Origin: a virus
Lineage: Duplodnaviria; Caudoviricetes
Strand: one strand, 5' to 3'
IMG/VR virus record: IMGVR_UViG_3300034161_000018
Location: 128,001-192,000 of that record
DNA length: 64,000 nucleotides
Made by a program: the position numbers and the translations under genes
The notes under the pieces: generated by a model
Seen by the model: the letters and a program-made list of their open reading frames with translations, nothing else
Database searches by the model: none
What the model was told of the DNA's origin: nothing
Shown here: one piece after another, positions 1 to 64,000 of the stretch
Position numbering within the stretch: position 1 is the stretch's first letter
Layout: the number at the start of each line of letters is the position of its first letter

Positions 1-449
1 AGCGAACCGATGTTGTCCGGAATGGTTTTTTCTGCAACTTCGGTCAGACCATCCAGCGAAGTGTTGAAGGTCAGCAGCATTGCATCGCGCAGACGTTTCG
101 CTTCTGGATAACGATCTTTCATATCCGACGACGAACGTTTCATCCGCGCCAGCATTTCCTCAAGGAAGTCGAGGTCGTCGGCGTAGGTTTGTGCGTCAAT
201 GAATTTGCGCAGCTTGGCGGCGCTCGGTGCTTTGAAACCGGAAACAGTCAGCGAGTCACCGGAATTGCCATCGTCATCGCGACCGCTCATATCCTGAACG
301 ATTACGTCGGTGGCGAATGCGGAAAACGCTTTACCAAAGAATGCTTTCAGCAGCGAGGTCAGACGTGCGAGGTTTTTACGGAACGACGGCAGACGCGTTT
401 GGTACTGCGCGAACATTTCTTCATCAGACAGGTGAGCGTATTTACTCAT
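1..449 (-). CDS. hypothetical protein (partial, runs off window start)
   Basis: ATG at 449 overlaps the upstream gene's stop (ATGA); open frame MSKYAHLSDEEMFAQYQTRLPSF... to the window edge; not in ORF track. Confidence 0.75.
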   Translation of the reverse strand, partial: MSKYAHLSDEEMFAQYQTRLPSFRKNLARLTSLLKAFFGKAFSAFATDVIVQDMSGRDDDGNSGDSLTVSGFKAPSAAKLRKFIDAQTYADDLDFLEEMLARMKRSSSDMKDRYPEAKRLRDAMLLTFNTSLDGLTEVAEKTIPDNIGS

Positions 450-1450
450 TTTGCAGGTTCCAGAATTGAGTTGAGATTTCTTTGTGCCGACCGACTAAGG
501 GAAAGCAGTTTCCCGACTTTCGCCAGCGAGCGCGGATCGTGTAGAACACGTTTGGCGAGTACGAATTGAATTGTGCGATTTTCTCCGTATTGGCTAACGC
601 GGTGAATCACGTCCGTTCCAGAAAGATTAATCGCCTTGCGCAAGTGCGGCAGAATCTGCACAAGGAGCGAATTGATTTCTTCCGGTTTCACGGTCGGATC
701 AAGAACAACTTCCAAGCTATCGTCGAGGACATTTACTTCGCGGACAAAACGTTGTGCCAGCAAAGCATCGTCTTTGACAGTTGGGCGACCGACGTATTGA
801 AAGTCGGTAATGGACGCCAGCAAATATTGCTGAATATCTACGGCATCAGTCACAACGGATTCATCCGTTTCAACATATGGCGAATCGGGCAAACTGATTG
901 TGAAATTGTTTCCGCGTTTGCAGAGCTTCACCGTAATCGGGCCAGACGAATATCCCGACTTGTCGATTGCGCCTTGTGAAGTGCGCAACACAATCATTTG
1001 GAAACCCGGAATCTTTACGTGCAGTTGCGTGGTTTTGCCGATCTTCGACAGAACATTGGAAACCGTTTCTGCCAAGTCATCCAGCTTTTTATCCATGCGA
1101 ATAGAACACGCACGATCAATCAGCAAAAGCAAACGACGCTGCAACACGCGAATATTGTCGGTGCCAGCTTCCACCATTGCGAAACAACGATCCCTTTTCA
1201 GGTCGTTGAATTCCTGCGCAACAGAACGCGCAAGTCGCAATTCGATTAGGCTGTCCACACAGAAAGTCAGCGCTTGCAAACCAGCTTCTACTGTAACCGA
1301 TGCGAGTTTGGTTGTGCTGAATTTATTGGTCAACAAATTGCAAGTAGTGTTGATTCGAGAAAGAACGATAATAACTTCGTTCGCGTTTCGTGCCTTTTTC
1401 AGATCAATAACGTTGGGGTTATTGTCGATGGCTTTTGTCTGAATTTGCAA
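446..1450 (-). CDS. hypothetical protein
   Basis: ORF track 446..1507; start moved to TTG 1450 because a terminator occupies 1506-1546. Confidence 0.7.
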   Translation of the reverse strand: MQIQTKAIDNNPNVIDLKKARNANEVIIVLSRINTTCNLLTNKFSTTKLASVTVEAGLQALTFCVDSLIELRLARSVAQEFNDLKRDRCFAMVEAGTDNIRVLQRRLLLLIDRACSIRMDKKLDDLAETVSNVLSKIGKTTQLHVKIPGFQMIVLRTSQGAIDKSGYSSGPITVKLCKRGNNFTISLPDSPYVETDESVVTDAVDIQQYLLASITDFQYVGRPTVKDDALLAQRFVREVNVLDDSLEVVLDPTVKPEEINSLLVQILPHLRKAINLSGTDVIHRVSQYGENRTIQFVLAKRVLHDPRSLAKVGKLLSLSRSAQRNLNSILEPAK

Positions 1451-1505
1451 TGGGATATACCTATTGTCATCGCCGCATACAGAAAAATTACGGAAAATAG
1501 GCAAC

Positions 1506-1546
1506 AAAAAACCCGCATCACCGGGTTAACAGTGAGCGGGTTTTTT
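1506..1546. terminator. bidirectional Rho-independent terminator
   Basis: AAAAAACCCGC...GCGGGTTTTTT inverted repeat just after the stop of the 1573..2853 gene. Confidence 0.8.
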
Positions 1547-1572
1547 GATTTGTCAGCGATTACCCTTTCGGA

Positions 1573-2853
1573 TTAACGACGACGGATGCCACCGGAAGCG
1601 GCTTTCTTTTCAGGAGCGGCTGCGGCTGGAGCTTTTGCGGCTGGCTTCTTGGCTGCGGTTTTGGCCGGAGCTTTCGGTGCCTTGGCGGCTGGAGCTTTTG
1701 CGGCTGGCTTGGTCGAAGCTTTTGGAGCCTTCGGAGCTTTTGCGGCTTTGGCTGGTTTGGCCGGAGCCTCGGCAGCTTTCTTCGCAGCTTCGTTGTTACG
1801 ACGGGTCAGGCGATTTTTGGAAATCTGTGGCCCATCGTTCGGCCCCATTTTGGAAGCGCGCTTACCGGCCACTTTCACTTTTTCAGCCTTGGCTGGCTTT
1901 GCAGCTTTTTCAGCTTTCGCTGGAGCGGCGGCGCCTTCTTTCGGCTTGCGGGTGTACTTGCGTTTTGCTTTCACTTCCGGCGCCGGAGCGGCAGGAGCTT
2001 TTTCAGCTTTGGCTTTCTTGCCAGCTTTCGCTGGTTTGGCCGGAGCTTCGGCAGCTTTCTTCGCAGCTTCGTTGTTACGACGAGTCAGACGATTCTTGCT
2101 GATTTGCGGGCCGTAACCCGGAGCTTTTTCAGCGGCTTTGCGTTCTTTGCGCTGAGCAGCGGTTTCTTTGTGCTTCGGAGCTTTTGCGCCTTTCGGAGCT
2201 TTGGCTTCTTTGGCGGCTGGAGCAGCGGCGGCTTTTTCAGCGCTTACCAGACGAACACCTTTTTTGGTGGTCGGCTTCTTGAAGACTTTCTTGAGTTTTT
2301 GCATGTTCTCATGAATGTCTTTCAGTTTGTTTTTCTTGGCTTCGACGGCCTTGGCGCGAGCGGCGGCAATCTTACCAGCGGTTTTCTGGTAAGCGTCTTT
2401 CGCCTTGGCGTTTGCGTTGGCGCGCTTTTTCGGATCTTTGATCGACTTGTTGTGCTCACGCGCTTTTTTCAGAGCGTCGCGGGCGCCGGACAGATCACTT
2501 TTCAGTTTCTGACGCAGTTCGCGGGTGCCGTCGTGCAGCGCCTTACGGGCGGCGGTGGCGTGCTTGCCGGATTTCTTCATCTTGATACGTTTGCGGTATT
2601 TCAGAACTTCGGCTTTCGCGTCGGATTCGGAAGCACCGTGACGGATCGCGGAGGTGAAGATGTTACGTTCGGCCAGATGTTGACGCTCTTGCGGAGTCAG
2701 CGACTTGTAGTCTTGACGCGCTTTCTGACGGATTTGCGCCAGCTTCGGCTTGCGGGCCTTGGCGGCTTCTTTGCGTTCTTTCTTCGCGGCGGCGGAATTG
2801 TCAACTTTGACTTTTTTGACCGGGGCCGTCGAAGGCTTTTTGGTAACAGCCAT
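1573..2853 (-). CDS. histone H1-like Lys/Ala/Pro-rich DNA-binding protein
   Basis: 426 aa dominated by K/A/P (PAKKAAA-type repeats); basic helical N-half; SD-like AGGAA upstream. Confidence 0.75.
   Translation of the reverse strand: MAVTKKPSTAPVKKVKVDNSAAAKKERKEAAKARKPKLAQIRQKARQDYKSLTPQERQHLAERNIFTSAIRHGASESDAKAEVLKYRKRIKMKKSGKHATAARKALHDGTRELRQKLKSDLSGARDALKKAREHNKSIKDPKKRANANAKAKDAYQKTAGKIAAARAKAVEAKKNKLKDIHENMQKLKKVFKKPTTKKGVRLVSAEKAAAAPAAKEAKAPKGAKAPKHKETAAQRKERKAAEKAPGYGPQISKNRLTRRNNEAAKKAAEAPAKPAKAGKKAKAEKAPAAPAPEVKAKRKYTRKPKEGAAAPAKAEKAAKPAKAEKVKVAGKRASKMGPNDGPQISKNRLTRRNNEAAKKAAEAPAKPAKAAKAPKAPKASTKPAAKAPAAKAPKAPAKTAAKKPAAKAPAAAAPEKKAASGGIRRR
1751..2112 (-). repeat. 83-bp internal direct repeat (1751-1833 and 2030-2112)
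   Basis: Both copies encode GPQISKNRLTRRNNEAAKKAAEAPAKPA; differences are mostly synonymous. Confidence 0.9.
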
Positions 2854-2993
2854 TGAGATTTCCTCTGAGGATTTTGATTTTAGTCGGACTGCAATTCCAT
2901 CGTAGCGCCACGATTATATCCAACTATATAAAAATTACTATCCTCAAAGGAAAATATTCACTCCGATTTCAAAAAGAAAATTCTTTAATCGGG

Positions 2994-4037
2994 TCATAGT
3001 CCCAAATGGTTTTTCGCTTCCGTAACCAAAGCTTTTGCTTCCCGAATCTGCTTTTTGTCGAAACCCTGACTCGACAGAAAACGTTTCAAACCGGAATCAA
3101 CTGAAACGACGGAACGCTCGACAATCAGTTTATCCAGTTCTTCTTCGATGTTTGCTTTCTTGCCAGTTGCGTAGAAAACACCGCCCGTAATGTTTGGGTA
3201 TTGAATCATAATGTCGGCTGGCAAAACCACTTCCGAACCAACACGCAGTTTGTACCGAATGTTGTCATCGTGTTTCAATTGTTTCAAATCGGTGAGGTCT
3301 TCAATGTCCACGTTTATCAAAGCGAAGTTTGGATGGTTATTCACAAACTTGTGCTTGAACTGAATGCGGCCACCTTTCGACGACGCTTGAAAGTGAATAA
3401 AACCTTTCGGCAGCGATTCACCAAAGTTTTTCTGGAACGGGTTGCCACAATACACAGCGCGTTTCGACGGCATGTGTTGGTATTGGTGAATGTGTCCGCT
3501 GATTGTATAATCGTTGTCGATAACGGAAAGTTCGTGTTTCGTTTTCAGTTTGCGTCCGTTGTCGCCAATCGCCCCGCTGTATTCAACGTGCGCGAAATTC
3601 AATGCGCCTTTCGTTCCTTTGCTCAACGTTTCCAAGCACGGATACGGCAAGAAGTTTACCGGCACGCCGTCGATCTTTACACGCTCAGGTTGCAGGTACA
3701 GGTTAAACGATTTGAAGAAACCCTGATCCATCAAAACTTTCAACAGGTCGAGACTGGTTTTGGAAATGTCGGAGAAGTCGTGGTTGCCCGCGATGTAATG
3801 CGTGTGAATAATACCGTCATACTTTTTCAGAAACAGCACAAGTGCAATGTAGGAATCGGTAGGCAACGTCGGTGTATCGGAAATGTCGCCGGGAACGAAT
3901 ACGTGTTTGATTCCGTTCTTGATTGCGTATTGGTAAATCTTGTCGATTTCCGAAATGAGCACTTCGTTGTGAGTTTCCGGAAAGTGTTTTTCCAAACCCA
4001 TGAAGTGCCAGTCGGATGTAGATACGCCTTCAAGCAT
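2994..4037 (-). CDS. sbcD: SbcD/Mre11-like metallophosphoesterase nuclease subunit
   Basis: Motifs SDWH, GDISD, GNHD, GHIH; partner SbcC at 11271..13589. Confidence 0.9.
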   Translation of the reverse strand: MLEGVSTSDWHFMGLEKHFPETHNEVLISEIDKIYQYAIKNGIKHVFVPGDISDTPTLPTDSYIALVLFLKKYDGIIHTHYIAGNHDFSDISKTSLDLLKVLMDQGFFKSFNLYLQPERVKIDGVPVNFLPYPCLETLSKGTKGALNFAHVEYSGAIGDNGRKLKTKHELSVIDNDYTISGHIHQYQHMPSKRAVYCGNPFQKNFGESLPKGFIHFQASSKGGRIQFKHKFVNNHPNFALINVDIEDLTDLKQLKHDDNIRYKLRVGSEVVLPADIMIQYPNITGGVFYATGKKANIEEELDKLIVERSVVSVDSGLKRFLSSQGFDKKQIREAKALVTEAKNHLGL

Positions 4038-4038
4038 T

Positions 4039-4914
4039 TTATGTACCCGGATTGATTTTGATTGTGCGTGCAGGTTCTTTCAGAATGGACGCGCCGAAAA
4101 GGATTTCGTATTTGCGCGCCTGTTCCATTTCTGGAGTGCGTTCTTCTACGAAGTCAATGACAGGAAACTTCCACTCAAGGTTTGGATTCAGTTTACAGAA
4201 TTCTTCCAGTTGGCCCAGCAGTTCTAGTTGCGAAATGCTGTTCGATGGATTCGCGCATTGATTGAGAATCGTGTCATCCATTCGCGGGCCACCAGTGTGG
4301 AAAGTCATTCCGCGCAACGTACCGAGTTGCCCAACGATTTTCTTGTCTTGCACTTTGACTTTGTGTTTCGCCCAGCGGCGTGCAACGCGACCACAACGGA
4401 ATGGGCCGTCGAAATAGTCTTGGGTGAATTCGATTCCATCTGCGCCAATAACCGAAACGCCGTAACGATGCCATTTAAGTCGGAATGGAATTTCCAAACG
4501 CGGTTCCGGCGTGCGCGGTGCGCTAACCGAATAACCGGGAGACACGACAAACATTTCGCCGGGCACCAGTGTTTGTTTTGCTGCGCCTTCTTTAATGTGA
4601 TCGCTCCACGTTTTCAGAAACTCAAACATCAGGTCGTTGCCTTTGAACTCCGACTCGACACTCATGGTCATTGAATTGGTCGGTCGCTTCACACCTTCCA
4701 GCCACGCATTAATCAATTCGTTTTCTTTCGGTGAACAGGTTTGCGTGTAGCTGCATTTGAGGTCGTTGTTCGGTTTTACTTTCAGTGTGCAATCGGCGCT
4801 GAGATTGTAAGTGCCCGGTTGATTCGGGTCAATGTCCGGCCACATTTTTGGAAACTTCATACTGCTAGCAAAGCCGACCGGTACACCGTCCAACAGGATT
4901 TCAAATTGTGGCAT
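4039..4914 (-). CDS. hypothetical protein
   Basis: 291-aa ORF abutting sbcD; variant motif AAAGTGTAAA upstream at 4960-4969 (-). Confidence 0.75.
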   Translation of the reverse strand: MPQFEILLDGVPVGFASSMKFPKMWPDIDPNQPGTYNLSADCTLKVKPNNDLKCSYTQTCSPKENELINAWLEGVKRPTNSMTMSVESEFKGNDLMFEFLKTWSDHIKEGAAKQTLVPGEMFVVSPGYSVSAPRTPEPRLEIPFRLKWHRYGVSVIGADGIEFTQDYFDGPFRCGRVARRWAKHKVKVQDKKIVGQLGTLRGMTFHTGGPRMDDTILNQCANPSNSISQLELLGQLEEFCKLNPNLEWKFPVIDFVEERTPEMEQARKYEILFGASILKEPARTIKINPGT

Positions 4915-4987
4915 TCTGGATTTCCTCTATGGGAATCGAGTTAATTTCGTTATATGGTATTTACACTTTCACGCACGGAGACTCACA

Positions 4988-6859
4988 GTGAAAACGATGC
5001 TTTCGCTGGCCGCAATACCGCTCCACCAAGCGAAGCCTTACGTTAAGAACTTCAAACGTGACGGAATCGCGGCGAAGACAATCAAGAAGTTTGCGCCGAA
5101 AGGATCGAAGGGTTATCGCATTTACATTCCGATTGACACTTCGCACCTCGTTGATAAAACGGTGATGGCGCCCGAAGCAATCATTGAAGCGGTTGCGCAA
5201 GCTGGTTATGTGATTGAGGATTACATTACAGGAATCGCCGCGTCACCCGATGGCAAAAAGCGCATTCGTATTGGCAAGCTGATTAAAGCCAATCCGGAAC
5301 TGGCAGACATTTTCAAGAAAGACCCGGCGCGCAACGTTTTCAAAAGCGATGCAGTCTGTGTGATTTCTTGTCACCCGTATGACATTGCGGGAATGAGCAC
5401 CGGGCGCCATTGGACAAGCTGCATGAATTTGAATGACGGCGTTTATTCCGAACACGTTATCCAAGACGTAGTTGGTTCGACGTTGATTGCGTATGCGATT
5501 GCACCGAACGACACCAACATTCAAAATCCAAAAGCGCGTTTCCTGATTAAGCTGGCGTCCGATCCGAAAGACCCGAGCAAAACCATTTACGTGTTGGAAG
5601 CTTCGCATTACGGCGCGTCGGTTCCCGGTTTTGAAGTGACATTGAAAAAGTGGTTGAAGAAAGTAAACACCGGAATGCCACACGGTTTTTACAAATTCGA
5701 TGAAGACCTTTACGACGACGGGATTGGCTCACGCGCTTTGCATATGCCCGCCGTAAGTGAAATTCCGGAAGGCAAGCGCGTAGACGCTTTGAAGGCGATT
5801 GCCGGAATTGAACACCACGCCGAAACCGTATTGCGCCAAGACGTAGAATGGTTCCCGTACCTTTTCCGCATTCTGATTGAAAAGGATTCGTCGGGTTCGC
5901 GTTACCGTCAAATTTGTAATACCGCATTGCGCGGTGGTTATTCGCTGAAACAGCTTGGCGAGCAGATCGACAATACGTGGGTGGTTGATCCTGACACACT
6001 TGAAAAAATCTTTGGCGCCTATGCAAACTCGCACCTGAGTACGCACAACGGTTTAACTGCGAAAGAGATTTTGAATTGCAGCAAACGTCTGCGCGCACTT
6101 TGCGATGCCACCTTTGATTATGACGCGCAGCCGGAACGCTTGATTGGTTACGGCGATATTACCGTCTACTGCCAGTTTGATAATCGCTGGACGCAAAAGA
6201 TTCATTTCAGTCAATTGACGTATCGCGAACGTGGGTATTTCATCACTCGCGTATTGGAACAGGATTTAACGATTCCAATTCCATACGAACCAGTGCAAGC
6301 GGAAGGCCGCGAGGTTTTGCGCTGTTTGGAATTCGTCGTTTCATTCTTCAAAGGTTGGCATTTGCCGTTGCCGCCACGTTACGAAGGTTGCGTGAATAAA
6401 TTGGATGCACTAGGTTTTGGTCGTTCGATTTTGCGCAAAGATAACAACTACACCGAACTGGAAGACAACGGCGCGTTGAAAGCTTTGGAAATCGCAACCG
6501 TGGTGAAAACTCCGCTCAGTGTTTACGCCGCGTTGATCGACGCCGACATTGAATGGACGCGTGACCTTTGTGCGTTCCTGCCAAATATGGAAGCGAAAGT
6601 CGTTTACCAAAATGGTGATCGAATGCTGGCGCTGCAAGCCGATTACAAAAAGTTGCCAAACGATCAAGACCCGATTGCGTACAGCATGGTTCGCGCCGTG
6701 GCAAACTGGACACGCATGCAGAAACGCGCCCATAAAGATTTGGTTGAAAAGATTTTCGCCCAAGCTGAAAAGTTTGCGTCGAAATCCCAATCCACTTACC
6801 TCAAAAGTCAACGGGGCTTCTTCGCCGAAGCACTCCCAAAAGATCGTGCAGACGATTAA
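4988..6859 (+). CDS. hypothetical protein, paralogue A (HPYDIxGMSTGR-W-SCM family), possible virion internal protein
   Basis: GTG start after GGAG; N-terminal ~250 aa align with 7185..9035. Confidence 0.8.
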   Translation: MKTMLSLAAIPLHQAKPYVKNFKRDGIAAKTIKKFAPKGSKGYRIYIPIDTSHLVDKTVMAPEAIIEAVAQAGYVIEDYITGIAASPDGKKRIRIGKLIKANPELADIFKKDPARNVFKSDAVCVISCHPYDIAGMSTGRHWTSCMNLNDGVYSEHVIQDVVGSTLIAYAIAPNDTNIQNPKARFLIKLASDPKDPSKTIYVLEASHYGASVPGFEVTLKKWLKKVNTGMPHGFYKFDEDLYDDGIGSRALHMPAVSEIPEGKRVDALKAIAGIEHHAETVLRQDVEWFPYLFRILIEKDSSGSRYRQICNTALRGGYSLKQLGEQIDNTWVVDPDTLEKIFGAYANSHLSTHNGLTAKEILNCSKRLRALCDATFDYDAQPERLIGYGDITVYCQFDNRWTQKIHFSQLTYRERGYFITRVLEQDLTIPIPYEPVQAEGREVLRCLEFVVSFFKGWHLPLPPRYEGCVNKLDALGFGRSILRKDNNYTELEDNGALKALEIATVVKTPLSVYAALIDADIEWTRDLCAFLPNMEAKVVYQNGDRMLALQADYKKLPNDQDPIAYSMVRAVANWTRMQKRAHKDLVEKIFAQAEKFASKSQSTYLKSQRGFFAEALPKDRADD

Positions 6860-6868
6860 GGAATCGAA

Positions 6869-7171
6869 ATGAAAGTAATGCTCTCGCTCGCTGCAACTGA
6901 CAAAACCAACGTCGCAACCGCTGCCGCAAATATGGTGCCGCGTGGTTTCAAAATGATCGGTTACGAAATCAAAGACGTGAAGTCTGGTCACACGCTTTTG
7001 TCTCGCGGCAAAGGCGACAAGCAAGATGCTATTCGCACTTCGATTGCCAAGTACGCGGAACAGATGCACCAAATTGATTTCGTTCTGTATCTGGAAGACA
7101 AGCAAGGCAACGAACAGGAACAGCACAAGCGTTTTGAATGGGATTCCAACGAAGCGGTTGAAATCCAATAA
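6869..7171 (+). CDS. hypothetical protein
   Basis: AAGGA SD; 100 aa; N-terminus MKVMLSLAAT. Confidence 0.8.
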   Translation: MKVMLSLAATDKTNVATAAANMVPRGFKMIGYEIKDVKSGHTLLSRGKGDKQDAIRTSIAKYAEQMHQIDFVLYLEDKQGNEQEQHKRFEWDSNEAVEIQ

Positions 7172-7184
7172 AGGAATTCTCACA

Positions 7185-9035
7185 ATGGAAGTATTGCTTG
7201 GATTAGCGGCGGTGCCGTTGTCGAAAGCGCGTCCGTATCTGCGCAGTTGGGATCGTCACGGCGTTGGCGTAGAAGTGGTGCAACGCTTTTTGGCAAAACA
7301 GAAAGGCTCCAACAAACGCGGTTATCGTCTGTACATCCCGATTGATAGTGATGCACCGGCACGCATTCGGATTCCGACACCGATTGAAGCCGCTGTGCTG
7401 GCCGCTGGTTACGTGGTCGAGGATTACGTTCTCGGCATTGCGTCGAAAGATGGCGGCACGCGCAAAATCAAAATCGGCAAATTGATTTCAAAGAACGCGC
7501 ACCTGAAAGAACTTTTCGATAACGACAAACAACGGGCGTCGAGAAAAGACGAATACGTTTGCGTTATCAGCGCGCATCCTTACGACATTATCGGCATGAG
7601 CACCGGTCGGCGTTGGGATCAAACGTCTTGCATGCGGATCGGGTTGGATTCCGAAAAGGATAACGACGGCGCTTTCGTCAATACGTTGAAACACGATATT
7701 ACCGAAGGGACGATGGTTGCCTACGCGGTTTCTCCGGGTGATGCAAATATCGAAAAGCCGCACGCACGTTTGTTGATTCGCCCATTCAAGAATCTGAATG
7801 GTGAAGGCATCGTTTTCAAAGTGGCGATTAGCGCATACGGAAATGAAGTGCCCGGTTTCAAACAGACGGTTGAGAAGTGGTTGAAGAAAGTGAACGCCGG
7901 GGCGAAGCAAGGTTTCTACCGCATGCCGACCGAGCTTTACGACGACGGGCAAGATCGCAACCATTTACAAAATGCCAAACCATCGCAGTTCCGTCGCCAA
8001 GAAGACATGGATAAGTTTTTGGCAAATGCGGTTGCTGGCGTCGAGGACGTGGACAAAGCGCTGTTGTCCGTTTCCAAAGATTGGTTGGAGCCGTTGCTTA
8101 ACCACTACAACAAAATCGAAAGTGCTGAAAAGTATTACGCCTGTTTGGAAACTGCGAAGGCAGCCGGGTTCCAATCCAAGTTCATCGCCAAGATGTTGGA
8201 TTACACAATTGGCGGCACGATCATTCAAACGGTTGTGTCGCGGATTCTGTTTTCGCACCATTCCAGTTTTTACGTGAAGCATTCGTACAGGCTGAAAACT
8301 TGGCTGGCGGAAAACGTGGAATTCAGTGAAGGGAAACCAACACCGCCGTCGAGCATTCTCAGTATTGCAGTTCTGAGTGATGCACGTTGGGCCTCTGTTG
8401 TAGAACCGACGCCGAAGTTTGTGGAAAACGTTTTTCAGATGATTCTCAATGGTCGCGGTATGCCCGTGCCAAAAGAATTGCCGAAAATGAAAACCGGTTT
8501 GGCCGGGCCACTCAATACGCTGATCGGGATTGTGGTACAGGTTGCCAACATCATTGGCGAGCCGGGTAGTATCGCACTGCGTAACACGATCAACAGTTTG
8601 TCGTTGTTGAAATACAAAGACGACCTTTCGTTTACCGAAGAAAAGCGCAATCTGCTTTTCGATTGTCGCGGTTACGTTTGGTTGATTGCACACTACTCGA
8701 AAAGCAGTGTGCTCGGCGTACTCGGTGCGGCAGATGCGCGGTGGATCGAAAACATTCCGTTGCGCTTTGCGGAGTTTGACGACATTTCGATCTTCAAGAT
8801 TTGGGATAAGGTCATGGAAAGTGATTCAGCAGACCTGAAAAGGATTCTACGCGACTGGACGCTTTCGATGTTTAGCTGGCGTTCATACGTGACCAAACCA
8901 CTTCTGCCGAAAAACATTGGTGTCCCACGTTTCGAGAATCTGTTGGAATGGATGCAGACAGACCCCGAATCGAAGTTTGACGTTCCGGCCTACATGCGCG
9001 AGTTCGCCAACTTCAAGAAGTTTATGGAAGGCTGA
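7185..9035 (+). CDS. hypothetical protein, paralogue B (HPYDIxGMSTGR-W-SCM family)
   Basis: ATG 7185 after AAGGA; N-terminal domain homologous to 4988..6859. Confidence 0.8.
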   Translation: MEVLLGLAAVPLSKARPYLRSWDRHGVGVEVVQRFLAKQKGSNKRGYRLYIPIDSDAPARIRIPTPIEAAVLAAGYVVEDYVLGIASKDGGTRKIKIGKLISKNAHLKELFDNDKQRASRKDEYVCVISAHPYDIIGMSTGRRWDQTSCMRIGLDSEKDNDGAFVNTLKHDITEGTMVAYAVSPGDANIEKPHARLLIRPFKNLNGEGIVFKVAISAYGNEVPGFKQTVEKWLKKVNAGAKQGFYRMPTELYDDGQDRNHLQNAKPSQFRRQEDMDKFLANAVAGVEDVDKALLSVSKDWLEPLLNHYNKIESAEKYYACLETAKAAGFQSKFIAKMLDYTIGGTIIQTVVSRILFSHHSSFYVKHSYRLKTWLAENVEFSEGKPTPPSSILSIAVLSDARWASVVEPTPKFVENVFQMILNGRGMPVPKELPKMKTGLAGPLNTLIGIVVQVANIIGEPGSIALRNTINSLSLLKYKDDLSFTEEKRNLLFDCRGYVWLIAHYSKSSVLGVLGAADARWIENIPLRFAEFDDISIFKIWDKVMESDSADLKRILRDWTLSMFSWRSYVTKPLLPKNIGVPRFENLLEWMQTDPESKFDVPAYMREFANFKKFMEG

Positions 9036-9039
9036 AACG

Positions 9040-9086
9040 AAAAAACCCCACTCTCCGGTCAAATGGAAAGTGGGGTTTTTCTTTTT
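9040..9086. terminator. bidirectional terminator between convergent genes
   Basis: AAAAAACCCCACT...AGTGGGGTTTTT. Confidence 0.85.
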
Positions 9087-9096
9087 CTGCGCCGGA

Positions 9097-9318
9097 TTAA
9101 ACCAGTGCGCGAACCAGACAGTCTTTCGCTTCCAGCAACTTGCGCAGACCGGCAGATTTCTCAGGGCCGTCCGGCAATTCGCGATCCATCTTGTTTGCGA
9201 GTTCGCCGATTGGGGCGCTGACCGCTTGCAGTTTTTCCGGTAGATGTGCGTAAGCGAAGTAACGCATGATAGGATTGATCGGCTTGACTACAGGTTCGTC
9301 AACTTGGGATTGGTGCAT
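9097..9318 (-). CDS. small helical phage protein, possible Acb2/Tad1-type hairpin (nucleotide-sponge candidate)
   Basis: GAGGA SD before ATG 9318; C-terminal helix RKLLEAKDCLVRALV; function inferred. Confidence 0.7.
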   Translation of the reverse strand: MHQSQVDEPVVKPINPIMRYFAYAHLPEKLQAVSAPIGELANKMDRELPDGPEKSAGLRKLLEAKDCLVRALV

Positions 9319-9607
9319 TTTGCATTCCTCGTAAAACATGGGTGAGCGGGCTGTCTTCCATTTCCATCAGGTGAGCGCGTGCCCTTTCTACACGCTCGCT
9401 GAATTTGTGCATTTTGTTTTTATGACGAATGCCTTTAGCGATCAGCTTTTCGATGCGCTCATTTTCATTCATCATTGCGTGCTTGGCCTTGAATAAATCC
9501 TGCCGCGCTGTTTGCAATGCAACGCGGTGTTCTTCAAGGCGTGCCGCTTGGTCTTCTTCACTTTCGTGCAGGAATTCGTAATCACGTTGGTTGAATCTTG
9601 GGTTCAC
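9299..9607 (-). CDS. hypothetical coiled-coil protein
   Basis: GTGA overlap with upstream gene, GGAG SD. Confidence 0.7.
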   Translation of the reverse strand: MNPRFNQRDYEFLHESEEDQAARLEEHRVALQTARQDLFKAKHAMMNENERIEKLIAKGIRHKNKMHKFSERVERARAHLMEMEDSPLTHVLRGMQNAPIPS

Positions 9608-9960
9608 GTAATCTCTCCTTTCAACCAACCTTCATACTCGATTTCCAAATCACGGTGGAAATTCACCGAAATGATCGAGTACACATTTTTCAAAACGCCG
9701 AGCGGCCCGAGGTCAATGTCACGCGGGTTTGCGTAAAGTCCGCCGGCACGTTCGGCCTTCACTGACTCCACAACCTTGTTGGCCGCGTGTTCCAAAAGTT
9801 TGCGTTTGAATTCCCCTTCACGCATCTGGCGATCAGGTTCCGGGTCGTACATGCGACCAGACATGAAACCGTGGGGACTCAAGCCCGGATCAAACACGTC
9901 AACGTTTGACGGCCCTTCAAACACAACCTTTTGTCGAAACCGAAAATCGTAATGTCCCAT
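9604..9960 (-). CDS. hypothetical protein
   Basis: 118-aa ORF in tightly packed operon. Confidence 0.7.
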   Translation of the reverse strand: MGHYDFRFRQKVVFEGPSNVDVFDPGLSPHGFMSGRMYDPEPDRQMREGEFKRKLLEHAANKVVESVKAERAGGLYANPRDIDLGPLGVLKNVYSIISVNFHRDLEIEYEGWLKGEIT

Positions 9961-9963
9961 TTG

Positions 9964-10176
9964 CTACCTCGTTGTCCAACCGTAGGTCACGTACCAAATC
10001 ACGTAACACAAAATCGTAATCACGTAGTACATGACCAAAACAATTGTGATTGCCCAAGCGAAACTTGGAATCACCGTAGCGAGCCAAACATCAGGCCAGT
10101 GTCGGAACAGATACGCGAACACAATAAACGGAATCGACACAAGCGCATGGCAGTAAAACGGAGGACTGTAGAGCAT
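9964..10176 (-). CDS. small membrane protein (about two TM helices)
   Basis: 70 aa, almost entirely hydrophobic; fills the operon gap. Confidence 0.65.
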   Translation of the reverse strand: MLYSPPFYCHALVSIPFIVFAYLFRHWPDVWLATVIPSFAWAITIVLVMYYVITILCYVIWYVTYGWTTR

Positions 10177-10182
10177 GGCGCG

Positions 10183-10914
10183 TCACCGTTTCTTCGGATT
10201 GAGAATCGCCCGGATGTAACGAATCTCGAAAGACGAAACCATCAATTCTTTCGCAACGTCGTCCGGGTCGCCATCTTGTCGCAATGCCAGTCGGTAAAGT
10301 TCGGTGACTTCCGAACCAACGATTCCGAAAAGGCGCGTGCGTTGTTTTTCCGAAAGCGGTGACGTGTTGTTGAGTGCGTCGAGTCGCTTGTGCAATTTCG
10401 CTAGCGGCTCTTTCGTCACCATCCACTGGAACACCGCTTCCTTGATTGGCTTTTGGTGCGTGCTGTTGGGCAGCAAATAAATGTAGGTCATGAACTGGTT
10501 GAGGAAAGTCTTTTGCGCTTTCACTTCGTCCAGTGCCTGTTCCAACAAATCGGCTTGGTGTTCCATTTCTTGCAGATCAACGTCTTGCGGTTTCGGAAGT
10601 TCCGCAAGTTTGAACAGAGTCAACCCATCGAGATAAAGGGTTTCTGATCGTCCGTAATCTGCTCCAATGAGTCCCACTTTAAACAGACGCAGTGGATCGT
10701 CAAAAACATAAAATGTAGCATTGTCATAGCTTGGCCCCACGACTTGACGCTTGAGGTCGTTGTACGAAAGGAAAATCAGGTGTTCGTATCGGTTTCGTTT
10801 AGCCAGAGTTCCCCGGCGCTCGCAGATATGAATCGACGAGCGTGGGAATCCAGCGTTCTTTAGCAACTGCATAACTTCATCAGGTGCATGATTTCCGAAC
10901 GCGAGAACCTGCAT
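10183..10914 (-). CDS. hypothetical protein
   Basis: 243-aa ORF abutting both neighbours. Confidence 0.75.
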   Translation of the reverse strand: MQVLAFGNHAPDEVMQLLKNAGFPRSSIHICERRGTLAKRNRYEHLIFLSYNDLKRQVVGPSYDNATFYVFDDPLRLFKVGLIGADYGRSETLYLDGLTLFKLAELPKPQDVDLQEMEHQADLLEQALDEVKAQKTFLNQFMTYIYLLPNSTHQKPIKEAVFQWMVTKEPLAKLHKRLDALNNTSPLSEKQRTRLFGIVGSEVTELYRLALRQDGDPDDVAKELMVSSFEIRYIRAILNPKKR

Positions 10915-11274
10915 TTAGTTTTTCCCGATAAGGTCGCGCAGATTCTCGAAGCCGGTTACTTTCTTCGGCTTCTCGATAAGCTGGCCGTCTTGAATGTGCG
11001 CGTTGTTGGTATTGAGTTTGCTCAGGTGATGTTGCGAAACACGTTTCACCTTCGGTTCTTCCGTCGAGAAATATGCGGCGGTATCCATGTGAACGAAATG
11101 CGGCGTCATGCCACGCGCTTTCTTTTTCTTTGGTCGGCGCGATTCGGGACAAGCCAGAACGCCTTCGATTTGTGGGGCACGGTCGCAATCCGCTTCCGGC
11201 GCCTGATCTTGTGCTTTGCATTCTTCAACAAATGCGCTGGAGAAACGACGTTCTTTGAAAGTTACTTTGGTCAT
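10915..11274 (-). CDS. hypothetical basic protein
   Basis: ATGA overlap with sbcC stop gives start MTKVTFKERR. Confidence 0.7.
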   Translation of the reverse strand: MTKVTFKERRFSSAFVEECKAQDQAPEADCDRAPQIEGVLACPESRRPKKKKARGMTPHFVHMDTAAYFSTEEPKVKRVSQHHLSKLNTNNAHIQDGQLIEKPKKVTGFENLRDLIGKN

Positions 11275-13589
11275 GCGGCTTGCCCCTTCACGATCCGCGA
11301 TACGCCACCTTTTTTCACAATGGTGATGTAATCGCAATTCGAGTATGCGTGTTGTGATTTTGGCGTGATTAGGAAAACGTGTGGCACAAGTGTCCGAAGG
11401 AAAGGCAGATACCTTTCAATGAACAGGCCACGCGTCACGTCGTCCATGTGTGCATCCGGTTCGTCGAGCACAACAAAATTGGTGCGGCGATCATCTTTCA
11501 CCATCACCAGCGACGAAAGCATATAGAGCAAACGGAATGCGTCGGATTCCGCGCCGCTCAATTGGCGAATGTCGCTTATCTTGTTGTGGCCGCGATCCAC
11601 TTTTACGTGGACGCCATCATTTTTCGTTTCAACCGTAAACTTGAACGGCTCCGCGAAAATGAGTGTGGCAAAGCGATTGAGATTTCGCTCCAGTTGGTAA
11701 AGCACTTCCTGCGCGGCCTGTAGTTTCAGACCTTTGTTTCCGTAGGCATTAATCAGCGCTTTAAACATATCGCGCTTTTCAATGAACGGGCGCATGCCTT
11801 CCAACTTCACGTTGAGTTTTTTCGCTTGCTTGGTCAGCAGCTTGTACTCGGAACGCTTATTGCCCAAATCGGCAGTGATGCTAAACGCGTCACTGTATTC
11901 CGTTTCGACAGCACTGAGTTTCTTCTCAATCTTTTTCAACTTCGAGTCGATACCGTCGGCAGTTGGCGGTTCGTCGAATTCTTCTAAACGCTCTTGCAGG
12001 CGTTTGCATTCAGCGTGATACTCAAATTGCTTTTCCAGCTTTTCTTCGGTCAGGAACCGTGTACCCTTCGGCTCTTTCGGTTTCTTGATCGACTTGAGTT
12101 CTTCCGTCCATTCATCCCAACGCCGAGCATTCGCTTTGCGTTCTTCCAGTTCTTCAATCTTTCCTTTCGCGTGGTCGGTCTTGTCTTTCAACGCTTTGTA
12201 AACTGTCTCGCTGAAATCCAACTTCGCCAAAGCGTCTTTGATGCGTTTGCGTTCCACGTCGGCTTTGTGTTCGCGTACCAGTTCTTTCAGTTCGGCTTTA
12301 CGCTTCTTGGCACGCTGGATATTCTTTTTCAGTTTCGCAACGTCGATACCTTGCAGGCAGGTCGGGCATTTGCCGTCATCCGCGTGGTCATGCACAAGGT
12401 CTTCAAGGCTCAATGTGGAATTGAGAATCCCCATTTCTTCTTCAAAGATTTCCGCAACATCTTTGCCGGTCTTCTGTGCCAGCTTACGGAATTCTTTCAG
12501 GCCGACATTCTTACTTGGCTTCGGCAGTTCCTCGAAAGCTTCCATGAGTTCGGCATGCTTTCGGCGGCCCGCTTTCATTTCCTGCAAACGTTCTTGGTTC
12601 TTCTCGACCGCGTGTTTCGTTTTGCGCAGTTTCTCTTTGTCGTCGGCGTCAAATGAACATTCGCCGATTTCTTCCAGCTTGGCAGTCCAGCGTTTCACTT
12701 GCTTCTGGTACGTGACCAACTGTTCTTCGTATTTCTCGAAAGCACGCAGCAATTCGCGTTGCTCTTTCAGTTCCGACTTATCCCACCGCACTTTGTTTTT
12801 GGCTTTCTGGTACGCCTGTAACGTGGTGTTGTAGAAGTCGATTTGTTCTTTCGCAGCACGCAGCTTTGAAGCGTCGGCCTGTAAGCCTTTCACTTTCGAG
12901 GAAAGGCTGTTAACGATTTCGGTTGCAGCGTCGAGCTTTTCTTGTTTCTTCGCCGACCATTTCAACTTGTCGAGTGACTTGTTGATTTGAATCAGTTCGT
13001 TGGTCAGTACGTCGAATTCCGTCTTTGCGGTTTTAATGTCGCTCAGGCGTTTGTCGAAATACTTGCGCATTACGTCGAAGTGGTCGAGACGCCAAACCTT
13101 CGTGATGTACGCGAGTCGGCTGCGCGGTGTACCGATTTGGAAATCCAGTGGCCGCTGCGATTGCAGGTACACATAGGAATAGAATTCGTCTTCGGTCAGT
13201 GGGAAAATGCCTTGAATCATTTCCCGTTGCGCGGCCAGTCCCCGAACCTGTTGGTCAACACCATCTTTTTCGATGATGTATTTCGACGGCGTTTGAATTA
13301 CTTTCCATTCGTGACCGGCTGCGCGCACAGAGAACGTGGCTTCCGAACCAGTTCCCATAATGTCTTTGCGCACACGCTTTTGGGAAGCCAGCGGCGTGCT
13401 TTCGTACAGAATGTTTGGCAGAATGCTAAACGAAAGCGATTTACCGGCGCCGTTGTTTTGCTTTTTGCTAATACGCGAATCAAGGTTTTTGCCAGACACG
13501 ACAACCAAACCACAGTTGTCGGTATAGTCGATGGCACCTTCCTTGAAATACACCACGTTTTTAAGCGTGGCGCCGAGTGCTTCAATCAT
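11271..13589 (-). CDS. sbcC: SbcC/Rad50-like SMC ATPase
   Basis: Walker A NGAGKS, long coiled coil with Zn-hook CPTC, signature LSGAES, Walker B VVLDEPD. Confidence 0.93.
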   Translation of the reverse strand: MIEALGATLKNVVYFKEGAIDYTDNCGLVVVSGKNLDSRISKKQNNGAGKSLSFSILPNILYESTPLASQKRVRKDIMGTGSEATFSVRAAGHEWKVIQTPSKYIIEKDGVDQQVRGLAAQREMIQGIFPLTEDEFYSYVYLQSQRPLDFQIGTPRSRLAYITKVWRLDHFDVMRKYFDKRLSDIKTAKTEFDVLTNELIQINKSLDKLKWSAKKQEKLDAATEIVNSLSSKVKGLQADASKLRAAKEQIDFYNTTLQAYQKAKNKVRWDKSELKEQRELLRAFEKYEEQLVTYQKQVKRWTAKLEEIGECSFDADDKEKLRKTKHAVEKNQERLQEMKAGRRKHAELMEAFEELPKPSKNVGLKEFRKLAQKTGKDVAEIFEEEMGILNSTLSLEDLVHDHADDGKCPTCLQGIDVAKLKKNIQRAKKRKAELKELVREHKADVERKRIKDALAKLDFSETVYKALKDKTDHAKGKIEELEERKANARRWDEWTEELKSIKKPKEPKGTRFLTEEKLEKQFEYHAECKRLQERLEEFDEPPTADGIDSKLKKIEKKLSAVETEYSDAFSITADLGNKRSEYKLLTKQAKKLNVKLEGMRPFIEKRDMFKALINAYGNKGLKLQAAQEVLYQLERNLNRFATLIFAEPFKFTVETKNDGVHVKVDRGHNKISDIRQLSGAESDAFRLLYMLSSLVMVKDDRRTNFVVLDEPDAHMDDVTRGLFIERYLPFLRTLVPHVFLITPKSQHAYSNCDYITIVKKGGVSRIVKGQAA

Positions 13590-15483
13590 CGTTCATCCGT
13601 CGCTTGAGGTAGGCTTGAATTTCCGCAAGGACTGCACCAGCGTCACCGCCGATCAGACTTTCCAAACGGTTCAGAATTGGGAACCAGTTTTCATCTGGTT
13701 GCTCTACCATAGTCTTTACAGAAAATGATTTGTCGATTTCTTCGAGGATTGCCGCAAGCGTTACGTTCGCCAAACGGTAGCGGGCCGGGGCATCGCCGCA
13801 TTTCACCAGTTTGCGATTCTTGCAAAGCGCATTCATCGTCACGCCGAGGCCGGAAGGCGTGCGACCAAATGCGTTGGCGATTTCATTGATCGAAATGACA
13901 ACATCCGGGCCGGTAAACATCGCGAGGATTTCGTCGAGTTCGATAGTGCGCGAACGGCGGGCCGCACGGTTGTTTGGATCAAGCAATTTCCAAACCTTGT
14001 ATTTCTTTTGCGTGAGCTTGTACCCTTCTGGCAATTCTTCATCCGGGCAGCGAATGATTTTGCGGCGCTGATTCAGAATGCCGCAAGTGATGTGAATGTC
14101 TTTCGCCGGAATGTCTGGCATGTCCATCGCCAGCATGATTACGTCTTTGTTGCCCGATTCCAAATGACGCAGAATCTCGGAGCGCAAATACGTTTGCTGT
14201 TCTTCCGGAGTCATAATGTCGTATTGGGTAATCGTTACGCTCGCTTTGATTTCAACTGGGGCCGGGAACGTTTCGGCTTTGACTTTCAGCGTTGGTTCAA
14301 CTGGGGCGGTTTCCACAACTTTCGCAACACCGTCACCGACATAAACTTGCGACATTGGTTTTACGCCGTCGTCCGTCAACACCAGCGCTTGGCCCGGTTT
14401 GATTTCGATTGCGGATTTGGAAACTGGCAGCACAACGCTTTGTTCGCGAGTTGCCAACATCGAACCGCGCTCAACATTCACTTGCGAATGCGAAGGCAGA
14501 ATTTGTTTTGGCATTGAACCAGAAACTTCACGCAGGTACGCGGCGTTGGTCATGTACACAACCAATTGGCCGGGAATGCGGTCGCGCTCGCTGATAAGTT
14601 TCCGACGCACCATTTTGGAAAGCTTGGTTGCCAGACCAGAACCTTTGCGCCCGAAAAACTCGGTGATTTTCGCCATAGTGGCCGGGCCGTGGTTGGTGAG
14701 ATATTCCAGAATCATATCGTCATTGACCATCGGTTTGCCGCCCGGTGTCAGCGGAACAGGAATCGTGGAGCCGTAAACAGTTGCGGGTTTCGTTTCCACG
14801 GTGGCGGTTTCCTGTTCTTCTTTCGGTTGTTCAACGCCAAGGGACACACGCGCTTTTTGCAAAGTTTCCAGCGCGATTGGATTCAGGTTTGCCATTTCTT
14901 CTTCTTCCGGTTCCGGTTCTTCGTCCGGAGTGTCCGCGTCTTCGTCGGTTTCCGGTTCATCCTCGGTGCCTTCAATATCGTCGTCCGATTCTTCGGCTTC
15001 GATTTCAGCATCGAGTTCAGCTTGTTCGCGTTCCCACTGTTCAAGCCACCGAAGTTCTTCGGCGATTTGTTCTGTTACCGATTTTTCTACAATGGGTTCA
15101 GGTTTTGCCATTTGGTAAACAGGTTCTTCGCGTGGCGTCTCAAGCGTTTCCGCGAGTTTGCGTTGCAGCTTTGCTTCGCTGGTCAGCACGCCAGTTGTTT
15201 CTGCCGCGTGTGTCTGGCCCGGTTCATTGCGGCGCACAACGCGATATGGATTTTCAGCCGGTTGCAGAACGCGCGCAGGCTTAACGGGTTCTGGATTTTT
15301 GTTCACCAGATACAAACCGCCGTTCGACGAATTCTCAATAATGTAACCGTGCTTCAACAAATAGAACTTGGCATTTGCACCGTCTGCCGGGGCCAGCCCA
15401 CAAGCCCGACAGAGTGCGAAAATTGGGCGCCCTTGTTTCTTACGGATTTCGTTCATCAAAACCGTATGATTGGCTGGCAACAT
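13582..15483 (-). CDS. multi-winged-helix DNA-binding protein with acidic linker
   Basis: About four wHTH-like segments (e.g. ILEYLTNHGPATMAKITEFFG..; ILAMFTGPDVVISINEIANAFG..); D/E tract. Confidence 0.65.
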   Translation of the reverse strand: MLPANHTVLMNEIRKKQGRPIFALCRACGLAPADGANAKFYLLKHGYIIENSSNGGLYLVNKNPEPVKPARVLQPAENPYRVVRRNEPGQTHAAETTGVLTSEAKLQRKLAETLETPREEPVYQMAKPEPIVEKSVTEQIAEELRWLEQWEREQAELDAEIEAEESDDDIEGTEDEPETDEDADTPDEEPEPEEEEMANLNPIALETLQKARVSLGVEQPKEEQETATVETKPATVYGSTIPVPLTPGGKPMVNDDMILEYLTNHGPATMAKITEFFGRKGSGLATKLSKMVRRKLISERDRIPGQLVVYMTNAAYLREVSGSMPKQILPSHSQVNVERGSMLATREQSVVLPVSKSAIEIKPGQALVLTDDGVKPMSQVYVGDGVAKVVETAPVEPTLKVKAETFPAPVEIKASVTITQYDIMTPEEQQTYLRSEILRHLESGNKDVIMLAMDMPDIPAKDIHITCGILNQRRKIIRCPDEELPEGYKLTQKKYKVWKLLDPNNRAARRSRTIELDEILAMFTGPDVVISINEIANAFGRTPSGLGVTMNALCKNRKLVKCGDAPARYRLANVTLAAILEEIDKSFSVKTMVEQPDENWFPILNRLESLIGGDAGAVLAEIQAYLKRRMNDD

Positions 15484-15489
15484 TTTGCA

Positions 15490-16581
15490 TTATCCTTTTG
15501 CTTCGTTAATCAGGTTGCCCACTGCCGCGCTAAGCAAAACGTTTTCGTCGATTGATACGGAATTCATCCGCACTTCCGCTTCAACCAGTACCGACTGGAT
15601 AGCGATCAGGAACGACAAAGGAGTTTTGGTTTTCGGGAACTGGTCTTTGAAAAGGCGACCAGCATGGGGCGTGTAGTTTACGGTCTTGGTTTTAACGCCG
15701 ATCAGCCAATCAGTCAGCCACCGCGCTTTTGAAACCATACCGCGTGCATTCTTCGCTTGGCGAATTGCAGTGATTGCGCCGGTCAGGTCGGTTTCCAGAA
15801 TGGAGCCAACCATTTTACCAGCCGCTGTTTCCAAATCAACATCGCCGCTGGTGATGATTGCGGACAACGCTTTTTCGGAATCGAAATCTTTGCCGCTGGC
15901 GATTGCCAGTTGCAGGGATTCAACGTGGGAAATTGCTTCGCGCAAACTACCGGCAGAAACGTCGGTAATCAATTGCAGCGCAGCCTTGCCCTTCTTGCCA
16001 ATCAGCGGTTTGATTTCTTCCGCTTTGACGATTTCTTTCAGACGGGCCATCATTGGTTCCGGTTCGATACCGACCAGATTCAATTTCAGGCAACGACCTT
16101 TCAATGTCGTTTTCAGTTTCTCGCCGTCAGTGGTGCAGAAAATCCAAAGCGTTTTCTTCGCGCCTTGTTCAGCCGGGAGCAGCAACGCTTCCAAGCTGGC
16201 ACCAGTCAAGCGGTGCGTTTCGTCCACGATGATTACGCGTTTGCGAAACGACGGAGACACGCGTGAACTTGCAACGAGTTTTCGGATTGCGTCAATGCCG
16301 CCGTCCGTGCCCGCGTTGTGGACGATTACGTCCGGGTTCGATTCACCGAGCGAACACGAAACGCATTTTCCGCAAAGCGTTCCTTTCTCGCAGTTCAGTC
16401 GGTGGCCGATGATTTTTGCAATTGTGGTTTTGCCGCAACCGGTACTGCCAGATAGCAGAATCGACGTGGGGATTTTTTGCGTTTTAAACATCCCCTCGAC
16501 AATCGCTACCGCTGTGTCCTGTCCGTAAACTTCGTCCAGATTCTTTGGGCGGTAGCGAACTGCTAAAGTGTTTGCGTCCAT
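15490..16581 (-). CDS. dnaX: DNA polymerase III gamma/tau-like clamp loader (AAA+)
   Basis: LAVRYRPKNLDEVYGQ, GSTGCGKTT, Zn motif C..CGKCVSC, IVDETHRL. Confidence 0.9.
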   Translation of the reverse strand: MDANTLAVRYRPKNLDEVYGQDTAVAIVEGMFKTQKIPTSILLSGSTGCGKTTIAKIIGHRLNCEKGTLCGKCVSCSLGESNPDVIVHNAGTDGGIDAIRKLVASSRVSPSFRKRVIIVDETHRLTGASLEALLLPAEQGAKKTLWIFCTTDGEKLKTTLKGRCLKLNLVGIEPEPMMARLKEIVKAEEIKPLIGKKGKAALQLITDVSAGSLREAISHVESLQLAIASGKDFDSEKALSAIITSGDVDLETAAGKMVGSILETDLTGAITAIRQAKNARGMVSKARWLTDWLIGVKTKTVNYTPHAGRLFKDQFPKTKTPLSFLIAIQSVLVEAEVRMNSVSIDENVLLSAAVGNLINEAKG

Positions 16582-17108
16582 TGTTTATCCCATTCGTAAA
16601 ATGCGGCGGCGAACTTAATGACGAAATCGCGCATGCGCTTCTTGGTCTTCCAAGTGAAAGACAAAGGCCCATACCCTATTGAACCATTTACAGTTCCCGA
16701 CCGATAATGCTCAAGCACCAATTTGAAGAATTCAAACAGGCCGCTCAAGTCATAATACTTGCCGTTGAATTTGCCAAACTTCATCGACACACAAAGATCG
16801 CCGTGGACGAAAATGTAATTGTCGGTGGGTTTGGAGATTGGACTTTCCAAACTGCGATGGTGAGCTTCCGGAACGTGAATGGCGTAGGTGTGTTGGCCGT
16901 ACTTCACCGGCACACGTTCCGGAAGGTCTAAGATTTCATCGACGTATTCGTTATTGCAACGAACAAAAATCCCAGACTTCGCATTCGTCTCCGGATGCGG
17001 CAGCCATGTCCATTTATTGAAAAATGGCGCAGCCAAGCGTGGGTCTTTCAAAGCTGCGAACAGCGGCACATCGTCTACGTGATCGGATTGCAAAAAGTCT
17101 AGGGTCAT
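16563..17108 (-). CDS. hypothetical protein
   Basis: 181-aa ORF in operon. Confidence 0.7.
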   Translation of the reverse strand: MTLDFLQSDHVDDVPLFAALKDPRLAAPFFNKWTWLPHPETNAKSGIFVRCNNEYVDEILDLPERVPVKYGQHTYAIHVPEAHHRSLESPISKPTDNYIFVHGDLCVSMKFGKFNGKYYDLSGLFEFFKLVLEHYRSGTVNGSIGYGPLSFTWKTKKRMRDFVIKFAAAFYEWDKQWTQTL

Positions 17109-17112
17109 TGTT

Positions 17113-18411
17113 TTAGTTGCCGCGAATATGTTTTAGAGTCTTCTGCAACAACTTGTCGATCTTGCCGGGGAGCTTGTGACCAGTCAGACTGTGCGACAAA
17201 GCTTCGGCGAAGAATTCTTCGACTTTGGTTGCAGCGTATGCAGTAATGGGTTGATCGGATTCGGAAAGGCTGGCGCTGGTCGGCCAGATTTCGCCGAGCA
17301 CTTGCGAATTGTGCGTGAGCAGCAAGTTTACATCTTGCGGACTCAGCTTGTGGTGACGTTTCAGGTACACCAGAATTTCGCGGAAGATCGCCTTGTCTTC
17401 GTCGTCCAAATCTTTGTTGAACTCACGGATGCCGACTTGCGATTCAACCAAACGTTTCAGCATGCTTTCAAGTTGCGATTTCTTCGCCTTGTTAACATGC
17501 GTGTGTTCGTTGTACGAAACCAACCAGCGCGCCCGGAATTCGTCGCTCATTTTCCGGAACCAGAGTGCGTGCGAAACTTCGTGCAGCACAATGTACAGAT
17601 TGTATTTCGGGTCTTCCATCACTTGTGGGTGGAAGGTGATTTTGTCTTGTACGTCGTCGCCTTTCCGTTTGATCGAATAGGTGCCAGCGTATTTGCCTTT
17701 CTTGTTACGGACTTCCAAACGCTTGACCGGCAACACGCCGTCGAGTTTGTTTTCCTTGAGGACTTCCAGCGCTTTCGCCAGTGCCCACTTGAACGCTTTC
17801 TTTTCCGCTTTGTTCATTTTGCGGTAATAGAAAAGCTTGCCGAACTCGCTTTCGGTTTCGGAGCGCTGCGGCTCAACGTGAACACCGAAGGCCGTGCCGA
17901 TTTCCGGATCAGTACCGAGGCACGCAATCAGCGTTTTTTCGTCGTACTCGAAAACTTCTGGTTCTTCGCTATTCAGCGTTTCTTCCAGATAGCAGGCGTT
18001 GCGTTCCGGGTTGTGCGCAAAGCCGAGTTTGTATCGGGCGCCGACGCGAACAATAATGTAATTGTCTTTGCCGACGACGATTGGCAGCGTCACCTTTTCT
18101 TTCGACTGCGGAACGTATTCGTCTTTCAGGCGACCGGAAACGTCGATAACGGTATCGCCACCGCTGGATTTCTTTTTCTTCTTTTTGCTTGGCGGCGGCT
18201 CGACTTCTTTCTTCTTCGACTTCTTGCCGACTGCTTTGGCGAGAGCTTTCTGCAAACCCGGATCGTCTTCTGGTTCCGGCTTCGGTTTCTTTTTCTTCTT
18301 CGGCTTGTCGTCAGCCTTCACCACGTCTTTCGACTTTTTGGTTTTCTTCGGCTTGTCGTCATCCCACGGCAAATCAACGTCTTCCGTCTTTTTCGACTTC
18401 TTAGTTTTCAT
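17113..18411 (-). CDS. zincin-like metallopeptidase domain protein with Lys-rich N-tail
   Basis: HEVSH (HExxH) plus downstream YAATKVEEFFAE; ~90-aa K/D-rich N-terminus. Confidence 0.7.
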   Translation of the reverse strand: MKTKKSKKTEDVDLPWDDDKPKKTKKSKDVVKADDKPKKKKKPKPEPEDDPGLQKALAKAVGKKSKKKEVEPPPSKKKKKKSSGGDTVIDVSGRLKDEYVPQSKEKVTLPIVVGKDNYIIVRVGARYKLGFAHNPERNACYLEETLNSEEPEVFEYDEKTLIACLGTDPEIGTAFGVHVEPQRSETESEFGKLFYYRKMNKAEKKAFKWALAKALEVLKENKLDGVLPVKRLEVRNKKGKYAGTYSIKRKGDDVQDKITFHPQVMEDPKYNLYIVLHEVSHALWFRKMSDEFRARWLVSYNEHTHVNKAKKSQLESMLKRLVESQVGIREFNKDLDDEDKAIFREILVYLKRHHKLSPQDVNLLLTHNSQVLGEIWPTSASLSESDQPITAYAATKVEEFFAEALSHSLTGHKLPGKIDKLLQKTLKHIRGN

Positions 18412-18655
18412 TTCTGTTTTCCGCATCAACAGCATAACGCTGAACAAAGTATTGGATTGCCAATTCCTTTTCGCCGTGTGGTGCCAACGGCCCGTGCTCT
18501 TTGCAGTACGGGCAGCGAACCGCCGAACTTACTTGGCCGGGGTTCATGTTGGGAACCGGAAACACGTCGAAAAGATTTGGATGGAAAGTCTTGTGACAGT
18601 GAATGCACAGACACTTGATTCGGGCAGGCCCATTCGGGACTTGAGGCAACGGCAT
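18401..18655 (-). CDS. small zinc-ribbon protein
   Basis: CIHC...CPYC. Confidence 0.7.
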   Translation of the reverse strand: MPLPQVPNGPARIKCLCIHCHKTFHPNLFDVFPVPNMNPGQVSSAVRCPYCKEHGPLAPHGEKELAIQYFVQRYAVDAENRNEN

Positions 18656-18667
18656 TACAAAATCCTG

Positions 18668-19075
18668 TTACGCGCTGGTGCGGTGCGTTTGGTCAATGAA
18701 GCTAACGCTGGTCAAATCCAATTCGCGATGCACAACCATAATCGGTTTGCAGCCGTCATGGAAACGGAACTTGCGATCATTCGCCGGTTTCATTTTTTCG
18801 TACCACTCGGAAAGTGGCTTCGACCATTTGTTGCCGTTCTCGCCAACGTATTCAACCATCGGCGGATGTTTTGGATTTGTCGATTCCAGATTGTTGTAAC
18901 CGACGACCAGATACAGGTTGCCCTTGTAGTGTTCGTAAACAGTTGCAACCACTGGCAACGGAATCGGTGTCGCTTTGAAATCTGCCGATTCGTGAAATGC
19001 GGAACCAACGTGCGTTTCGATTGCGTCACGATTGAAGTTTTCCAAAATCGCGGCACTCAGTTTTGCGTCAATCAT
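18668..19075 (-). CDS. DUF1653-like domain protein
   Basis: YEHYKGNLYLVVG...MVEY...WSKPLSEW pattern. Confidence 0.7.
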   Translation of the reverse strand: MIDAKLSAAILENFNRDAIETHVGSAFHESADFKATPIPLPVVATVYEHYKGNLYLVVGYNNLESTNPKHPPMVEYVGENGNKWSKPLSEWYEKMKPANDRKFRFHDGCKPIMVVHRELDLTSVSFIDQTHRTSA

Positions 19076-19334
19076 CTTCGACCACCACTTCCTTTATATT
19101 GTGTTGGAGTTGGACAAGACGACGCAGCTTCGCAATTTCCGCTGCCATTGTCCGGATTGTCAGAACGGCATTACCCGATCCCGCCACTGGCAGAATCTTT
19201 TTGATTTCGTCGAGTTCTTCAAACATCGGTTGCATGTGTTCGATGTAATCAATCGAACTGCGGATACGTGCGACGGAACTGGCGCTGCCACTGATTTGAA
19301 CCAGCGACGTTCCCACTTGGAATTGTACTTGCAT
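19068..19334 (-). CDS. hypothetical protein
   Basis: 88 aa; AAACTGTAAA 30 nt upstream. Confidence 0.7.
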   Translation of the reverse strand: MQVQFQVGTSLVQISGSASSVARIRSSIDYIEHMQPMFEELDEIKKILPVAGSGNAVLTIRTMAAEIAKLRRLVQLQHNIKEVVVEDD

Positions 19335-19364
19335 TGGCAGATGCTCGTTAGTTGTTTCCTTTGT

Positions 19365-19374
19365 TTTACAGTTT
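19365..19374 (-). promoter_or_regulatory. AAACTGTAAA putative phage-sigma promoter motif
   Basis: Exact copy of the recurrent 10-mer, overlapping the TnpB-like stop codon. Confidence 0.65.
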
Positions 19375-20469
19375 ATTCTTCAACGCGGCCAACGTATTGT
19401 TTGCGATGGCATCGTAAATCGTCACGCGTTCATGGCCGCGCTTTCCGCAAACAACATCGGTTCCGTCGATCTTGGAATGTTGCGCGTGACCGCAATGCGG
19501 ACAGAAAGCCATGTTGGTAAACAGATTCACCGGGTTGACCATTCGTTTGTGTTCGACCGCACCCAGCAACATCAGACGCTGAACTTCGTTCATCAAAATG
19601 TCGAGGTTCAAATAATTCCAACTGACTTGCATTCCGGGCGTGACCGGCAAACAGTAACCGAGAGTCGAATAGCTTTCGACAATCTCTTTCGCAAACTCCG
19701 GCGCAAACTTGTAGGCGCGTGTTTCCATTTCGTAAGAACGCGCATCGCGATCCCGCGCAGCCTGACGGAAATCGTGATCCATTGGTTCGGTTGCGTCTCG
19801 CATCCGTTTGACTGCGCTGCCCGCCGATTTCGATTTCAGTTCAACAAAATACGCATAGTCTTCTAGGCCGCGTGGCTTCAACGCTTTCTGTTCCGTCGAA
19901 CAAAACATGATTGGCGTTTCGCGAACTGGCGTCATCACCATAATCGCCGCACCACTAACGGACGGGCGAATGTCGGATTCCACAATTGCTTTCGCGTGCC
20001 AGTTTCGGTAAACGTGATTGCTCCGCACAAACTCCACAAACAATGCGTTTTTGGTTTTGCCGTCTTTCGACAACTCGCCAAGGTGCGGCAGTTCCATGCG
20101 TTGGTTGTCGCTGCGAATAATCGACAGTGCAAACGATCCGGAAGTGCGCTCGCGTTCCAAATAAACCGCCGCTGTGTAGCAGTCCAAGTGATTGCGAATC
20201 GGGGCGAAAATGCTTTTCACTTTCAGCGATGCGCCTTTCACCAGTTCCGGATATTTGGAAAGGGAATCAACGCCCATTGCTTCGTCTTCGTGGCTGAGCG
20301 CACGAATGATTGTTGGATAATCGACTTCCTTACCGGCGAGAATCAGGTAACGCACTTGTGCAAACATTCGCTGAAAGATTTGCTGATACGCTGCACAAAC
20401 TTTTTCAAAACGAGCGGACTGCTCGGTAGTCGGGAAAATGGAAATTGCATTGTACGTGTGAACTTTCAT
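19366..20469 (-). CDS. TnpB-like protein with degenerate RuvC (predicted nuclease-dead, TldR-like)
   Basis: N-term SIFPTTEQ (IS605 OrfB HTH-like), MELPHLGEL WED strand, EIVESYSTLGYC (RuvC-II, E absent), CPHCGH Zn finger, YDAIANN (RuvC-III NAAxNI-like, D absent); GAGGTG SD. Confidence 0.75.
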   Translation of the reverse strand: MKVHTYNAISIFPTTEQSARFEKVCAAYQQIFQRMFAQVRYLILAGKEVDYPTIIRALSHEDEAMGVDSLSKYPELVKGASLKVKSIFAPIRNHLDCYTAAVYLERERTSGSFALSIIRSDNQRMELPHLGELSKDGKTKNALFVEFVRSNHVYRNWHAKAIVESDIRPSVSGAAIMVMTPVRETPIMFCSTEQKALKPRGLEDYAYFVELKSKSAGSAVKRMRDATEPMDHDFRQAARDRDARSYEMETRAYKFAPEFAKEIVESYSTLGYCLPVTPGMQVSWNYLNLDILMNEVQRLMLLGAVEHKRMVNPVNLFTNMAFCPHCGHAQHSKIDGTDVVCGKRGHERVTIYDAIANNTLAALKNKL

Positions 20470-21190
20470 GTTGTTTCACCTCATAATATGGCTCGGCGGC
20501 GCGGGCGTGCGCTTGCCGGTCGGCGGGTGGCTCGCGGTGTAATAGCTTGCCAGTCCTCGCTCCGCTTCGGACTGTGGTTAGACTTTGAGCGTTAGCGAAA
20601 GGTCTAAGCATTGTAAGCGATTAGAAACAGTTAAGACGTTAAAGGGCCATTGCTTCTAATGTCTGGCCTGTTTTCCAAAAAGGAAAATTCAGGCAGAGGT
20701 ATCCCTTTGTTTTCAACGGTTCATGCACAACCAGCTTCCGCTGTCTGCGTTTTGAACCAGAGCGGGGCCACGTTTCTTTGCTTTCTTGGGTTTTGCTAGC
20801 TGCGCTAGCCAATAACCGTCGAGTGGCTACGCCACGTCTCCGGTTACGTTTTCCTTCGGAAAAGCAATTGTGCTTGCACGCTTCAATCAATCACAAACAC
20901 CAAATGGAATTCAACTGGACAACGCATTGCATGCAGCCTTTCTCGCTTCGCTCAATCATCGCCCCACCAACCTCCGGTACGCACCCCCAGTTTACACTTT
21001 TAAAAAAGGGGTCGTTTTCCGGAACGTTTACGGAATCATTCCCGAATCAATATTTACGACTTTGCGTATTAACGTGTGTGGGAGCCTGCCAGAGCTATGT
21101 AGGTGCTGACTTTTTGATTAAGCTATTTTTATTCGGGAAAGAAACGAAAAAAGCCCGAATCCGCGTGAACGGAAACGAGCTTTTTGTTTT
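20470..21190 (-). ncRNA. candidate structured ncRNA (possible guide RNA) or origin; ~720-bp non-coding region
   Basis: Longest non-coding gap in the window; at least seven short perfect stems between 20551 and 20863; variant promoter motif AAAGTGTAAA at 20991-21000 (-). Confidence 0.4.
21147..21185 (-). terminator. Rho-independent terminator after 21192..21758
   Basis: AAAAAGCTCG...CGGGCTTTTTT on the minus strand. Confidence 0.65.
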
Positions 21191-21191
21191 C

Positions 21192-21758
21192 TTACTGCAC
21201 TTGCGATGCCAACATCTGCGCGTACAACTGCGCAAGTTGCGGGTACTGGTCGATTGCAATTTCTGCATTCGGTTGTGGAACGGTGCAGCATTCGTCGGTT
21301 TCCATCGGCGGCAACGGACACGGATCAACAGCTTCCGCTTCTTGCGTTGCCAATCGCGAGAGAACCCATTTGAAAACCTGCACCAGCTTTTCCGCATCCT
21401 CGTAATTGAGGCCGAATGCAAAATCGCGTGCCGGATTATCCGACGCAATCGACTGGTGCTTCTGCGCTTCCAGCTTGCCGACGATTTCCTTTTTCACCGA
21501 ATCCCAAAGGCTGGCGAATTTGTTGGCGTCACGGCTGGTAATTGCGATTGCCAGTTTCTCACCGGTTTCGCGAGAAAGGAATGGCATAATCATTCGCAAC
21601 ATAGCGCTGCGTTTTTCAGCGGGAGTTTTGGCAGCCGCAACCTTCGGCTTTTTGTGTTTGCCTTTCTTTCCCTTCGGCGGTTTTGGTGCGTGATGCTTTG
21701 GTGGTTTGTGACCGCGTGCAATCGCCACCATGTTGTTAGCGATCAGCAATTCTCTCAT
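21192..21758 (-). CDS. hypothetical protein with Lys/Pro-rich N-terminus
   Basis: GAGGA SD; 188 aa. Confidence 0.75.
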   Translation of the reverse strand: MRELLIANNMVAIARGHKPPKHHAPKPPKGKKGKHKKPKVAAAKTPAEKRSAMLRMIMPFLSRETGEKLAIAITSRDANKFASLWDSVKKEIVGKLEAQKHQSIASDNPARDFAFGLNYEDAEKLVQVFKWVLSRLATQEAEAVDPCPLPPMETDECCTVPQPNAEIAIDQYPQLAQLYAQMLASQVQ

Positions 21759-21767
21759 TGGTGTTCC

Positions 21768-21941
21768 TCAGTCGTAAACTTCGATAAGTGGTGTTCCGCG
21801 ACAACCCATGTTCGGTCGGCTGCCGCGTGAATCCGTATCCCATTGATACCAATCGGAGTAAGGTTCTTCGTGCATCCATTTTTCCCAGCGCCCGCCGACT
21901 AAACGCCGATACCACTTAAACTGCCGGAGCATCGGAATCAT
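21768..21941 (-). CDS. small hypothetical Trp/Arg-rich protein
   Basis: MIPMLRQFKWYRRLVGGRWEKW...; fills operon gap. Confidence 0.55.
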   Translation of the reverse strand: MIPMLRQFKWYRRLVGGRWEKWMHEEPYSDWYQWDTDSRGSRPNMGCRGTPLIEVYD

Positions 21942-22557
21942 CCAGCGATTCGACTTCGTGATTTTCTTCACCAGTCGCACCGGCCAGCACAACTTGCTGC
22001 GGCTCTTTGTCTTGTTCGAGGATTTCGTAAATCACGTCATCCTTAATGTGTGCGCTGACCAAACGAATTTCCGCGCCTTCCGAAATCGAAAGAATGTCAG
22101 CACTCACGCCGTCAATCGTGGTGATGATTGCGCCGTGTGGGTCTTCGATTGCAGCTTTGAACATTTCCTGCACTTGCAGAATGTCGGCATCGGTCAAACC
22201 GAGGTCACGGTCGAAAGTCAGATGCAGAATGTCGCGCTTGCCCGCTGGCTTCACGACTTTGGCCGCTTCTACTTCGTCGATTTCAACTTCAAAGTATTGC
22301 TGCAAAACGCCGGTATGGGCTTCGATTGCCACGCCTGCAACTTGAATTGCGGCCAACAGTTCCTGATCCAGTTCCGGCAAAGTCAGGCCGACCAGTTTGA
22401 AAACCGGAACGGTACGACCGCGAACCAGACGGCGCGATTCGGCGCTGTTCACAACGCGGATTTCTTTCGTGCCTTCAAAGAAACCGATTTCGCCAGTGTA
22501 GCCGAGTGGGAAAACCAGAACGGTGAAAGGTTTGAAATGAGTATTTACTTCGGACAT
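21916..22557 (-). CDS. hypothetical protein
   Basis: 213-aa ORF, GAGG SD. Confidence 0.75.
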   Translation of the reverse strand: MSEVNTHFKPFTVLVFPLGYTGEIGFFEGTKEIRVVNSAESRRLVRGRTVPVFKLVGLTLPELDQELLAAIQVAGVAIEAHTGVLQQYFEVEIDEVEAAKVVKPAGKRDILHLTFDRDLGLTDADILQVQEMFKAAIEDPHGAIITTIDGVSADILSISEGAEIRLVSAHIKDDVIYEILEQDKEPQQVVLAGATGEENHEVESLDDSDAPAV

Positions 22558-22802
22558 TTTGGAACCTCTATCAATACAAGTTCATCACGACCTTGCGCAA
22601 CAGCTAATGCCGCGTGCAATTCTTCGTGAAGGTCTTCGCGGGTTAAATCGACCAATACGATTTGGCCGACATTCAGGTGAATTACTCGATCCGCATCATG
22701 CCGACAATTTGTGATTGCCAGTTTGTGATTGAAAGGATTGCGCGCAATATCAATCAACGGATAGTTTTTCGGGTAGACAACAATATGCGTTACTTCATCC
22801 AT
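22545..22802 (-). CDS. hypothetical protein
   Basis: Start MDEVTHIVVY, 7 nt after upstream stop. Confidence 0.65.
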   Translation of the reverse strand: MDEVTHIVVYPKNYPLIDIARNPFNHKLAITNCRHDADRVIHLNVGQIVLVDLTREDLHEELHAALAVAQGRDELVLIEVPKCPK

Positions 22803-22809
22803 TCTGCAC

Positions 22810-23913
22810 CTACAGAAGTTTGTAGCCTTTCGCAATTGCCTTGAGCGGTTCGGTCGGCTGCAACACGCGGGTCTGCACAACCCATTCCAACCGGCGCTGT
22901 TTGGCTGTGATTTTCCGTTCTTTGTCGCGGACTTTCAAAATCATGTTACGGCTCGGGATCACGATAATGTCGCCACCATTCACATCGCCGAGTTCTGGCC
23001 CAAGCACAACCGACATATCGGAAAGCGTGGTCAGTCGGTCATAGTCGAGCGCAATGTTTTCGCCGCTCAAGTTTGCGAATGGTCTTTCGACGCCAAGATC
23101 GAAATCTAGAACAAGGTGCGTGAATTCTTCGACACGAACATAAACTTCATATTCCTGCCCAGCGTGGTCGCGCAAATCTTCCAACGTAATGTCGGTGCCG
23201 TCGAAGCGTTGCACACGTTCCGGCAAAACCACCAGATTGTTTCGGATGGAAACCGTGACCGATTTGAAATACTTCGGCACGATAATCAAAAACGAAACGA
23301 AACCTTGCTCGGCAGTCCGAACCATGCGGTGCGGTGCTTGCGTGGAATCAACGGTGAAGGCGCGCAGGTTTTCGATATTCAGATTTGTGCAAACGGCGCG
23401 CTGCCGTCCGTAAACAGTGAAGCCCGGCTGCAACATTGTGCGATAGCAAATGCCGCAATTGACCGAACCCCGCATAACCGTATCGTGGAATTCGTCTTCG
23501 CCGTCTTCGATTTCGTGGACTGATTCGTCCCGACCGGAAACGTCGTGGATCAACGTGTCTTCATCGTTGTAAAGTTTTTCGCCCAAACCATCGCCGAGGA
23601 AATCGTCATCCTGAAACTTGATTCGGATTCCGTCGTTGCGACTTTCTTTGTGCGGAATGACTGGTGCAATTTCTGTCACGCCATCTTCGGCTTCCGGCAA
23701 AGGTTGCGTATGAGTTTGTGAACAGGAACACGGAACGCCGACCAGTTGTTGAATCTGGTAGAGTTCGATTTCTACCGAATCGACACGCAACGAGTTTTCC
23801 ACTTGCTTGTTGAAAGCGTCAACCGTTTCGTCCAAACGCTTTTGCGCTTGGGGATGCGTGTAGTTCCGGGCGTTGCCTCTTTGGTTTACGAAGCGCCCGC
23901 TTTTGACTGCCAT
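22810..23913 (-). CDS. hypothetical protein, possibly virion neck/head-closure type
   Basis: ATG 23913 after GGAG; PCSC...CGICY cysteines; the track's upstream extension is antisense to ruvC; function is weak inference. Confidence 0.7.
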   Translation of the reverse strand: MAVKSGRFVNQRGNARNYTHPQAQKRLDETVDAFNKQVENSLRVDSVEIELYQIQQLVGVPCSCSQTHTQPLPEAEDGVTEIAPVIPHKESRNDGIRIKFQDDDFLGDGLGEKLYNDEDTLIHDVSGRDESVHEIEDGEDEFHDTVMRGSVNCGICYRTMLQPGFTVYGRQRAVCTNLNIENLRAFTVDSTQAPHRMVRTAEQGFVSFLIIVPKYFKSVTVSIRNNLVVLPERVQRFDGTDITLEDLRDHAGQEYEVYVRVEEFTHLVLDFDLGVERPFANLSGENIALDYDRLTTLSDMSVVLGPELGDVNGGDIIVIPSRNMILKVRDKERKITAKQRRLEWVVQTRVLQPTEPLKAIAKGYKLL

Positions 23914-24012
23914 AAAAAATCCTCCGGTGTCTCCTACTAAATTCCTCAAATATCGGCTGGAATTTTTGAGTTGGTTTGAGGAATTTGACAGCATGACCCG
24001 AGGGAACCAAAC

Positions 24013-24612
24013 ATGGCCAAGGCAAAACAGAAACCCAAAACCATTACGGTAATGGGTTGCGATATGGGCACTGCGAATTTCGGCGTGACCGTAATCAAAG
24101 CAGGCATCGTGGACGGCGTGTTCAAGTTCAAGATCGAAGGCACCGCAATGATGGGCCGGATGATTAAAGACATTACAAACATTCAGCGCGAAGCCGAAGC
24201 GTTCAAAGCGGAATTCGCTCGCTTGCCTCAAGTTGATTATTTGGCAGCGGAAAGATTTCAAACGCGACCGGGTGGCCGGGGCAAACGTGCTGGCGCCGGT
24301 TCGACTGTCGAATCCATTTCGATGATGTTGGGCATTCTGCTTTGCGAACGCGCCGACACGCCAATCGTTTTCTATACGGCAGCAACGTGGAAGAACGCAT
24401 TCAACCGCACAGCCGCTGACCTGAAAGAAATGTATGAGGACACAAAAAAGATCAAGGCGTTTGCGATCCACCAACTCGACTCGACTTTGATTGCGATTTA
24501 TCACGCTTGCAAAATCTTGGGCGTGCCGCCGTTCCCATTCATCACTTCCTATAAGCATGAACAGCTTTTGGTTGAACGCCTTTTGGCTGCCCCGAATCTT
24601 TTTGCGGAATAA
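24013..24612 (+). CDS. ruvC: RuvC-like Holliday junction resolvase
   Basis: VMGCDMGTANFG (first catalytic D), AAERF (E), HQLDS (D). Confidence 0.8.
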   Translation: MAKAKQKPKTITVMGCDMGTANFGVTVIKAGIVDGVFKFKIEGTAMMGRMIKDITNIQREAEAFKAEFARLPQVDYLAAERFQTRPGGRGKRAGAGSTVESISMMLGILLCERADTPIVFYTAATWKNAFNRTAADLKEMYEDTKKIKAFAIHQLDSTLIAIYHACKILGVPPFPFITSYKHEQLLVERLLAAPNLFAE

Positions 24613-24621
24613 AACTGTAAA
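24612..24621 (+). promoter_or_regulatory. AAACTGTAAA motif
   Basis: Exact copy, 34 nt upstream of ATG 24656. Confidence 0.65.
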
Positions 24622-24655
24622 ATAGACATGGAATCTCCCGAAAAGAGGATATAAA

Positions 24656-25084
24656 ATGTCGGAAGTACAGAGTTTGCCAACACCGCTCTACAGAAACTAT
24701 TTCAGTTTGGAAATCTTCCCATTCGGCGAGCCAACCACTGCTGAAAAGTCGCTGCTCAAGCTGATCGAAGATTTGAAATTCGCCAATTGGGAAGTCAACG
24801 GCGACGGAATCCTCGTGACAATCGGCATTGAGGAAACCGAAGAAAATCTGGAACGTCTGCACAAGTTCATCGCGGCCCTGCGCAATAAGGAAGCGATCAA
24901 GACGTTGACCATTCACCGTGAAAACCCGAAGCTGCAAAGTTTTGGTTTCATGATGTTTGACCACCTGATGTTCAAGTCGATGCGCAGCGGCATTGATTCC
25001 AAACTTCACGAAACGGTTTACACGCGGATCACGCTGACCGCTCGCCACTTTGCATTCGGCAAGAAAAAACCCGAAGGTGAGTGA
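24656..25084 (+). CDS. hypothetical protein
   Basis: GAGGA SD, 142 aa. Confidence 0.75.
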   Translation: MSEVQSLPTPLYRNYFSLEIFPFGEPTTAEKSLLKLIEDLKFANWEVNGDGILVTIGIEETEENLERLHKFIAALRNKEAIKTLTIHRENPKLQSFGFMMFDHLMFKSMRSGIDSKLHETVYTRITLTARHFAFGKKKPEGE

Positions 25085-25614
25085 TGAAAAAGCCTGAGCC
25101 GGTTAAGACGTGTCCCGAACATCCGGGCTATCGTTTCAAAACGAAATGCACGATCACCAGTTGCAAGTTTTTCACCGAGCACACAAAGCATCGGTGCATG
25201 GCGTTGGACACAGTGTTCACCGCCTCGGAAAAAGGAATCACTGATTCTGAATTGTGCGTGCTGAAATTTCCTGAGCACGACAAGAAGACAGTGTTTTCCA
25301 TTCGCAAAAGCGCGCAAGACCGCGTTCATGCGATTATGGTTCTCCATCAATTCGCCAAGCATTGCGAAGAACATGAAAGTCAGACCGAAGGCTTTCCGTA
25401 TGTGAAGCATGCAAATCCATTGGTGGATCGGTTGGTGAAAACCAAGGTGTTCAAGCTGCGCCTGTTGGGCCTGAAACCTTGGATGTTGAAATTCCTCTGC
25501 GATGATTCTTACGTCCGTAAGGTTTGTCCGATGGAAGTTAAGTTCCACACCCTTTTCAAACTCAAACCCAAAGAGCTTGAAGAAATCAAAACCTACGTCA
25601 AGGAAAACTCGTAA
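25081..25614 (+). CDS. hypothetical Cys/His-rich protein
   Basis: GTGA overlap; CPEH...C...C...C cluster. Confidence 0.7.
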   Translation: MMKKPEPVKTCPEHPGYRFKTKCTITSCKFFTEHTKHRCMALDTVFTASEKGITDSELCVLKFPEHDKKTVFSIRKSAQDRVHAIMVLHQFAKHCEEHESQTEGFPYVKHANPLVDRLVKTKVFKLRLLGLKPWMLKFLCDDSYVRKVCPMEVKFHTLFKLKPKELEEIKTYVKENS

Positions 25615-26234
25615 TGAGCGAGCAAAACCAGAAAGCCAAACTCAAACTGCTTACCGTGCCTCAAGCCGAGGCCGACACGAAAGAAAGCCGTCTGTACGTG
25701 GTGAACCGCACCAACAATCCGCAAGGCAATATCAACATCACCGTAGTCGGCGATGACGGCCAGAAAACCACCGTCGTGGTTCCTGCAACTTTCATCCCGT
25801 TCGATATGTCGAACTACATTTCCAAAGGCGCTCTGTTGCGCGCTCCGGAATTCCGCAAACTGGTCGCCAACAAACTGATCGTTCTGGCCGACGCCAACGA
25901 AGCCGAAAAGTTCATCGAGTCTTCGCCGCGTGCGCAGCGTGAACAAAAACGTCTTCTGTCTTCCAACGCGAACACCGACGACGACGAATTCTTCGTTGAA
26001 ATCGACGACACCGTGCGCCAGCCGAAGCCAAACGTTCCGGAACAGAAAGCACAGCCTTTCATTCTGGCGATCATCGACCGCGAAAATACCGAAGACGCTG
26101 GCGACCTGCTGGCAGAACTGGATTCGCGTTCGGGCAACATGACCATCGACGACGCCGAATACCTCATGAGCAACACCAAGCAAGCGGCCATCAAGCAATG
26201 GGCCGCCGACCTGATCCGCGAACTGCAAGAGTAA
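25614..26234 (+). CDS. hypothetical protein
   Basis: TAATG overlap, strongly biased codons. Confidence 0.8.
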   Translation: MSEQNQKAKLKLLTVPQAEADTKESRLYVVNRTNNPQGNINITVVGDDGQKTTVVVPATFIPFDMSNYISKGALLRAPEFRKLVANKLIVLADANEAEKFIESSPRAQREQKRLLSSNANTDDDEFFVEIDDTVRQPKPNVPEQKAQPFILAIIDRENTEDAGDLLAELDSRSGNMTIDDAEYLMSNTKQAAIKQWAADLIRELQE

Positions 26235-26240
26235 AAAGTT

Positions 26241-26561
26241 ATGCTCCCGAATTCCAGAAAAGAAATGGAAGCGTTTATCGCCGCAGCCACCGACGGCAAA
26301 TTGGAAGTCCACTGGCTTGAACAAGGCCAGTGTGCGTATCACCCAACCGCAGACGGAAAAATCTTTCTGGAAGAACGGGAAGAACTTTTTATCGGTGCGG
26401 ATGCCGAAGAAAAGCTGAGAGAGTTTTTCAAAGGCGCGACCTTCTGTGGTGAAAAGGGCGTGACCCTGCGCCATCAAGGTTTGCAGAAGTTTGCACCGTA
26501 TGATTTTGCGACCAACACGTCCAAGCCGGGCGGGCACGCAATGGCATTTGCATTTTACTGA
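26241..26561 (+). CDS. hypothetical protein
   Basis: 106-aa ORF ending at terminator. Confidence 0.65.
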   Translation: MLPNSRKEMEAFIAAATDGKLEVHWLEQGQCAYHPTADGKIFLEEREELFIGADAEEKLREFFKGATFCGEKGVTLRHQGLQKFAPYDFATNTSKPGGHAMAFAFY

Positions 26562-26572
26562 TCCATCGAAGC

Positions 26573-26615
26573 AAAAAAAAAGGCCGCAATCCAATTAAGG
26601 AAAGCGGCCTTTTTT
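26573..26615. terminator. bidirectional terminator between convergent genes
   Basis: A8-AGGCCGC...GCGGCCT-T5. Confidence 0.85.
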
Positions 26616-26625
26616 CGTTTCTGCA

Positions 26626-26943
26626 TCAGGGCGTCATTGTTACAGGGAAGTCGAACTCGAAACCCAATTCGGTTTCTCCAAATTTCAAAGTCGCAACTTC
26701 TTCGGCAGTGGTAATGCTCATATCCAAAACGGCATCGAACCGTTCCTCCCACTTGACCATCACAGCGCCAGCCGTGTGAATGATCTTGTCCCGCGCCTGT
26801 CTGTCTTCCGTTGGTTTACCAATCGCGAATGCCAGTGCCCGACGTAAATCGTCTTCAATCATCCGCTTAACTTTTTCGAGAACGAACGGCGGTTCCCATA
26901 CTTGATAATTGTACGGCATGGAATCTTCAAGCTGCGTGCTCAT
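26626..26943 (-). CDS. hypothetical protein
   Basis: Overlaps primase stop; 105 aa. Confidence 0.65.
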   Translation of the reverse strand: MSTQLEDSMPYNYQVWEPPFVLEKVKRMIEDDLRRALAFAIGKPTEDRQARDKIIHTAGAVMVKWEERFDAVLDMSITTAEEVATLKFGETELGFEFDFPVTMTP

Positions 26944-27904
26944 AAACGATAGCCTTTACTTTGTCGATGAATTTTTGAGGGGCGTTGTCCGGATCAAGCT
27001 CAATGATTTTTCCCTTGTCGTCTTTCTTGCGAGGCAGTCGCAGGAATTCAAACGGGATCACACCTTCACAAACTTGTTCGATCAATTCCGCCATCTTGTA
27101 ACCGGCAGCGTCATTGTCGGGAAACGCGTAAATCTTTTCGATACCTAGACCCATAAGGATCATGAGTTTCTTTTTACTAAACATCGAGGAACCGAGAATG
27201 GAGCAGCATGGGATTTTGTTTTTCACCATGCGCAACCAGTCACGCGGCCCTTCCGTCAGTACGATTGCTTTGCAGCCGTACAATTTCTTTTTGCGCATGT
27301 AGTCGTAACCGAGCAGACCGTAATCTTTCGACCAGTCGCCGGTGGTGTTGAAATACGATGGGCCTTTTTTCGGCTTCTCGCGCAACGCACGCACACCGCC
27401 GCGATAACGCCCGTTGATATAGACCGGCAGCACCAACATCAATTCATCAAAACGCATATCGTCGTAAACGTAACCTTCGACGCGATTGATTAGTTTGCCC
27501 GAGTAGGAACGCCATGTCGCACCTTTCGGCCACGGCAAAACGGCGTTACCAACTTCGTCAAACAAACGCTGGATCGTCATGTTCTTTGTGCCGATTTGTT
27601 CGGCCTTCTTTTTATCGAACCGTACCATCGAACCGTCTGTGGTCGCTTCGATGTTTTGCCACTCTTTGATTTCTTCAAGGCCAGCGTGCTTTGCAAACTT
27701 ATTCCAGCCGCCAGATTGTTTGCAGCCGAAACAGTAGAAAGTGCCGACCCGTACTTCTTTTTCCGTACTCATGTTTACGGAACAGGAAGGCGAGCGTTCA
27801 TCATGGAACGGGCAACACACGACGATAGCGTCACCCGTTTGATTCTTCGGCCCTTCAATCTTTTGTAACTCACGACCGATTACTGTAAACGCATCTTCAA
27901 ACAT
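26927..27904 (-). CDS. dnaG: DnaG-like DNA primase (CHC2 Zn finger + TOPRIM)
   Basis: CPFHDERSPS...FYCFGC; TOPRIM VLTEGPRD and FPDNDAAG. Confidence 0.88.
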   Translation of the reverse strand: MFEDAFTVIGRELQKIEGPKNQTGDAIVVCCPFHDERSPSCSVNMSTEKEVRVGTFYCFGCKQSGGWNKFAKHAGLEEIKEWQNIEATTDGSMVRFDKKKAEQIGTKNMTIQRLFDEVGNAVLPWPKGATWRSYSGKLINRVEGYVYDDMRFDELMLVLPVYINGRYRGGVRALREKPKKGPSYFNTTGDWSKDYGLLGYDYMRKKKLYGCKAIVLTEGPRDWLRMVKNKIPCCSILGSSMFSKKKLMILMGLGIEKIYAFPDNDAAGYKMAELIEQVCEGVIPFEFLRLPRKKDDKGKIIELDPDNAPQKFIDKVKAIVYEHAA

Positions 27905-27952
27905 GAAGGAAAACCTCAGTCATGCCTTTAATTTCATTGTATACGCTTGGAG

Positions 27953-27962
27953 TTTACAGTTT
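27953..27962 (-). promoter_or_regulatory. AAACTGTAAA motif upstream of primase
   Basis: Exact copy, 48 nt upstream of ATG. Confidence 0.65.
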
Positions 27963-28034
27963 AGGCGTGTCCGGATACTTGGAGGCCATTTTCCTACAAA
28001 CAATTCGCGTGTGCAGAACCCGCTAAGGTGTCAA

Positions 28035-29072
28035 ATGTTTAAAAACCTGAAACCCAAAGTCGGTGGTTCCGGCGGACAGTACGGCAATGCTCGCAAGCTG
28101 ACTGTTATCGCCTCGCACTTCGGGCGAATCTACCAAGAAACAATGGAAAAAACGATTACTGTTGCGAACGGGCGTGGCCCTGAATTTCGCCCGTCGTCTT
28201 TTCCAATTTGTCCCGTGCTGGCCTACATGCAAATGCGCGATGCGGCGACCTACGGTTCGTTCCGTCAAACCATGAGCGCCAGCGGTGGCTTTTTCACTTC
28301 GGTTGGAACAGCCGCTCACGAAAACATTCAATACTTCCTCGCCGAGTGCGGTAAAACTTTTGGCGATTGGAAATGTTACAACAAGAAATGCGACGCGCAC
28401 AAACGGAGCCGCGATCTTTTCGATGAAGACGGTAACTGCATTCGCAAAGGCAAGTTGACGCGGAAAAATACCGTGAACAACAAATGCCCGAAATGCGGCG
28501 AAGCAATGGAGTACATCGAGAAAGAAGTAAACTACAACGGATTGAAAGGTCACATCGACTGCATCTACCTGATGCCAAGCGGAAAGTATTGGGTAGCGGA
28601 TTACAAAACCTGCACAAAGAATTTGCTGGCCGGTAAGAAGCTGCCGAAGCGCGAACACTTAATGCAGATTCCGACTTACTGCTACGTGCTCGAAAAAGAA
28701 TACGGCATGGAAATCGAAGGGTTTAGCCTTTTGTATTTCAGCCGCGACAATCCTTTCGAGTTCAAAGAGCACGCCGAGCAGTGGGACAAACGCTGGCGTC
28801 TGCGCGTCAAAGATTTGATTGCTCTACAACGCAAGCGCTACAAAAGCGCGGTGCAAGCATTTGCCCAAAAGAAACCGGAACTGGCCGCTGACCAAAAGCC
28901 GTGTTCAATGCCGGATGATTACGAAAAGCAAATGCCCGCGTATGAGCCGTGCCCTATGGAAAAGGTTTGCTTCAATCGCAAAAAGCTTTTGAAGGCTATG
29001 GAGCCGGACTACACAAACAAGCAGCGCATCAAACTTTTGGAGCGTTTGCCAAACAGCGATCTATACGTCTAA
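28035..29072 (+). CDS. Cas4-like PD-(D/E)xK exonuclease
   Basis: RPSSFPICP, GTAAHE, GHID, ADYKT, QIPTY, C-terminal C..CP...C cluster. Confidence 0.8.
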   Translation: MFKNLKPKVGGSGGQYGNARKLTVIASHFGRIYQETMEKTITVANGRGPEFRPSSFPICPVLAYMQMRDAATYGSFRQTMSASGGFFTSVGTAAHENIQYFLAECGKTFGDWKCYNKKCDAHKRSRDLFDEDGNCIRKGKLTRKNTVNNKCPKCGEAMEYIEKEVNYNGLKGHIDCIYLMPSGKYWVADYKTCTKNLLAGKKLPKREHLMQIPTYCYVLEKEYGMEIEGFSLLYFSRDNPFEFKEHAEQWDKRWRLRVKDLIALQRKRYKSAVQAFAQKKPELAADQKPCSMPDDYEKQMPAYEPCPMEKVCFNRKKLLKAMEPDYTNKQRIKLLERLPNSDLYV

Positions 29073-29085
29073 CGGAGTTTCAACA

Positions 29086-29790
29086 ATGAAGATTCAAATC
29101 AAACTGGGCGCGACCACTGCGCTTTCTGGTTCCGTCTACAGCGAACCAGATATGGAAGCGGTCGAACAACTTCTGCCTTCCGATGAAGAACTGGCCGAAC
29201 GCGAAACCGAGAAAGCGGAAAAGGAACGCCGCGAACAGGCCGAGGAAGCCAAGAAGAAAGCGACCGAACAGAAAGACAAGAAAGAAGACAAAGGGCCGGA
29301 AGATAAAGTCGGCGACACAAGCAGCGACGACGAAGAAGATTCGGAAGACGACGAAGATTCCGAAGACGGCGACGAAGAAGATTCGGAAGAAGGTGATGAA
29401 GAAGATGGAGACGAAGAAGAATCCGATGATTCGGATGACTCTGATTCAGACGAAGATGATGAAGCCGAAGAAGACGATGAAGCAACGGCTGCATCGTTTG
29501 AAGACGCAAACATTCTCGGCACTGATGCGCTGGAATCGGAAAATCTGAAACAGGAAGCCGAAGAAAAGGCTACCAAGAAACCGGAAGACATGACGCCGGA
29601 TGAATTGGAAGAATATTTGGCCGAACAGAAAGCCAAAGAGGAAGAAGAAGCCGCGCAGAAAGTCGAAAACGAAAACCCGGATGGTGAAGGCGCCGCAATC
29701 GAAAAACCAGCAGCGCCACCGCCTAGCGCGGCTGTGGCTTCGGCACTCGCAGCACTGGACGATAACCTGCGGCCCACCAGCTTCCTGTAA
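29086..29790 (+). CDS. highly acidic disordered protein
   Basis: GGAG SD; D/E tract; N-terminus MKIQIKLGATT. Confidence 0.8.
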   Translation: MKIQIKLGATTALSGSVYSEPDMEAVEQLLPSDEELAERETEKAEKERREQAEEAKKKATEQKDKKEDKGPEDKVGDTSSDDEEDSEDDEDSEDGDEEDSEEGDEEDGDEEESDDSDDSDSDEDDEAEEDDEATAASFEDANILGTDALESENLKQEAEEKATKKPEDMTPDELEEYLAEQKAKEEEEAAQKVENENPDGEGAAIEKPAAPPPSAAVASALAALDDNLRPTSFL

Positions 29791-29798
29791 ACTGTAAA
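29789..29798 (+). promoter_or_regulatory. AAACTGTAAA motif (tandem CTGTAAACTGTAAAC) upstream of gyrB
   Basis: Exact copy, 77 nt upstream of GTG 29876. Confidence 0.65.
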
Positions 29799-29875
29799 CT
29801 CAGGTCATACCGGCAGTGGGCTGGTTTCAATCGGCCCATTCCAAACTTTACGAAAGCCCGACTGGAGTTGTTTAC

Positions 29876-31867
29876 GTGGCTAAGGCAAAAGCAACCGAAG
29901 AAAAAGTGTCGAAGTCGAAAGCGAAGAAGTACGACGAAGACAGCATCGAGGCGCTAAAATTTCCGGAAAACGTTCGGAAAAAATCTGGCATGTACCTCGG
30001 CGAGAAAGGGCCAGAAATGGTTCGACGCTCGCTCAAAGAATTGACGGACAACGCAATCGACGAAGCGCTGGCCGGTCGCAACAACTATGTGGAAACCGTA
30101 ATCAACCACGCCAAAAACGAATACATCGTTGCGGACGCTGGCGCCGGTGTTCCGGTCGGTATGCACAAAACCGAAAAAGTTCCAACGATTGAACTGGTGT
30201 TTGCGGCCCTGCATGCTGGCGGGAAGTTTGACGACAACGCATACAAAACTTCCTCCGGTACTCACGGCCTCGGTGCAGCATGCACAAACGCAACATCCGA
30301 ATATTTCGCAGTGTGGACAAAGCGCGACGGCGTATGGTACAGCATTGTTTGGCAGGAGGGTCTGCGGACTCAGAAGCTGAAAGAAGTGAAGGCGCCGCCG
30401 AAAGAAATCATGGAGCGTCTGCAACGGAAAGCGAAAGATTACGGGACGATCATTCTGTTCCGACCGGATCAGAAAGTTGTGAGTGCCGATGCGAAGTTTC
30501 CGAAACCTTTGTCGAAAGGCGCAGCGGTTGCCCTGCTTGACGTAAAAACCTACGTCAACTGGACGCGGATGATTGCGCTGTTGAACGTCAACCTCGAAAT
30601 GGTCACGACGTTTGAAGACAAAAACAAAACCGTTCGCTTCCACAACAAAAAAGGTTTGGAGGCGGTGGTCGAACACGTCCTCAAACAAAACGAACTGGAT
30701 GCGAAAGGCAAACCGTTCATTCTGCAAACTGGCAGTCTCGACATTGCAGTGCAGTGGTCGAACTATGAAGAACTCGATCATCTGAAATCGTATGTGAACT
30801 GCGGCCTGACTCGCGACGGCGGCAAACACCTCGACGGTTTCCGGAACGCATTGGGCCGGGCGATCAACAAACACAAAGGCAAATCCGACAAGTTCTCCAC
30901 CGTCGATTGCATGTACGGTTTGATCGGTGTCATCAACTACAAAATGTCCGGCGCAGAATTCAGCAGCCAGACCAAAGACCGCCTTACTTCCAACGTGTCG
31001 AAAGATGTTGAAGAAGTTGTGGTCAAAGCTTTTGAAGAATTCTTCGACAAAAACAAAACGCTGGTCAAGACGATCATCAAACAGGCCAACGCAATCGGCA
31101 AAGGCCGTGAGAGTTTGGCGAAAGCAATGAAGGCAATCGCTGGCGCCAAGAAAGGTGGCCGGTCGAACGCCACGCCTGACTGCCTGATTTCGTCGGAAAC
31201 CAAAAACCCCGAAGAACGCGAAATGTTCGTGGTGGAAGGGGACTCGGCGGCGGGCCAGTCGAAGATTGCGCGCTTCCCAATGTACCAAGAGATTTTCAAA
31301 CTGACCGGTAAGCCAGCCAACGCAACTTGTTTGCCGCTGCCGAAAGTTTTGGAAATGAAGGCGTTGCAAAACCTGATTATCGCGCTCGGCATCAACCCGA
31401 ACTCGATGGACTTGTCCAAAGAGGATATGTCGAAAATGACATTCAGTGCGAAAGACCTTCGCATTGGTTCTCTCTTTGTTCTGGCGGACGCCGACGTTGA
31501 CGGAAAGCACATCACTTGTTTGACGCTCGCTCTGATCTGGCGCATGTGTCCAGACCTGATCCGAAACGGCAAAGTGTTTATCGTTGACGCCCCGCTGTTC
31601 AACATTTTCTGGAACAACAAACGTTACTTCGGCCCGACGCACGAAGCAGTTGCCGCACAGCTTCCGAAAGGCGCACCGACCAATATGATTTCCCGCGCCA
31701 AAGGTTGGGGTGAAATCAGCGCGGATATGTTGCGCTACGTTGCGTTCGATCCGAAAACTCGCCGCGTGCTGCGCGTCATGCCGCCAAAGACTGCGGACTC
31801 GGAAGAATATTTCCGTTCCCTGATGGGCGAGCAAGCGTCTGTCCGTCGCGAACTGTTGGGCCTCTGA
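29876..31867 (+). CDS. gyrB: type IIA topoisomerase B subunit (GyrB/ParE-like)
   Basis: ENVRKKSGMYLG, LTDNAIDE, LHAGGKF, SGTHGLG, VEGDSA, ADADVDG; GTG start after GGAG. Confidence 0.95.
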   Translation: MAKAKATEEKVSKSKAKKYDEDSIEALKFPENVRKKSGMYLGEKGPEMVRRSLKELTDNAIDEALAGRNNYVETVINHAKNEYIVADAGAGVPVGMHKTEKVPTIELVFAALHAGGKFDDNAYKTSSGTHGLGAACTNATSEYFAVWTKRDGVWYSIVWQEGLRTQKLKEVKAPPKEIMERLQRKAKDYGTIILFRPDQKVVSADAKFPKPLSKGAAVALLDVKTYVNWTRMIALLNVNLEMVTTFEDKNKTVRFHNKKGLEAVVEHVLKQNELDAKGKPFILQTGSLDIAVQWSNYEELDHLKSYVNCGLTRDGGKHLDGFRNALGRAINKHKGKSDKFSTVDCMYGLIGVINYKMSGAEFSSQTKDRLTSNVSKDVEEVVVKAFEEFFDKNKTLVKTIIKQANAIGKGRESLAKAMKAIAGAKKGGRSNATPDCLISSETKNPEEREMFVVEGDSAAGQSKIARFPMYQEIFKLTGKPANATCLPLPKVLEMKALQNLIIALGINPNSMDLSKEDMSKMTFSAKDLRIGSLFVLADADVDGKHITCLTLALIWRMCPDLIRNGKVFIVDAPLFNIFWNNKRYFGPTHEAVAAQLPKGAPTNMISRAKGWGEISADMLRYVAFDPKTRRVLRVMPPKTADSEEYFRSLMGEQASVRRELLGL

Positions 31868-31873
31868 AAATAA

Positions 31874-32341
31874 ATGGCCTACGTGTCCGGAACGTGTAGC
31901 GTCATTAAGCAAAAGGGAATCGTGGGTCTGGCTGAACACGGTTCCTCTTTTCTTTCTGGCAAGCAAACAATTCAAACGCCAAACGGTTTCGTGAAAGCCG
32001 ACATTCACATCCTCGGTTACGGGATGGATTGTTTGGAATATCGACTCCGCATTCTCGACGGCCCGCGTGCCGGTAAGGAAGTGAAGCTGCGGTGTTCGCC
32101 CGCGCTGGAATTCGCCAGCACTCAAGGGCCAATGTTTCCCGCTGCCCCAAACAGAACGTTTGCAGGAATGTATTTCGTTGACGACGTGATGATCCAAACC
32201 AAGGTCATCATTTCAAAAGTCGGCGAAGCAAAATGCAAACATCATTATTGCTATACGTTTGACGAAGGCACGTATCTGATCGGCGCAGGTTCCGACCCGC
32301 TGTTTCTGTCCGTGCATTTCCCGAAGGAGAGCACACAATGA
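31874..32341 (+). CDS. hypothetical protein
   Basis: 155-aa ORF following gyrB. Confidence 0.7.
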   Translation: MAYVSGTCSVIKQKGIVGLAEHGSSFLSGKQTIQTPNGFVKADIHILGYGMDCLEYRLRILDGPRAGKEVKLRCSPALEFASTQGPMFPAAPNRTFAGMYFVDDVMIQTKVIISKVGEAKCKHHYCYTFDEGTYLIGAGSDPLFLSVHFPKESTQ

Positions 32342-32847
32342 TTTATGTGTTTAATCCAATCCCCGGTTTGGAATTCAACGCGCTGGTCTATTGCTTGATG
32401 CGGTCATGGCATTTGCCAGACTTGCCGGGCATTGGTGACGTGGATAAATGGTTTAAGGTTCCGGCTGTGAAAATCGGCCCGGTCTACAACCTGATTAATT
32501 CCAACTTTGATTTCACCGCGCTGATGATGCTCGACGTGGAAGGCCGTTTGGTCAAATCGCATCGGGTGAACCTCAACCTCGCTCCACAAATCGAGGGTTA
32601 CGAACTGGAAAGTTTGCAGCGCGAAGCCTTCGACATTCCGTTGTGGGAATCGGTGAACGAAAAAGAATTCCCGTATGCGTCGATGTTTGACTCTACGCGA
32701 ATCAGCCAGCGATTCGTCGCAACCGGCGCGCAACAAAACCAGCAGGCAATGCTGGCAAGTTCCAGCAGCAACATCACCTATAACGCGATTCGGGAACGGG
32801 TAAAACCGAAGCCATGTAATTGCGGAAAGGGACGCACCGAAGTTTGA
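32338..32847 (+). CDS. hypothetical protein
   Basis: ATGA overlap, GGAG SD. Confidence 0.75.
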   Translation: MIYVFNPIPGLEFNALVYCLMRSWHLPDLPGIGDVDKWFKVPAVKIGPVYNLINSNFDFTALMMLDVEGRLVKSHRVNLNLAPQIEGYELESLQREAFDIPLWESVNEKEFPYASMFDSTRISQRFVATGAQQNQQAMLASSSSNITYNAIRERVKPKPCNCGKGRTEV

Positions 32848-32849
32848 CG

Positions 32850-32883
32850 AAAGGGGAGCCATTGCGGTTCCCCTTTTTCGTTT
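32850..32883 (+). terminator. Rho-independent terminator
   Basis: AAAGGGGAGCC-ATTGC-GGTTCCCCTTTTT. Confidence 0.8.
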
Positions 32884-32893
32884 CCGGATTCAG

Positions 32894-33006
32894 AACTTCC
32901 AGTAACCCAGCAGGGTAACGCCTTCCATTTCAAGGGCCGTGTGGTAAAATATCCAAGCTGAGAGAAACCTACCCTGACGTTTAACACTTACGGTTTAGTG
33001 GAAGTT
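32894..33006 (+). promoter_or_regulatory. inverted-repeat-flanked sigma70 promoter cassette, copy 1
   Basis: Inverted box 32894-32916; extended -10 TGG-TAAAAT (hexamer 32945-32950), weak -35; direct box ACACTTACGGTTTAGTGGAAGTT 32984-33006. Confidence 0.75.
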
Positions 33007-33039
33007 TCTCAACCCTTTGAAATGTTTGGAGACACCACA

Positions 33040-33474
33040 ATGGAAAAGAGTTTCGCAAACGACGTACCGCTCAAAATCGAAATCGAGGATTCGTCCGAAG
33101 AATACGAACTCCCGAAATACGCGTGCCGGTTTCTTCTGTCGGTAATGAGGCACGCAAACGCTTCGGTCAATATGGACGTGGCCCGCAACGCTTTGGATCG
33201 TGCTGATCGTATTGGTTACGAAGGTTTCCGTTCCGTCGAACCAAACACGCGGCTGTTTCTGCGCGACGACATTGATTTGCCCGGTCTGCTCTATCAAGTC
33301 CGGCGCCACTTCGACAAACTGTTTGAGGAACGCGACGACAAACTTTTTGTCGATGAAAAGAATGCACGCACTGCCTCCGAACTCGACCACTGCCTGATCC
33401 TGATTAAAGTTTTGTCGCGGGCGATTATGTACGGTCGCTCTATCAACATTGTTTACAACAAACCGCATGCTTGA
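33040..33474 (+). CDS. hypothetical protein
   Basis: GGAG SD before ATG 33040. Confidence 0.75.
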   Translation: MEKSFANDVPLKIEIEDSSEEYELPKYACRFLLSVMRHANASVNMDVARNALDRADRIGYEGFRSVEPNTRLFLRDDIDLPGLLYQVRRHFDKLFEERDDKLFVDEKNARTASELDHCLILIKVLSRAIMYGRSINIVYNKPHA

Positions 33475-33484
33475 GGGAACCAAC

Positions 33485-34177
33485 ATGAAAAAGAAATCTA
33501 CAAACGCTCACAGCTTTTCCCTTCTGGTTCACGTTCGGGCCGTTGGGAAAACCAAACGCATTGCCCAGCGCGAAGTGAAAGACCTTGCGAAACGCATTCG
33601 TAATATGGAAGCGGGCGGTTTCAGTCCAGTGCATGGCGACACCGGCTATTCTGTTTCCAGTGTTGAAGCGTGGCCGAAAGCCAATCACGTTTCCGCCGAA
33701 CGAATCGCCCAAGAAGAAATCCGAATCAGCGGCGTTTTCGATTTGAAAAACATGCTGGCGACTGGAGTGTTTGAAGACCAGTCCACCGCTGACGTGGAAA
33801 ATCTTTTCGATTGGCTGGCCGCAAACTCGCCGGGCAACCCGAAAGCATTCCTGCCGGAGTTTCTGCGCGAACAGTTGGAACCGTTCTCCGATCACATCGC
33901 CCAGCATTTCACGGTCGCGGAAATCGAACGGGAAACAATGTCTAAGCGCTACACCAATCGGGAAGTTTACGAAAACGCCGCCAAGGATTTTACGAATCCA
34001 GACTTTGCGGTGTTTGTTCGGATCGACACCCCGATTCGCATGTACCGCCCCGATGGGGAATACGAAGCAAGCTGGGGATACTCGCGTGGCCTGTACGGTT
34101 TCGGCGCCGATTACGAAAGCGCTTTGCGTCAAGCGTACCAAACTGTCATGGCGATGCGTGAACTTCGCCTGATCTGA
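33485..34177 (+). CDS. hypothetical protein
   Basis: GAGGG SD before ATG 33485. Confidence 0.75.
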   Translation: MKKKSTNAHSFSLLVHVRAVGKTKRIAQREVKDLAKRIRNMEAGGFSPVHGDTGYSVSSVEAWPKANHVSAERIAQEEIRISGVFDLKNMLATGVFEDQSTADVENLFDWLAANSPGNPKAFLPEFLREQLEPFSDHIAQHFTVAEIERETMSKRYTNREVYENAAKDFTNPDFAVFVRIDTPIRMYRPDGEYEASWGYSRGLYGFGADYESALRQAYQTVMAMRELRLI

Positions 34178-34218
34178 AAAATGTAAATAGTCTATAGCTA
34201 GTTGACCTCGGGTTTAAG

Positions 34219-34851
34219 ATGAAATCGAAAAGTATCAAAGCAGAAAAGTACGACGCCGAAGGCGCTGTGACTGTAATGGAAATCGCGTTCTACACTCACG
34301 GCAACCTGAACTCGTTGGAAGAAATGCGGGCGGGTAACGCGGCTGTTATCCGCACCGGTCAATATCTGATCGACCACAAACGCATTTCGCGTGGCCTGAA
34401 TGTTTACGTTGAAGCGATTCAAAAGGCGCCGAGTCCAATCGCAATCGTGACCGAAGCAATGGCGCAGTATCATGCGAACCGTGCCGAGGAAATCTTTGCA
34501 GCGATGGAAGCGGAACGCCTTGCGAATCCTCAACCGGAACCGGTCAAGAAGAAAAGGAAAAAGAAGAAAGCGGCGGTCGAAGTCGATCCAAACAAACCGC
34601 TGACCAATGCAGGCGTTTCCTTTATGAAGGAGGCGCTGAAATTGAAACAGGAGAAAATCGAAAAGAAGCGCAAAGAGCGTGTGGCCCGAATCGGTAAAGC
34701 TGGTCATCACGCGGATAGCCAAGCGGCTAAAGAAATTCATGGGAACGATGATTACATTATCATCGACGAAGCGCACATCGAAGTCGTCGGTACTTCCTCT
34801 TTCTCAAATATTCTCAAAACCGTAATGCCTCCAGCGCAGGTTCTCCAATGA
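34219..34851 (+). CDS. hypothetical basic protein
   Basis: 210 aa with KKKRKKKK tract. Confidence 0.7.
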   Translation: MKSKSIKAEKYDAEGAVTVMEIAFYTHGNLNSLEEMRAGNAAVIRTGQYLIDHKRISRGLNVYVEAIQKAPSPIAIVTEAMAQYHANRAEEIFAAMEAERLANPQPEPVKKKRKKKKAAVEVDPNKPLTNAGVSFMKEALKLKQEKIEKKRKERVARIGKAGHHADSQAAKEIHGNDDYIIIDEAHIEVVGTSSFSNILKTVMPPAQVLQ

Positions 34852-35483
34852 ACAAAACTTTTATCGGGCAAGACCCGTTAGCGCCAAACTGGTTTTTCCA
34901 AATCTACCTCGACCCGCAATTCAGTCGGTCGTGGCACACTCACATTGCCACCGTGACGTGCGGTTCGGCAATGGAGCGATGGAGTTTCCAGCTTCACGAA
35001 ATCAAAGTGCCGGAAGGCATGCCCGACCATATGAAAAAGTTTGCCGAACAGGCACGCGCTCTTTTCAGTTCGGAGATTCCCCACGCCGACACGCTGGAGA
35101 AATCCGAAGCGTTCTGCAAGTTGGTTGACGGCGTGGTGAAGAAAAACAAAATGGTGTTGGTGACGAACAACGGGCGCGAGTACACCCACAATGCCCCGTT
35201 CAACTTTTCGTTCCGGCACTTCGGCAATCTGTTTGTGTTCCAGCCTGACCACGAACACGCAAACAATTTCGGCCTGACCTTTTCCGGTCGCTTGCATCTG
35301 GACACGCATCAAGTCGGATACAACGACGATCCGTACATGGCGTTGCCGTCTGTTTTGCAATTGTTTACCCGCACCATCCGCAAGAAAACCGTTTTACATG
35401 CGCAGCTTGCGCAACTGAGTCCGACCCAAAAGCCGAACCACCCACCGGCATTCCAAAACATTTTCCAAATGGAGTACAAATGA
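34848..35483 (+). CDS. hypothetical protein
   Basis: ATGA overlap. Confidence 0.75.
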   Translation: MNKTFIGQDPLAPNWFFQIYLDPQFSRSWHTHIATVTCGSAMERWSFQLHEIKVPEGMPDHMKKFAEQARALFSSEIPHADTLEKSEAFCKLVDGVVKKNKMVLVTNNGREYTHNAPFNFSFRHFGNLFVFQPDHEHANNFGLTFSGRLHLDTHQVGYNDDPYMALPSVLQLFTRTIRKKTVLHAQLAQLSPTQKPNHPPAFQNIFQMEYK

Positions 35484-36043
35484 TGAACGCAGCCCAACAA
35501 AAGCAAGTTGATTTCTCCCGTCGCCCTGAGCCGCTGGACGCACTGAACCCGGCTGGCTGCTACATCACGCCGCTGCGCGAATATCCGCAAACGTCGATGG
35601 ACAAACAAACGTCGCAAATTTTCATGGCAATGTCCCTGAACTTCGCCGACGAAACCAACGTCAACGCCACCGGTCTGCGCGCCGATCTGGAAAAGCAATT
35701 CCCGTACAAAGTTTTGGAAGCGCGCCTGAAAGCGTTTGACCTCGACGTGGCGTTCAACGTGAAAGCTTTTATCGCAATCAGCTTTCCGTCACCGGGCAAA
35801 CTGATTCTGTTCGTGCATTCGATCTACCACTCGCAGCGCCGCAAGGCCGGTCAGCAATACAGCATGACCGATTTCTCTTACGACTTCGCACTGGGTTTCC
35901 CTGACGAACAAGTTATGGAATTCGCGTGGGACGCACAGAAAATCAAACAAGGCGACAACGGTATCGACCTTGAATACGTTTTCAAAGCGACCAAAGAAAA
36001 CCCGTACATCGAGCCAGTCAAGCCGGGCACTGTAGAAGCGTAA
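35480..36043 (+). CDS. hypothetical protein
   Basis: ATGA overlap, GGAG SD. Confidence 0.75.
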   Translation: MMNAAQQKQVDFSRRPEPLDALNPAGCYITPLREYPQTSMDKQTSQIFMAMSLNFADETNVNATGLRADLEKQFPYKVLEARLKAFDLDVAFNVKAFIAISFPSPGKLILFVHSIYHSQRRKAGQQYSMTDFSYDFALGFPDEQVMEFAWDAQKIKQGDNGIDLEYVFKATKENPYIEPVKPGTVEA

Positions 36044-36111
36044 CGCAAAACGGAAACTTTGCGACCCGTTTGCAGAATTTAAGAGAAAGCCATTACAGAA
36101 GGAATTGCGTT

Positions 36112-36594
36112 ATGAGATTCCAGCTAGCGAAAGTTCGTCCTCGCTCCGCATGGTATGAACAGAAGGTGCCGCATCCGTTTCTGCGCGCCGTTTCCTTTGT
36201 TCCAACTTTCTCAGACGGTACACTGCCCGCTGCTTTGCTTTCTTTTATGAATGCGCGGGATCGCAAGGTTTTCGGAACTGTAAAGATTAACCAGATGGAA
36301 GTAGGCTATCTGGTTCGCGAAACTCAGGTGGCTGAACTGACCGAGTTTCTGTTTGAACAGAAAGCGTTGAAAGCACTCGCAAACAAATCAATCATTTGCT
36401 TTGTGATCGAGGAAGGAAAGGAATGTTTCTTTTACAACGTGAAGTCTGGCCGTGACCTTTTGGAAACGACGCTACCGGCTTCACTCAAAGCATTCCGGAT
36501 GAATCGACGGCCAGTGCGACCGACCTTAATGAATCTGCTGGACATTCTTTGCGCCGAGCCGCAAACGAAACTTTATCCAGCCTACCCGGATTGA
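36112..36594 (+). CDS. hypothetical protein
   Basis: AAGGA SD before ATG 36112. Confidence 0.65.
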   Translation: MRFQLAKVRPRSAWYEQKVPHPFLRAVSFVPTFSDGTLPAALLSFMNARDRKVFGTVKINQMEVGYLVRETQVAELTEFLFEQKALKALANKSIICFVIEEGKECFFYNVKSGRDLLETTLPASLKAFRMNRRPVRPTLMNLLDILCAEPQTKLYPAYPD

Positions 36595-36597
36595 TCC

Positions 36598-37455
36598 ATG
36601 ACCCTTTTGACTGTTGACGGAAGCAACGCAATCTATCGCGCCCACCATGCAGTCCCCCCTATGGACTACAAAGGCACGCCGACGAATGCGGTTGTTGGCT
36701 TCATGAGAATTGTAAAGAGTAATTTGAGATTAACGGAAGCGACACACTGCGCCGTTACTTTCGACTTGCCCGGTAAAAACTTTCGGCACGAACTGTTTGC
36801 GGAATACAAGCAAGGCCGCGAAAAGAAACCGGAAGTAGAAGCCGCGTTAAAGATTCAGATTCCAATCATTGCTGACCTGTGCCGCGCTTGCGGACTCCGA
36901 ATGGTCGGCAAAAAGAATATCGAAGGTGACGATCTAATCGGAACCTTGGCTGTACGCTACGCAATGTTGTTCGACCTGCCTTCGCACATTCTGTCGAGCG
37001 ACAAAGACTTTGCTGCGATGATGGCGAAACACAAAAAGATTTGCCTAATTAATCCAGCAAAGGGCGGGATCATTCGACGCAAAGACGTTCCCGAATTGTT
37101 TGGCGTGAAGCCGAGCCAAATGGTTGACTACCTAATGCTTGAAGGCGACGACGTGGACAACATCCCCGGCGTTGACGGCGTTGGGATTGTCACCGCCCGA
37201 AAAATGTTGGCGGCGCACAAGCGCGTTGAAGACGTTCCGATTGAAATGTTTCCGAAGAAGTGGCGCGACCCGGCTGCCTTCAAACAGTTGCAGAAACAAT
37301 TCAAACTGACCCGCAAGCTTGTGACCATTCGCACCGACGTGATCGACCTCGACGTTCGGAAACTGGAACGCCAGCCAACCGACAAAGAATGGCTCAAAGA
37401 AATCTGCAACGAATTCGGTTTGAAACGTTTGTATTCGGAACTGCTCAGCATGTAG
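36598..37455 (+). CDS. 5'-3' exonuclease / flap endonuclease (Pol I 5'-nuclease family)
   Basis: VDGSNAIYRAHHA, FRHELFAEYKQGR, EGDDLIGTLA, SSDKDF, GDDVDNIPGVDGVG. Confidence 0.92.
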   Translation: MTLLTVDGSNAIYRAHHAVPPMDYKGTPTNAVVGFMRIVKSNLRLTEATHCAVTFDLPGKNFRHELFAEYKQGREKKPEVEAALKIQIPIIADLCRACGLRMVGKKNIEGDDLIGTLAVRYAMLFDLPSHILSSDKDFAAMMAKHKKICLINPAKGGIIRRKDVPELFGVKPSQMVDYLMLEGDDVDNIPGVDGVGIVTARKMLAAHKRVEDVPIEMFPKKWRDPAAFKQLQKQFKLTRKLVTIRTDVIDLDVRKLERQPTDKEWLKEICNEFGLKRLYSELLSM

Positions 37456-37471
37456 CTAGGCGCCCGGATCA

Positions 37472-37599
37472 AAACTGTAAACAAACCCTGTAGGGAAACG
37501 GAAAATGTTTCAATCGTTTCCCGAATCGAATTATAGGAAGCTGTAGCAGGCACCGGACAGAAACTGTAAACCCGGTAAGTGTTCACGGCAAACTGTAAA
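37472..37599 (+). promoter_or_regulatory. cluster of three AAACTGTAAA motifs (37472, 37561, 37590)
   Basis: Three exact copies in 128 bp of intergenic DNA. Confidence 0.7.
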
Positions 37600-37602
37600 C
37601 GG

Positions 37603-37715
37603 AACCTAAGCTAAACCGTAAGCGTTACGTTTGACCATTCTCACCCGATTGGTTACAATGAGTCTCCTAGCGCAGCTTATGCCTACGGACTGACACTTAC
37701 GACTTAGTGGAAGTT
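37603..37715 (+). promoter_or_regulatory. inverted-repeat-flanked sigma70 promoter cassette, copy 2
   Basis: Inverted box 37603-37625; TTGACC 37631-36, 17 bp, TACAAT 37654-59; direct box ACACTTACGACTTAGTGGAAGTT 37693-37715. Confidence 0.85.
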
Positions 37716-37744
37716 CCCCGGTTACGGAATCAACCCCGCGACCA

Positions 37745-37754
37745 AAACTGTAAA
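37745..37754 (+). promoter_or_regulatory. AAACTGTAAA motif
   Basis: Exact copy, 67 nt upstream of ATG 37822. Confidence 0.65.
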
Positions 37755-37821
37755 CCCTATTCAGTCCACTACGGACGAACCCCGGCAACTAATGCCATTC
37801 ATGAAAAAAGGAAATACCGCT

Positions 37822-38151
37822 ATGACCGCTAAACTCGACGCCGCAATCGCTACCGCCAAAGAAGCCCGCAAAGTTTCCGGCAATGCCCTGAAAGCTCTGA
37901 ACGCTTCGCAGAAAAAAGTCACCGGCGCCGTTGCTGCTCTGGAAAAAGCTCTGACCGAACAAGACACCGCGCTGACCAACGCCACCACCGCTTCGGCCAA
38001 TGCCAAAACCGCCGCTGCTGCTCTGGCAAAAGCTCAGCCTGCCAAAGCTGCAAAAGCCGCCAAGCCTGCCGCTGTCAAAGTCGCCGCTGCTCCTGCGCCG
38101 GTCGCTGCACCAGCCAAAGCTGGCAAAGCCGCAAAAGCCGCCAAAGTCTAA
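37822..38151 (+). CDS. small Ala/Lys-rich histone-like protein
   Basis: AAGGA SD; helical N-half plus PAKAAKAAK tail; very biased codons. Confidence 0.75.
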   Translation: MTAKLDAAIATAKEARKVSGNALKALNASQKKVTGAVAALEKALTEQDTALTNATTASANAKTAAAALAKAQPAKAAKAAKPAAVKVAAAPAPVAAPAKAGKAAKAAKV

Positions 38152-38170
38152 AAACTTCGGCTAGTTAATC

Positions 38171-38197
38171 AAAAGGGAACCTTCGCGGTTCCCTTTT
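38171..38197 (+). terminator. Rho-independent terminator
   Basis: AAAAGGGAACC-TTCGC-GGTTCCCTTTT. Confidence 0.85.
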
Positions 38198-38218
38198 GTA
38201 CATTCTGGAGTTGAAAAA

Positions 38219-38416
38219 ATGCACGTTCAACACAAATGCAAACATTGCGGAAAGACCGAACGCCATCACGGCGCGTTCAGAAGCGAATGCCTCGTTAACG
38301 GTCGCAAGGTTTCTGACACGCAAACTTTTCAGGCTGACCCGGAAAAGTTCACGGTGTTTGCGCTGGCCCCGCGCCCGCGTACCACTACCGAACTGATGCG
38401 CAACATCGGGCGCTGA
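38219..38416 (+). CDS. small zinc-binding hypothetical protein
   Basis: CKHCGK..H..C; related N-terminal motif in next gene. Confidence 0.65.
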   Translation: MHVQHKCKHCGKTERHHGAFRSECLVNGRKVSDTQTFQADPEKFTVFALAPRPRTTTELMRNIGR

Positions 38417-38418
38417 AA

Positions 38419-39117
38419 ATGTACATCGTCGATTTCCGCTGCAAACATTGTCGGAAATGGAAAGGTGAACATCGGGCTAAAACGTTTGAGTGTCCGACCG
38501 GAACCAAAACCCGAATCGGATACTGCCAGTACGGGCCAGATGTTTACGAACCCAATCCGAAAAAGCCGAAGACAGTTCCTTTCGTACTCGGCAATCATTT
38601 TGGAGAAGTCGAAGTGAAGAAGAAAAGCAAAGACGATGCCGCCGACGTTTTGAACGCGGCAGTCGGTGCCTCGATTGGTAACGCACTGGCCGACGCACTC
38701 AACGGGATTGCAAACATTCCCGCGCCGAAAAAGAAGACGCCGAAAAAGTTTGTGGAAGACCCGGCGCAGCAAGTGCTGTTGGTGATTTACGAAATGATGC
38801 CGGAAGAAGTTTTCCTGTACTTCATTCCGCAGCCTGAACTGTTGGCGAAGAATCTTTACGGCGCGTTGCGTGCGATGGAAAACATCACCGTCAACTGCGT
38901 GGAAATGACGCCGACCCAAGACAAGGCGTTCCAGTATCTGAATGCTGCCATGTGCAACAAGAAAGAAAATCTGGACGAACAAAATCCGTTCGACTGCAAC
39001 CGCTTCGCTCACCAGTTGGTTCCGTTCCTGATTGACCGTTCCGAAACTGCAAAGCCGCTGTTAAACATTCCGGAAGGCCGCTCGCTCCGGATCATTCGTT
39101 CTGGCTTCGCAATGTAA
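38419..39117 (+). CDS. hypothetical protein with N-terminal C..C..H..C motif
   Basis: CKHCRKWKGEH...C. Confidence 0.7.
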   Translation: MYIVDFRCKHCRKWKGEHRAKTFECPTGTKTRIGYCQYGPDVYEPNPKKPKTVPFVLGNHFGEVEVKKKSKDDAADVLNAAVGASIGNALADALNGIANIPAPKKKTPKKFVEDPAQQVLLVIYEMMPEEVFLYFIPQPELLAKNLYGALRAMENITVNCVEMTPTQDKAFQYLNAAMCNKKENLDEQNPFDCNRFAHQLVPFLIDRSETAKPLLNIPEGRSLRIIRSGFAM

Positions 39118-39168
39118 TACCGCTTCACCTCAACGCAACATCACATTTTGCTTCATGGAGATTCTATT

Positions 39169-39564
39169 ATGAAAAACTTTCTTCTGCTGGTCACTCTGTT
39201 TTCCTGCCACGTCCTCGCTGCAAAGTGTGAGGCCGCGCAACACGCTCCGGATTCTTTGAATGAGCCGCGTTACATCGTGGTCATGTATTCCAAATCCGAA
39301 GCGGAAGCCGTACAGCGGGAAGTTGGACAATTGCCGAAACGCCACCTGACCCCACCGGGCAGCACGCAAGTTTGGGCAGCGTTCGATTCCAAGTCACCGA
39401 ATGCGGAAAGGTTTTCTAAGTTGTCCGTAAACGCTTACGTGGTCGCCCGTTCGCGGTTCGCGCAAATCTTGAAAGACTGCAAAGCGAACCCGACGACTGA
39501 TTACGACGCCAAACCATTTTGCGCCCCTCAATTTCTGGAACTCGCCGAGGTTATCAATGACTAA
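39169..39564 (+). CDS. putative exported protein (signal peptide)
   Basis: MKNFLLLVTLFSCHVLAA N-terminus; GGAG SD. Confidence 0.7.
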   Translation: MKNFLLLVTLFSCHVLAAKCEAAQHAPDSLNEPRYIVVMYSKSEAEAVQREVGQLPKRHLTPPGSTQVWAAFDSKSPNAERFSKLSVNAYVVARSRFAQILKDCKANPTTDYDAKPFCAPQFLELAEVIND

Positions 39565-40429
39565 CTCCAATCACATCGTAGAATTTTCCGTTCAAGCAAC
39601 TCCGGCGCAGATTCTCGCGCAAGCAATCCCGCACGTACAGAAACACGGGATCGAATTGTTTGAACTGGTGCGGATCAGCGATCAACTGAAAGCGCTGACT
39701 CAAAACGGAATCGACGGGCGCGCAATCATCAACGCAATCGCGGCCTATGACATTAGCCTTCACTTGATCGGCAATCGCATGATGCCTTTCGCTCACGGTG
39801 AACAGCCGTCGATTATTGTTCCTGCAAACTTTTCCGATACGACCATGCAGTTCCATTCGCACGTTGAACGCGTGCGCGGCGGTGATCGGTTCTGTGTTTA
39901 TTTCCCAACGCTGGATTCTGAATCCGGCATTTCGGAAATGTTGGTGAAGCAAGGCGTCTGGCTCAAGAACTACAACGCAAACTATTTGTATGCGCTGCTC
40001 CAGAAATTCCGAGCGACCAAACAGATGTTGATTGAGTCCGGGGATTTTTCTGGACGCACCACGCTTTGGATTCCAATGGTGCGAATCGACTTTGTGGGCG
40101 GGCCATTCAAAATGAGTTTGCTGCACAGTCGGGCCAGCCTGTTGCGGGATTTGGATTCGCCTTTCGCTCGCCTTGCCGCGAAAAGTAATTCCAGCCATGA
40201 GTTTGTCGAGCCGGTTAGTTGCACGTCTGAAAAGTTAGCGCTGTGTCGCGAAGCTGTACGACAAGCCGAGCCGTGGTATGGGGCAACGCTGGATTTCTTC
40301 AATCCTGCAAACAATCCGATTGGGGCCGACCAAGCCCGAACAGTTCGCGAACTATTGATTGCGGCTGAAACGGCGGTGCCTCACCAAATCCGTTCATTGC
40401 TTACCCTACCCAACCGAAACCTCCAGTAA
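39557..40429 (+). CDS. hypothetical protein
   Basis: GAGG SD, 290 aa. Confidence 0.75.
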   Translation: MTNSNHIVEFSVQATPAQILAQAIPHVQKHGIELFELVRISDQLKALTQNGIDGRAIINAIAAYDISLHLIGNRMMPFAHGEQPSIIVPANFSDTTMQFHSHVERVRGGDRFCVYFPTLDSESGISEMLVKQGVWLKNYNANYLYALLQKFRATKQMLIESGDFSGRTTLWIPMVRIDFVGGPFKMSLLHSRASLLRDLDSPFARLAAKSNSSHEFVEPVSCTSEKLALCREAVRQAEPWYGATLDFFNPANNPIGADQARTVRELLIAAETAVPHQIRSLLTLPNRNLQ

Positions 40430-40533
40430 AACGGAACCGTAACGGTTGACGGAAAGCCCCCGGTTCTGTACTATTGACTCATTCCTTGGCGTAGCGTGGC
40501 TGACTTCCAGACACTTACGACTTAGTGGATGTT
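40418..40533 (+). promoter_or_regulatory. inverted-repeat-flanked sigma70 promoter cassette, copy 3
   Basis: Inverted box 40418-40440; TTGACG 40446-51, 17 bp, TACTAT 40469-74; direct box ACACTTACGACTTAGTGGATGTT 40511-40533. Confidence 0.85.
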
Positions 40534-40662
40534 CCACCTTAAACGGAACGGCGTTAAGGCGTAAGCGCTGATGCAGTATGTTAGCGCCGAAGCTGATTGA
40601 ATAACCGTGCATGCTTCCATTCCGGAACACACGACACCAACTTTGAAACGGAGATACAAATC

Positions 40663-42351
40663 ATGGCAACTCTGAACCTGACCAAACTGGCCGAAGCTTC
40701 GATCATTCTGGACGGCGAGAAAGTAGCAGTGAAACGCGTTCTGAAAACCAAGGGCGAAATCATCATGGCGAACGGCGAGCGTCTGGCGCTGGAAAATGTT
40801 CGCGCTGTTGGCCGTGGCTTTGTTTACGACGCTCCGAAAAAAGCCGCAACCAAAAAGCCAGCCGCTGCCGCCACAACCAAACCGGCTGCCGCTGCATCGA
40901 AAGCCCCAGCAATGAGCAACGCAAACGGTAACGCGCTGGGCCGTGGCGCCCCGGTTACTGCCGACGATTTGCCAGTGGGCAAAATGATTACCACCAAAGA
41001 CGGCGAAAAGCTGGCCGTTGAAACTGTTCTGCCGAAAAAAGGCATCGTAAAACTGGCTGGCAATGTTCGCGTTGAACTGGCAAACATTGTTCGTCGCGGT
41101 CGCGGTTTCGTTGAACTGGACGTGACCGATGTTGTTCCGTCGTCGAAGCCTGCCGCAAAACCTGCCGCCACTAAACCGGCTGCAACCAAACCAGCGGCAA
41201 GCGGCAAAGCGGCTGCGCCTGCCGGTCATATGGCAATCGAACCGAAACAACTGCGCGGCGCTCGCGTAAAAGTTGGTGGCCGTTACGAAACCGTCGAAAA
41301 AATCTTTGGCTCGAAAGGCCAAGTGATGACCGACAAAGGCACCCGTCTGGAAGTTGCAAACATTCACCAGAAGGGCACCAAATACATTTACGGCGAAGTT
41401 GAAGCCGCACCTGTAAAACCGGCGGCAAAAACTCCAGCGGCAAAACCGGCTGCTGAACCGAAAGCTGGTGGCATTCGTCGTCGCGAAGAACCGGTTGACG
41501 TTTCCAAACCAGCGGGCAAAACCGCTGCCGCGAAAACCGAAACCAAACCGGCCAAGATCAAAAAGATCGAAGCCTTGACCACTGACGTTACCGAAGAAAT
41601 CCGCGAAATCGCAGCCGAGTCTCTGCGCAACGCAATCGCCAAACTTTACGACCTGAAATTCGTAACCAGCGGCGCCGTGTTCAACAACGAAGTGGTAACT
41701 TTTGAACTGACTTTCGCGGTCGGTTCGTACACCCCGAAACAAATCGCCGCTCTGCTGGCTGACCTGAAAGCCGAAGAAGATTCGGAAGACTTCGACGATT
41801 CGGAACTGAGCGGTTCGGACGACGACGATTCGGAAGAAGACGAAGACGATTCGGAAGATGATTCCGAAGAAGAAGACGACTCCGAAGAAGAAGACGATTC
41901 GGAAGACGATGATTCCGAGGAAGACGATTCGGAAGACGACGATTCGGAAGATGATGATTCGGAAGATGATGACTCCGAGGAAGATGATTCCGAAGAAGAC
42001 GACTCCGAAGAAGACGACGAGTTTGAAAACGATTCGGACGACGAAGAAGACGACGAAGAATCGGACGACGACATTGACGCAAAAGTTGCTGCCGGTGTTG
42101 CTGCTCTGGAGAAAAAGTTCGGCAAACATTCCTCGTTCCAAGCGTTTGCTGAAAACTACCTGCTGTCTGAGGAAGTTGAGAAAGCATTCGGCGACGACAT
42201 GACTGTTGGCGTGACCAAACTGAAAACCGAAAAAGGCGTTTACGTTCTGGTCGGCCTGCACGACGATGGCGACGTGATCCTGATTAACGGCAAAACTGCC
42301 AAGCTGAAAAAATCGACCATCGCCGCTGTTGCACGCATGGAAGAAGTTTAA
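40663..42351 (+). CDS. repeat-domain protein with Ala/Lys linkers and ~100-aa acidic tract
   Basis: GGAG SD; three ~50-aa beta-rich repeats plus a similar C-terminal unit; SEEDD repeats. Confidence 0.8.
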   Translation: MATLNLTKLAEASIILDGEKVAVKRVLKTKGEIIMANGERLALENVRAVGRGFVYDAPKKAATKKPAAAATTKPAAAASKAPAMSNANGNALGRGAPVTADDLPVGKMITTKDGEKLAVETVLPKKGIVKLAGNVRVELANIVRRGRGFVELDVTDVVPSSKPAAKPAATKPAATKPAASGKAAAPAGHMAIEPKQLRGARVKVGGRYETVEKIFGSKGQVMTDKGTRLEVANIHQKGTKYIYGEVEAAPVKPAAKTPAAKPAAEPKAGGIRRREEPVDVSKPAGKTAAAKTETKPAKIKKIEALTTDVTEEIREIAAESLRNAIAKLYDLKFVTSGAVFNNEVVTFELTFAVGSYTPKQIAALLADLKAEEDSEDFDDSELSGSDDDDSEEDEDDSEDDSEEEDDSEEEDDSEDDDSEEDDSEDDDSEDDDSEDDDSEEDDSEEDDSEEDDEFENDSDDEEDDEESDDDIDAKVAAGVAALEKKFGKHSSFQAFAENYLLSEEVEKAFGDDMTVGVTKLKTEKGVYVLVGLHDDGDVILINGKTAKLKKSTIAAVARMEEV

Positions 42352-42365
42352 CGGCCAACTGATTC

Positions 42366-42393
42366 GGGGGCGGGTAACACCGCCTCCCCTTTT
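42366..42393 (+). terminator. Rho-independent terminator
   Basis: GGGGGCGG-GTAACA-CCGCCTCCCCTTTT. Confidence 0.65.
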
Positions 42394-42411
42394 CAAACCG
42401 GAGTGTTTGCA

Positions 42412-43311
42412 ATGAACATCAAACTACCGACGCCAAGCGAAATGCCGACGCGTCTTTTCGACCTTATGGTTCAGCGTTTTCAGATGGAACTGTTCAACGG
42501 TTTCTCTGCGCCGGACACCGCGTTGAATTCGTGGTTTACCGAAAAGCTGGATGGCCGCACCGTGCTGCGCGCAAGCTTCACTTTCGATTACGACATTGCG
42601 GTCGAAGGTGAACACCTGCCGAAAGTTATGGAACTCATGCTGCAAACAGTTCGGGGCGCCGGATGGTTTGCGGAAGTCCACAGCGCCACGCTGGATGTTT
42701 GCGAAATTGATTTTTCCGAACTCGGCGATTCCGAAGACGAAGAAGACGACGAAGACGAACGCGACCCGGACGACTTCGACCCCGCACACGATGCGGGCGT
42801 AATGCTTTCGCTGGATCGTCACGGCGAAGTTGAACCGCCAGCCGAACATTCTGCAAACGTTGACGCTGACGACGAAGACGATTCCGAAACTCAGTTCCGT
42901 GATGATTCGGAAACCGAATTGGAATTCGAGGACGAAGACGATTCCGAAGACGATGACGCCGAAGATGATTCGGTAGATTCGGACGACGATGAAGTTTCCG
43001 AACCGAAACCCGCGCCGACCGGCACCCGCATTCTGGTAGAAGCAATTTCAGAATTCGGTGACGCAATCAGCGCTGGCGCAATTGACTGGACAGATATTGT
43101 CGAGTTGGACGCGACCACTGTTGTGCTGGAACTAATGCGCGATGGAAAAGAACTAGAAATTGAAGTCGCCGCGAAGTTTGACGAAGCGTCTGAAACTCAA
43201 GACGTTGTGTTCCACGTCACGCCTTCGGAAAAACCGACTCTGCATTTTGCTAGTTTGAGTGCGCTCATGGCATACTTGAAAGAGGTCTACGGCGATGCAA
43301 CCAAAACATGA
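42412..43311 (+). CDS. acidic hypothetical protein
   Basis: GGAG SD; central D/E-rich linker. Confidence 0.75.
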   Translation: MNIKLPTPSEMPTRLFDLMVQRFQMELFNGFSAPDTALNSWFTEKLDGRTVLRASFTFDYDIAVEGEHLPKVMELMLQTVRGAGWFAEVHSATLDVCEIDFSELGDSEDEEDDEDERDPDDFDPAHDAGVMLSLDRHGEVEPPAEHSANVDADDEDDSETQFRDDSETELEFEDEDDSEDDDAEDDSVDSDDDEVSEPKPAPTGTRILVEAISEFGDAISAGAIDWTDIVELDATTVVLELMRDGKELEIEVAAKFDEASETQDVVFHVTPSEKPTLHFASLSALMAYLKEVYGDATKT

Positions 43312-44275
43312 TCCGAGTATCGACCTTTCGGCAGTGATTGGCGCAATACCCAATCACCTGAAAGCCCGGTTTCACAAAGAAATCCACCACGCGTTCGCCA
43401 CAAACCTTTGTGTTTACGGCGCCGATTATGTCACGCATACGGTGATTCATTTCACCAGCGCCGAAAGCCCGCACGTTGCGTTGGCAATCGAAGACATAAA
43501 AGTGGAACTGGAAACCAGCGCGTGGCATATGGCCGTGCGCCAATCTGACCCGCAGTTCATCGAAGTTTATTTGTCGAGTAACGTTGTGCATGTTCAACCG
43601 CTGAACCTTTCCGCGTTTGCGGAAGCGACCGGCCTCGACATTAGCGACGTGCGCGCCGAACTTCCTGAGTCAGCGGCCAATCAACCAATCGAACCGGAAG
43701 TTGTGGCGCCGACCCCGGCCCATGACCACCACGTTTCCGGAATGTTGGCGCTGCAAATCTCTGAAAGGGTTTGCGTTGTTTTGGCTTCCGCGTTTCCCGA
43801 ACGAATCGCCAAGCCGCAAGCGGTGACGACTTCGGCAATCGGCCCGCACGTTTTGGTTACGGCCAACACTGGCGAACTGTTTGGCGTGTGGCCTGAAAAG
43901 GGCGAAGACGAAACCCCGGCGTTCCGGTTCGCGGTGCTGCTCGATCCGCAAACAATCCAATCCGAAATCATCCTCAATGGGTATTCGGAACTGGTGCTGC
44001 ACTTTGCGGATTATCTGGAACCGGAAAAGCCTCGGCGCTTCCAACTGTTCCGGCGTTTGACGGAAAACCCCCGCATCATGGCGCGGTTCCACGTCGCATA
44101 CCGGTTGGCCGAAATCATCGTGACGGAAAAAGATGGTGACGGCAAATCTGTAAAGACTATATCAGAGGCAACCGAAACGCAGTCGCTGTTTAACCTGCGC
44201 ATTGTTTCGGAAAGTGGCGCAAACGATTTCGTTGCGACCGCCGACGATATGGAAAACCTCATACTCACGCATTAA
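43295..44275 (+). CDS. hypothetical protein
   Basis: 326-aa ORF, GAGG SD. Confidence 0.7.
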   Translation: MQPKHDPSIDLSAVIGAIPNHLKARFHKEIHHAFATNLCVYGADYVTHTVIHFTSAESPHVALAIEDIKVELETSAWHMAVRQSDPQFIEVYLSSNVVHVQPLNLSAFAEATGLDISDVRAELPESAANQPIEPEVVAPTPAHDHHVSGMLALQISERVCVVLASAFPERIAKPQAVTTSAIGPHVLVTANTGELFGVWPEKGEDETPAFRFAVLLDPQTIQSEIILNGYSELVLHFADYLEPEKPRRFQLFRRLTENPRIMARFHVAYRLAEIIVTEKDGDGKSVKTISEATETQSLFNLRIVSESGANDFVATADDMENLILTH

Positions 44276-44277
44276 AG

Positions 44278-44574
44278 GTGAAGGCAATGCAAGTCGCTCA
44301 ATTCGCAGAAATCATAATGGCTTCGCTCGACCCGGCAGAATCTCCCGCTGGCATCATTGCGAACCATACCGAGCTGGAAGCGGTTGAGGCTTGCATTGCC
44401 CTAAACCTTTCGCTCGCCGCAAAAGAACTTTTCGTTGTTCCGATGAAAGATTCGGGCGACCTGTTGATTGTTCACGAACCGTCGATTGTGGCCGACCCGG
44501 AACTGCGCAACACCCTGATCGGAATAACTGTAAACGATGGATTCAAGCTTATTAAAAAGGAGCATTTGCTTTGA
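44278..44574 (+). CDS. hypothetical protein
   Basis: 98 aa, operon packing. Confidence 0.65.
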   Translation: MKAMQVAQFAEIIMASLDPAESPAGIIANHTELEAVEACIALNLSLAAKELFVVPMKDSGDLLIVHEPSIVADPELRNTLIGITVNDGFKLIKKEHLL

Positions 44575-45878
44575 CTCCGCTAGACAGCCTGTTACACCGT
44601 TTGTATGAGCGGGGCGAATTGAAGTTAACGGCAGAAACCGGAAACATTCATTCGTATTCGTACACGTACTTCGGGCGCATTGCCGAACAACGTGTTGTGA
44701 TTAACCCGGCGATGGAAAAGAAACAATTGCTGCAAATCGTCGGGCGGGCAATGGAAGGAAGTCTGGCCGACATAGCAACTGTTTCGATGATATACAACGT
44801 TGGATACGGCCTGCCGAAAGACGCGGGCCTTTCCGAAGTTTGGGCGCATTACGCAACGGTAAGCCCAGCCGTTTTGGACTTCGACGAAGCATGCCGCAAA
44901 CTGAAAGCGGATTACCGGAACTGCTCCGCAATTGTTTGGCCGGAAGGTTTGACCTTGCCGGTTGAACGCATGGCCGGACGGCTTAGCCGACTGAAACCGT
45001 TTTCGGAAAAGATGCGCGATGTGTTTGTCTCTCCGATTGTCGCTGGCATTCGGGTGATTATGGTTTACCGAAAAGTTGGGGAAGGGGCGCCGCAATTGTA
45101 TGCCGCGTATTACCTCGACAACGGTTCACCGGTTTTAGAAATAGACGCCTTGGTCAAGCTAGGCGCTCCGGTTTACTTAGACGGAACGCAAAACAATAAG
45201 GCGGTCGATTCGTTTGTTCCGTTCGGAAAGGCACGACTAACAATTGTGACCGGCACCATTGCGATTCCGACGAAACTCCACAAGAAGGCTCGACAGTTCG
45301 GCAAGACCACGAAGGACGTTTTCAAAGCTTTGCTCGCTGACACCAGCGCCCGGAAAACTCTGGAAGCTTTCGATAATTCTTTCTATGTCGAACAACTGGC
45401 CGGTTTCCGCAAACGCATCCGCAAACTGGAAGCCAAGCTGAAAACTGTAAAAGGATTACGTCGGGTCAACTTTAAAGCGGAATACGAAACGGCTGTAACG
45501 CACCATGCGAACTTGAAAGAGGCGCTGGCGAAATCGAATCCTGAAACTGAATACGCTAATTACTTAGACACGTTACCTGAATCTTATCTTCGACTGGTAA
45601 CGACCAGCCAATATGATTGGAAGCGCGGCGAATTGTTTGTGTCCAAACTCGCAGCGACCACCCCTTCCGAAATGTTTGCCGCGCACGGTATGACCGAACT
45701 GGTCAACGCCGGTTTGAGGTTCGTTGGTTACGGTACGCAAAAGCGGATCGGCGAGGAACGCTTACGCAAACTTGCAAACGAATTTGAAGACGCGTTAGGT
45801 TTCAAGGTAACTGGATTGATCGTTCAACCCCAATCGGAAACTCCGCAATTCAAAGGTTGCCGGATATTTACCAACTAA
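44571..45878 (+). CDS. degenerate NAD-dependent DNA ligase adenylation-domain homologue (predicted inactive)
   Basis: SPIVAGIRVIMVY ~ ELKLDGLAVSILY, VTGTIAIP ~ VRGEVFLP, LGFKVTGLIVQ ~ LGFDIDGVVIK; catalytic K/D absent. Confidence 0.55.
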   Translation: MTPLDSLLHRLYERGELKLTAETGNIHSYSYTYFGRIAEQRVVINPAMEKKQLLQIVGRAMEGSLADIATVSMIYNVGYGLPKDAGLSEVWAHYATVSPAVLDFDEACRKLKADYRNCSAIVWPEGLTLPVERMAGRLSRLKPFSEKMRDVFVSPIVAGIRVIMVYRKVGEGAPQLYAAYYLDNGSPVLEIDALVKLGAPVYLDGTQNNKAVDSFVPFGKARLTIVTGTIAIPTKLHKKARQFGKTTKDVFKALLADTSARKTLEAFDNSFYVEQLAGFRKRIRKLEAKLKTVKGLRRVNFKAEYETAVTHHANLKEALAKSNPETEYANYLDTLPESYLRLVTTSQYDWKRGELFVSKLAATTPSEMFAAHGMTELVNAGLRFVGYGTQKRIGEERLRKLANEFEDALGFKVTGLIVQPQSETPQFKGCRIFTN

Positions 45879-45891
45879 GAGGAACAGAAAC

Positions 45892-46908
45892 ATGAACACT
45901 CCAACCGAACTGCGCAGCGAACAGGCTCAACAAGCTGACCAGATCAACGCAATCTCTCAGGCGTCCAACACCCAACAGTCGCCCGAACTGTCCGAACACG
46001 AAACTGTAAAACTGACTCATGCAGCGGTCGAAGAAATCGTGATTCCGGCAGAAGCCGACGACGAGCCGGACTTTGAAGACGACGAAAGCGAAGACACCGA
46101 AAGCGACAGCGACGAAACCGTCGTTCGCATCGTGCCAACCGCAACCGTTTACTTCCGCGCTCAAGATTCCGCGCTGCAACAAACTCTGGTTTCGGTTCGC
46201 AAACATACCGATTCCGAAGGCGAACAGTTCGACCTGTGCAACCCGATTGCCAGCGGCAAACGCAAAGGCAAACCGGCTGGAGCGGTCGGCATTCTCCGCC
46301 AACCAGTTGCCGAGTTCTTCAAATATTTGGGAACGGTAATTAACCAGAACGTGGTGTTCCTCGGCGCTCGCGAAAACTGTGAAGAATACATGGATCGCTT
46401 GTTCGTCCGTGTTGAAAACCGTTTGGCCGAATTGCTGTACGGCGCTGATCCATTCCTGATGGGCGAAGGTGAAGACACTTACTCCATCGAAAAAACCGAA
46501 CTGTTCTCGTGCTCGATCACGTTGAACACCGAACAGTCCGGTGAAGAAGTTATCGCTTACGTGAACGTCGCAATCAATGTTCACGTTGCACAACTGTTGG
46601 GCAATGTCGATAAAGCCGAAAACGTTTTGAAGCTTTATCAGAAGTTCCTGCAAACTGTGTTCGCCGAAGCCGGTATCGAAACTGTAAACATCGGAGTAGT
46701 ATTCGATGTTGAAAACTTCTCCGAAACCGACAGCCCGGCTTACCGTTTGTTCAACCTTCTGGTCGGCAATGCTCTTTCGGTGAAACCGCAAGCCGTAATC
46801 AGCAAACATTCGTTCAGCGGCCTGCCACACGAATTCGCATTCCAGCAAAACAGCGCGAACACGCTGGTACTGCTGGACACTCAAACCCCTCAAGTTCCAA
46901 AGGTGTAA
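45892..46908 (+). CDS. acidic hypothetical protein
   Basis: GAGGA SD; 338 aa. Confidence 0.8.
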   Translation: MNTPTELRSEQAQQADQINAISQASNTQQSPELSEHETVKLTHAAVEEIVIPAEADDEPDFEDDESEDTESDSDETVVRIVPTATVYFRAQDSALQQTLVSVRKHTDSEGEQFDLCNPIASGKRKGKPAGAVGILRQPVAEFFKYLGTVINQNVVFLGARENCEEYMDRLFVRVENRLAELLYGADPFLMGEGEDTYSIEKTELFSCSITLNTEQSGEEVIAYVNVAINVHVAQLLGNVDKAENVLKLYQKFLQTVFAEAGIETVNIGVVFDVENFSETDSPAYRLFNLLVGNALSVKPQAVISKHSFSGLPHEFAFQQNSANTLVLLDTQTPQVPKV

Positions 46909-46914
46909 ACGGTC

Positions 46915-47487
46915 ATGGCCAAGAAAGAAAAAGTTGAAGTTGCAAAACCGCGCGGTAAAGTCGCCCGTTCCGAAAAAGTTGCACGTCGCCTGAATGGCGT
47001 CAGCGCCAAGACCCCATTCAAAATGTCGAAAGCTGTTTTCGGTATCGAAGCGGTCGCAAAAGTTCCGGTGAGCATTCAAGGCTTCATCGTTGAACAGTCG
47101 AAAGACATTGTGGCTTTCCGCCACAAACGCACCAGCGCATCGAAGCGTATGGTTGTAACCGTGTTCAACACCAGCGACATTCTGGAACTGTTCGGCGTTC
47201 CGGGCGAACCGGCTGAACTGACTGTGCTGATGGATCAAACCATTCGCAAAGCTCAAGGCACCATCGTCGCCAGCACCGCTGCGGGCGTTACCATTCAAAC
47301 CACCAGCGGCGAACAAATTTCGTTCTACCGCACGGCTGGCGTGAAAATCCAAATCAGCGCCGAAGACGAAGAAGGTTCGCAGCCTTCCAATCGCGGCCCG
47401 AAATCCGGCAAGAAAGCTCCGGTCGTTGACATCAAGTCCGGTGGTAAGAAAAAGAAAAAGCGTTCGGATGACGACGACGAACTCTAA
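46915..47487 (+). CDS. hypothetical protein with basic termini
   Basis: 190 aa, highly biased codons. Confidence 0.8.
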   Translation: MAKKEKVEVAKPRGKVARSEKVARRLNGVSAKTPFKMSKAVFGIEAVAKVPVSIQGFIVEQSKDIVAFRHKRTSASKRMVVTVFNTSDILELFGVPGEPAELTVLMDQTIRKAQGTIVASTAAGVTIQTTSGEQISFYRTAGVKIQISAEDEEGSQPSNRGPKSGKKAPVVDIKSGGKKKKKRSDDDDEL

Positions 47488-47503
47488 GTCAGCGCCGGTC
47501 GCA

Positions 47504-47513
47504 AAACTGTAAA
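47504..47513 (+). promoter_or_regulatory. AAACTGTAAA motif
   Basis: Exact copy; context GCAAAACTGTAAAC identical to 53711-53724. Confidence 0.7.
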
Positions 47514-47602
47514 CCTGTACACGTCACCCGCCGAATTAAATGGTGCCTGCGGCTAAACAGGCACCAATCAAAACACCCAAACAATTTTCGGAGTTGTAAA
47601 CA

Positions 47603-48088
47603 ATGGCTAAGAAACAAGCAGCGAAATCGAAAGCGAAAAAAGCGATCACCCTCGATATGAACATCGTGAACATGGACGCTTTCATCAGCATGCTACTGGC
47701 CCTGCAAGAATCCGGCGCCACCGAAATCGACGAAGCGATTGCGTGGGCACAAGAACAGAAAGGTGAAGAAGCCGACTTCGAGGACGACGAAGACGACGAA
47801 GACGAAGACGACGATTCGGAAGATGATGATTCCGAAGACGACGACGATTCGGACGACGACGAAGACGAAGACGACGAAGACGACGAAGACGAAGATGATT
47901 CGGACGACGACGAAGACGACGAAGACGACGAGGAAGATGATTCCGAAGACGACGACGAAGACGACGAAGACGACGAAGATGACGACTTCGAGGACGACGA
48001 AGACGAAGACGACGACGAAGACGACGAAGACGACGAAGATGATTCGGACGACGACGAAGACGACGAAGACGAAGACGACGACGAGTAA
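47603..48088 (+). CDS. poly-acidic protein (basic N-tail, ~105-aa almost pure D/E tract)
   Basis: GGAG SD; GAC/GAA codon repeats. Confidence 0.8.
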   Translation: MAKKQAAKSKAKKAITLDMNIVNMDAFISMLLALQESGATEIDEAIAWAQEQKGEEADFEDDEDDEDEDDDSEDDDSEDDDDSDDDEDEDDEDDEDEDDSDDDEDDEDDEEDDSEDDDEDDEDDEDDDFEDDEDEDDDEDDEDDEDDSDDDEDDEDEDDDE

Positions 48089-48157
48089 TCCTGCAAACAC
48101 TTCGGCGCCGACTCTAGGGGAAACCTGAGCGAGTCGTAACAACGAAAAGTTTACCCT

Positions 48158-48190
48158 AAGCCCTCGACCCAAAAAGTCGGGGGCTTTTTA
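48158..48190 (+). terminator. Rho-independent terminator
   Basis: AAGCCCTCGAC-CCAAAAA-GTCGGGGGCTTTTT. Confidence 0.8.
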
Positions 48191-48234
48191 CGCGCAAAAT
48201 TTTACTTCCCAAAATCGAAACAAGGAATACAGCA

Positions 48235-48879
48235 ATGGCTGGCAAGAACGACGTAGTGATTCACAAAGGTAAAGAAGTTTCCCGTCTGCGCAAACAACTG
48301 CGCGCCCTGCAATCCGCCCAAACCGGCATCAACAAAGGCAGCGAAGCGCTGGCCGCTCAAATCGCCGACGTTGAAGCGCGCATCGGTGAAGTCGAAGAAC
48401 TGAACGGCGAAGCCGAAGCACCGAAAACCAAAAAAGCTTCCAAGGCCGAAGCCAAGCCTGCCGCCAAAGCTGGCCGCAAGTCCAAGAAAGACGCCGAAGA
48501 AGAAAAGCCGAAAGCCAAAGCTGGCCGCAAGCCGAAGAAAGACGCCGAAGAAGAAGCGCCGGTGAAAGGCAAGGCCGGTCGCAAGGCCAAGGCTGAAAAA
48601 GAAGAAACCAAACCGGCCAAGAAATCCAAAAAGGCCGACAAGGAAGAAGAAGCCAAGCCAGCCAAGAAAGTGAAAAAGGCTGACAAAGCGGCGAAGGAAG
48701 AAAAGCCTTCCAAGAAAGCTGACAAGAAATCGAAGAAAGCCGAGAAGGAAGAAAAGCCTTCCAAGAAAGACGGCAAGAAGTCGAAGAAAGGCTCCGAAGA
48801 AAAAGGCGGCAAGAAAGTGAAGAAAGAAAAGACCAAGCGTCAGGAAGCTGATGACTTCGACGAATTCGATCTGGACTGA
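48235..48879 (+). CDS. Lys-rich histone-like protein with short acidic C-tip
   Basis: AAGGA SD; coiled-coil N-terminus, K/A/E repeats, ends DDFDEFDLD. Confidence 0.8.
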   Translation: MAGKNDVVIHKGKEVSRLRKQLRALQSAQTGINKGSEALAAQIADVEARIGEVEELNGEAEAPKTKKASKAEAKPAAKAGRKSKKDAEEEKPKAKAGRKPKKDAEEEAPVKGKAGRKAKAEKEETKPAKKSKKADKEEEAKPAKKVKKADKAAKEEKPSKKADKKSKKAEKEEKPSKKDGKKSKKGSEEKGGKKVKKEKTKRQEADDFDEFDLD

Positions 48880-48923
48880 TTCGACGCCGAGCGGCCTGTT
48901 AGCTAACAGCTAACGCGCACCAC

Positions 48924-48956
48924 AAAAAACCACTGACTAACCCTCAGTGGTTTTTT
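48924..48956 (+). terminator. Rho-independent terminator
   Basis: AAAAAACCACTGA-CTAACCC-TCAGTGGTTTTTT. Confidence 0.85.
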
Positions 48957-48973
48957 CATTTCTGGAGCAAATC

Positions 48974-49726
48974 ATGCACTGGCTACATTCCGTTGACCAA
49001 TTGGTTTACCACGTAGGTTCCACTAGCCACACAGTCGATGAATACTATCGCGTGTTGTGCGAACTTTTGGAAGATCGACAGTTTGCCGTAGTGTCGTCAT
49101 TCGCGGAAGCTAAACGCTGCGAAGGCTCAAACATTCTTGACGAAGCTATCGTCAAGGACAAGAACGAAAAACAGAATCATCGGCTGAAAGCGGAAGCCAA
49201 TCTGCTGCAAAACAAAAGCCGAAGCATTATTGCGACACCTGCCCTCGACGCCGCCCGGCTAGAGATTTGGGCAATCCAAACCCTCCTTTCGGAAATCGAA
49301 TCCGAACGTGCTTACAAAGACCTCCCCGCCCCTCTCGCCCACCAGAAAATCCAATACTACGAAAACATCCTCGACCTTGCGTGGAAAGCGTTTGTCGAAT
49401 TCAAATCGTATGGCGCCCTGAGTCCTGAATCCAATGCTCAAATGTTGGCCCGAGGTTTGGATTTCAAATTCGACCGTTTGGAAACCCGCGCCGCACTTTA
49501 CGCCTATGTTTGCACCGAAATGGGATGGGCACACCTTTCCCTAATGTCACCGATCTATTTGAACGACCTGCGAGAAACTGTAAACTCTAGACTAGAGAGC
49601 AGTGACGCAATGCAGAAATGTATTGCCACGCATCAATCTGGTTACATGGAGGCCATGCAAAATGGTATCGCAGAGTTTTCGGGAATTGGTAACAGCGGCA
49701 CAAGAAATCAAATATCAGCAAAATGA
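48974..49726 (+). CDS. hypothetical protein
   Basis: GGAG SD before ATG 48974. Confidence 0.7.
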   Translation: MHWLHSVDQLVYHVGSTSHTVDEYYRVLCELLEDRQFAVVSSFAEAKRCEGSNILDEAIVKDKNEKQNHRLKAEANLLQNKSRSIIATPALDAARLEIWAIQTLLSEIESERAYKDLPAPLAHQKIQYYENILDLAWKAFVEFKSYGALSPESNAQMLARGLDFKFDRLETRAALYAYVCTEMGWAHLSLMSPIYLNDLRETVNSRLESSDAMQKCIATHQSGYMEAMQNGIAEFSGIGNSGTRNQISAK

Positions 49727-50006
49727 ACTGCGCACCGCCGCGTTCACTGAGTTCCGGTTCCAACACGGTGACGCGGAACTGGCGTTCTACGCATCGTTCA
49801 ACACCGAGACTTGCCGACTCGATTACAACATTGTGCAAAACGGTTTCGACGTAAAACTCGTTACCGACGTTGAACCAGCCGTGTTTGTTCAATACGGTGA
49901 ATTCATTCGGTTGCACGAAGCATGGGCCGCTGGCCTGAGTGATCGTCCGGTTTTCGTTTCGGAAATCCCTGAGCCTGAATATCAGGAACCAGAAGTGCCG
50001 GAATGA
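49662..50006 (+). CDS. hypothetical protein
   Basis: GGAGG SD before ATG 49662; AAACTGTAAA at 49575-49584. Confidence 0.65.
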   Translation: MVSQSFRELVTAAQEIKYQQNELRTAAFTEFRFQHGDAELAFYASFNTETCRLDYNIVQNGFDVKLVTDVEPAVFVQYGEFIRLHEAWAAGLSDRPVFVSEIPEPEYQEPEVPE

Positions 50007-50653
50007 TAAACCTCTATTCGTGTGGCTGTCATGCAACCGGCGACATTCCGATCCTAACTCGTTGTGCAATTCATAACGGTTGGATCGTCGCCGCAATAGA
50101 TCATGCGAGACAACGCGAGGTTTTGAAAACGAAGCGGGTAACTGTTTGGCACGACACGCTGCCGAATAATCTACGCCAGCTTCCGGACGGGCGATTCCAT
50201 CATATCTTCGCCTACCCCGAACACGACATTCTGTACGCCACCAACAGCATGACGCGGAAAGCGTGGCGCGAATCCAATCTCGAATTGTTTGCTCAAATCA
50301 AACGGCTTTTGAAGCCGGGCGGTTACGCAACTTTGATCGTTGATTACTTCGCGCTGCACACGGTTCTGTATCAGGCCCGAATGGCAAAGCTGGATTTCAG
50401 GATTGGCCGGACGCTTTTCAAAGAGTTTGTTCCGGAACCACTCTACAGCCGGAAGTATGAGTTCACAGATGCAAAGGTCATGGTTGATCTTTACGTCGGC
50501 GAGAAAATCAAACTTCCTGAATCCGGCGAATTGGTTTTGGACATTAGTTCAATCCTGCTTGACCGAACCCTTAGACGCGCCAAGGACAATAAAGTTCTGG
50601 CGCTTTGCAGTTGTCCCCACCGCTTCAAACTTATAAAAGGAAACATGCGATGA
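50003..50653 (+). CDS. degenerate N6/N4 DNA methyltransferase-like protein (predicted inactive)
   Basis: LRQLPDGRFHHIFAYPEH (motif IV region, no DPPY), IKRLLKPGG, GELVLDIS (motif I region, no FxGxG). Confidence 0.5.
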   Translation: MINLYSCGCHATGDIPILTRCAIHNGWIVAAIDHARQREVLKTKRVTVWHDTLPNNLRQLPDGRFHHIFAYPEHDILYATNSMTRKAWRESNLELFAQIKRLLKPGGYATLIVDYFALHTVLYQARMAKLDFRIGRTLFKEFVPEPLYSRKYEFTDAKVMVDLYVGEKIKLPESGELVLDISSILLDRTLRRAKDNKVLALCSCPHRFKLIKGNMR

Positions 50654-51105
50654 ACGTAATCCTCACTGGCACCGCTGCCGACCTTGAAACTCTGGCAGCC
50701 GAAAGAACCGCCGCACGTTTGGCGAATGACGAACCGACATTCAACGAACTGACCTACATGCTCGGCGAAATTGACCGCAAGAAAGGCGGCAAGAAGTACA
50801 ACGCGGAAACCGTAGCGCTGGAAGTCGCCGCTGCTCTGGCCCAACAGTTCAACAACAACGCCGAAGACGAAAAGATTCAGAATCAGTTCGACCTGATCTG
50901 CAAACTGAAATCGAGTGCAAACTTCTACCTGCGTATGCTGCCGACTCCGCTGACCGAAGAAGAAATCGAAGCGCAGTTTGAAATCGCGGTCGCCAACGGC
51001 GCTACGCAAATCAACCACTTCACCACGCACTTCGATAAGCACTGGTTCGGTCGCACCACTCGTTCCGTAATCATCGAAAAAGCAAAAGCTCGTACCGGTC
51101 GTTAA
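50650..51105 (+). CDS. GatB/YqeY-like protein
   Basis: C-half MLPTPLTEEEIEAQ...GAT...GR resembles YqeY YLPxQLSEEEI. Confidence 0.55.
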   Translation: MNVILTGTAADLETLAAERTAARLANDEPTFNELTYMLGEIDRKKGGKKYNAETVALEVAAALAQQFNNNAEDEKIQNQFDLICKLKSSANFYLRMLPTPLTEEEIEAQFEIAVANGATQINHFTTHFDKHWFGRTTRSVIIEKAKARTGR

Positions 51106-51117
51106 GGGGATTTGACG

Positions 51118-51780
51118 GTGGCAAAGATCAAAGTTGGAAAAGTCGTTACGAAGCGCAAGCCTAGTACCAAACCGAAAAAGAGCGCCGCCGCCAAAGAAGC
51201 CGAGAACCGAACGAAGCGTCTCAAAACAGGCAAGGCTGCGAAAGCCAAACCGGCCAAACCAGATGGGGAACGCCGCGCATACGGGCACACATTCAAACTG
51301 AAAAAGTTTGATAGTCCGGGCATTCGCGCTTTGCCTGATACACCATTCACAAAGCAGGGTATGTCCCTGCCGAAACTTTTGCGCGGAACCCCACGGCTGT
51401 TTATCAACAACGCAATCAACGTTGACGCCCACGGTGCCGTAAAAAGATTGCGCACGAAAACCGGCAAGCCAATGCTGCGCGGCATTATGTGGTCGAGTGA
51501 TCCGCATCGCCCGTTCAAGGTTCGCCGTTATCACGAAACCTACATCATCGGTCTTGACGACAATCAGGACAAAGAAGTTCACACGCACCGGAAAGTTTTG
51601 GTACAGTGCCAGTGCGAGGCGTTCGTTTTCAACTTTGAATACGCAAACGCCACGGTCGGCGCATCCCGTTTGATTTATTCCAACGGCGCCCCGCCAGTGT
51701 ACACCAACCCAGGACTGATGCCCGGATTGTGCAAACACCTTGTCGCTCTCTACAAGATCGCAAAGGTTTACAACCTGTGA
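51118..51780 (+). CDS. SWIM-type zinc finger protein with basic N-tail
   Basis: CQCEAF...CKHL. Confidence 0.7.
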   Translation: MAKIKVGKVVTKRKPSTKPKKSAAAKEAENRTKRLKTGKAAKAKPAKPDGERRAYGHTFKLKKFDSPGIRALPDTPFTKQGMSLPKLLRGTPRLFINNAINVDAHGAVKRLRTKTGKPMLRGIMWSSDPHRPFKVRRYHETYIIGLDDNQDKEVHTHRKVLVQCQCEAFVFNFEYANATVGASRLIYSNGAPPVYTNPGLMPGLCKHLVALYKIAKVYNL

Positions 51781-51896
51781 AATCGCTTTTATATTGGCTG
51801 TTCGGTATTTTATTCAGCGTTGGGTTTATTCTCGGCGCCGGTTTCGCCAACATCTGGCCTTACTTAAAATCATTGCTTCACGCATTGACTGCATAA
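51777..51896 (+). CDS. 39-aa single-pass membrane microprotein (not in ORF track)
   Basis: GTGA overlap; MKSLLYWLFGILFSVGFILGAGFANIWPYLKSLLHALTA; fills the gap exactly. Confidence 0.55.
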   Translation: MKSLLYWLFGILFSVGFILGAGFANIWPYLKSLLHALTA

Positions 51897-51906
51897 GGGG
51901 AACGTA

Positions 51907-52434
51907 ATGTCTCTCGGAAAACTGACGCTTCAAACGGTTCTGGATAATGGTCGCCGCATGGGCGCAGCCATTGAAGGAATCCGAATTCAGAATGTGAAAA
52001 TCGCATGGCCGAAAGACGACGATCCCGAAGCGCTGGCGGCGCACCTTGAATTCCGACGTTTCGCAATGCGCCAACTGGATGACGATCAAGTCAAATCCGG
52101 AATCGCAAACGTCGTCAACTACGGTGGCCCGGCTCACATCGAAGCCGCAAAACAATTGCCGCGTATTGCCTTGACGCAAAACCAAAAGATGGCAGCGCTG
52201 GCGTACAAGTATTACCAGCATGGCGAATGGCGCCCGAAGGCTGGCGACTTCTACACAACCGCACGCGCTGACCTTGAACTTTACCGCGTTGTGAAAATCG
52301 AAAACGAAATCGTCTACACTGAATACTGCCACTTGCCCGGCGTGCTTTCGGAATGGCCTCAAGACGGTTTCACCACGGAAGGCTTTGGCCCGCGCCGCGT
52401 GTACGTGCCGGAACATTGCTTCAACATTATCTAA
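51907..52434 (+). CDS. hypothetical protein
   Basis: AGGGG SD, 175 aa. Confidence 0.75.
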   Translation: MSLGKLTLQTVLDNGRRMGAAIEGIRIQNVKIAWPKDDDPEALAAHLEFRRFAMRQLDDDQVKSGIANVVNYGGPAHIEAAKQLPRIALTQNQKMAALAYKYYQHGEWRPKAGDFYTTARADLELYRVVKIENEIVYTEYCHLPGVLSEWPQDGFTTEGFGPRRVYVPEHCFNII

Positions 52435-52444
52435 AAGGTGCGTT

Positions 52445-52678
52445 ATGTCATTTGGTGAAGTGTGGGAACTCGCAATAGCCGGTAGCCGAATCCGCCGAAA
52501 AGGTTGGAACGGGCCGGGGCAATACGTTTGGCTGGAAAGAGGTTTTGAAGGTTTCCAACCAGTGAACGTAATCCGAAATGCACAAGGGCAACTCCAACCC
52601 GGCTGGCTCCCTTCGATGGGCGACCTGCTGGCGAACGATTGGGAAACTTGTGACCCGACTGTGGGTGGTTTGACTTAA
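52445..52678 (+). CDS. tad2: Tad2/DUF2829-family protein (Thoeris anti-defence sponge-like)
   Basis: MSFGE..LA..G.RIRRKGWNGPGQY ... WLPSMGDLLANDW, the characteristic DUF2829 N- and C-terminal motifs. Confidence 0.8.
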   Translation: MSFGEVWELAIAGSRIRRKGWNGPGQYVWLERGFEGFQPVNVIRNAQGQLQPGWLPSMGDLLANDWETCDPTVGGLT

Positions 52679-52687
52679 CGGTGTGCT

Positions 52688-53701
52688 ATGTCCAGCGACA
52701 AAAACCTAACAGGTGAACAGATTCAACAGATTATGGATATGTTTTTGTATAAAGCATTAGAACCCATAATCATGAACACCAATGCGTTTGACGCGCAGGC
52801 TGAATATTTGCTGATGCTTATCGCTGCAAACGGCAAACGCAAACTCAGTAGTTTGGATCGTGAAGTTGTGGTTGAGTTGCTGGCGGCATACGTGGCACAA
52901 CCCGACCGGCGTAAAAAGTACGAACTCATTCGCGAGGCCCGCATCGAAAGATATTTCCTGCATGGTTTCGCGAAAAAGTTTGTGACGGACAATCTCGAAT
53001 TCGTCCGTAGTTACAACGAATACATTGAGGCGCCGACGGCTTCCGTCCGCAACTACCTCAATAACCGCGCTGCCATCATCGGTGATTGTGGACGCGCAGA
53101 TTTCTTTAATGCGGTTCGCGTTTCCAATGCGTACCTCAAACGCTTCTATGAATATCGGGAAACGATCATTGGTCATTACCTGAAACATAGCAGCAAACAA
53201 GCAAAGGCTTATGTCAGTCAGAGTCATGGCGGTTCGGATTTTCGGGACTTGCGCCAGTCGATTTTGAAAGCGGTGATTACTGCACTGGATAAGTACGATA
53301 GCCGGAAAGGCGCGCTGACCTCCTACATCAACTTCTGGATTTTCAACGCGGCCACTGGCTCGACCGAACATGAATACGGTATCGCCTACACGATTCCTCA
53401 AACACAGAAAAAGAAATTGTTTGAGAAACAGAGTAGCGAAGTAAACTTTAGTGTCAGCCTCGACGCACTGACCAAGAACGATGACGACGAAAACAATCTG
53501 GCGCTACACTCGACGCTAGGTTCTGACAACCAACTCGATGAAGACATTGAGAATATGGAAACCAGCCGAATCGTCCAAGCGCTTGCGAAATGCGTTGACC
53601 GGCGCGGCGTTGCCCGCCTGTGCCTAGACATTGGGGAGTATTTCAGTCCGGGCGAAATGCGAAAGATGCACGATCAAATGCTGAGCGAAGGGCTGGCCTG
53701 A
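52688..53701 (+). CDS. phage RNA polymerase sigma factor (sigma70 regions 2-3, no region 4)
   Basis: DLRQSILKAVITALDKYDSRKGALTSYINFWIFNA (region 2.2-2.4), YTIP, VSLD (region 3.2). Confidence 0.75.
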   Translation: MSSDKNLTGEQIQQIMDMFLYKALEPIIMNTNAFDAQAEYLLMLIAANGKRKLSSLDREVVVELLAAYVAQPDRRKKYELIREARIERYFLHGFAKKFVTDNLEFVRSYNEYIEAPTASVRNYLNNRAAIIGDCGRADFFNAVRVSNAYLKRFYEYRETIIGHYLKHSSKQAKAYVSQSHGGSDFRDLRQSILKAVITALDKYDSRKGALTSYINFWIFNAATGSTEHEYGIAYTIPQTQKKKLFEKQSSEVNFSVSLDALTKNDDDENNLALHSTLGSDNQLDEDIENMETSRIVQALAKCVDRRGVARLCLDIGEYFSPGEMRKMHDQMLSEGLA

Positions 53702-53713
53702 CCGGCCCCGGCA

Positions 53714-53723
53714 AAACTGTAAA
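53714..53723 (+). promoter_or_regulatory. AAACTGTAAA motif upstream of SSB
   Basis: Exact copy, 36 nt upstream of ATG 53760. Confidence 0.7.
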
Positions 53724-53759
53724 CACAACTTGTTATTTTCTCACGAAGGAATGCCAACA

Positions 53760-55178
53760 ATGGCTGCAAAAGGCTTTAAAGGTCTGAAACCAAAAACCGG
53801 GAACAAGGATTCGCTCCGCCTTGAGGAACTGATCGACGTTCACAAGTTCCCCGATGACAAGTGGCTTCAACTCCGCTTTATCGAAAAGGTTGACCCGCTT
53901 GTGGTCAAGCAGCACTGGATCAAAATTCTCGGCGGCAAAGACAAACGCGAAATCACCATTCCGCGTTTCTGCATCGCGTTCGATCCGCTCGATCCGGAAA
54001 CCCCGAAAGAAGGCATCACCTGCCCGTACTGCGAAATCAGTTCCGGCAAAGACGGCGCACAACGCGCTTCGGAATTCTTCCTTATCAACGCAATCGTGCG
54101 TGACATTCAGGAAGAAGAACCGGCGAAGAAAGCCAAGTACACCAAAGACGAAGAAAAGACCGGCTTCAAAGATATGCGGTCGAAATCGTGGACTCCGGTT
54201 CGCGTGATCCGTCTGCCGGGCACACTGGTCGCCCGTATTCAGGAATTGGGTGAAACCAATATCCAGAAAGACAAAAAGACCAAAGAGAAAGCGCAGTACG
54301 ACGCTTCCCATCCGAAGTACGGCTTCGATGTTCAGATCAAGTACAAACCGAAAGCGGCTGGCACCGACAAATATTCTTGCGACAAAGTAGACGGCGGTTG
54401 CACTCCGTTGTCGTCGGAAGAAAAAGAATACCTCGTTTACAAACTCGACGAAGCTCTACTCGACCAAGCTGGCCGCATGAGCCAGAAGGGCGCGAACGAA
54501 GATTTCAAACGCATGGAAATCGCCGGTGACATTCCGGATGACGACGATGACGATGACGACGACGCGCCGAAAGGCAAGAAGTCGAAAAAGAAAGGCCGGT
54601 CGCTCGACGATGACGACGAAGACGACGACATTCCGTCGAACAAGAAATCCAAAAAAGGCAAAAAGCCTTTCGAGGATGACGAAGACGACGAAGACGAAGA
54701 TGATGACGACGAAGACGAAAAACCGAAGAAGTCGTCGAAGTCCTCCAAGTCGAAAGTGAAGGACAAAAAGAAATCCAAGAAGTCGTCGAAAGACGATGAC
54801 GATGAAGATGACGACGAAGACGACGAAGATGAAAAACCGAAAAAGTCGTCCAAGTCCAAGGTGAAAGAAAAAGCCAAGTCGTCCAAAAAGAAATCATCGA
54901 AAGATGACGATGACGACGAGGATGATGAAGACGACGAAGACGAGAAACCGAAAAAGTCTTCCAAGTCCAAGGACAAAGCCAAGTCGAAAGACAAGGTGAA
55001 GCCGAAGAAGAAATCGTCGAAAGACGATGACGACGATGAAGACGAAGACGAAAAGCCGAAGAAGAAGTCGAAAGACTCCGGCAAGAAGTCCAAGTCCAAA
55101 GGCGACGACAAGAAGTCTTCCGGCAAGAAAAAGAAAAAGAAAGCCAGCTCGATCAACGACGATGACGATGACGAGTAA
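53760..55178 (+). CDS. T4 gp32-like single-stranded DNA-binding protein with long K/D/S low-complexity tail
   Basis: LRFI..., CPYC, FLINAIV, YGFDVQI pattern of gp32-type OB fold; lies next to recA. Confidence 0.6.
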   Translation: MAAKGFKGLKPKTGNKDSLRLEELIDVHKFPDDKWLQLRFIEKVDPLVVKQHWIKILGGKDKREITIPRFCIAFDPLDPETPKEGITCPYCEISSGKDGAQRASEFFLINAIVRDIQEEEPAKKAKYTKDEEKTGFKDMRSKSWTPVRVIRLPGTLVARIQELGETNIQKDKKTKEKAQYDASHPKYGFDVQIKYKPKAAGTDKYSCDKVDGGCTPLSSEEKEYLVYKLDEALLDQAGRMSQKGANEDFKRMEIAGDIPDDDDDDDDDAPKGKKSKKKGRSLDDDDEDDDIPSNKKSKKGKKPFEDDEDDEDEDDDDEDEKPKKSSKSSKSKVKDKKKSKKSSKDDDDEDDDEDDEDEKPKKSSKSKVKEKAKSSKKKSSKDDDDDEDDEDDEDEKPKKSSKSKDKAKSKDKVKPKKKSSKDDDDDEDEDEKPKKKSKDSGKKSKSKGDDKKSSGKKKKKKASSINDDDDDE

Positions 55179-55190
55179 CACGTAACCGAA

Positions 55191-55218
55191 GAAGGGGGCC
55201 AAAGCGGCCTCCTTTTTT
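55191..55218 (+). terminator. Rho-independent terminator
   Basis: AAGGGGGCC-AAAGC-GGCCTCCTTTTTT. Confidence 0.8.
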
Positions 55219-55243
55219 CCGCCCATATTCAGGATTCGTGAGA

Positions 55244-56809
55244 ATGGCTAAAGCTACAGCAAAAGAAAAGGCGCCCGCTAAGAAAGCGGCTGCCAAAGAA
55301 AAGGCACCAGCGAAAAAAGCTGCGGCCAAAGAAGCCCCGGCCAAAGAGCCGAAGGTCAGCAAGGCAAAGGCTGCGAAAGAAGTAGTCGCCGAAGTTGAAC
55401 CGAAAAAGTTCTTCAACCCATACGCAAACATCGACGCCGAAATCGACGGCATGGAAAAGAAGTTCGGTCTGACTTCTATGTCCATTGCGGAAAAAGAAGA
55501 TCGGTTCGATACCGGCCTGTTGTGCTTGAACCTGCAAATGGCTGGCGGTCTGTTGGCCGGTGGCTGGTACACGTTCTTCGGCGGTGAACAATCGTGTAAA
55601 ACCACAACCGCAACTGCGGTACTCGGTTCGATTATTCGCCAAGTAAACTTTATCGGTCGTGCGGCATTCTTCGACTATGAAGGTTCGTTCTCTGCGGATT
55701 ACGCGGAAAGCATGTGGAAATATGCTGCGAACGGTCGCCCGCATACCGTGTCCGATGTTTTCGGTGTGAAAAACGAAGAAGGCGAGTGGATTGTTCCGCC
55801 ACGCATTCGTTACTACGCGCCTTCGGTCGGTGAAGATTTCTTCAACTACGTCGCCAAACTCGAAAAGACTTTGCCAGACGTTCTGTTGATCGACGGAAAC
55901 TTCTACTACATCTACGAAAACACGAAAGCGAACCAGAAGCTGACCAAGGGGCAATACGACAAAAAGTATTTCACCAAGTTCAACAAGTTCAAGGTTCCGG
56001 CGCCGCACGGACTGCCGCAAGCAATCGTTTTGACCGACTCCTATCCCGCAATGTTGCCGGGTCGGATGGACGACAAAGACGAAGGCACCGATGGTCTGGC
56101 TTCGCAAGCGCGTATGTTCTCGGAAGGGATCAAGCGCGTCAAAGGTGCAATGAAGCGGAAACGAATTGTGGTTTTGGGTATTAACCAACTCCGCAAAATT
56201 CCGATGGCAATGCACGGCCCGACCGAAGACGAACCTTGCGGCCAAGCGCTCAAGTTTTTCTCGGATGCGCGTTTCCGTATGACCTCCATTTCGATTCCGC
56301 ACGGCACCGTGAAGGGTTCGATGGAAGAAGAAGGTTCGCTTTCCGGCGAAGGCATCGACACTTACCGTTACATCCGCTGCAAAACTTTCAAGAACAAACT
56401 TGGCGGTGTGCAGGGCGCGACTTTCGATATGCGAATTCGCGTTGCGGACTCCAACGGGGAAGCGTCCGGGTTCTGCCGCGTTCACGACTGCTGGCAGTAT
56501 CTGAAAGCCACCGGTCAAATCAGCGGCCAGCGTAACAAAATCAAATTCGGCGAAAAGACTCCGTTCCCCGGAAAGGTTGTGTCTTGGCTGGAACTGAAAG
56601 CGCTGATCGACGGCGACAAAGAGCTTATCAAGAAAGGTTGCGCTAAACTCGCGCCGGGCAAAAAGCCTTTGCGCATTTACGAATGGTGCCGCGACCAAAT
56701 GGCTTCCGGAAAAGGCTACGCGCTGTATCTGGAAACCATCAAGAACAACAACACCAAGAAGAACGCAAAAGCTGCCGCTGGCGTTTCGGATGATTTGGAC
56801 GACGAATAA
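55244..56809 (+). CDS. recA: RecA/UvsX-like recombinase with H1-like N-tail
   Basis: DTG..LN..GG, variant Walker A GGEQSCKTT, TDSYPAM, ASQARMFS, INQLR, CGQALKFFSDARF. Confidence 0.9.
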   Translation: MAKATAKEKAPAKKAAAKEKAPAKKAAAKEAPAKEPKVSKAKAAKEVVAEVEPKKFFNPYANIDAEIDGMEKKFGLTSMSIAEKEDRFDTGLLCLNLQMAGGLLAGGWYTFFGGEQSCKTTTATAVLGSIIRQVNFIGRAAFFDYEGSFSADYAESMWKYAANGRPHTVSDVFGVKNEEGEWIVPPRIRYYAPSVGEDFFNYVAKLEKTLPDVLLIDGNFYYIYENTKANQKLTKGQYDKKYFTKFNKFKVPAPHGLPQAIVLTDSYPAMLPGRMDDKDEGTDGLASQARMFSEGIKRVKGAMKRKRIVVLGINQLRKIPMAMHGPTEDEPCGQALKFFSDARFRMTSISIPHGTVKGSMEEEGSLSGEGIDTYRYIRCKTFKNKLGGVQGATFDMRIRVADSNGEASGFCRVHDCWQYLKATGQISGQRNKIKFGEKTPFPGKVVSWLELKALIDGDKELIKKGCAKLAPGKKPLRIYEWCRDQMASGKGYALYLETIKNNNTKKNAKAAAGVSDDLDDE

Positions 56810-56955
56810 ACTTCCACTAGGCCGGAAGGGTGGGGGCTTCGGCCCCCGCTTTTCGTCTAAGTGCTTGATTTGCCTCGGGTTGCAGGGTGTGGTACAATAG
56901 CTGCGCCCAAGCGTCACCGACTGCAAGGCTTAACACTTACGACTTAGAGGAAGTT
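56809..56955 (+). promoter_or_regulatory. inverted-repeat-flanked sigma70 promoter cassette, copy 4 (upstream box interrupted by terminator)
   Basis: TTGCCT 56870-75, 17 bp, TGG-TACAAT 56893-98; direct box ACACTTACGACTTAGAGGAAGTT 56933-56955; inverted half-boxes 56809-56820 and 56855-56864. Confidence 0.8.
56830..56853 (+). terminator. Rho-independent terminator after recA
   Basis: GGGGGC-TTCG-GCCCCC-GCTTTT. Confidence 0.85.
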
Positions 56956-56958
56956 TGA

Positions 56959-57375
56959 ATGGAAACCGAACAGCCCCGAATCGAATACGCAATCTCCGAA
57001 TCCCACAAAGGCAAACTGGTTCAGATTCATTTGATCCGAATGCCGGAAGACCGGAAGCGTCACCCGTTGAAAAGTTTGAACGGGTTCCGTCGTCGCATGA
57101 CAAAAATGTTTGCAGCCTACAGCGACAAACAGAAGGGCACCGGGAAGTCGCCGTGGCCACCTCGGAGTTTTCAAATTCAGTTCATCGAAGACCGGGAAGC
57201 CGAACTGGAAGCGTTTGCGGAAACCCCGGAGTTGCGCGACGCTTTGTACAAGGCAGAAGCACCTGACCTCACGCACGAAAACATTTTCGATTTCTATTCC
57301 AGTATCGGATACGATCACAAGCGTAACCGATTTGATTCGCTAGGAGCAAAGAATGGCGAAGGCCAAGAAAGATAA
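56959..57375 (+). CDS. hypothetical protein
   Basis: GAGG SD lies inside the direct box. Confidence 0.7.
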   Translation: METEQPRIEYAISESHKGKLVQIHLIRMPEDRKRHPLKSLNGFRRRMTKMFAAYSDKQKGTGKSPWPPRSFQIQFIEDREAELEAFAETPELRDALYKAEAPDLTHENIFDFYSSIGYDHKRNRFDSLGAKNGEGQER

Positions 57376-58825
57376 AGGGCCGAAGTTAGGCCAAGAAGAA
57401 ATGGCGACGGGGATTGTCGGCGAAATTGTTGACACTCAAATCGAAGCGTTCACCGAAGGCGCGTTGACCGAATACGGTTCGCACGTTGTCGAAAACCGCG
57501 CCATTCCGGATTTCCGCGACGGACTGAAACCAGTTCACCGCGCAATTCTTTGGGCAATGTATGACCTGAACCTTTACCACAACAAGCCGTACAAAAAAGC
57601 GGCGCGAACTGTTGGTGACGTAATCGGTCGGTTTCACCCGCACGGCGACCTTTCCGCTTATGGCGCAATGGTCACAATTGCAAACACAAACATTCCGCTA
57701 GTCGATGGTTTCGGTGGCTGGGGCGATCACGTAGATGGCGCCGCTGCAATGCGATACACCGAAGCACGTCTCTCGAAATTCAGTGACCACTTCCTGCTTG
57801 ACCCGGAATACTTGGCCGTCGTTCCGAAAGTGAAAAACTTTTCTAACGACGCCGAGTGGCCGCGCTTCCTTCCCGCAAAACTTCCAGTCCAACTTTTGGT
57901 AGGCTCGCCAACGGTTCCCGCTTACGGAATCCGTGCGGGCAATCCGTCGTTTGGTTTGGAAGGTGTGGTGAAGCTGGTCAAGATGGCAATCAAGGGCAAG
58001 AAGATCACGCCCGAACTTTGCCACAAACATTTGCAAATCGAACTTCGCTGGGGCGGCAACTGCATCGCTTCCGACGAAGACATGATCGAGTTTTACCGGA
58101 CGGGTTACGGGAATCTGGAGTTTGAACCAGACCACGAACTGAACTACGCGAAGAAAGAATTCCGAATCCTTTCGACCAGTCCGGGCCGATTCAGTTCGGC
58201 TACAACAATCAGTTCGGCGCTCGGCAAGATTGCGGAACTGAAAGGCGTTAAATGGGTTGGCGACCGAAGCGCTGCCGGTGTTGGTAAATACAACATCTGC
58301 TACGCCGCGACATTCAGCCGCGTGAACGAAGACGAAATGTATGAACTCGGAAAAGAGATCATGAAAATCGTTTCCGGTCGCGGCCCGTATGAACTCGGCT
58401 GGACTCACCGTAAAGCGGACGACACTTCTTTCGCGCAAGGTGGCTTCGACCAGTTCATTACCATCTGGACGAAATACCGCGTTTCGCTGGAACTGGCAGT
58501 AATCAAAAACCGAATCAAGGTTGAGAACAAAAACCTTGCGCGGCAAGAACTGCTGGAATGGGCGGTGAAGAATCGCGAACTAATCTTTGAAGCTGTCCGC
58601 AGCAAAAAGGTTCACCCGGTTCAAGCACTGATGAAGTCCGGAAAGGTTGACGAAGAATTTGCGACCGAAGCCCTTGGCCTGCAAATCCTCCGATTGGCTG
58701 GACTCGACCTCTCCAAAATCAGAGAGAAACAAAAGGAGATTCAACAAATCATCAAAGACCTCAAAGCCGATTTGAAAGACCCAACGGATCGACTGGTTGC
58801 CCAACTGGACGCAATCAAACTTTGA
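57353..58825 (+). CDS. gyrA: type IIA topoisomerase A subunit lacking the C-terminal beta-pinwheel
   Basis: RAIPDFRDGLKPVHRAIL, FHPHGD, AAAMRYTEARL (catalytic Tyr); only 490 aa. Confidence 0.93.
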   Translation: MAKAKKDKGPKLGQEEMATGIVGEIVDTQIEAFTEGALTEYGSHVVENRAIPDFRDGLKPVHRAILWAMYDLNLYHNKPYKKAARTVGDVIGRFHPHGDLSAYGAMVTIANTNIPLVDGFGGWGDHVDGAAAMRYTEARLSKFSDHFLLDPEYLAVVPKVKNFSNDAEWPRFLPAKLPVQLLVGSPTVPAYGIRAGNPSFGLEGVVKLVKMAIKGKKITPELCHKHLQIELRWGGNCIASDEDMIEFYRTGYGNLEFEPDHELNYAKKEFRILSTSPGRFSSATTISSALGKIAELKGVKWVGDRSAAGVGKYNICYAATFSRVNEDEMYELGKEIMKIVSGRGPYELGWTHRKADDTSFAQGGFDQFITIWTKYRVSLELAVIKNRIKVENKNLARQELLEWAVKNRELIFEAVRSKKVHPVQALMKSGKVDEEFATEALGLQILRLAGLDLSKIREKQKEIQQIIKDLKADLKDPTDRLVAQLDAIKL

Positions 58826-58959
58826 CGGAACACGGTGGGGCCGGGATTTGGAACTGGAAAAGACGGGCGCGGGAATTGCGACTCGCGGTCAATAATTTCT
58901 CAGAACCACGCTGTATTTGCAGCACCCCGGCACCGCCGACCAAATAAAGAGGGACTATT

Positions 58960-60123
58960 GTGTTTGACCAATTGTTTGAAGTATTGGGCACGCTCGAAAG
59001 CGGGCTTGCAGACAAGACCCTTAAAAGTCCACGTCAAATCAAATCGTTGCTGACTTCGGCTATCAACCAAATCACAACGATGGTGCAAAACGGCGTCACG
59101 GTTCCAAAAGGTTCGCGTTCTTCGCTGAACACTTTGCGCCGCGTAATGTCGGATTGCCTTTCTGGCCTGAATACCGGAAACCTTTCGTATCCGGAACTGC
59201 GCCGCGTTTCCCGCGACAAGATCGGTCGTGAACACGCGCTGCTGAAACGTCTGGAAGTTGCAGACAAAAAGATGCCGTCCACTTTGGAGTTTGAAGACGA
59301 CGACACGGAACCAATGGCCGCGTCTGCTGTTGTGAAAGCCAAGATCAAGGAACTAGCCGCCGCACTGGCCGCTCGCTACGTGGTAAACATTAACCTCAGT
59401 GGTCAAGCTGCCGTAAAAATGATTCGCACCTGTGGCGAACTGACCGAAGTTCTGGAAAACAAACTGTCGCGCATGAGCGACCGTGACGTTAAAAAGATCG
59501 ACGCAGTAAATCTGGTCGCGACTCACACGCTGGAAGAACTTTCGGAAATGCCCCCGGAAGAACTGATTAAAAACCACGGTGAATCCGATGAACTGAAAGC
59601 ACTGGTCGCCAGCTACTCGAAGATTATGTCGAAGCTGCCTTCCACAATGCACAGTTCGTTTCAGGCTTTCGAGTTTGTGGTTGTGCCTTTGTTTAGCGCT
59701 TTGCAAACTGCGAACGGTGCGGCCCGCGCCAAGTTCCTGAATGCGATGCAGCGCGCCGGAATCAAGGTACGAATGATCGGGGATCACTACCCGGTTTTTG
59801 AAAAGCAATACCTGCTCGCGCTGGACTGCAAACGTTTGGGTATCCCGAAAGGTTTGAAGACCACCAAGGCGGGCAAGACCAAAACTGTAAACAACTCCAA
59901 GGCAGACAATGGGCCTGATACGATTGTTGGCGGTGTCCTCGACACAATCAATTCCGTATCCCCAATCAAATATGTTCCGGCCTCGACTCAATTGATTTCC
60001 AACCCACGTAATCCAGACGTTAAGCTGATGTGGATCGTTCCGGAAAATGTTCGGATCGCAATTCACAACGCGCTGCATACGTCCGAAGTGACGTGGGGGC
60101 TTCCGGCAGATATTGAGGCATGA
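58960..60123 (+). CDS. hypothetical protein
   Basis: GAGGG SD before GTG; 387 aa. Confidence 0.75.
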   Translation: MFDQLFEVLGTLESGLADKTLKSPRQIKSLLTSAINQITTMVQNGVTVPKGSRSSLNTLRRVMSDCLSGLNTGNLSYPELRRVSRDKIGREHALLKRLEVADKKMPSTLEFEDDDTEPMAASAVVKAKIKELAAALAARYVVNINLSGQAAVKMIRTCGELTEVLENKLSRMSDRDVKKIDAVNLVATHTLEELSEMPPEELIKNHGESDELKALVASYSKIMSKLPSTMHSSFQAFEFVVVPLFSALQTANGAARAKFLNAMQRAGIKVRMIGDHYPVFEKQYLLALDCKRLGIPKGLKTTKAGKTKTVNNSKADNGPDTIVGGVLDTINSVSPIKYVPASTQLISNPRNPDVKLMWIVPENVRIAIHNALHTSEVTWGLPADIEA

Positions 60124-60626
60124 AAAAGTACAAAGAAGGTAGTTGCACGATTTGCGAACAGCACTTCACTCTCCTTCATTGGCACCATACTGTCCCGCAA
60201 GCTTTGGGGGGAAAAGACAGTATGCAAATACCTCTGTGTTCGCAATGTCACAATTTGTTGCACGCGAATTCAGAGGCCGTTGTAGCGGCGCGCCGGGGAG
60301 GCAAAGCCAATACACGTACCTTCTGGAAAAACACCAGAGAAGAATCAAATGCGCAACCTTGGTTAGAAATCTTGGTAGACGCAATCGAAAACGCAGCTTC
60401 TGTAGTGGGGAAAAACTACATGATGCGTTTCGAGGCGCCAGCGCATTTGCATCGAGCACTGCAACTGTTCAAGATGGACAGTGGTGTCACCTCCTTGGAT
60501 CGGGCGGTGATACTCGCAATCAGTGAAACTTTAAGGGCTAAGGGCTACCTCAATGACAACAGTACAGAAGAACATCAACGCAAAAGTTCGGGCAACACTC
60601 AAACACCAAAAACCCCTTTGTGGTGA
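60120..60626 (+). CDS. HNH endonuclease with possible C-terminal ribbon-helix-helix domain
   Basis: CTIC...HWHH..P...GG.D....LCSQCHNLLH. Confidence 0.8.
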   Translation: MKKYKEGSCTICEQHFTLLHWHHTVPQALGGKDSMQIPLCSQCHNLLHANSEAVVAARRGGKANTRTFWKNTREESNAQPWLEILVDAIENAASVVGKNYMMRFEAPAHLHRALQLFKMDSGVTSLDRAVILAISETLRAKGYLNDNSTEEHQRKSSGNTQTPKTPLW

Positions 60627-61410
60627 TTGCTCAGGCTTCAAAGATGAACGACTGTTGGAAAACTGCAAAAGTGTTTGCGGTAAAGCTGACAAGATTACAA
60701 CATCCGAAGCGTGCCCGTCGTTCGCACCTGCCGTTCGACAACTCTCGGAAATTTCGCAGAAACGTTCATTCGAGCCAATGGTCGATATGATTGCGGAATT
60801 GCCCGACGACTCCCTTCGCGTTCTGGCTTCCATCCTCTACAACGAAAAGCGCACACGGAAAAACGGCTTCTTCTTCGGCCAAAAAGTTTACGTGCGTTAT
60901 CGCGGGGCCAATACGTCGAACTACCTTTCCAATTTCATGATCGCCCACGTCATGTACGTGAGCAACGAGCACTACCGTCTCATGTCTATGGATGGCCGGT
61001 GCGTTCTGACTTTTGGAATCCAGTGCAAGCCAAACATTTTCACCGTCGATCAGTTCGCAGACTTGCGGGCCAAGATGCTGAAAAAGAATAAGCTAGTCGA
61101 TCCTGACGTTGAGCGTCTTCTGTCCAAACGGTTCCAAGCCGAGGAAGAACACGAACTCAATCTCACGAAAGAAAGCGCCATTGGCAACGTCACCACAATC
61201 GACAAAGTGTTCAAGGAAAACGGCGTGCGCCGGTCGAAGAAAAAGACCACGACGCTCATTGACCTTGTTGCGAGTGCCGCAAGCGGTTACGACGTTTCCA
61301 AACAAGCTGGCAAATACGACCCCGAGGTTGAGCGCAACAAAGGAAAAGGCAAGTCAGAAAAATCTGGCGGCGATATTATCTTTTCCGTTGGCGCTGGCTC
61401 GGAGCTTTAA
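60553..61410 (+). CDS. hypothetical protein with N-terminal Cys cluster
   Basis: AAGGG SD; LCGDCSGF...C...C...C. Confidence 0.7.
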   Translation: MTTVQKNINAKVRATLKHQKPLCGDCSGFKDERLLENCKSVCGKADKITTSEACPSFAPAVRQLSEISQKRSFEPMVDMIAELPDDSLRVLASILYNEKRTRKNGFFFGQKVYVRYRGANTSNYLSNFMIAHVMYVSNEHYRLMSMDGRCVLTFGIQCKPNIFTVDQFADLRAKMLKKNKLVDPDVERLLSKRFQAEEEHELNLTKESAIGNVTTIDKVFKENGVRRSKKKTTTLIDLVASAASGYDVSKQAGKYDPEVERNKGKGKSEKSGGDIIFSVGAGSEL

Positions 61411-61415
61411 AGGCG

Positions 61416-62540
61416 ATGGGACTTTCAGACCTAATCCGCGACGGACTCAAACATGACCCCGATTCAACAGAGGGGCGGTACGTCGCAGAAATTTGTGTGA
61501 AGTATGTGACTGGCGTTATCGACGCCTACGCTTTCCAACGCGACATTAAACGGGTGGACATTACTCAATCGAGTTTCAGCGGTCAAAAGTTTCGGCTGGA
61601 ACTGACAAAGAAGGCGTACTACCTTCTGAACCTGAAATACGCGGCGCTGAACCTGACCCTGAATGCGGTCAACGTGAAAATGTTAGAAACCCTTCACAAA
61701 GGTTTTGGCATTACGTTGCCCGACGTGCTGTTGTTGCGCACAATATTCAGTCGGCAGAAATTCCGTCGTGAAATGCGCGACAGTCCGCGTATGAATGGGA
61801 TCGACAAAAAGGCAATCGGCCCGCGTGACATGGAAAGAGTGCGCAGATTGTTTGCCACCTTCCAAGCGCCGGTAATGAAACACATCCGGAACAAGACGTA
61901 CAAGAAATTGCGGTTCGTGGCAAACTCGGAAAACTCCGAACACCGCGACCTGCACAGCGAGATTATGACGAAGGCACTGACCGTTTATTACGGAATGATG
62001 CCGACCACAAAGTCGGAAGCCCACGTCCTAAACTATTTGCGCCTGACCTGCACCAACCACGTTCTAAACATTATCGACTCCGCGACCACGGAGAAAAAAG
62101 GTCGGTTGAAGAACACCGGGAAAGACGGCTACGGCGGTTCAAACTATGAACTGAAAGTCGTTTCTGAAAACCAGCAATCCGTCGCTGGTGATGACATGGA
62201 GCCGACAGAGTTTGCCGGAACCATGAACGACAACAACCGATCCGACGCCACGAAACTGGAATCGGAAATAGTTGTGAGTCGTCTGCTGAACAAGTACAAA
62301 GGTCGGAAAAGGGCCGCGCTGAATATTCTGTGCGGCAACTACGATCAGAAGTTTACAAAGTGGCTTCTTGCACGGGGCCGAATCAAGGATGGTGAAGATC
62401 ACCAAGACTTGCAACAGCGAGTCGTTCACACAACCTTTATCGGTTTGCTGGCGGATTTCCTTGGCGTGTTGCGGGCAAGCTTTGAAAAGTTTGTCGCGCA
62501 CGTCGGTCGGAACTTGAAGTCTCACTTGGAACTTGCCTAA
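61416..62540 (+). CDS. hypothetical protein, divergent sigma-factor region-2-like
   Basis: HRDLHSEIMTKALTVY...NYLRLTCTNHVLNII resembles ECF sigma region 2. Confidence 0.5.
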   Translation: MGLSDLIRDGLKHDPDSTEGRYVAEICVKYVTGVIDAYAFQRDIKRVDITQSSFSGQKFRLELTKKAYYLLNLKYAALNLTLNAVNVKMLETLHKGFGITLPDVLLLRTIFSRQKFRREMRDSPRMNGIDKKAIGPRDMERVRRLFATFQAPVMKHIRNKTYKKLRFVANSENSEHRDLHSEIMTKALTVYYGMMPTTKSEAHVLNYLRLTCTNHVLNIIDSATTEKKGRLKNTGKDGYGGSNYELKVVSENQQSVAGDDMEPTEFAGTMNDNNRSDATKLESEIVVSRLLNKYKGRKRAALNILCGNYDQKFTKWLLARGRIKDGEDHQDLQQRVVHTTFIGLLADFLGVLRASFEKFVAHVGRNLKSHLELA

Positions 62541-62884
62541 TGAAAAACCTTGAAGCACTTGCATTTGATTTGTGGCGGGATGATGCCAATGACTCTTTCA
62601 AGCGTCTGATGATGCTTGAGGTTCACCGATTGGCGGCAGCAAAGCACAATCAATCGGCCTCGAAAGTTTACTTCGAGCTTCGGAAGCAATACCCAAATGT
62701 TTCTGAAACGAATTTCAGCGACGCAGTTGCAGCACTCAAACAGTTTGACGCGATTGGGTACTACCCGATTAAAGGCGCGAAGGGAAATCACTTCCACCTG
62801 AATGCGGCACGCTCTGAGAAGTGGACGCAATACCAAACCTACGTCGCAGAAAACTTTCCTCACCTCTGCCAAAGAGCCAGTTAA
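62540..62884 (+). CDS. hypothetical protein (possible wHTH)
   Basis: TAATG overlap; 114 aa. Confidence 0.7.
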   Translation: MKNLEALAFDLWRDDANDSFKRLMMLEVHRLAAAKHNQSASKVYFELRKQYPNVSETNFSDAVAALKQFDAIGYYPIKGAKGNHFHLNAARSEKWTQYQTYVAENFPHLCQRAS

Positions 62885-62887
62885 CTT

Positions 62888-64000
62888 ATGCTGCTGTATA
62901 GCCAAACTGCGGAATTGCGGGCGATCAGAACTCTGACCTCCCCAAAAATTGACGAGAGCGTCAGAAGTACGTGGCTAGGGCAGCTTAGTAAGGATTATTT
63001 TCACTTCGAGCCTTGCCAGCGGGCATTTGAACGAATCGACAAGTTGGCGAAAAAACGTTTCCGCATTATCTCTTTCAAGGCGCTGATTGAAGACCCAAGC
63101 CTCGACGAAGATATGCGGGACGTGCTTTCGACAATGAGCGAAAAGCCCGCAATCAAAAAGAGCCAGCGAAAAGAAACATTAGAAACGCTGGATAACTACC
63201 GCAAGATTCGCATCCTTTATTACGCTGCAAAGGACACGCTTGAAGCAATGGGGGAAACGGAAGTCGATGTTGATTCCCTCCTTGAAGAACACGCGCAGGC
63301 AGTAGCTCGCGCAAACATGAAAGGAGCACACGAAGAATTTTTCCTAAACTTCGGCGCCCACGATAGTTCGGACGCAATCATCGGCGACATTCTCGCTGGC
63401 AAGATTCGTCCGCGTATCAAGTCGGGCTTTCCGGAGTATGACGAACGATCAGGCGGCTTGCCTGAAAACGGCGTCATGATTATTGCGGCAACAACGTCGG
63501 GCGGTAAGTCCACAATCGCAATGATTATTTCCAAGATCATGTACCTCGTAAACAAAATGAGCGTACTGCGCATCACCTTGGAAATGCAGGAACTGCAAGA
63601 AACGCAACGTTTGTTTTCCAACCTCACTGGCATTCCACTTCGCCGGTTCACCCAAAACAAACTGACGATGGCCGACAAGGCATTGGTCAAGCGTAAGCAC
63701 AAAGAGTATGTAGCTCACGGCAAGAAACACGGCATCACCTACACAACTATTTCCCCGAAAGGTGAAATGACAATCGACGGCGCGCTGCGGATGGCAAAAC
63801 CATTCGGGCACAAAATCATTGTGATCGACTATCTCGGTTTGCTGGACGGCACCGATGGCGACGATCAGTGGAAGGCGCTCAACGCCGCTGCCCGAACTGC
63901 GAAAAACTATTCGCGTGAAACTGGCGCGCTGGTTATTCTGTTGGCTCAGCTTGACGATGCGACGGACAAGTTGCGTTACGCTCGCGGTATTAAGGAACAC
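62888..64000 (+). CDS. dnaB: DnaB-like replicative helicase (partial, runs off window end)
   Basis: MLLYSQTAELRAI..., SGFPEYDERSGGL, Walker A AATTSGGKS, TLEM, VIDYLGLL, LLAQL; not in ORF track. Confidence 0.92.
   Translation, partial: MLLYSQTAELRAIRTLTSPKIDESVRSTWLGQLSKDYFHFEPCQRAFERIDKLAKKRFRIISFKALIEDPSLDEDMRDVLSTMSEKPAIKKSQRKETLETLDNYRKIRILYYAAKDTLEAMGETEVDVDSLLEEHAQAVARANMKGAHEEFFLNFGAHDSSDAIIGDILAGKIRPRIKSGFPEYDERSGGLPENGVMIIAATTSGGKSTIAMIISKIMYLVNKMSVLRITLEMQELQETQRLFSNLTGIPLRRFTQNKLTMADKALVKRKHKEYVAHGKKHGITYTTISPKGEMTIDGALRMAKPFGHKIIVIDYLGLLDGTDGDDQWKALNAAARTAKNYSRETGALVILLAQLDDATDKLRYARGIKEH

What the first reader, a model, noticed from the sequence alone, without database searches (positions are those of the whole stretch)
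20470..21190. 720-bp hairpin-rich non-coding region directly upstream of the dead TnpB: candidate guide RNA (or origin)
Seen: the largest non-coding gap in an otherwise packed window. It is insulated upstream by a terminator (21147-21185) and has a promoter-motif variant AAAGTGTAAA at 20991-21000 (-). Perfect stems: CAGTCC/GGACTG 20551-20574, TTAGAC/GTCTAA 20578-20607, GGCCA/TGGCC 20645-20668, TTTTCC/GGAAAA 20671-20687 and 20849-20863, GCTAGC/GCTAGC 20795-20809, GTGGC/GCCAC 20823-20835, then a very GC-rich segment 20490-20545 before the SD. Downstream of the tnpB-like stop there are only ~30 nt before the next gene, so any omega-like RNA must lie here or inside the CDS. Alternative: a replication origin (CTCGCTTCGCTC-type repeats at 20942 and 20557).
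Basis: partly seen in the sequence, partly recalled or inferred. Interest (0 to 1): 0.75.

Follow-up and report, generated by a model that had tools for sequence, protein, structure and literature searches.

The report
Large folded RNA before dead TnpB
The "empty" 720 bases hold a conserved, intricately folded RNA of about 500 nucleotides, made from a phage promoter directly in front of a nuclease-dead TnpB-like gene in a 275-kb phage; it is most likely that protein's RNA partner, in an arrangement and size not described for this protein family.

Summary
Window 20470-21190 has no conserved ORF. It contains the upstream gene's terminator, a 140-nt poorly conserved spacer and a phage promoter motif (20990-21000, minus strand). 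A ~520-nt transcribed stretch then runs to the ribosome site of the 367-aa gene.

All 11 loci that encode close relatives of the protein (47-90% identity) carry the stretch. So does the locus of a 28%-identical relative, and one truncated locus found through the RNA itself.

A curated 60-pair structure is 92% paired, against 32-41% in slid controls. It has 15 pairs with changes on both sides. Fifty-two G-U cells tie it to the gene's strand. Rfam has no match.

The protein has a full-length TnpB fold (Z 13.8 to ISDra2 TnpB), but two of the three RuvC acids are missing.

Best reading, at 0.45: a new omega-RNA-like partner encoded 5' of a TldR-like protein and co-transcribed with it. No guide segment or target was found. 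Binding and transcript ends are untested.

Rivals are a cis-regulatory leader, an independent phage ncRNA, or an RNA-primed origin.

The scan had noted this same stretch before, on this genome only.

The parts
21147..21185 (-). Intrinsic terminator of the upstream 188-aa gene (21192-21758). It insulates the RNA's transcription unit.
   Evidence: GC stem plus U-run in the fold. The stem and T-run are conserved in every locus that reaches that far (10 besides the window).
21017..21046 (.). Three TTCCGGAA-like half-palindromes (21017-21024, 21028-21035, 21039-21046), 11 bp apart, just upstream of the promoter motif. Possible operator array (inference).
   Evidence: TTCCGGAA occurs 15 times in the window against 2.6 expected. 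Similar TTCCGGAA/CCCGAA words occupy the same place in relatives.
20990..21000 (-). Phage promoter-type motif AAAGTGTAAAC. Sequence conservation of the RNA starts right after it.
   Evidence: 12 copies in the window against 0.06 expected. 22 AA[GC]TGTAAAC copies in the genome, all on the strand of the local gene block and most within about 60 nt upstream of a visible start codon. The motif is invariant in all 14 loci.
20533..20989 (-). Structured core of the RNA, about 457 nt. Long-range helix P2: 20953-20943 with 20598-20587. Hairpins: P3 20935-20923, P6 20863-20849, P7 20844-20815 (with a conserved tandem G-A internal loop), P8 20809-20795, P11 20694-20666, P12 20659-20621, P13 20607-20578, P14 20574-20551.
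   Evidence: Alignments A4 and A5, RNAalifold, pair tables and pair counts with controls. Hairpin P8 is present with six different stem sequences.
20485..20532 (-). C-rich tail between the core and the ribosome site. It has almost no U (none in this phage) and is 45-70 nt long in relatives. Its composition is conserved and its sequence half conserved. Role unknown: linker, Rho-loading site or guide-like segment are all only guesses.
   Evidence: Pairing with the G-rich 5' end is no better than composition predicts.
20467..20482 (-). Shine-Dalgarno GAGG (20479-20482) and start codon (20467-20469) of the TnpB-like gene. No terminator separates them from the RNA.
19366..20469 (-). 367-aa TnpB-fold protein with a degenerate RuvC site and an intact CCCH zinc finger. 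It is the gene the RNA precedes.
   Evidence: AlphaFold2 model with pLDDT 92. Foldseek E 7e-10 to the TnpB entry 8h1j. VIA Z 13.8 over residues 1-367. Residue tables.

Best explanation
The gap encodes a new, roughly 500-nt structured RNA. It is transcribed from a phage-specific promoter (motif AAA[GC]TGTAAAC at 21000-20990, minus strand). The transcript has no terminator and continues into the gene for a nuclease-dead TnpB-like protein. The most likely role is that of the protein's cognate RNA, an omega-RNA-like scaffold encoded 5' of the gene rather than at its 3' end. The protein would bind the RNA as it is made, giving a ribonucleoprotein that binds but does not cut nucleic acid, as TldR-type RNA-guided regulators do. 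Binding its own leader would also feed back on expression of the operon. Shown here: the RNA element, its structure, its strand, its promoter motif, its linkage to the gene, the protein's fold and its degenerate catalytic site. Inferred: that the protein binds this RNA, that the RNA carries a guide, and what it targets.
For: 1. Linkage. A gap of about 720-745 nt lies directly upstream of the gene in all 10 close-relative loci that extend that far. L009 is cut inside the gap but still holds the promoter motif and the whole RNA. A 1022-nt gap with the same motifs precedes the 28%-identical relative P0013.
2. Constraint. Mean pairwise nucleotide identity is 0.65 for the RNA, 0.59 for the protein-coding gene and 0.48 for the neighbouring spacer.
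3. Structure. In 60 curated pairs, 92.1% of cells are paired against 32-41% when the partners are slid. Fifteen pairs and 43 cells change on both sides, against 1-7 pairs and at most 9 cells in slid controls. None of 500 shuffles reaches these values.
4. Strand. Fifty-two G-U cells fit only the gene's strand.
5. Not coding.
6. Transcription. The promoter motif is over-represented about 200-fold and mostly sits just upstream of start codons elsewhere in the genome. No terminator-like site lies between the RNA and the ORF on the transcribed strand.
7. Protein. It has a full-length TnpB fold. It has no acidic residue at the RuvC-I and RuvC-II strand positions. D353 is not kept in the distant members.
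8. No room or signal for a canonical 3' omega RNA. The downstream gap is about 31 nt, and synonymous-codon identity in the last 75 codons (0.48-0.55) is not above the rest of the gene.
9. From established knowledge of TnpB, Cas12f and TldR: these proteins work as obligate RNA-protein complexes whose RNA is encoded in cis with the gene (bioRxiv 10.1101/2023.11.30.569447; PMC13622181).
Against: Known TnpB and TldR guide RNAs overlap or follow the 3' end of the gene and are far shorter; the 100-250 nt figure is from my own knowledge, not checked here. This RNA is 5' of the gene and about 500 nt long. No segment behaves like a guide. The variable stretches are hairpin tips or low-complexity A/C- or C-rich linkers. 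No match of 14 nt or more exists elsewhere in the phage genome. No Rfam family matches, including the guide-RNA families Rfam holds. The loci were found mostly through the protein, so co-occurrence is partly built into the sample. The one locus found through the RNA (L017) ends before the gene. Synteny upstream of the RNA is also conserved, so adjacency could reflect shared descent alone. No transcript data could be obtained.
Confidence: 0.45

Rival explanations
1. A cis-acting regulatory leader. The long folded 5' UTR controls transcription read-through or translation of the TnpB-like gene and the replication/repair genes behind it. It might do so through alternative pairings or Rho loading on the C-rich tail, without serving as a guide RNA.
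For: The RNA is continuous with the mRNA and ends 8-10 nt before the ribosome site. The 3' strand of long-range helix P2 lies inside the loop of the covarying hairpin P13, so the two cannot both form as simple helices, which could reflect a switch. The C-rich, nearly U-free tail resembles Rho-loading sites in composition (own knowledge). Three operator-like sites flank the promoter.
Against: About 450 nt with at least ten conserved helices is far more than known attenuators or ribosome-site switches need. No riboswitch or leader family matches. PaBG, the nearest cultured relative, has the same peptidase and clamp-loader genes without the leader or the TnpB-like gene. The RNA therefore travels with that gene, not with the operon.
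Confidence: 0.22
2. An independent, stable phage non-coding RNA with a function of its own, in the manner of the large ornate phage RNAs ROOL and GOLLD. It would merely share a promoter with the TnpB-like gene.
For: Its size, many helices and recurrent G-N-A triloops fit a large ornate RNA. It occurs in phages only. It is constrained at least as strongly as the neighbouring protein.
Against: No match to the ROOL or GOLLD models or any other Rfam family. No tRNA genes lie nearby. The RNA abuts the TnpB-like start codon in every locus that reaches the gene, including the deeply diverged one. There is no terminator of its own.
Confidence: 0.2
3. A replication origin, either a DNA-level site or an RNA-primed one in which the structured transcript forms a primer, in the manner of ColE1 RNA II or the T4 origins.
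For: The locus lies in a replication/repair gene block, with the clamp loader 4 kb downstream. There is a G-run at the RNA's 5' end and a C-rich stretch about 470 nt downstream.
Against: No iterons and no AT-rich unwinding element. Compensatory and G-U changes show selection on RNA pairing, not on duplex DNA sites. GC skew shows no turning point here, and the AT-skew and gene-strand switch lies several kb away. The RNA over the C-rich stretch is itself C-rich, which does not favour a persistent RNA-DNA hybrid (own knowledge).
Confidence: 0.06

Closest known systems
TnpB omega RNA (reRNA) of IS200/IS605 elements, and the guide RNAs of TldR (TnpB-like nuclease-dead repressors)
   Same: A conserved structured RNA encoded in cis with, and on the same transcript as, a TnpB-fold protein. 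The protein's catalytic site is degenerate as in TldR. The carrier is a phage, as for the fliC-associated TldR clade.
   Different: The RNA lies 5' of the gene, not at or after its 3' end. The core is about 450-500 nt, against the 100-250 nt I recall for known guide RNAs (not checked here). No guide or target was identified. There is no sequence or covariance-model similarity. The protein is invisible to Pfam and to PDB sequence searches and has only three sequence clusters among 1.8 billion representatives. The host element is a 275-kb phage with terminal repeats; whether it is lytic or temperate was not tested.
IscB/IsrB omega RNA (HEARO RNA)
   Same: A large structured RNA encoded upstream (5') of a small RNA-guided protein of about 350-500 aa, in which RNA takes over roles of missing protein domains.
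   Different: The protein here has the TnpB/Cas12 architecture, not the IscB/Cas9 one. There is no match to any Rfam model, HEARO included if held. In IscB systems the guide sits at the 5' end. Here the 5' end is highly conserved across phages and has no match in the phage genome.
ROOL and GOLLD large phage-associated RNAs
   Same: Large, ornate, many-helix RNAs carried by phages, of unknown biochemical function.
   Different: No covariance-model match. No tRNA neighbourhood. This RNA is fixed directly in front of one particular protein gene and has no terminator of its own.

Membership tests
TnpB/TldR guide RNA (omega RNA, reRNA) | Encoded overlapping or just downstream of the 3' end of the tnpB-like gene | tested here: not met
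   The RNA lies 5' of the gene. Only about 31 nt follow the stop codon. Synonymous-codon identity at the gene's 3' end (0.48-0.55) is not raised.
TnpB/TldR guide RNA (omega RNA, reRNA) | Conserved structured scaffold, co-transcribed with the gene | tested here: met
   60-pair structure with 92% pairing and 15 covarying pairs, with controls. There is a promoter motif upstream and no terminator before the ORF. Co-transcription itself is inferred from sequence, not measured.
TnpB/TldR guide RNA (omega RNA, reRNA) | A guide segment at the 3' end of the scaffold, complementary to a DNA target next to a TAM | tested here: inconclusive
   No match of 14 nt or more in the phage genome. A 22-nt tail word gave 26 scattered hits in GC-rich genomes, none convincing. 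The host genome is unknown.
TnpB/TldR guide RNA (omega RNA, reRNA) | Physically bound by the TnpB-like protein | not testable with these tools
   This needs pull-down or structure work. The complex predictor takes proteins only.
TldR (TnpB-like nuclease-dead repressor), for the adjacent protein | TnpB fold (WED, REC, RuvC, zinc finger) | tested here: met
   Foldseek E 7e-10, probability 1.0, to TnpB entry 8h1j. VIA Z 13.8, rmsd 8.4, 320 residues aligned over 1-367. C323, C326, C341 and H346 are invariant.
TldR (TnpB-like nuclease-dead repressor), for the adjacent protein | Loss of the RuvC D-E-D catalytic triad | tested here: met
   The strand at 174-180 and the strand at 271-277 carry no conserved acid. 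D353 is kept in the main clade but is H or E in P0013 and P0014. Positions were assigned by topology and a weak profile alignment, not by residue-level superposition.
TldR (TnpB-like nuclease-dead repressor), for the adjacent protein | Sequence membership in the TnpB families (Pfam OrfB_IS605 / Cas12f1-like TNB) | tested here: not met
   No Pfam, PHROG or PDB-sequence match. hhalign against five bona fide TnpBs gave probability 0.3.
TldR (TnpB-like nuclease-dead repressor), for the adjacent protein | Represses a promoter matched by its guide | not testable with these tools
   No target is known.
ROOL / GOLLD / HEARO / other curated RNA families (Rfam 15) | Score against the family covariance model | tested here: not met
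   No hits at gathering score in the window. Nothing relevant at E up to 10 in the region. No hits at E up to 5 in five homologous loci.
Replication origin | Iterons or an AT-rich unwinding element, and a skew turning point | tested here: inconclusive
   No such DNA features are seen in the sequence. Skew is flat and uninformative. Constraint acts on RNA pairs.

The most novel reading that the evidence does not exclude
A lineage of TnpB-derived, nuclease-dead proteins in 270-kb phages has moved its RNA partner to the 5' side of the gene and enlarged it to about 0.5 kb. The result would be an RNA-dominated ribonucleoprotein of a new type, whose many conserved helices do more than hold a guide. 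They might recruit other factors or act on phage replication or transcription from within the replication gene block.
Probability: 0.3. Interest if true: 0.85.

Novelty: new variant of a known kind. Interest (0 to 1): 0.72.

Why it matters
TnpB is the ancestor of the Cas12 enzymes. Its nuclease-dead offshoots (TldR, dCas12f with a sigma factor) have only recently been recognised as natural RNA-guided regulators. All described cases use a short RNA at the 3' side of the gene. If the link holds, a deeply diverged branch in large phages would be paired with a 5'-encoded RNA several times that size. That would widen the known range of RNA-guided systems. It would show a second route, besides IscB, to RNA-heavy complexes. 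It would also give a compact protein with a very different scaffold for study. Independently of the link, the RNA is a new, well-supported large structured RNA family from phages, and few of those are known.

Tried and rejected
1. Rfam at gathering and permissive thresholds, on the window and on five homologous loci, gave nothing apart from a chance ohsC hit on the terminator.

2. GenBank phages hold no DNA or protein match to the locus. PaBG, the nearest cultured relative by clamp loader (47% identity), lacks the module.

3. IMG/VR scans with the protein, with P0014, with an RNA word and with the clamp loader found no further relatives. L013 and L016 were chance matches.

4. A metagenome scan with the protein profile found nothing. 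An RNA-pattern scan added one partial locus, L017.

5. A 5'/3' terminal helix between the G-rich start and the C-rich tail was tested. It is strong in energy (about -44 kcal/mol here), but no better than shuffled tails in most clades (z from -2.1 to +1.95). I do not claim it. The 4-bp 'P1' from RNAalifold never varies and competes with it, so it is unproven.

6. Guide-target search in the phage's own genome gave only 11-13-mers at chance level.

7. A scan of 185,579 genomes with a conserved 22-nt tail word gave 26 scattered hits in GC-rich genomes. Three orthologous Hymenobacter sites, in a gene that reads like topoisomerase I, share 25 nt with this phage's tail (up to 27 nt with L004's by my own count). 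I judge this to be chance, helped by GC-rich codon usage.

8. Expression: no RNA holder is listed. One wastewater run labelled as cDNA, but flagged as probably DNA, has contigs over parts of the RNA region (from this phage or relatives). Three of these, at 20487-20523 and 20848-20938, have depth 49-70; a fourth, at 20643-20886, has depth 2.2. Contigs on flanking coding pieces have depth 2-3. This was not usable as evidence.

9. Profile-profile alignment to five actinobacterial TnpBs was too weak (probability 0.3) to place catalytic residues.

10. No covariance model was built.

12. MAFFT's structure-aware mode was not installed.

Full report
**Context.** The window is bases 128001-192000 of a 274,896-bp virus record with direct terminal repeats. 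By its clamp loader it is a distant relative (47% identity) of Pseudomonas phage PaBG. The finding lies between two minus-strand genes. The upstream one is a 188-aa ORF at 21192-21758. The downstream one is a 367-aa ORF at 19366-20469, protein P0001.

**The observation.** The region folds more stably than shuffles on either strand (z -3.3 and -3.5), which by itself is weak and does not name a strand. No conserved ORF exists:
- Variable alignment columns fall evenly over the three phases (109/110/108).
- Most indels between relatives are 1-2 nt.
- The longest open frames change frame, strand and place from phage to phage.

**Relatives.** P0001 has 11 homologues at 47-90% identity in public assemblies. 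A profile search of 1.8 billion representative proteins found only two further clusters, P0013 (28% identity) and P0014 (26%). I fetched the loci of all 11 homologues and of P0013.
- In every locus that extends far enough, the gene is preceded by a gap of 720-745 nt. The gap is 1022 nt for P0013.
- Conservation does not cover the whole gap. After the upstream terminator comes about 140 nt of poorly conserved spacer (mean pairwise identity 0.48).
- Conservation then rises sharply at the word AAA[GC]TGTAAAC and stays high down to the start codon.
- The distance from that word to the start codon is 517-541 nt in the main group and 593 nt in the P0013 locus.
- A pattern scan of metagenomes with an RNA word added one more locus, L017. 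It is cut by the contig end just after the core.
- Mean pairwise nucleotide identity among eight representative loci is 0.65 for the RNA core and 0.59 for the protein-coding gene.

**Promoter.**
- AAA[GC]TGTAAAC occurs 12 times in the window against 0.06 expected.
- The slightly shorter AA[GC]TGTAAAC occurs 22 times in the genome.
- Most copies lie within about 60 nt upstream of a visible start codon, and all lie on the strand of the local gene block.
- I read the word as a phage-specific promoter, with the start of transcription at or just after it. That is inference from position, not a mapped start.
- The copy at 21000-20990 is the only one followed by a leader of about 520 nt.
- No terminator-like site lies between it and the ORF on the transcribed strand, and the last 45 nt before the ribosome site contain no U at all.
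- The RNA and the gene should therefore be one primary transcript.

**Structure.** RNAalifold on 13 sequences gave long-range and local helices, many with compensatory changes. I curated 60 pairs in 11 helices on a 14-sequence alignment (A5) and counted them.

| Measure | Curated structure | Controls |
|---|---|---|
| Cells forming standard pairs | 92.1% | 32-41% with 3' partners slid 1-3 columns |
| Pairs with changes on both sides | 15 | 1-7 (slid) |
| Cells with changes on both sides | 43 | at most 9 (slid) |
| Shuffles reaching the observed pairing, covarying-pair count, covarying-cell count or covariation score | 0 of 500 | not applicable |

Examples of compensatory change:
- P7 (20844-20815) switches U-A to C-G and G-C to U-A.
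- P11 (20694-20666) switches C-G to U-A at two positions.
- P3 changes two pairs in locus L008.
- P8 exists with six different stem sequences.

Fifty-two cells are G-U pairs, which would be A-C mismatches on the opposite strand. The structure therefore belongs to the gene's strand.

Recurrent features:
- G-N-A triloops closed by C-G occur on P3, P6, P7 and P8.
- P7 has an invariant tandem G-A internal loop.

One complication remains. The 3' strand of the long-range helix P2 (20598-20587) lies inside the loop of the covarying hairpin P13. P2 and P13 are therefore either a pseudoknot-like arrangement or alternative states. P2 itself varies only through G-U changes, so it is less certain.

**What is not supported.**
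- A terminal helix between the G-rich 5' end and the C-rich tail looks strong in this phage. It is no better than composition predicts across clades.
- The stem GGCCA/TGGCC is not conserved.
- No Rfam family matches the region here or in five relatives.

**The neighbouring protein.**
- The AlphaFold2 model (pLDDT 92) matches TnpB, Cas12f and Fanzor structures over its whole length. Foldseek gives E 7e-10 to the TnpB entry 8h1j. VIA gives Z 13.8 with 320 aligned residues to ISDra2 TnpB. AlphaFold DB clusters named transposase/TnpB also match.
- Sequence methods see nothing.
- The strands where RuvC-I and RuvC-II acids should sit (174-180, 271-277) have none. D353, at the start of the last helix where RuvC-III sits, is kept in the main clade but is H or E in the distant members.
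- The zinc finger is intact as C323, C326, C341 and H346.
Two of its details differ: it read RuvC-III as lost and the last zinc ligand as R.

**Putting it together.** From established knowledge, TnpB-family proteins are obligate ribonucleoproteins with a cis-encoded RNA. Here the canonical place for that RNA is closed. Only about 31 nt follow the stop codon, and the last 75 codons show no excess synonymous conservation. The only conserved structured RNA at the locus is the one upstream. It shares the gene's transcript and has stayed glued to the start codon across a divergence that left the proteins 28% identical. PaBG keeps the downstream peptidase and clamp-loader genes but has neither the RNA nor the TnpB-like gene. 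The two therefore behave as one module. This is why I rank 'cognate RNA partner' first.

The case is circumstantial:
- The sample was gathered mostly through the protein.
- The RNA is several times larger than the omega RNAs I recall, and lies on the other side of the gene.
- I could not find a guide. The variable stretches are hairpin tips or low-complexity linkers, the conserved 5' end has no match elsewhere in the phage, and the host is unknown.
- A genome-wide scan with a conserved tail word gave only scattered hits.
- No expression data were usable.

**Literature.** The described TldR clades are fliC-, csrA- and oppF-associated (bioRxiv 10.1101/2023.11.30.569447; PMC13622181). Searches for TnpB in jumbo phages and for large structured phage RNAs turned up nothing that resembles this arrangement. 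The library lacks most subscription journals, so this is not proof of novelty.

**Verdict.** The guide-RNA reading is plausible and is the best single explanation at 0.45. A pure cis-regulatory leader (0.22) and an independent ncRNA (0.20) remain open. An origin is unlikely (0.06).

Noticed in passing
window 21017-21046: Three TTCCGGAA-like sites exactly 11 bp apart lie just upstream of the RNA's promoter motif. No other copy of the promoter motif in the genome has more than one such site within 120 nt upstream. This looks like an operator array for an unknown regulator.
   Followed up: partly
whole window (e.g. 3975, 5763, 16866, 16917, 17552, 26035): The palindrome TTCCGGAA occurs 15 times in the window against 2.6 expected from shuffles. 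It occurs at about 52 sites in the 275-kb genome, against about 4 expected for a random 8-mer. Its function is unknown.
   Followed up: partly
window 27952, 29789, 37472-37755, 46679, 47504, 49575, 53714, 59882: AAACTGTAAAC is a strongly over-represented motif on the strand of the local genes, mostly upstream of start codons. It is probably the promoter of one temporal gene class. Four copies cluster at 37472-37755.
   Followed up: partly
L018, L026, L034 (three Hymenobacter genomes): A 25-nt word of the RNA's C-rich tail (up to 27 nt against L004's tail by my own count) is identical to the sense strand of a gene that reads like topoisomerase I (..KPGKRTPAPPFTTSTLQQEA..) in three Hymenobacter species. 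This is probably chance in GC-rich coding sequence. It would matter if Hymenobacter were the host.
   Followed up: partly
L014 4770-4820: In the distant relative's RNA, the place of the variable hairpin P12 is taken by a run of about 45 T. This may be an assembly artefact or a real homopolymer.
   Followed up: no
L007 8444-9733 and L011 8456-9745: Two relatives carry an opposite-strand 429-aa gene (Pfam DUF723 and DUF7487) between the peptidase and the 182-aa gene. The window lacks it. It looks like a mobile insertion.
   Followed up: no
window 22810-24558 and L003 1610-2713: The PHROG 21298 protein is 582 aa in this phage but 367 aa in relatives. The window's copy has about 215 extra N-terminal residues.
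   Followed up: no

What the first reader, a model, noticed from the sequence alone, without database searches (positions are those of the whole stretch)
32894..56955. Family of ~113-bp cassettes: sigma70 promoters bracketed by 23-bp inverted repeats at fixed spacing
Seen: four loci share one layout: [inverted 23-mer]-5 bp-[-35]-17 bp-[-10]-33 to 36 bp-[direct 23-mer]. The direct boxes are near-identical (ACACTTACGACTTAGTGGAAGTT at 37693; 32984, 40511 and 56933 differ by 1-2 nt). Upstream inverted copies at 32894-32916, 37603-37625 and 40418-40440 match the 32984 variant at 17-18 of 23 positions and end 5 bp before the -35 position. Across seven complete boxes, 11 positions are invariant (AC..T...G..TTA....A.GTT), roughly one DNA face over two turns. 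The cassettes drive an accessory operon, two nucleoid-like proteins and gyrA. Inference: either paired operators for a phage regulator that clamps or loops host-RNAP early promoters, invertible promoter switches, or mobile promoter modules analogous to T4-type promoter-early stem-loop cassettes. No ORF feature explains this pattern.
Basis: partly seen in the sequence, partly recalled or inferred. Interest (0 to 1): 0.9.

Follow-up and report, generated by a model that had tools for sequence, protein, structure and literature searches.

The report
Boxed early promoters of a jumbo phage
A 275-kb uncultured phage and its relatives put the same 23-bp recognition sequence, in opposite orientations, on either side of each of their host-type promoters; this most likely marks one co-regulated (probably early) gene set read by a single unknown phage-specific DNA-binding factor.

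Summary
The window holds four cassettes. The whole 274,896-bp phage genome holds nine, and nothing else in the genome resembles the box. Each cassette has a looser inverted arm at about -63 to -41, an extended -10 sigma70-type promoter, and a nearly invariant direct arm starting 31-36 nt after the -10. The fourth window cassette also has an inverted arm (56809-56831), with a terminator hairpin inserted after it.

I found 26 such pairs in at least five related uncultured phage lineages whose neighbouring proteins are only 34-88% identical. The two arms do not covary, so they look like independent copies of one recognition sequence rather than a selected stem. In a more distant 282-kb relative, all four boxes seen carry the same two changes (T6>C, G9>A). 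That points to one co-evolving trans-acting reader.

Best reading (about 0.55): paired operators for a phage-specific DNA-binding regulator, a strong site at +39 and an auxiliary one at -52. An invertible switch and a recent mobile element are not supported. An RNA-leader role and a PeSL-like role in gene swapping remain open.

The regulator is unidentified and nothing is shown experimentally. Other first readers of this scan noted the same cassettes elsewhere in this genome.

The parts
32853..32880 (+). Terminator hairpin GGGGAGCC-ATTGC-GGTTCCCC plus T-run, ending the upstream operon. The identical 24-mer occurs 3 times in the genome.
32894..32916 (-). Cassette 1, upstream (inverted) arm. It is the most degenerate of the nine in this genome.
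32922..32950 (+). Cassette 1 promoter: -35-like TTCCAT and extended -10 TGTGGTAAAAT (32940-32950).
32984..33006 (+). Cassette 1, direct arm ACACTTACGGTTTAGTGGAAGTT, 33 nt after the -10.
33040..33474 (+). First gene after cassette 1: a 144-aa ORFan, absent at this position in relatives L047 and L049.
37603..37625 (-). Cassette 2, upstream (inverted) arm.
37631..37659 (+). Cassette 2 promoter: TTGACC, 17 bp, TACAAT (10 of 12 to consensus).
37693..37715 (+). Cassette 2, direct arm, identical to the consensus.
37792..38151 (+). First gene after cassette 2: 119-aa Ala/Lys/Pro-rich protein with a histone-H1-like tail.
40418..40440 (-). Cassette 3, upstream (inverted) arm.
40446..40474 (+). Cassette 3 promoter: TTGACG, 17 bp, TACTAT.
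40511..40533 (+). Cassette 3, direct arm (1 mismatch), followed by a long conserved 5' leader.
40663..42351 (+). First gene after cassette 3: 562-aa protein with KPAA-type repeats and a long D/E/S acidic tract.
56809..56831 (-). Cassette 4, upstream (inverted) arm. It overlaps the last base of the stop codon of the RecA-like gene.
56832..56855 (+). Terminator hairpin GGGGGC-TTCG-GCCCCC plus T-run, lying between the upstream arm and the promoter (the 'long' class of cassette).
56870..56898 (+). Cassette 4 promoter: TTGCCT, 17 bp, TACAAT, with extended -10 TGTGG.
56933..56955 (+). Cassette 4, direct arm. Its GAGGAA also serves as the Shine-Dalgarno sequence of the ATG at 56959.
56959..58825 (+). 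138-aa ORF (phrog_9342), then a topoisomerase II A-subunit homologue (57353-58825).

Best explanation
Each cassette is a host-RNA-polymerase (sigma70-type, extended -10) promoter flanked by two copies, in opposite orientation, of one asymmetric 23-26-bp recognition sequence. One copy is nearly invariant and lies in the initially transcribed region, at about +28 to +50. The other is looser and lies at about -63 to -41.

I propose that both are double-stranded DNA operators for a single sequence-specific factor, most likely encoded by the phage. This factor would co-regulate the whole set of nine promoters. The downstream site would be the primary operator, acting as a roadblock or clamp just ahead of the polymerase. 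The upstream site would be an auxiliary operator that raises occupancy by bridging about 90 bp of promoter DNA. The likely outcome is timed shut-off or dampening of these (presumably early) promoters.

Shown: the elements exist, they are exclusive to these promoters, their spacing is fixed, they are deeply conserved, the arms do not covary, and both arms changed together in a distant lineage.

Inferred: protein binding, the direction of regulation (repression rather than activation), bridging or looping, and early timing.
For: (1) There are exactly 18 boxes in 275 kb, all in 9 promoter-bracketing pairs. A matrix trained on another phage's boxes finds nothing else above noise.

(2) Both arms share the same conserved positions (A1, C4-G9, T13-A14, G17-A19, G21-T23) and the same variable positions (2-3, 10-12, 15-16, 20). 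That is the pattern of base contacts by one reader.

(3) There is no compensatory evolution. 78.0% of cells pair against 77.3% in shuffles (128 of 500 shuffles as high). The covariation score is 0.063 against 0.059. Of 26 deviations in direct arms across 24 cassettes, only 8 pair with their partner, and 161 of 2000 permutations were as high.

(4) The upstream arm lies upstream of the predicted start site and, in several cassettes, downstream of a terminator. It is therefore largely untranscribed, which argues for recognition as DNA.

(5) Conservation is deep. There are 26 pairs in at least 5 lineages whose adjacent proteins are 34-88% identical, while direct arms differ by 0-3 of 23 bases.

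(6) A concerted switch occurred. In the 282-kb relative (exonuclease 50% identical), the three direct arms and the one upstream arm seen all read ACTCACAnCnTAnnGGAAGTT. That is C6 and A9, where all 24 tabulated direct arms of the main lineage have T6 and G9.

(7) The box is absent from 185,579 bacterial and archaeal species genomes and from the nearest cultured phages.

(8) The genome has a second, separate promoter-like motif (AAACTGTAAAC, 24 copies against 1.8 expected, strand-matched to genes) and a sigma-like ORF. This fits a temporal programme in which the boxed sigma70-type set is one class.
Against: - No binding protein is identified. The one candidate I looked at (a 307-aa double helix-turn-helix protein 4.3 kb downstream of cassette 13593) differs in its putative recognition helix in a lineage that keeps the same box.
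- The direct arm is much better conserved than the upstream arm, and its distance from the -10 is the most constant feature. Two tandem promoters in the distant relative have no recognisable upstream arm. The transcribed arm could therefore carry an additional or alternative RNA-level role.
- Centre-to-centre spacings (88-93 bp, 123-126 bp, 82 bp) do not keep one helical phase, which does not favour a rigid loop.
- Promoter activity, start sites, timing and host are all inferred from sequence.
Confidence: 0.55

Rival explanations
1. RNA-level element. The direct arm would be a conserved 5'-leader motif: a binding site for an RNA-binding, antitermination or translation factor, or a stabiliser placed behind a small 5' hairpin. 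In read-through transcripts the upstream arm would pair with it to form a roughly 23-bp imperfect duplex that RNase III cuts, separating operons.
For: - The direct arm is transcribed, sits at a fixed 31-36 nt from the -10 in every cassette including the distant lineage, and is far better conserved than the upstream arm.
- A small hairpin usually precedes it in the leader.
- In four cassettes its GAGGA doubles as the Shine-Dalgarno sequence.
- The arms could form 16-21 pairs of 23.
- The joint change of both arms in the distant lineage preserves complementarity.
Against: - There is no covariation within cassettes, and unpaired positions are systematic (position 3 unpaired in 14 of 15).
- A-C mismatches outnumber G-U (about 20 against 10), so neither strand's RNA is favoured.
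- The upstream arm mostly lies behind a terminator.
- On sense RNA the upstream arm is the complement of the motif. Its own conservation pattern, which mirrors that of the direct arm, is explained only by recognition of duplex DNA.
- The box has no conserved internal hairpin.
- There is no Rfam match.
Confidence: 0.2
2. PeSL-like recombination module. The conserved terminator-promoter-box unit would mainly serve as a patch of homology, or a target for a recombination protein, that lets phages swap the accessory genes lying just downstream.
For: - Homology between relatives stops within a few bases of the end of the direct arm, or a gene is gained or lost there, at cassettes 13593, 49643, 54945 and 32984. 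That is 4 of 8 orthologous comparisons.
- The first genes are mostly ORFans.
- Terminator hairpins precede many cassettes, and one 24-nt hairpin is repeated three times.
- This matches the description of PeSLs (PMC2839356, PMC4122927).
Against: - Simple homology-driven exchange does not need inverted arms, a fixed distance to the -10, or position-specific conservation with free positions in between.
- 23 bp is short for homologous exchange.
- Early regions are plastic in most large phages without such boxes.
- This role could coexist with regulation rather than replace it.
Confidence: 0.1
3. Relic miniature transposable elements (MITE or Correia-like) with 23-bp terminal inverted repeats that carried a promoter and were domesticated.
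For: The size (about 113 bp), imperfect terminal inverted repeats and internal promoter resemble Correia-type elements (comparison from my own knowledge; layout).
Against: - There are no target-site duplications.
- The interiors are not homologous except at promoter positions.
- All copies are co-oriented with the downstream genes.
- All orthologous sites are occupied in relatives down to about 70% nucleotide identity.
- The left and right arms have different consensus sequences.
Confidence: 0.05
4. Invertible promoter switches flipped by a site-specific recombinase acting on the inverted arms.
For: Inverted repeats flank a promoter, as in fimS or Bacteroides switches (own knowledge). There is a weak tyrosine-recombinase-like hit in the genome (19 bits, below the cut-off).
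Against: - All 27 pairs in every lineage are in the ON orientation.
- The arms keep distinct consensus sequences (A3/A10 against C-or-G3/G10), which crossover within the arms would erase.
- The 59-70 bp between the arms is very short for inversion.
- No strand-change joint appears in contigs of four runs (contigs can miss rare forms).
- There is no serine recombinase.
Confidence: 0.02

Closest known systems
Auxiliary-operator promoter bracketing in bacteria (gal OE at -60.5 / OI at +53.5 with GalR; lac O1/O3). From my own knowledge.
   Same: Two copies of one operator sequence lie on either side of a promoter, one upstream and one inside the transcribed region, roughly 90-115 bp apart. One site is strong and the other weaker.
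   Different: Those operators are each palindromic and bound by dimers, and they serve one operon. Here each site is asymmetric, the pair is inverted, and the same geometry is repeated at all nine promoters of a class in a phage genome. The protein is unknown and looping is not shown.
Multiple asymmetric operators of phage repressors (P1/P7 C1; mycobacteriophage L5/L1 gp71, whose operators also stop elongation)
   Same: An asymmetric operator is repeated at many places in a phage genome and read by one protein. In L5 the sites also lie inside transcribed regions and block elongation (PMC1934351).
   Different: Those are 13-17-bp sites of immunity repressors of temperate phages, not arranged as inverted pairs at fixed distances around each promoter. 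This genome shows no clear integrase or lysogeny module, and the box is 23-26 bp.
T4-type PeSL (promoter-early stem-loop) cassettes
   Same: Composite terminator plus sigma70-type early promoter units in front of ORFans, with gene insertions or replacements beginning at the unit (PMC2839356, PMC4122927).
   Different: PeSLs are defined by a G/C stem-loop and an AT-rich upstream element. They have no conserved 23-bp boxes bracketing the promoter and no conserved element at +28 to +50. Mini-circles or recombination at these boxes are not shown here.
Invertible promoters (fimS, Bacteroides and Clostridioides switches) and Correia-type MITEs. From my own knowledge.
   Same: Short inverted repeats flank a promoter-bearing segment of 100-300 bp.
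   Different: Only one orientation is ever seen, the arms are systematically unequal, there are no target duplications, and the positions are orthologous and fixed.

Membership tests
Paired-operator (bracketed) promoter regulon | Two or more copies of one recognition sequence flank the promoter. | tested here: met
   9 of 9 promoters in the genome have one arm on each side. I found 26 pairs in relatives.
Paired-operator (bracketed) promoter regulon | The sites are constrained independently (by a reader), not by pairing with each other. | tested here: met
   Covariation is no higher than in shuffles. Only 8 of 26 deviations are paired. The power of this test is limited by the near-invariance of the direct arm.
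Paired-operator (bracketed) promoter regulon | A cognate DNA-binding protein exists. | tested here: inconclusive
   One XRE-type double helix-turn-helix protein (L050:1396-2319) lies in a cassette-led operon, but its recognition helix varies in a lineage with the same box. Binding is not testable with these tools.
Paired-operator (bracketed) promoter regulon | The helical phasing of the two sites is kept (needed for a rigid loop). | tested here: inconclusive
   Centre-to-centre distances are 88-93 bp (8.4-8.9 turns), 123-126 bp and 82 bp. No single phase is kept.
T4-type PeSL | A sigma70-like early promoter with an AT-rich upstream element. | tested here: not met
   The promoter is present (extended -10 in all cassettes), but the upstream region is the G+C-containing inverted arm, not an AT-rich tract.
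T4-type PeSL | An adjacent G/C stem-loop acting as a terminator. | tested here: inconclusive
   Terminator-like hairpins stand next to about 5 of 9 cassettes. They are absent at 37603 and 40418.
T4-type PeSL | Recombination between units produces indels or mini-circles. | tested here: inconclusive
   Gene gain or loss starts at the direct arm in 4 of 8 comparisons. No junction molecules were seen (contigs only).
Invertible promoter switch | Both orientations occur in populations or relatives. | tested here: not met
   Only one orientation is seen in 27 pairs, and there are no strand-change joints in four runs' contigs. Raw reads were not available.
Invertible promoter switch | A dedicated site-specific recombinase is present. 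| tested here: not met
   PF00239 gives no match. PF00589 gives only 19 bits, below the cut-off of 27.
MITE / Correia-like element | Target-site duplication and presence/absence polymorphism. | tested here: not met
   There are no direct repeats at the outer ends. All orthologous sites are occupied.
RNase III-type processing stem | Base pairing is maintained by compensatory change, and both arms are co-transcribed. | tested here: not met
   There is no covariation. The upstream arm mostly lies behind a terminator.
RNA-guided TnpB-like repressor (TldR) target | A guide RNA copy of the target exists elsewhere in the genome. | tested here: not met
   There is no match of 10 nt or more to the box outside the cassettes beyond chance, and none near the TnpB-like locus noted by another reader.

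The most novel reading that the evidence does not exclude
A phage-encoded factor uses asymmetric sites in mirror orientation at -52 and +39 to enclose the host polymerase's whole footprint at every promoter of one temporal class (a 'promoter clamp'). The specificity of factor and sites co-evolves across a clade of about 270-kb phages. The transcribed arm may serve at the same time as the fixed border at which new early genes are captured.
Probability: 0.3. Interest if true: 0.75.

Novelty: new variant of a known kind. Interest (0 to 1): 0.55.

Why it matters
Temporal control in jumbo phages that rely on the host polymerase is poorly known, and this clade has no cultured member.

The cassettes give a complete, sharply defined regulon: nine promoters, 18 sites and nothing else. 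The geometry is exact and conserved across phages that have diverged to 34-50% protein identity, and there is a natural specificity variant.

That makes the problem testable without the phage. Cassettes and candidate ORFs can be synthesised, and the switch T6>C/G9>A offers a built-in specificity control.

The cassettes also flag the genes behind them, mostly ORFans, as the probable host-takeover set. They may also mark where new genes enter these genomes.

Tried and rejected
**Searches that found nothing or could not run**
- Megablast of 6 kb against cultured phages gave no match.
- No RNA holder was listed among public runs, so start sites and processing could not be examined.
- Contigs of four DNA runs hold relatives about 93% identical. 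They show no inversion joints. The only joint reported was a contig from the other genome arm matching two boxes.
- Scans of JGI metagenomes and IMG/VR found only one relative (G001/G002/G003). Further relatives came only through protein look-ups.
- The box is absent from Phage NCTB and Erwinia phage pEa_SNUABM_7 and from bacterial genomes.
- Rfam gave nothing in the window.
- Whole-record searches of the ENA relatives were not possible, so their cassette totals are unknown.

**Ideas rejected**
- T7-like promoter idea (the box shares TACGACT with the T7 promoter): no single-subunit polymerase was found (though that control was silent), and the resemblance is short.
- ECF-sigma promoter reading of GGAAC...CGT: the spacing and conservation do not fit.
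- TldR guide idea: no guide-like copy of the box exists.
- HU/IHF and MotA families: no match (the MotA control was silent).
- Generic sigma70 scan: total hits do not exceed shuffles, although two cassette promoters were among the listed hits, one of them the top hit at 10 of 12. A promoter matrix found no comparable unboxed promoter, but it was partly circular.
- Candidate regulator (307-aa double helix-turn-helix protein): a positional lead only. The co-variation test with the distant lineage could not be completed because look-ups were exhausted, and one lineage argues against it.


Full report
**What is there**

The window is bases 128,001-192,000 of a 274,896-bp viral record with direct terminal repeats and 50.6% G+C. 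The 23-mer ACACTTACGACTTAGTGGAAGTT occurs four times in the window with at most 2 mismatches, against zero in 100 shuffles. It occurs nine times in the genome with at most 3 mismatches. Four copies are on + at 160.9-184.9 kb and five on - at 13.6-55 kb, always co-oriented with the genes that follow.

Every copy has an inverted partner upstream with consensus AACnTCCAGTAGGCCGTAAGCGT. The partner lies 66-70 nt away in eight cassettes and 101 nt away in the ninth (window 56809-56831), where a terminator hairpin sits between the arm and the promoter. Its other coordinates and its 11 invariant positions are correct.

Between the arms, all cassettes carry an extended -10 (TGTGnTAcAAT) with a TTGnCn-like -35 element 17 bp upstream. 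In the short class the upstream arm ends 34-35 bp before the end of the -10. In every cassette the direct arm begins 31-36 nt after it. If the -10 is taken as -12 to -7, the arms lie at about -63 to -41 and +28 to +50, just outside the usual polymerase footprint.

**Is it more than chance, and is it exclusive?**

I trained a weight matrix only on the boxes of a relative and scanned the 275-kb genome. Its 18 best hits are the 9 direct and 9 inverted arms (15.5-36.5 bits). The next hit, at 13.5 bits, is at the level of shuffled genomes. So there are no solitary boxes, and boxes occur only as promoter-bracketing pairs.

**Relatives**

IMG/VR and JGI hold one relative (G001, G002, G003) that is about 70-80% identical in nucleotide sequence in conserved genes. 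It has orthologous cassettes at all six comparable places.

Protein look-ups reached further lineages on ENA and Logan contigs:
- The RecA-to-topoisomerase cassette, in phages whose downstream protein is 51-85% identical (L041, L043, L045).
- All three other window cassettes, in a 272-kb genome (L047, exonuclease 69% identical) and in L049 (88% identical).
- The orthologue of cassette 13593, in L051 and L055.

In these 26 pairs the direct arm differs from the consensus at 0-3 of 23 positions, although flanking intergenic DNA and even the neighbouring genes have diverged strongly. Contigs of four metagenome runs from different studies hold further relatives about 93% identical. In the part of the difference list that was shown, which covers cassette 1, the direct arm has no difference.

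The box is absent from the nearest cultured phages, whose topoisomerase is about 43% identical. It is also absent from 185,579 bacterial and archaeal species genomes.

**Stem or site?**

The arms can pair at 16-21 of 23 positions, but pairing is not what is conserved.
- On the 15-cassette alignment, 78.0% of cells pair against 77.3% when arms are shuffled among cassettes (128 of 500 shuffles as high). The covariation score is 0.063 against 0.059.
- In 24 cassettes, 26 deviations from the consensus occur in direct arms. Only 8 of them pair with the partner base, which is near the random expectation.
- Position 3 is mismatched in 14 of 15 cassettes. A-C mismatches outnumber G-U, so neither strand's RNA is favoured.

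Instead, both arms share the same constant positions (1, 4-9, 13-14, 17-19, 21-23) and the same free positions (2-3, 10-12, 15-16, 20). That is the signature of two independent copies of a site read by one factor.

The upstream arm lies upstream of the predicted start and often behind a terminator. Its conservation therefore argues for recognition as duplex DNA. No Rfam family matches, and the box has no conserved internal hairpin.

**A natural specificity switch**

A 282-kb relative (loci L048, L053, L054; exonuclease 50% identical) has no standard boxes. It does have:
- two tandem promoters, each followed 33 or 31 nt after the -10 by ACTCACAcCATAAgGAAAGTT or ACTCACATCATAACGGAAGTT;
- one full cassette with both arms of this variant type at L054:13752-13856.

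All four boxes carry C6 and A9, where the main lineage has T6 and G9 in all 24 tabulated direct arms and in 21 and 23 of the 24 upstream arms. Every site in a genome changing to the same new sequence is hard to explain without a common trans-acting reader that changed with them.

The same data show that the distance from the -10 to the direct arm is the most constant feature. The upstream arm can move (26, 34-35 or 67-68 bp from the end of the -10) or be missing.

**What it most likely does**

The best-supported model is a regulon of host-type promoters, each with a primary operator at about +39 and an auxiliary inverted operator at about -52, for one phage-specific DNA-binding protein.

I infer repression (shut-off of an early class) from three points:
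- The strong site sits in a downstream, roadblock-like position.
- The genes behind the cassettes are mostly ORFans and DNA-metabolism genes.
- The genome has a second promoter-like motif, AAACTGTAAAC. It has 24 copies against 1.8 expected, is strand-matched to genes and is conserved in relatives. There is also a sigma-like ORF.

None of these inferences is shown. Bridging of the two sites is plausible by analogy with gal and lac auxiliary operators (my own knowledge). However, the spacings do not keep one helical phase.

Phage repressors that read many asymmetric operators, some of which stop elongation, are known for P1, P7, L5 and L1 (PMC1934351).

No guide-like copy of the box exists anywhere in the genome, which rejects an RNA-guided TnpB-like repressor.

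One XRE-type protein with two helix-turn-helix motifs (L050:1396-2319) lies 4.3 kb downstream of cassette 13593, and in the same place in relatives. Its family is confined to these phages. However, its putative recognition helix differs in a lineage that keeps the standard box. It is a lead, not a finding.

**Rivals**

- An RNA role for the direct arm cannot be excluded and may coexist with the operator role.
- A PeSL-like role in gene exchange is suggested by gene gain or loss beginning right after the direct arm in 4 of 8 comparisons and by repeated terminator hairpins. It does not explain the inverted arms or the exact spacing.
- Inversion and recent transposition are not supported (orientation and occupancy data above).

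**Verdict**

This is a real, sharply defined and deeply conserved regulatory architecture in an uncultured clade of jumbo phages. It works like operator-bracketed promoters and is a new variant of that kind. The reader protein and the effect on transcription remain to be shown.

Noticed in passing
window 27882, 29791, 37474, 37563, 37592, 37747, 44527, 46681, 47506, 49577, 53716, 59884 (+) and 27960 (-): ACTGTAAAC, usually as AAACTGTAAAC, occurs 24 times in the genome (1.8 expected), on the strand of the local genes. Four copies surround cassette 2. It is conserved at the same places in L047 and L049 and appears as TACTGTAAAT in the 282-kb relative. It is probably a phage-specific (middle or late) promoter element.
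   Followed up: partly
window 52688-53701 (+): A 337-aa ORF with a weak Sigma70 region 2 match (PF04542, 21-23 bits, below the cut-off). It is conserved in relatives next to Tad2-like and Tad3 genes and may be the factor for the AAACTGTAAAC motif.
   Followed up: partly
window 32853-32876; genome 49789 (-) and 115009 (-): An identical 24-nt terminator hairpin, GGGGAGCCATTGCGGTTCCCCTTT, occurs three times. Two copies stand in front of boxed cassettes and one in front of an AAACTGTAAAC motif.
   Followed up: partly
downstream of window 33006; genome 13593, 49643, 54945 (loci L006, L007, L009 against G001): Between relatives, genes are inserted, lost or replaced starting within a few bases of the end of the direct arm. 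One example is the 144-aa gene at window 33040-33474, which is missing in L047 and L049.
   Followed up: partly
window 40534-40662: The long 5' leader after cassette 3 (containing CGGCGTTAAGGCGTAAGCG) is almost unchanged in L047 and L049, although the neighbouring exonuclease is only 69-88% identical. Its function is unknown.
   Followed up: no
window 40663-42351 and 37792-38151: A 562-aa protein with three repeated modules joined by KPAA-type linkers and an acidic D/E/S tract of about 100 residues, and a 119-aa protein with a histone-H1-like Ala/Lys/Pro tail. Neither has a Pfam or PHROG family.
   Followed up: partly
L050:1396-2319 (-), genome about 8736-9659: A 307-aa protein with a sigma-region-4-like and an XRE-type helix-turn-helix motif, plus a conserved TGRVSCAEPN motif reminiscent of family A polymerases. 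The family has only six representative clusters, all apparently from this phage clade.
   Followed up: partly
window 37574-37583: An extra inverted half-box, GGTAAGTGTT, lies 20 nt upstream of the upstream arm of cassette 2. It is kept in L049 but not in L047.
   Followed up: no
L048:12343-12648: In the 282-kb relative, two tandem sigma70-type promoters each carry a variant direct box but no recognisable upstream arm, in front of the orthologue of the acidic 562-aa protein.
   Followed up: partly
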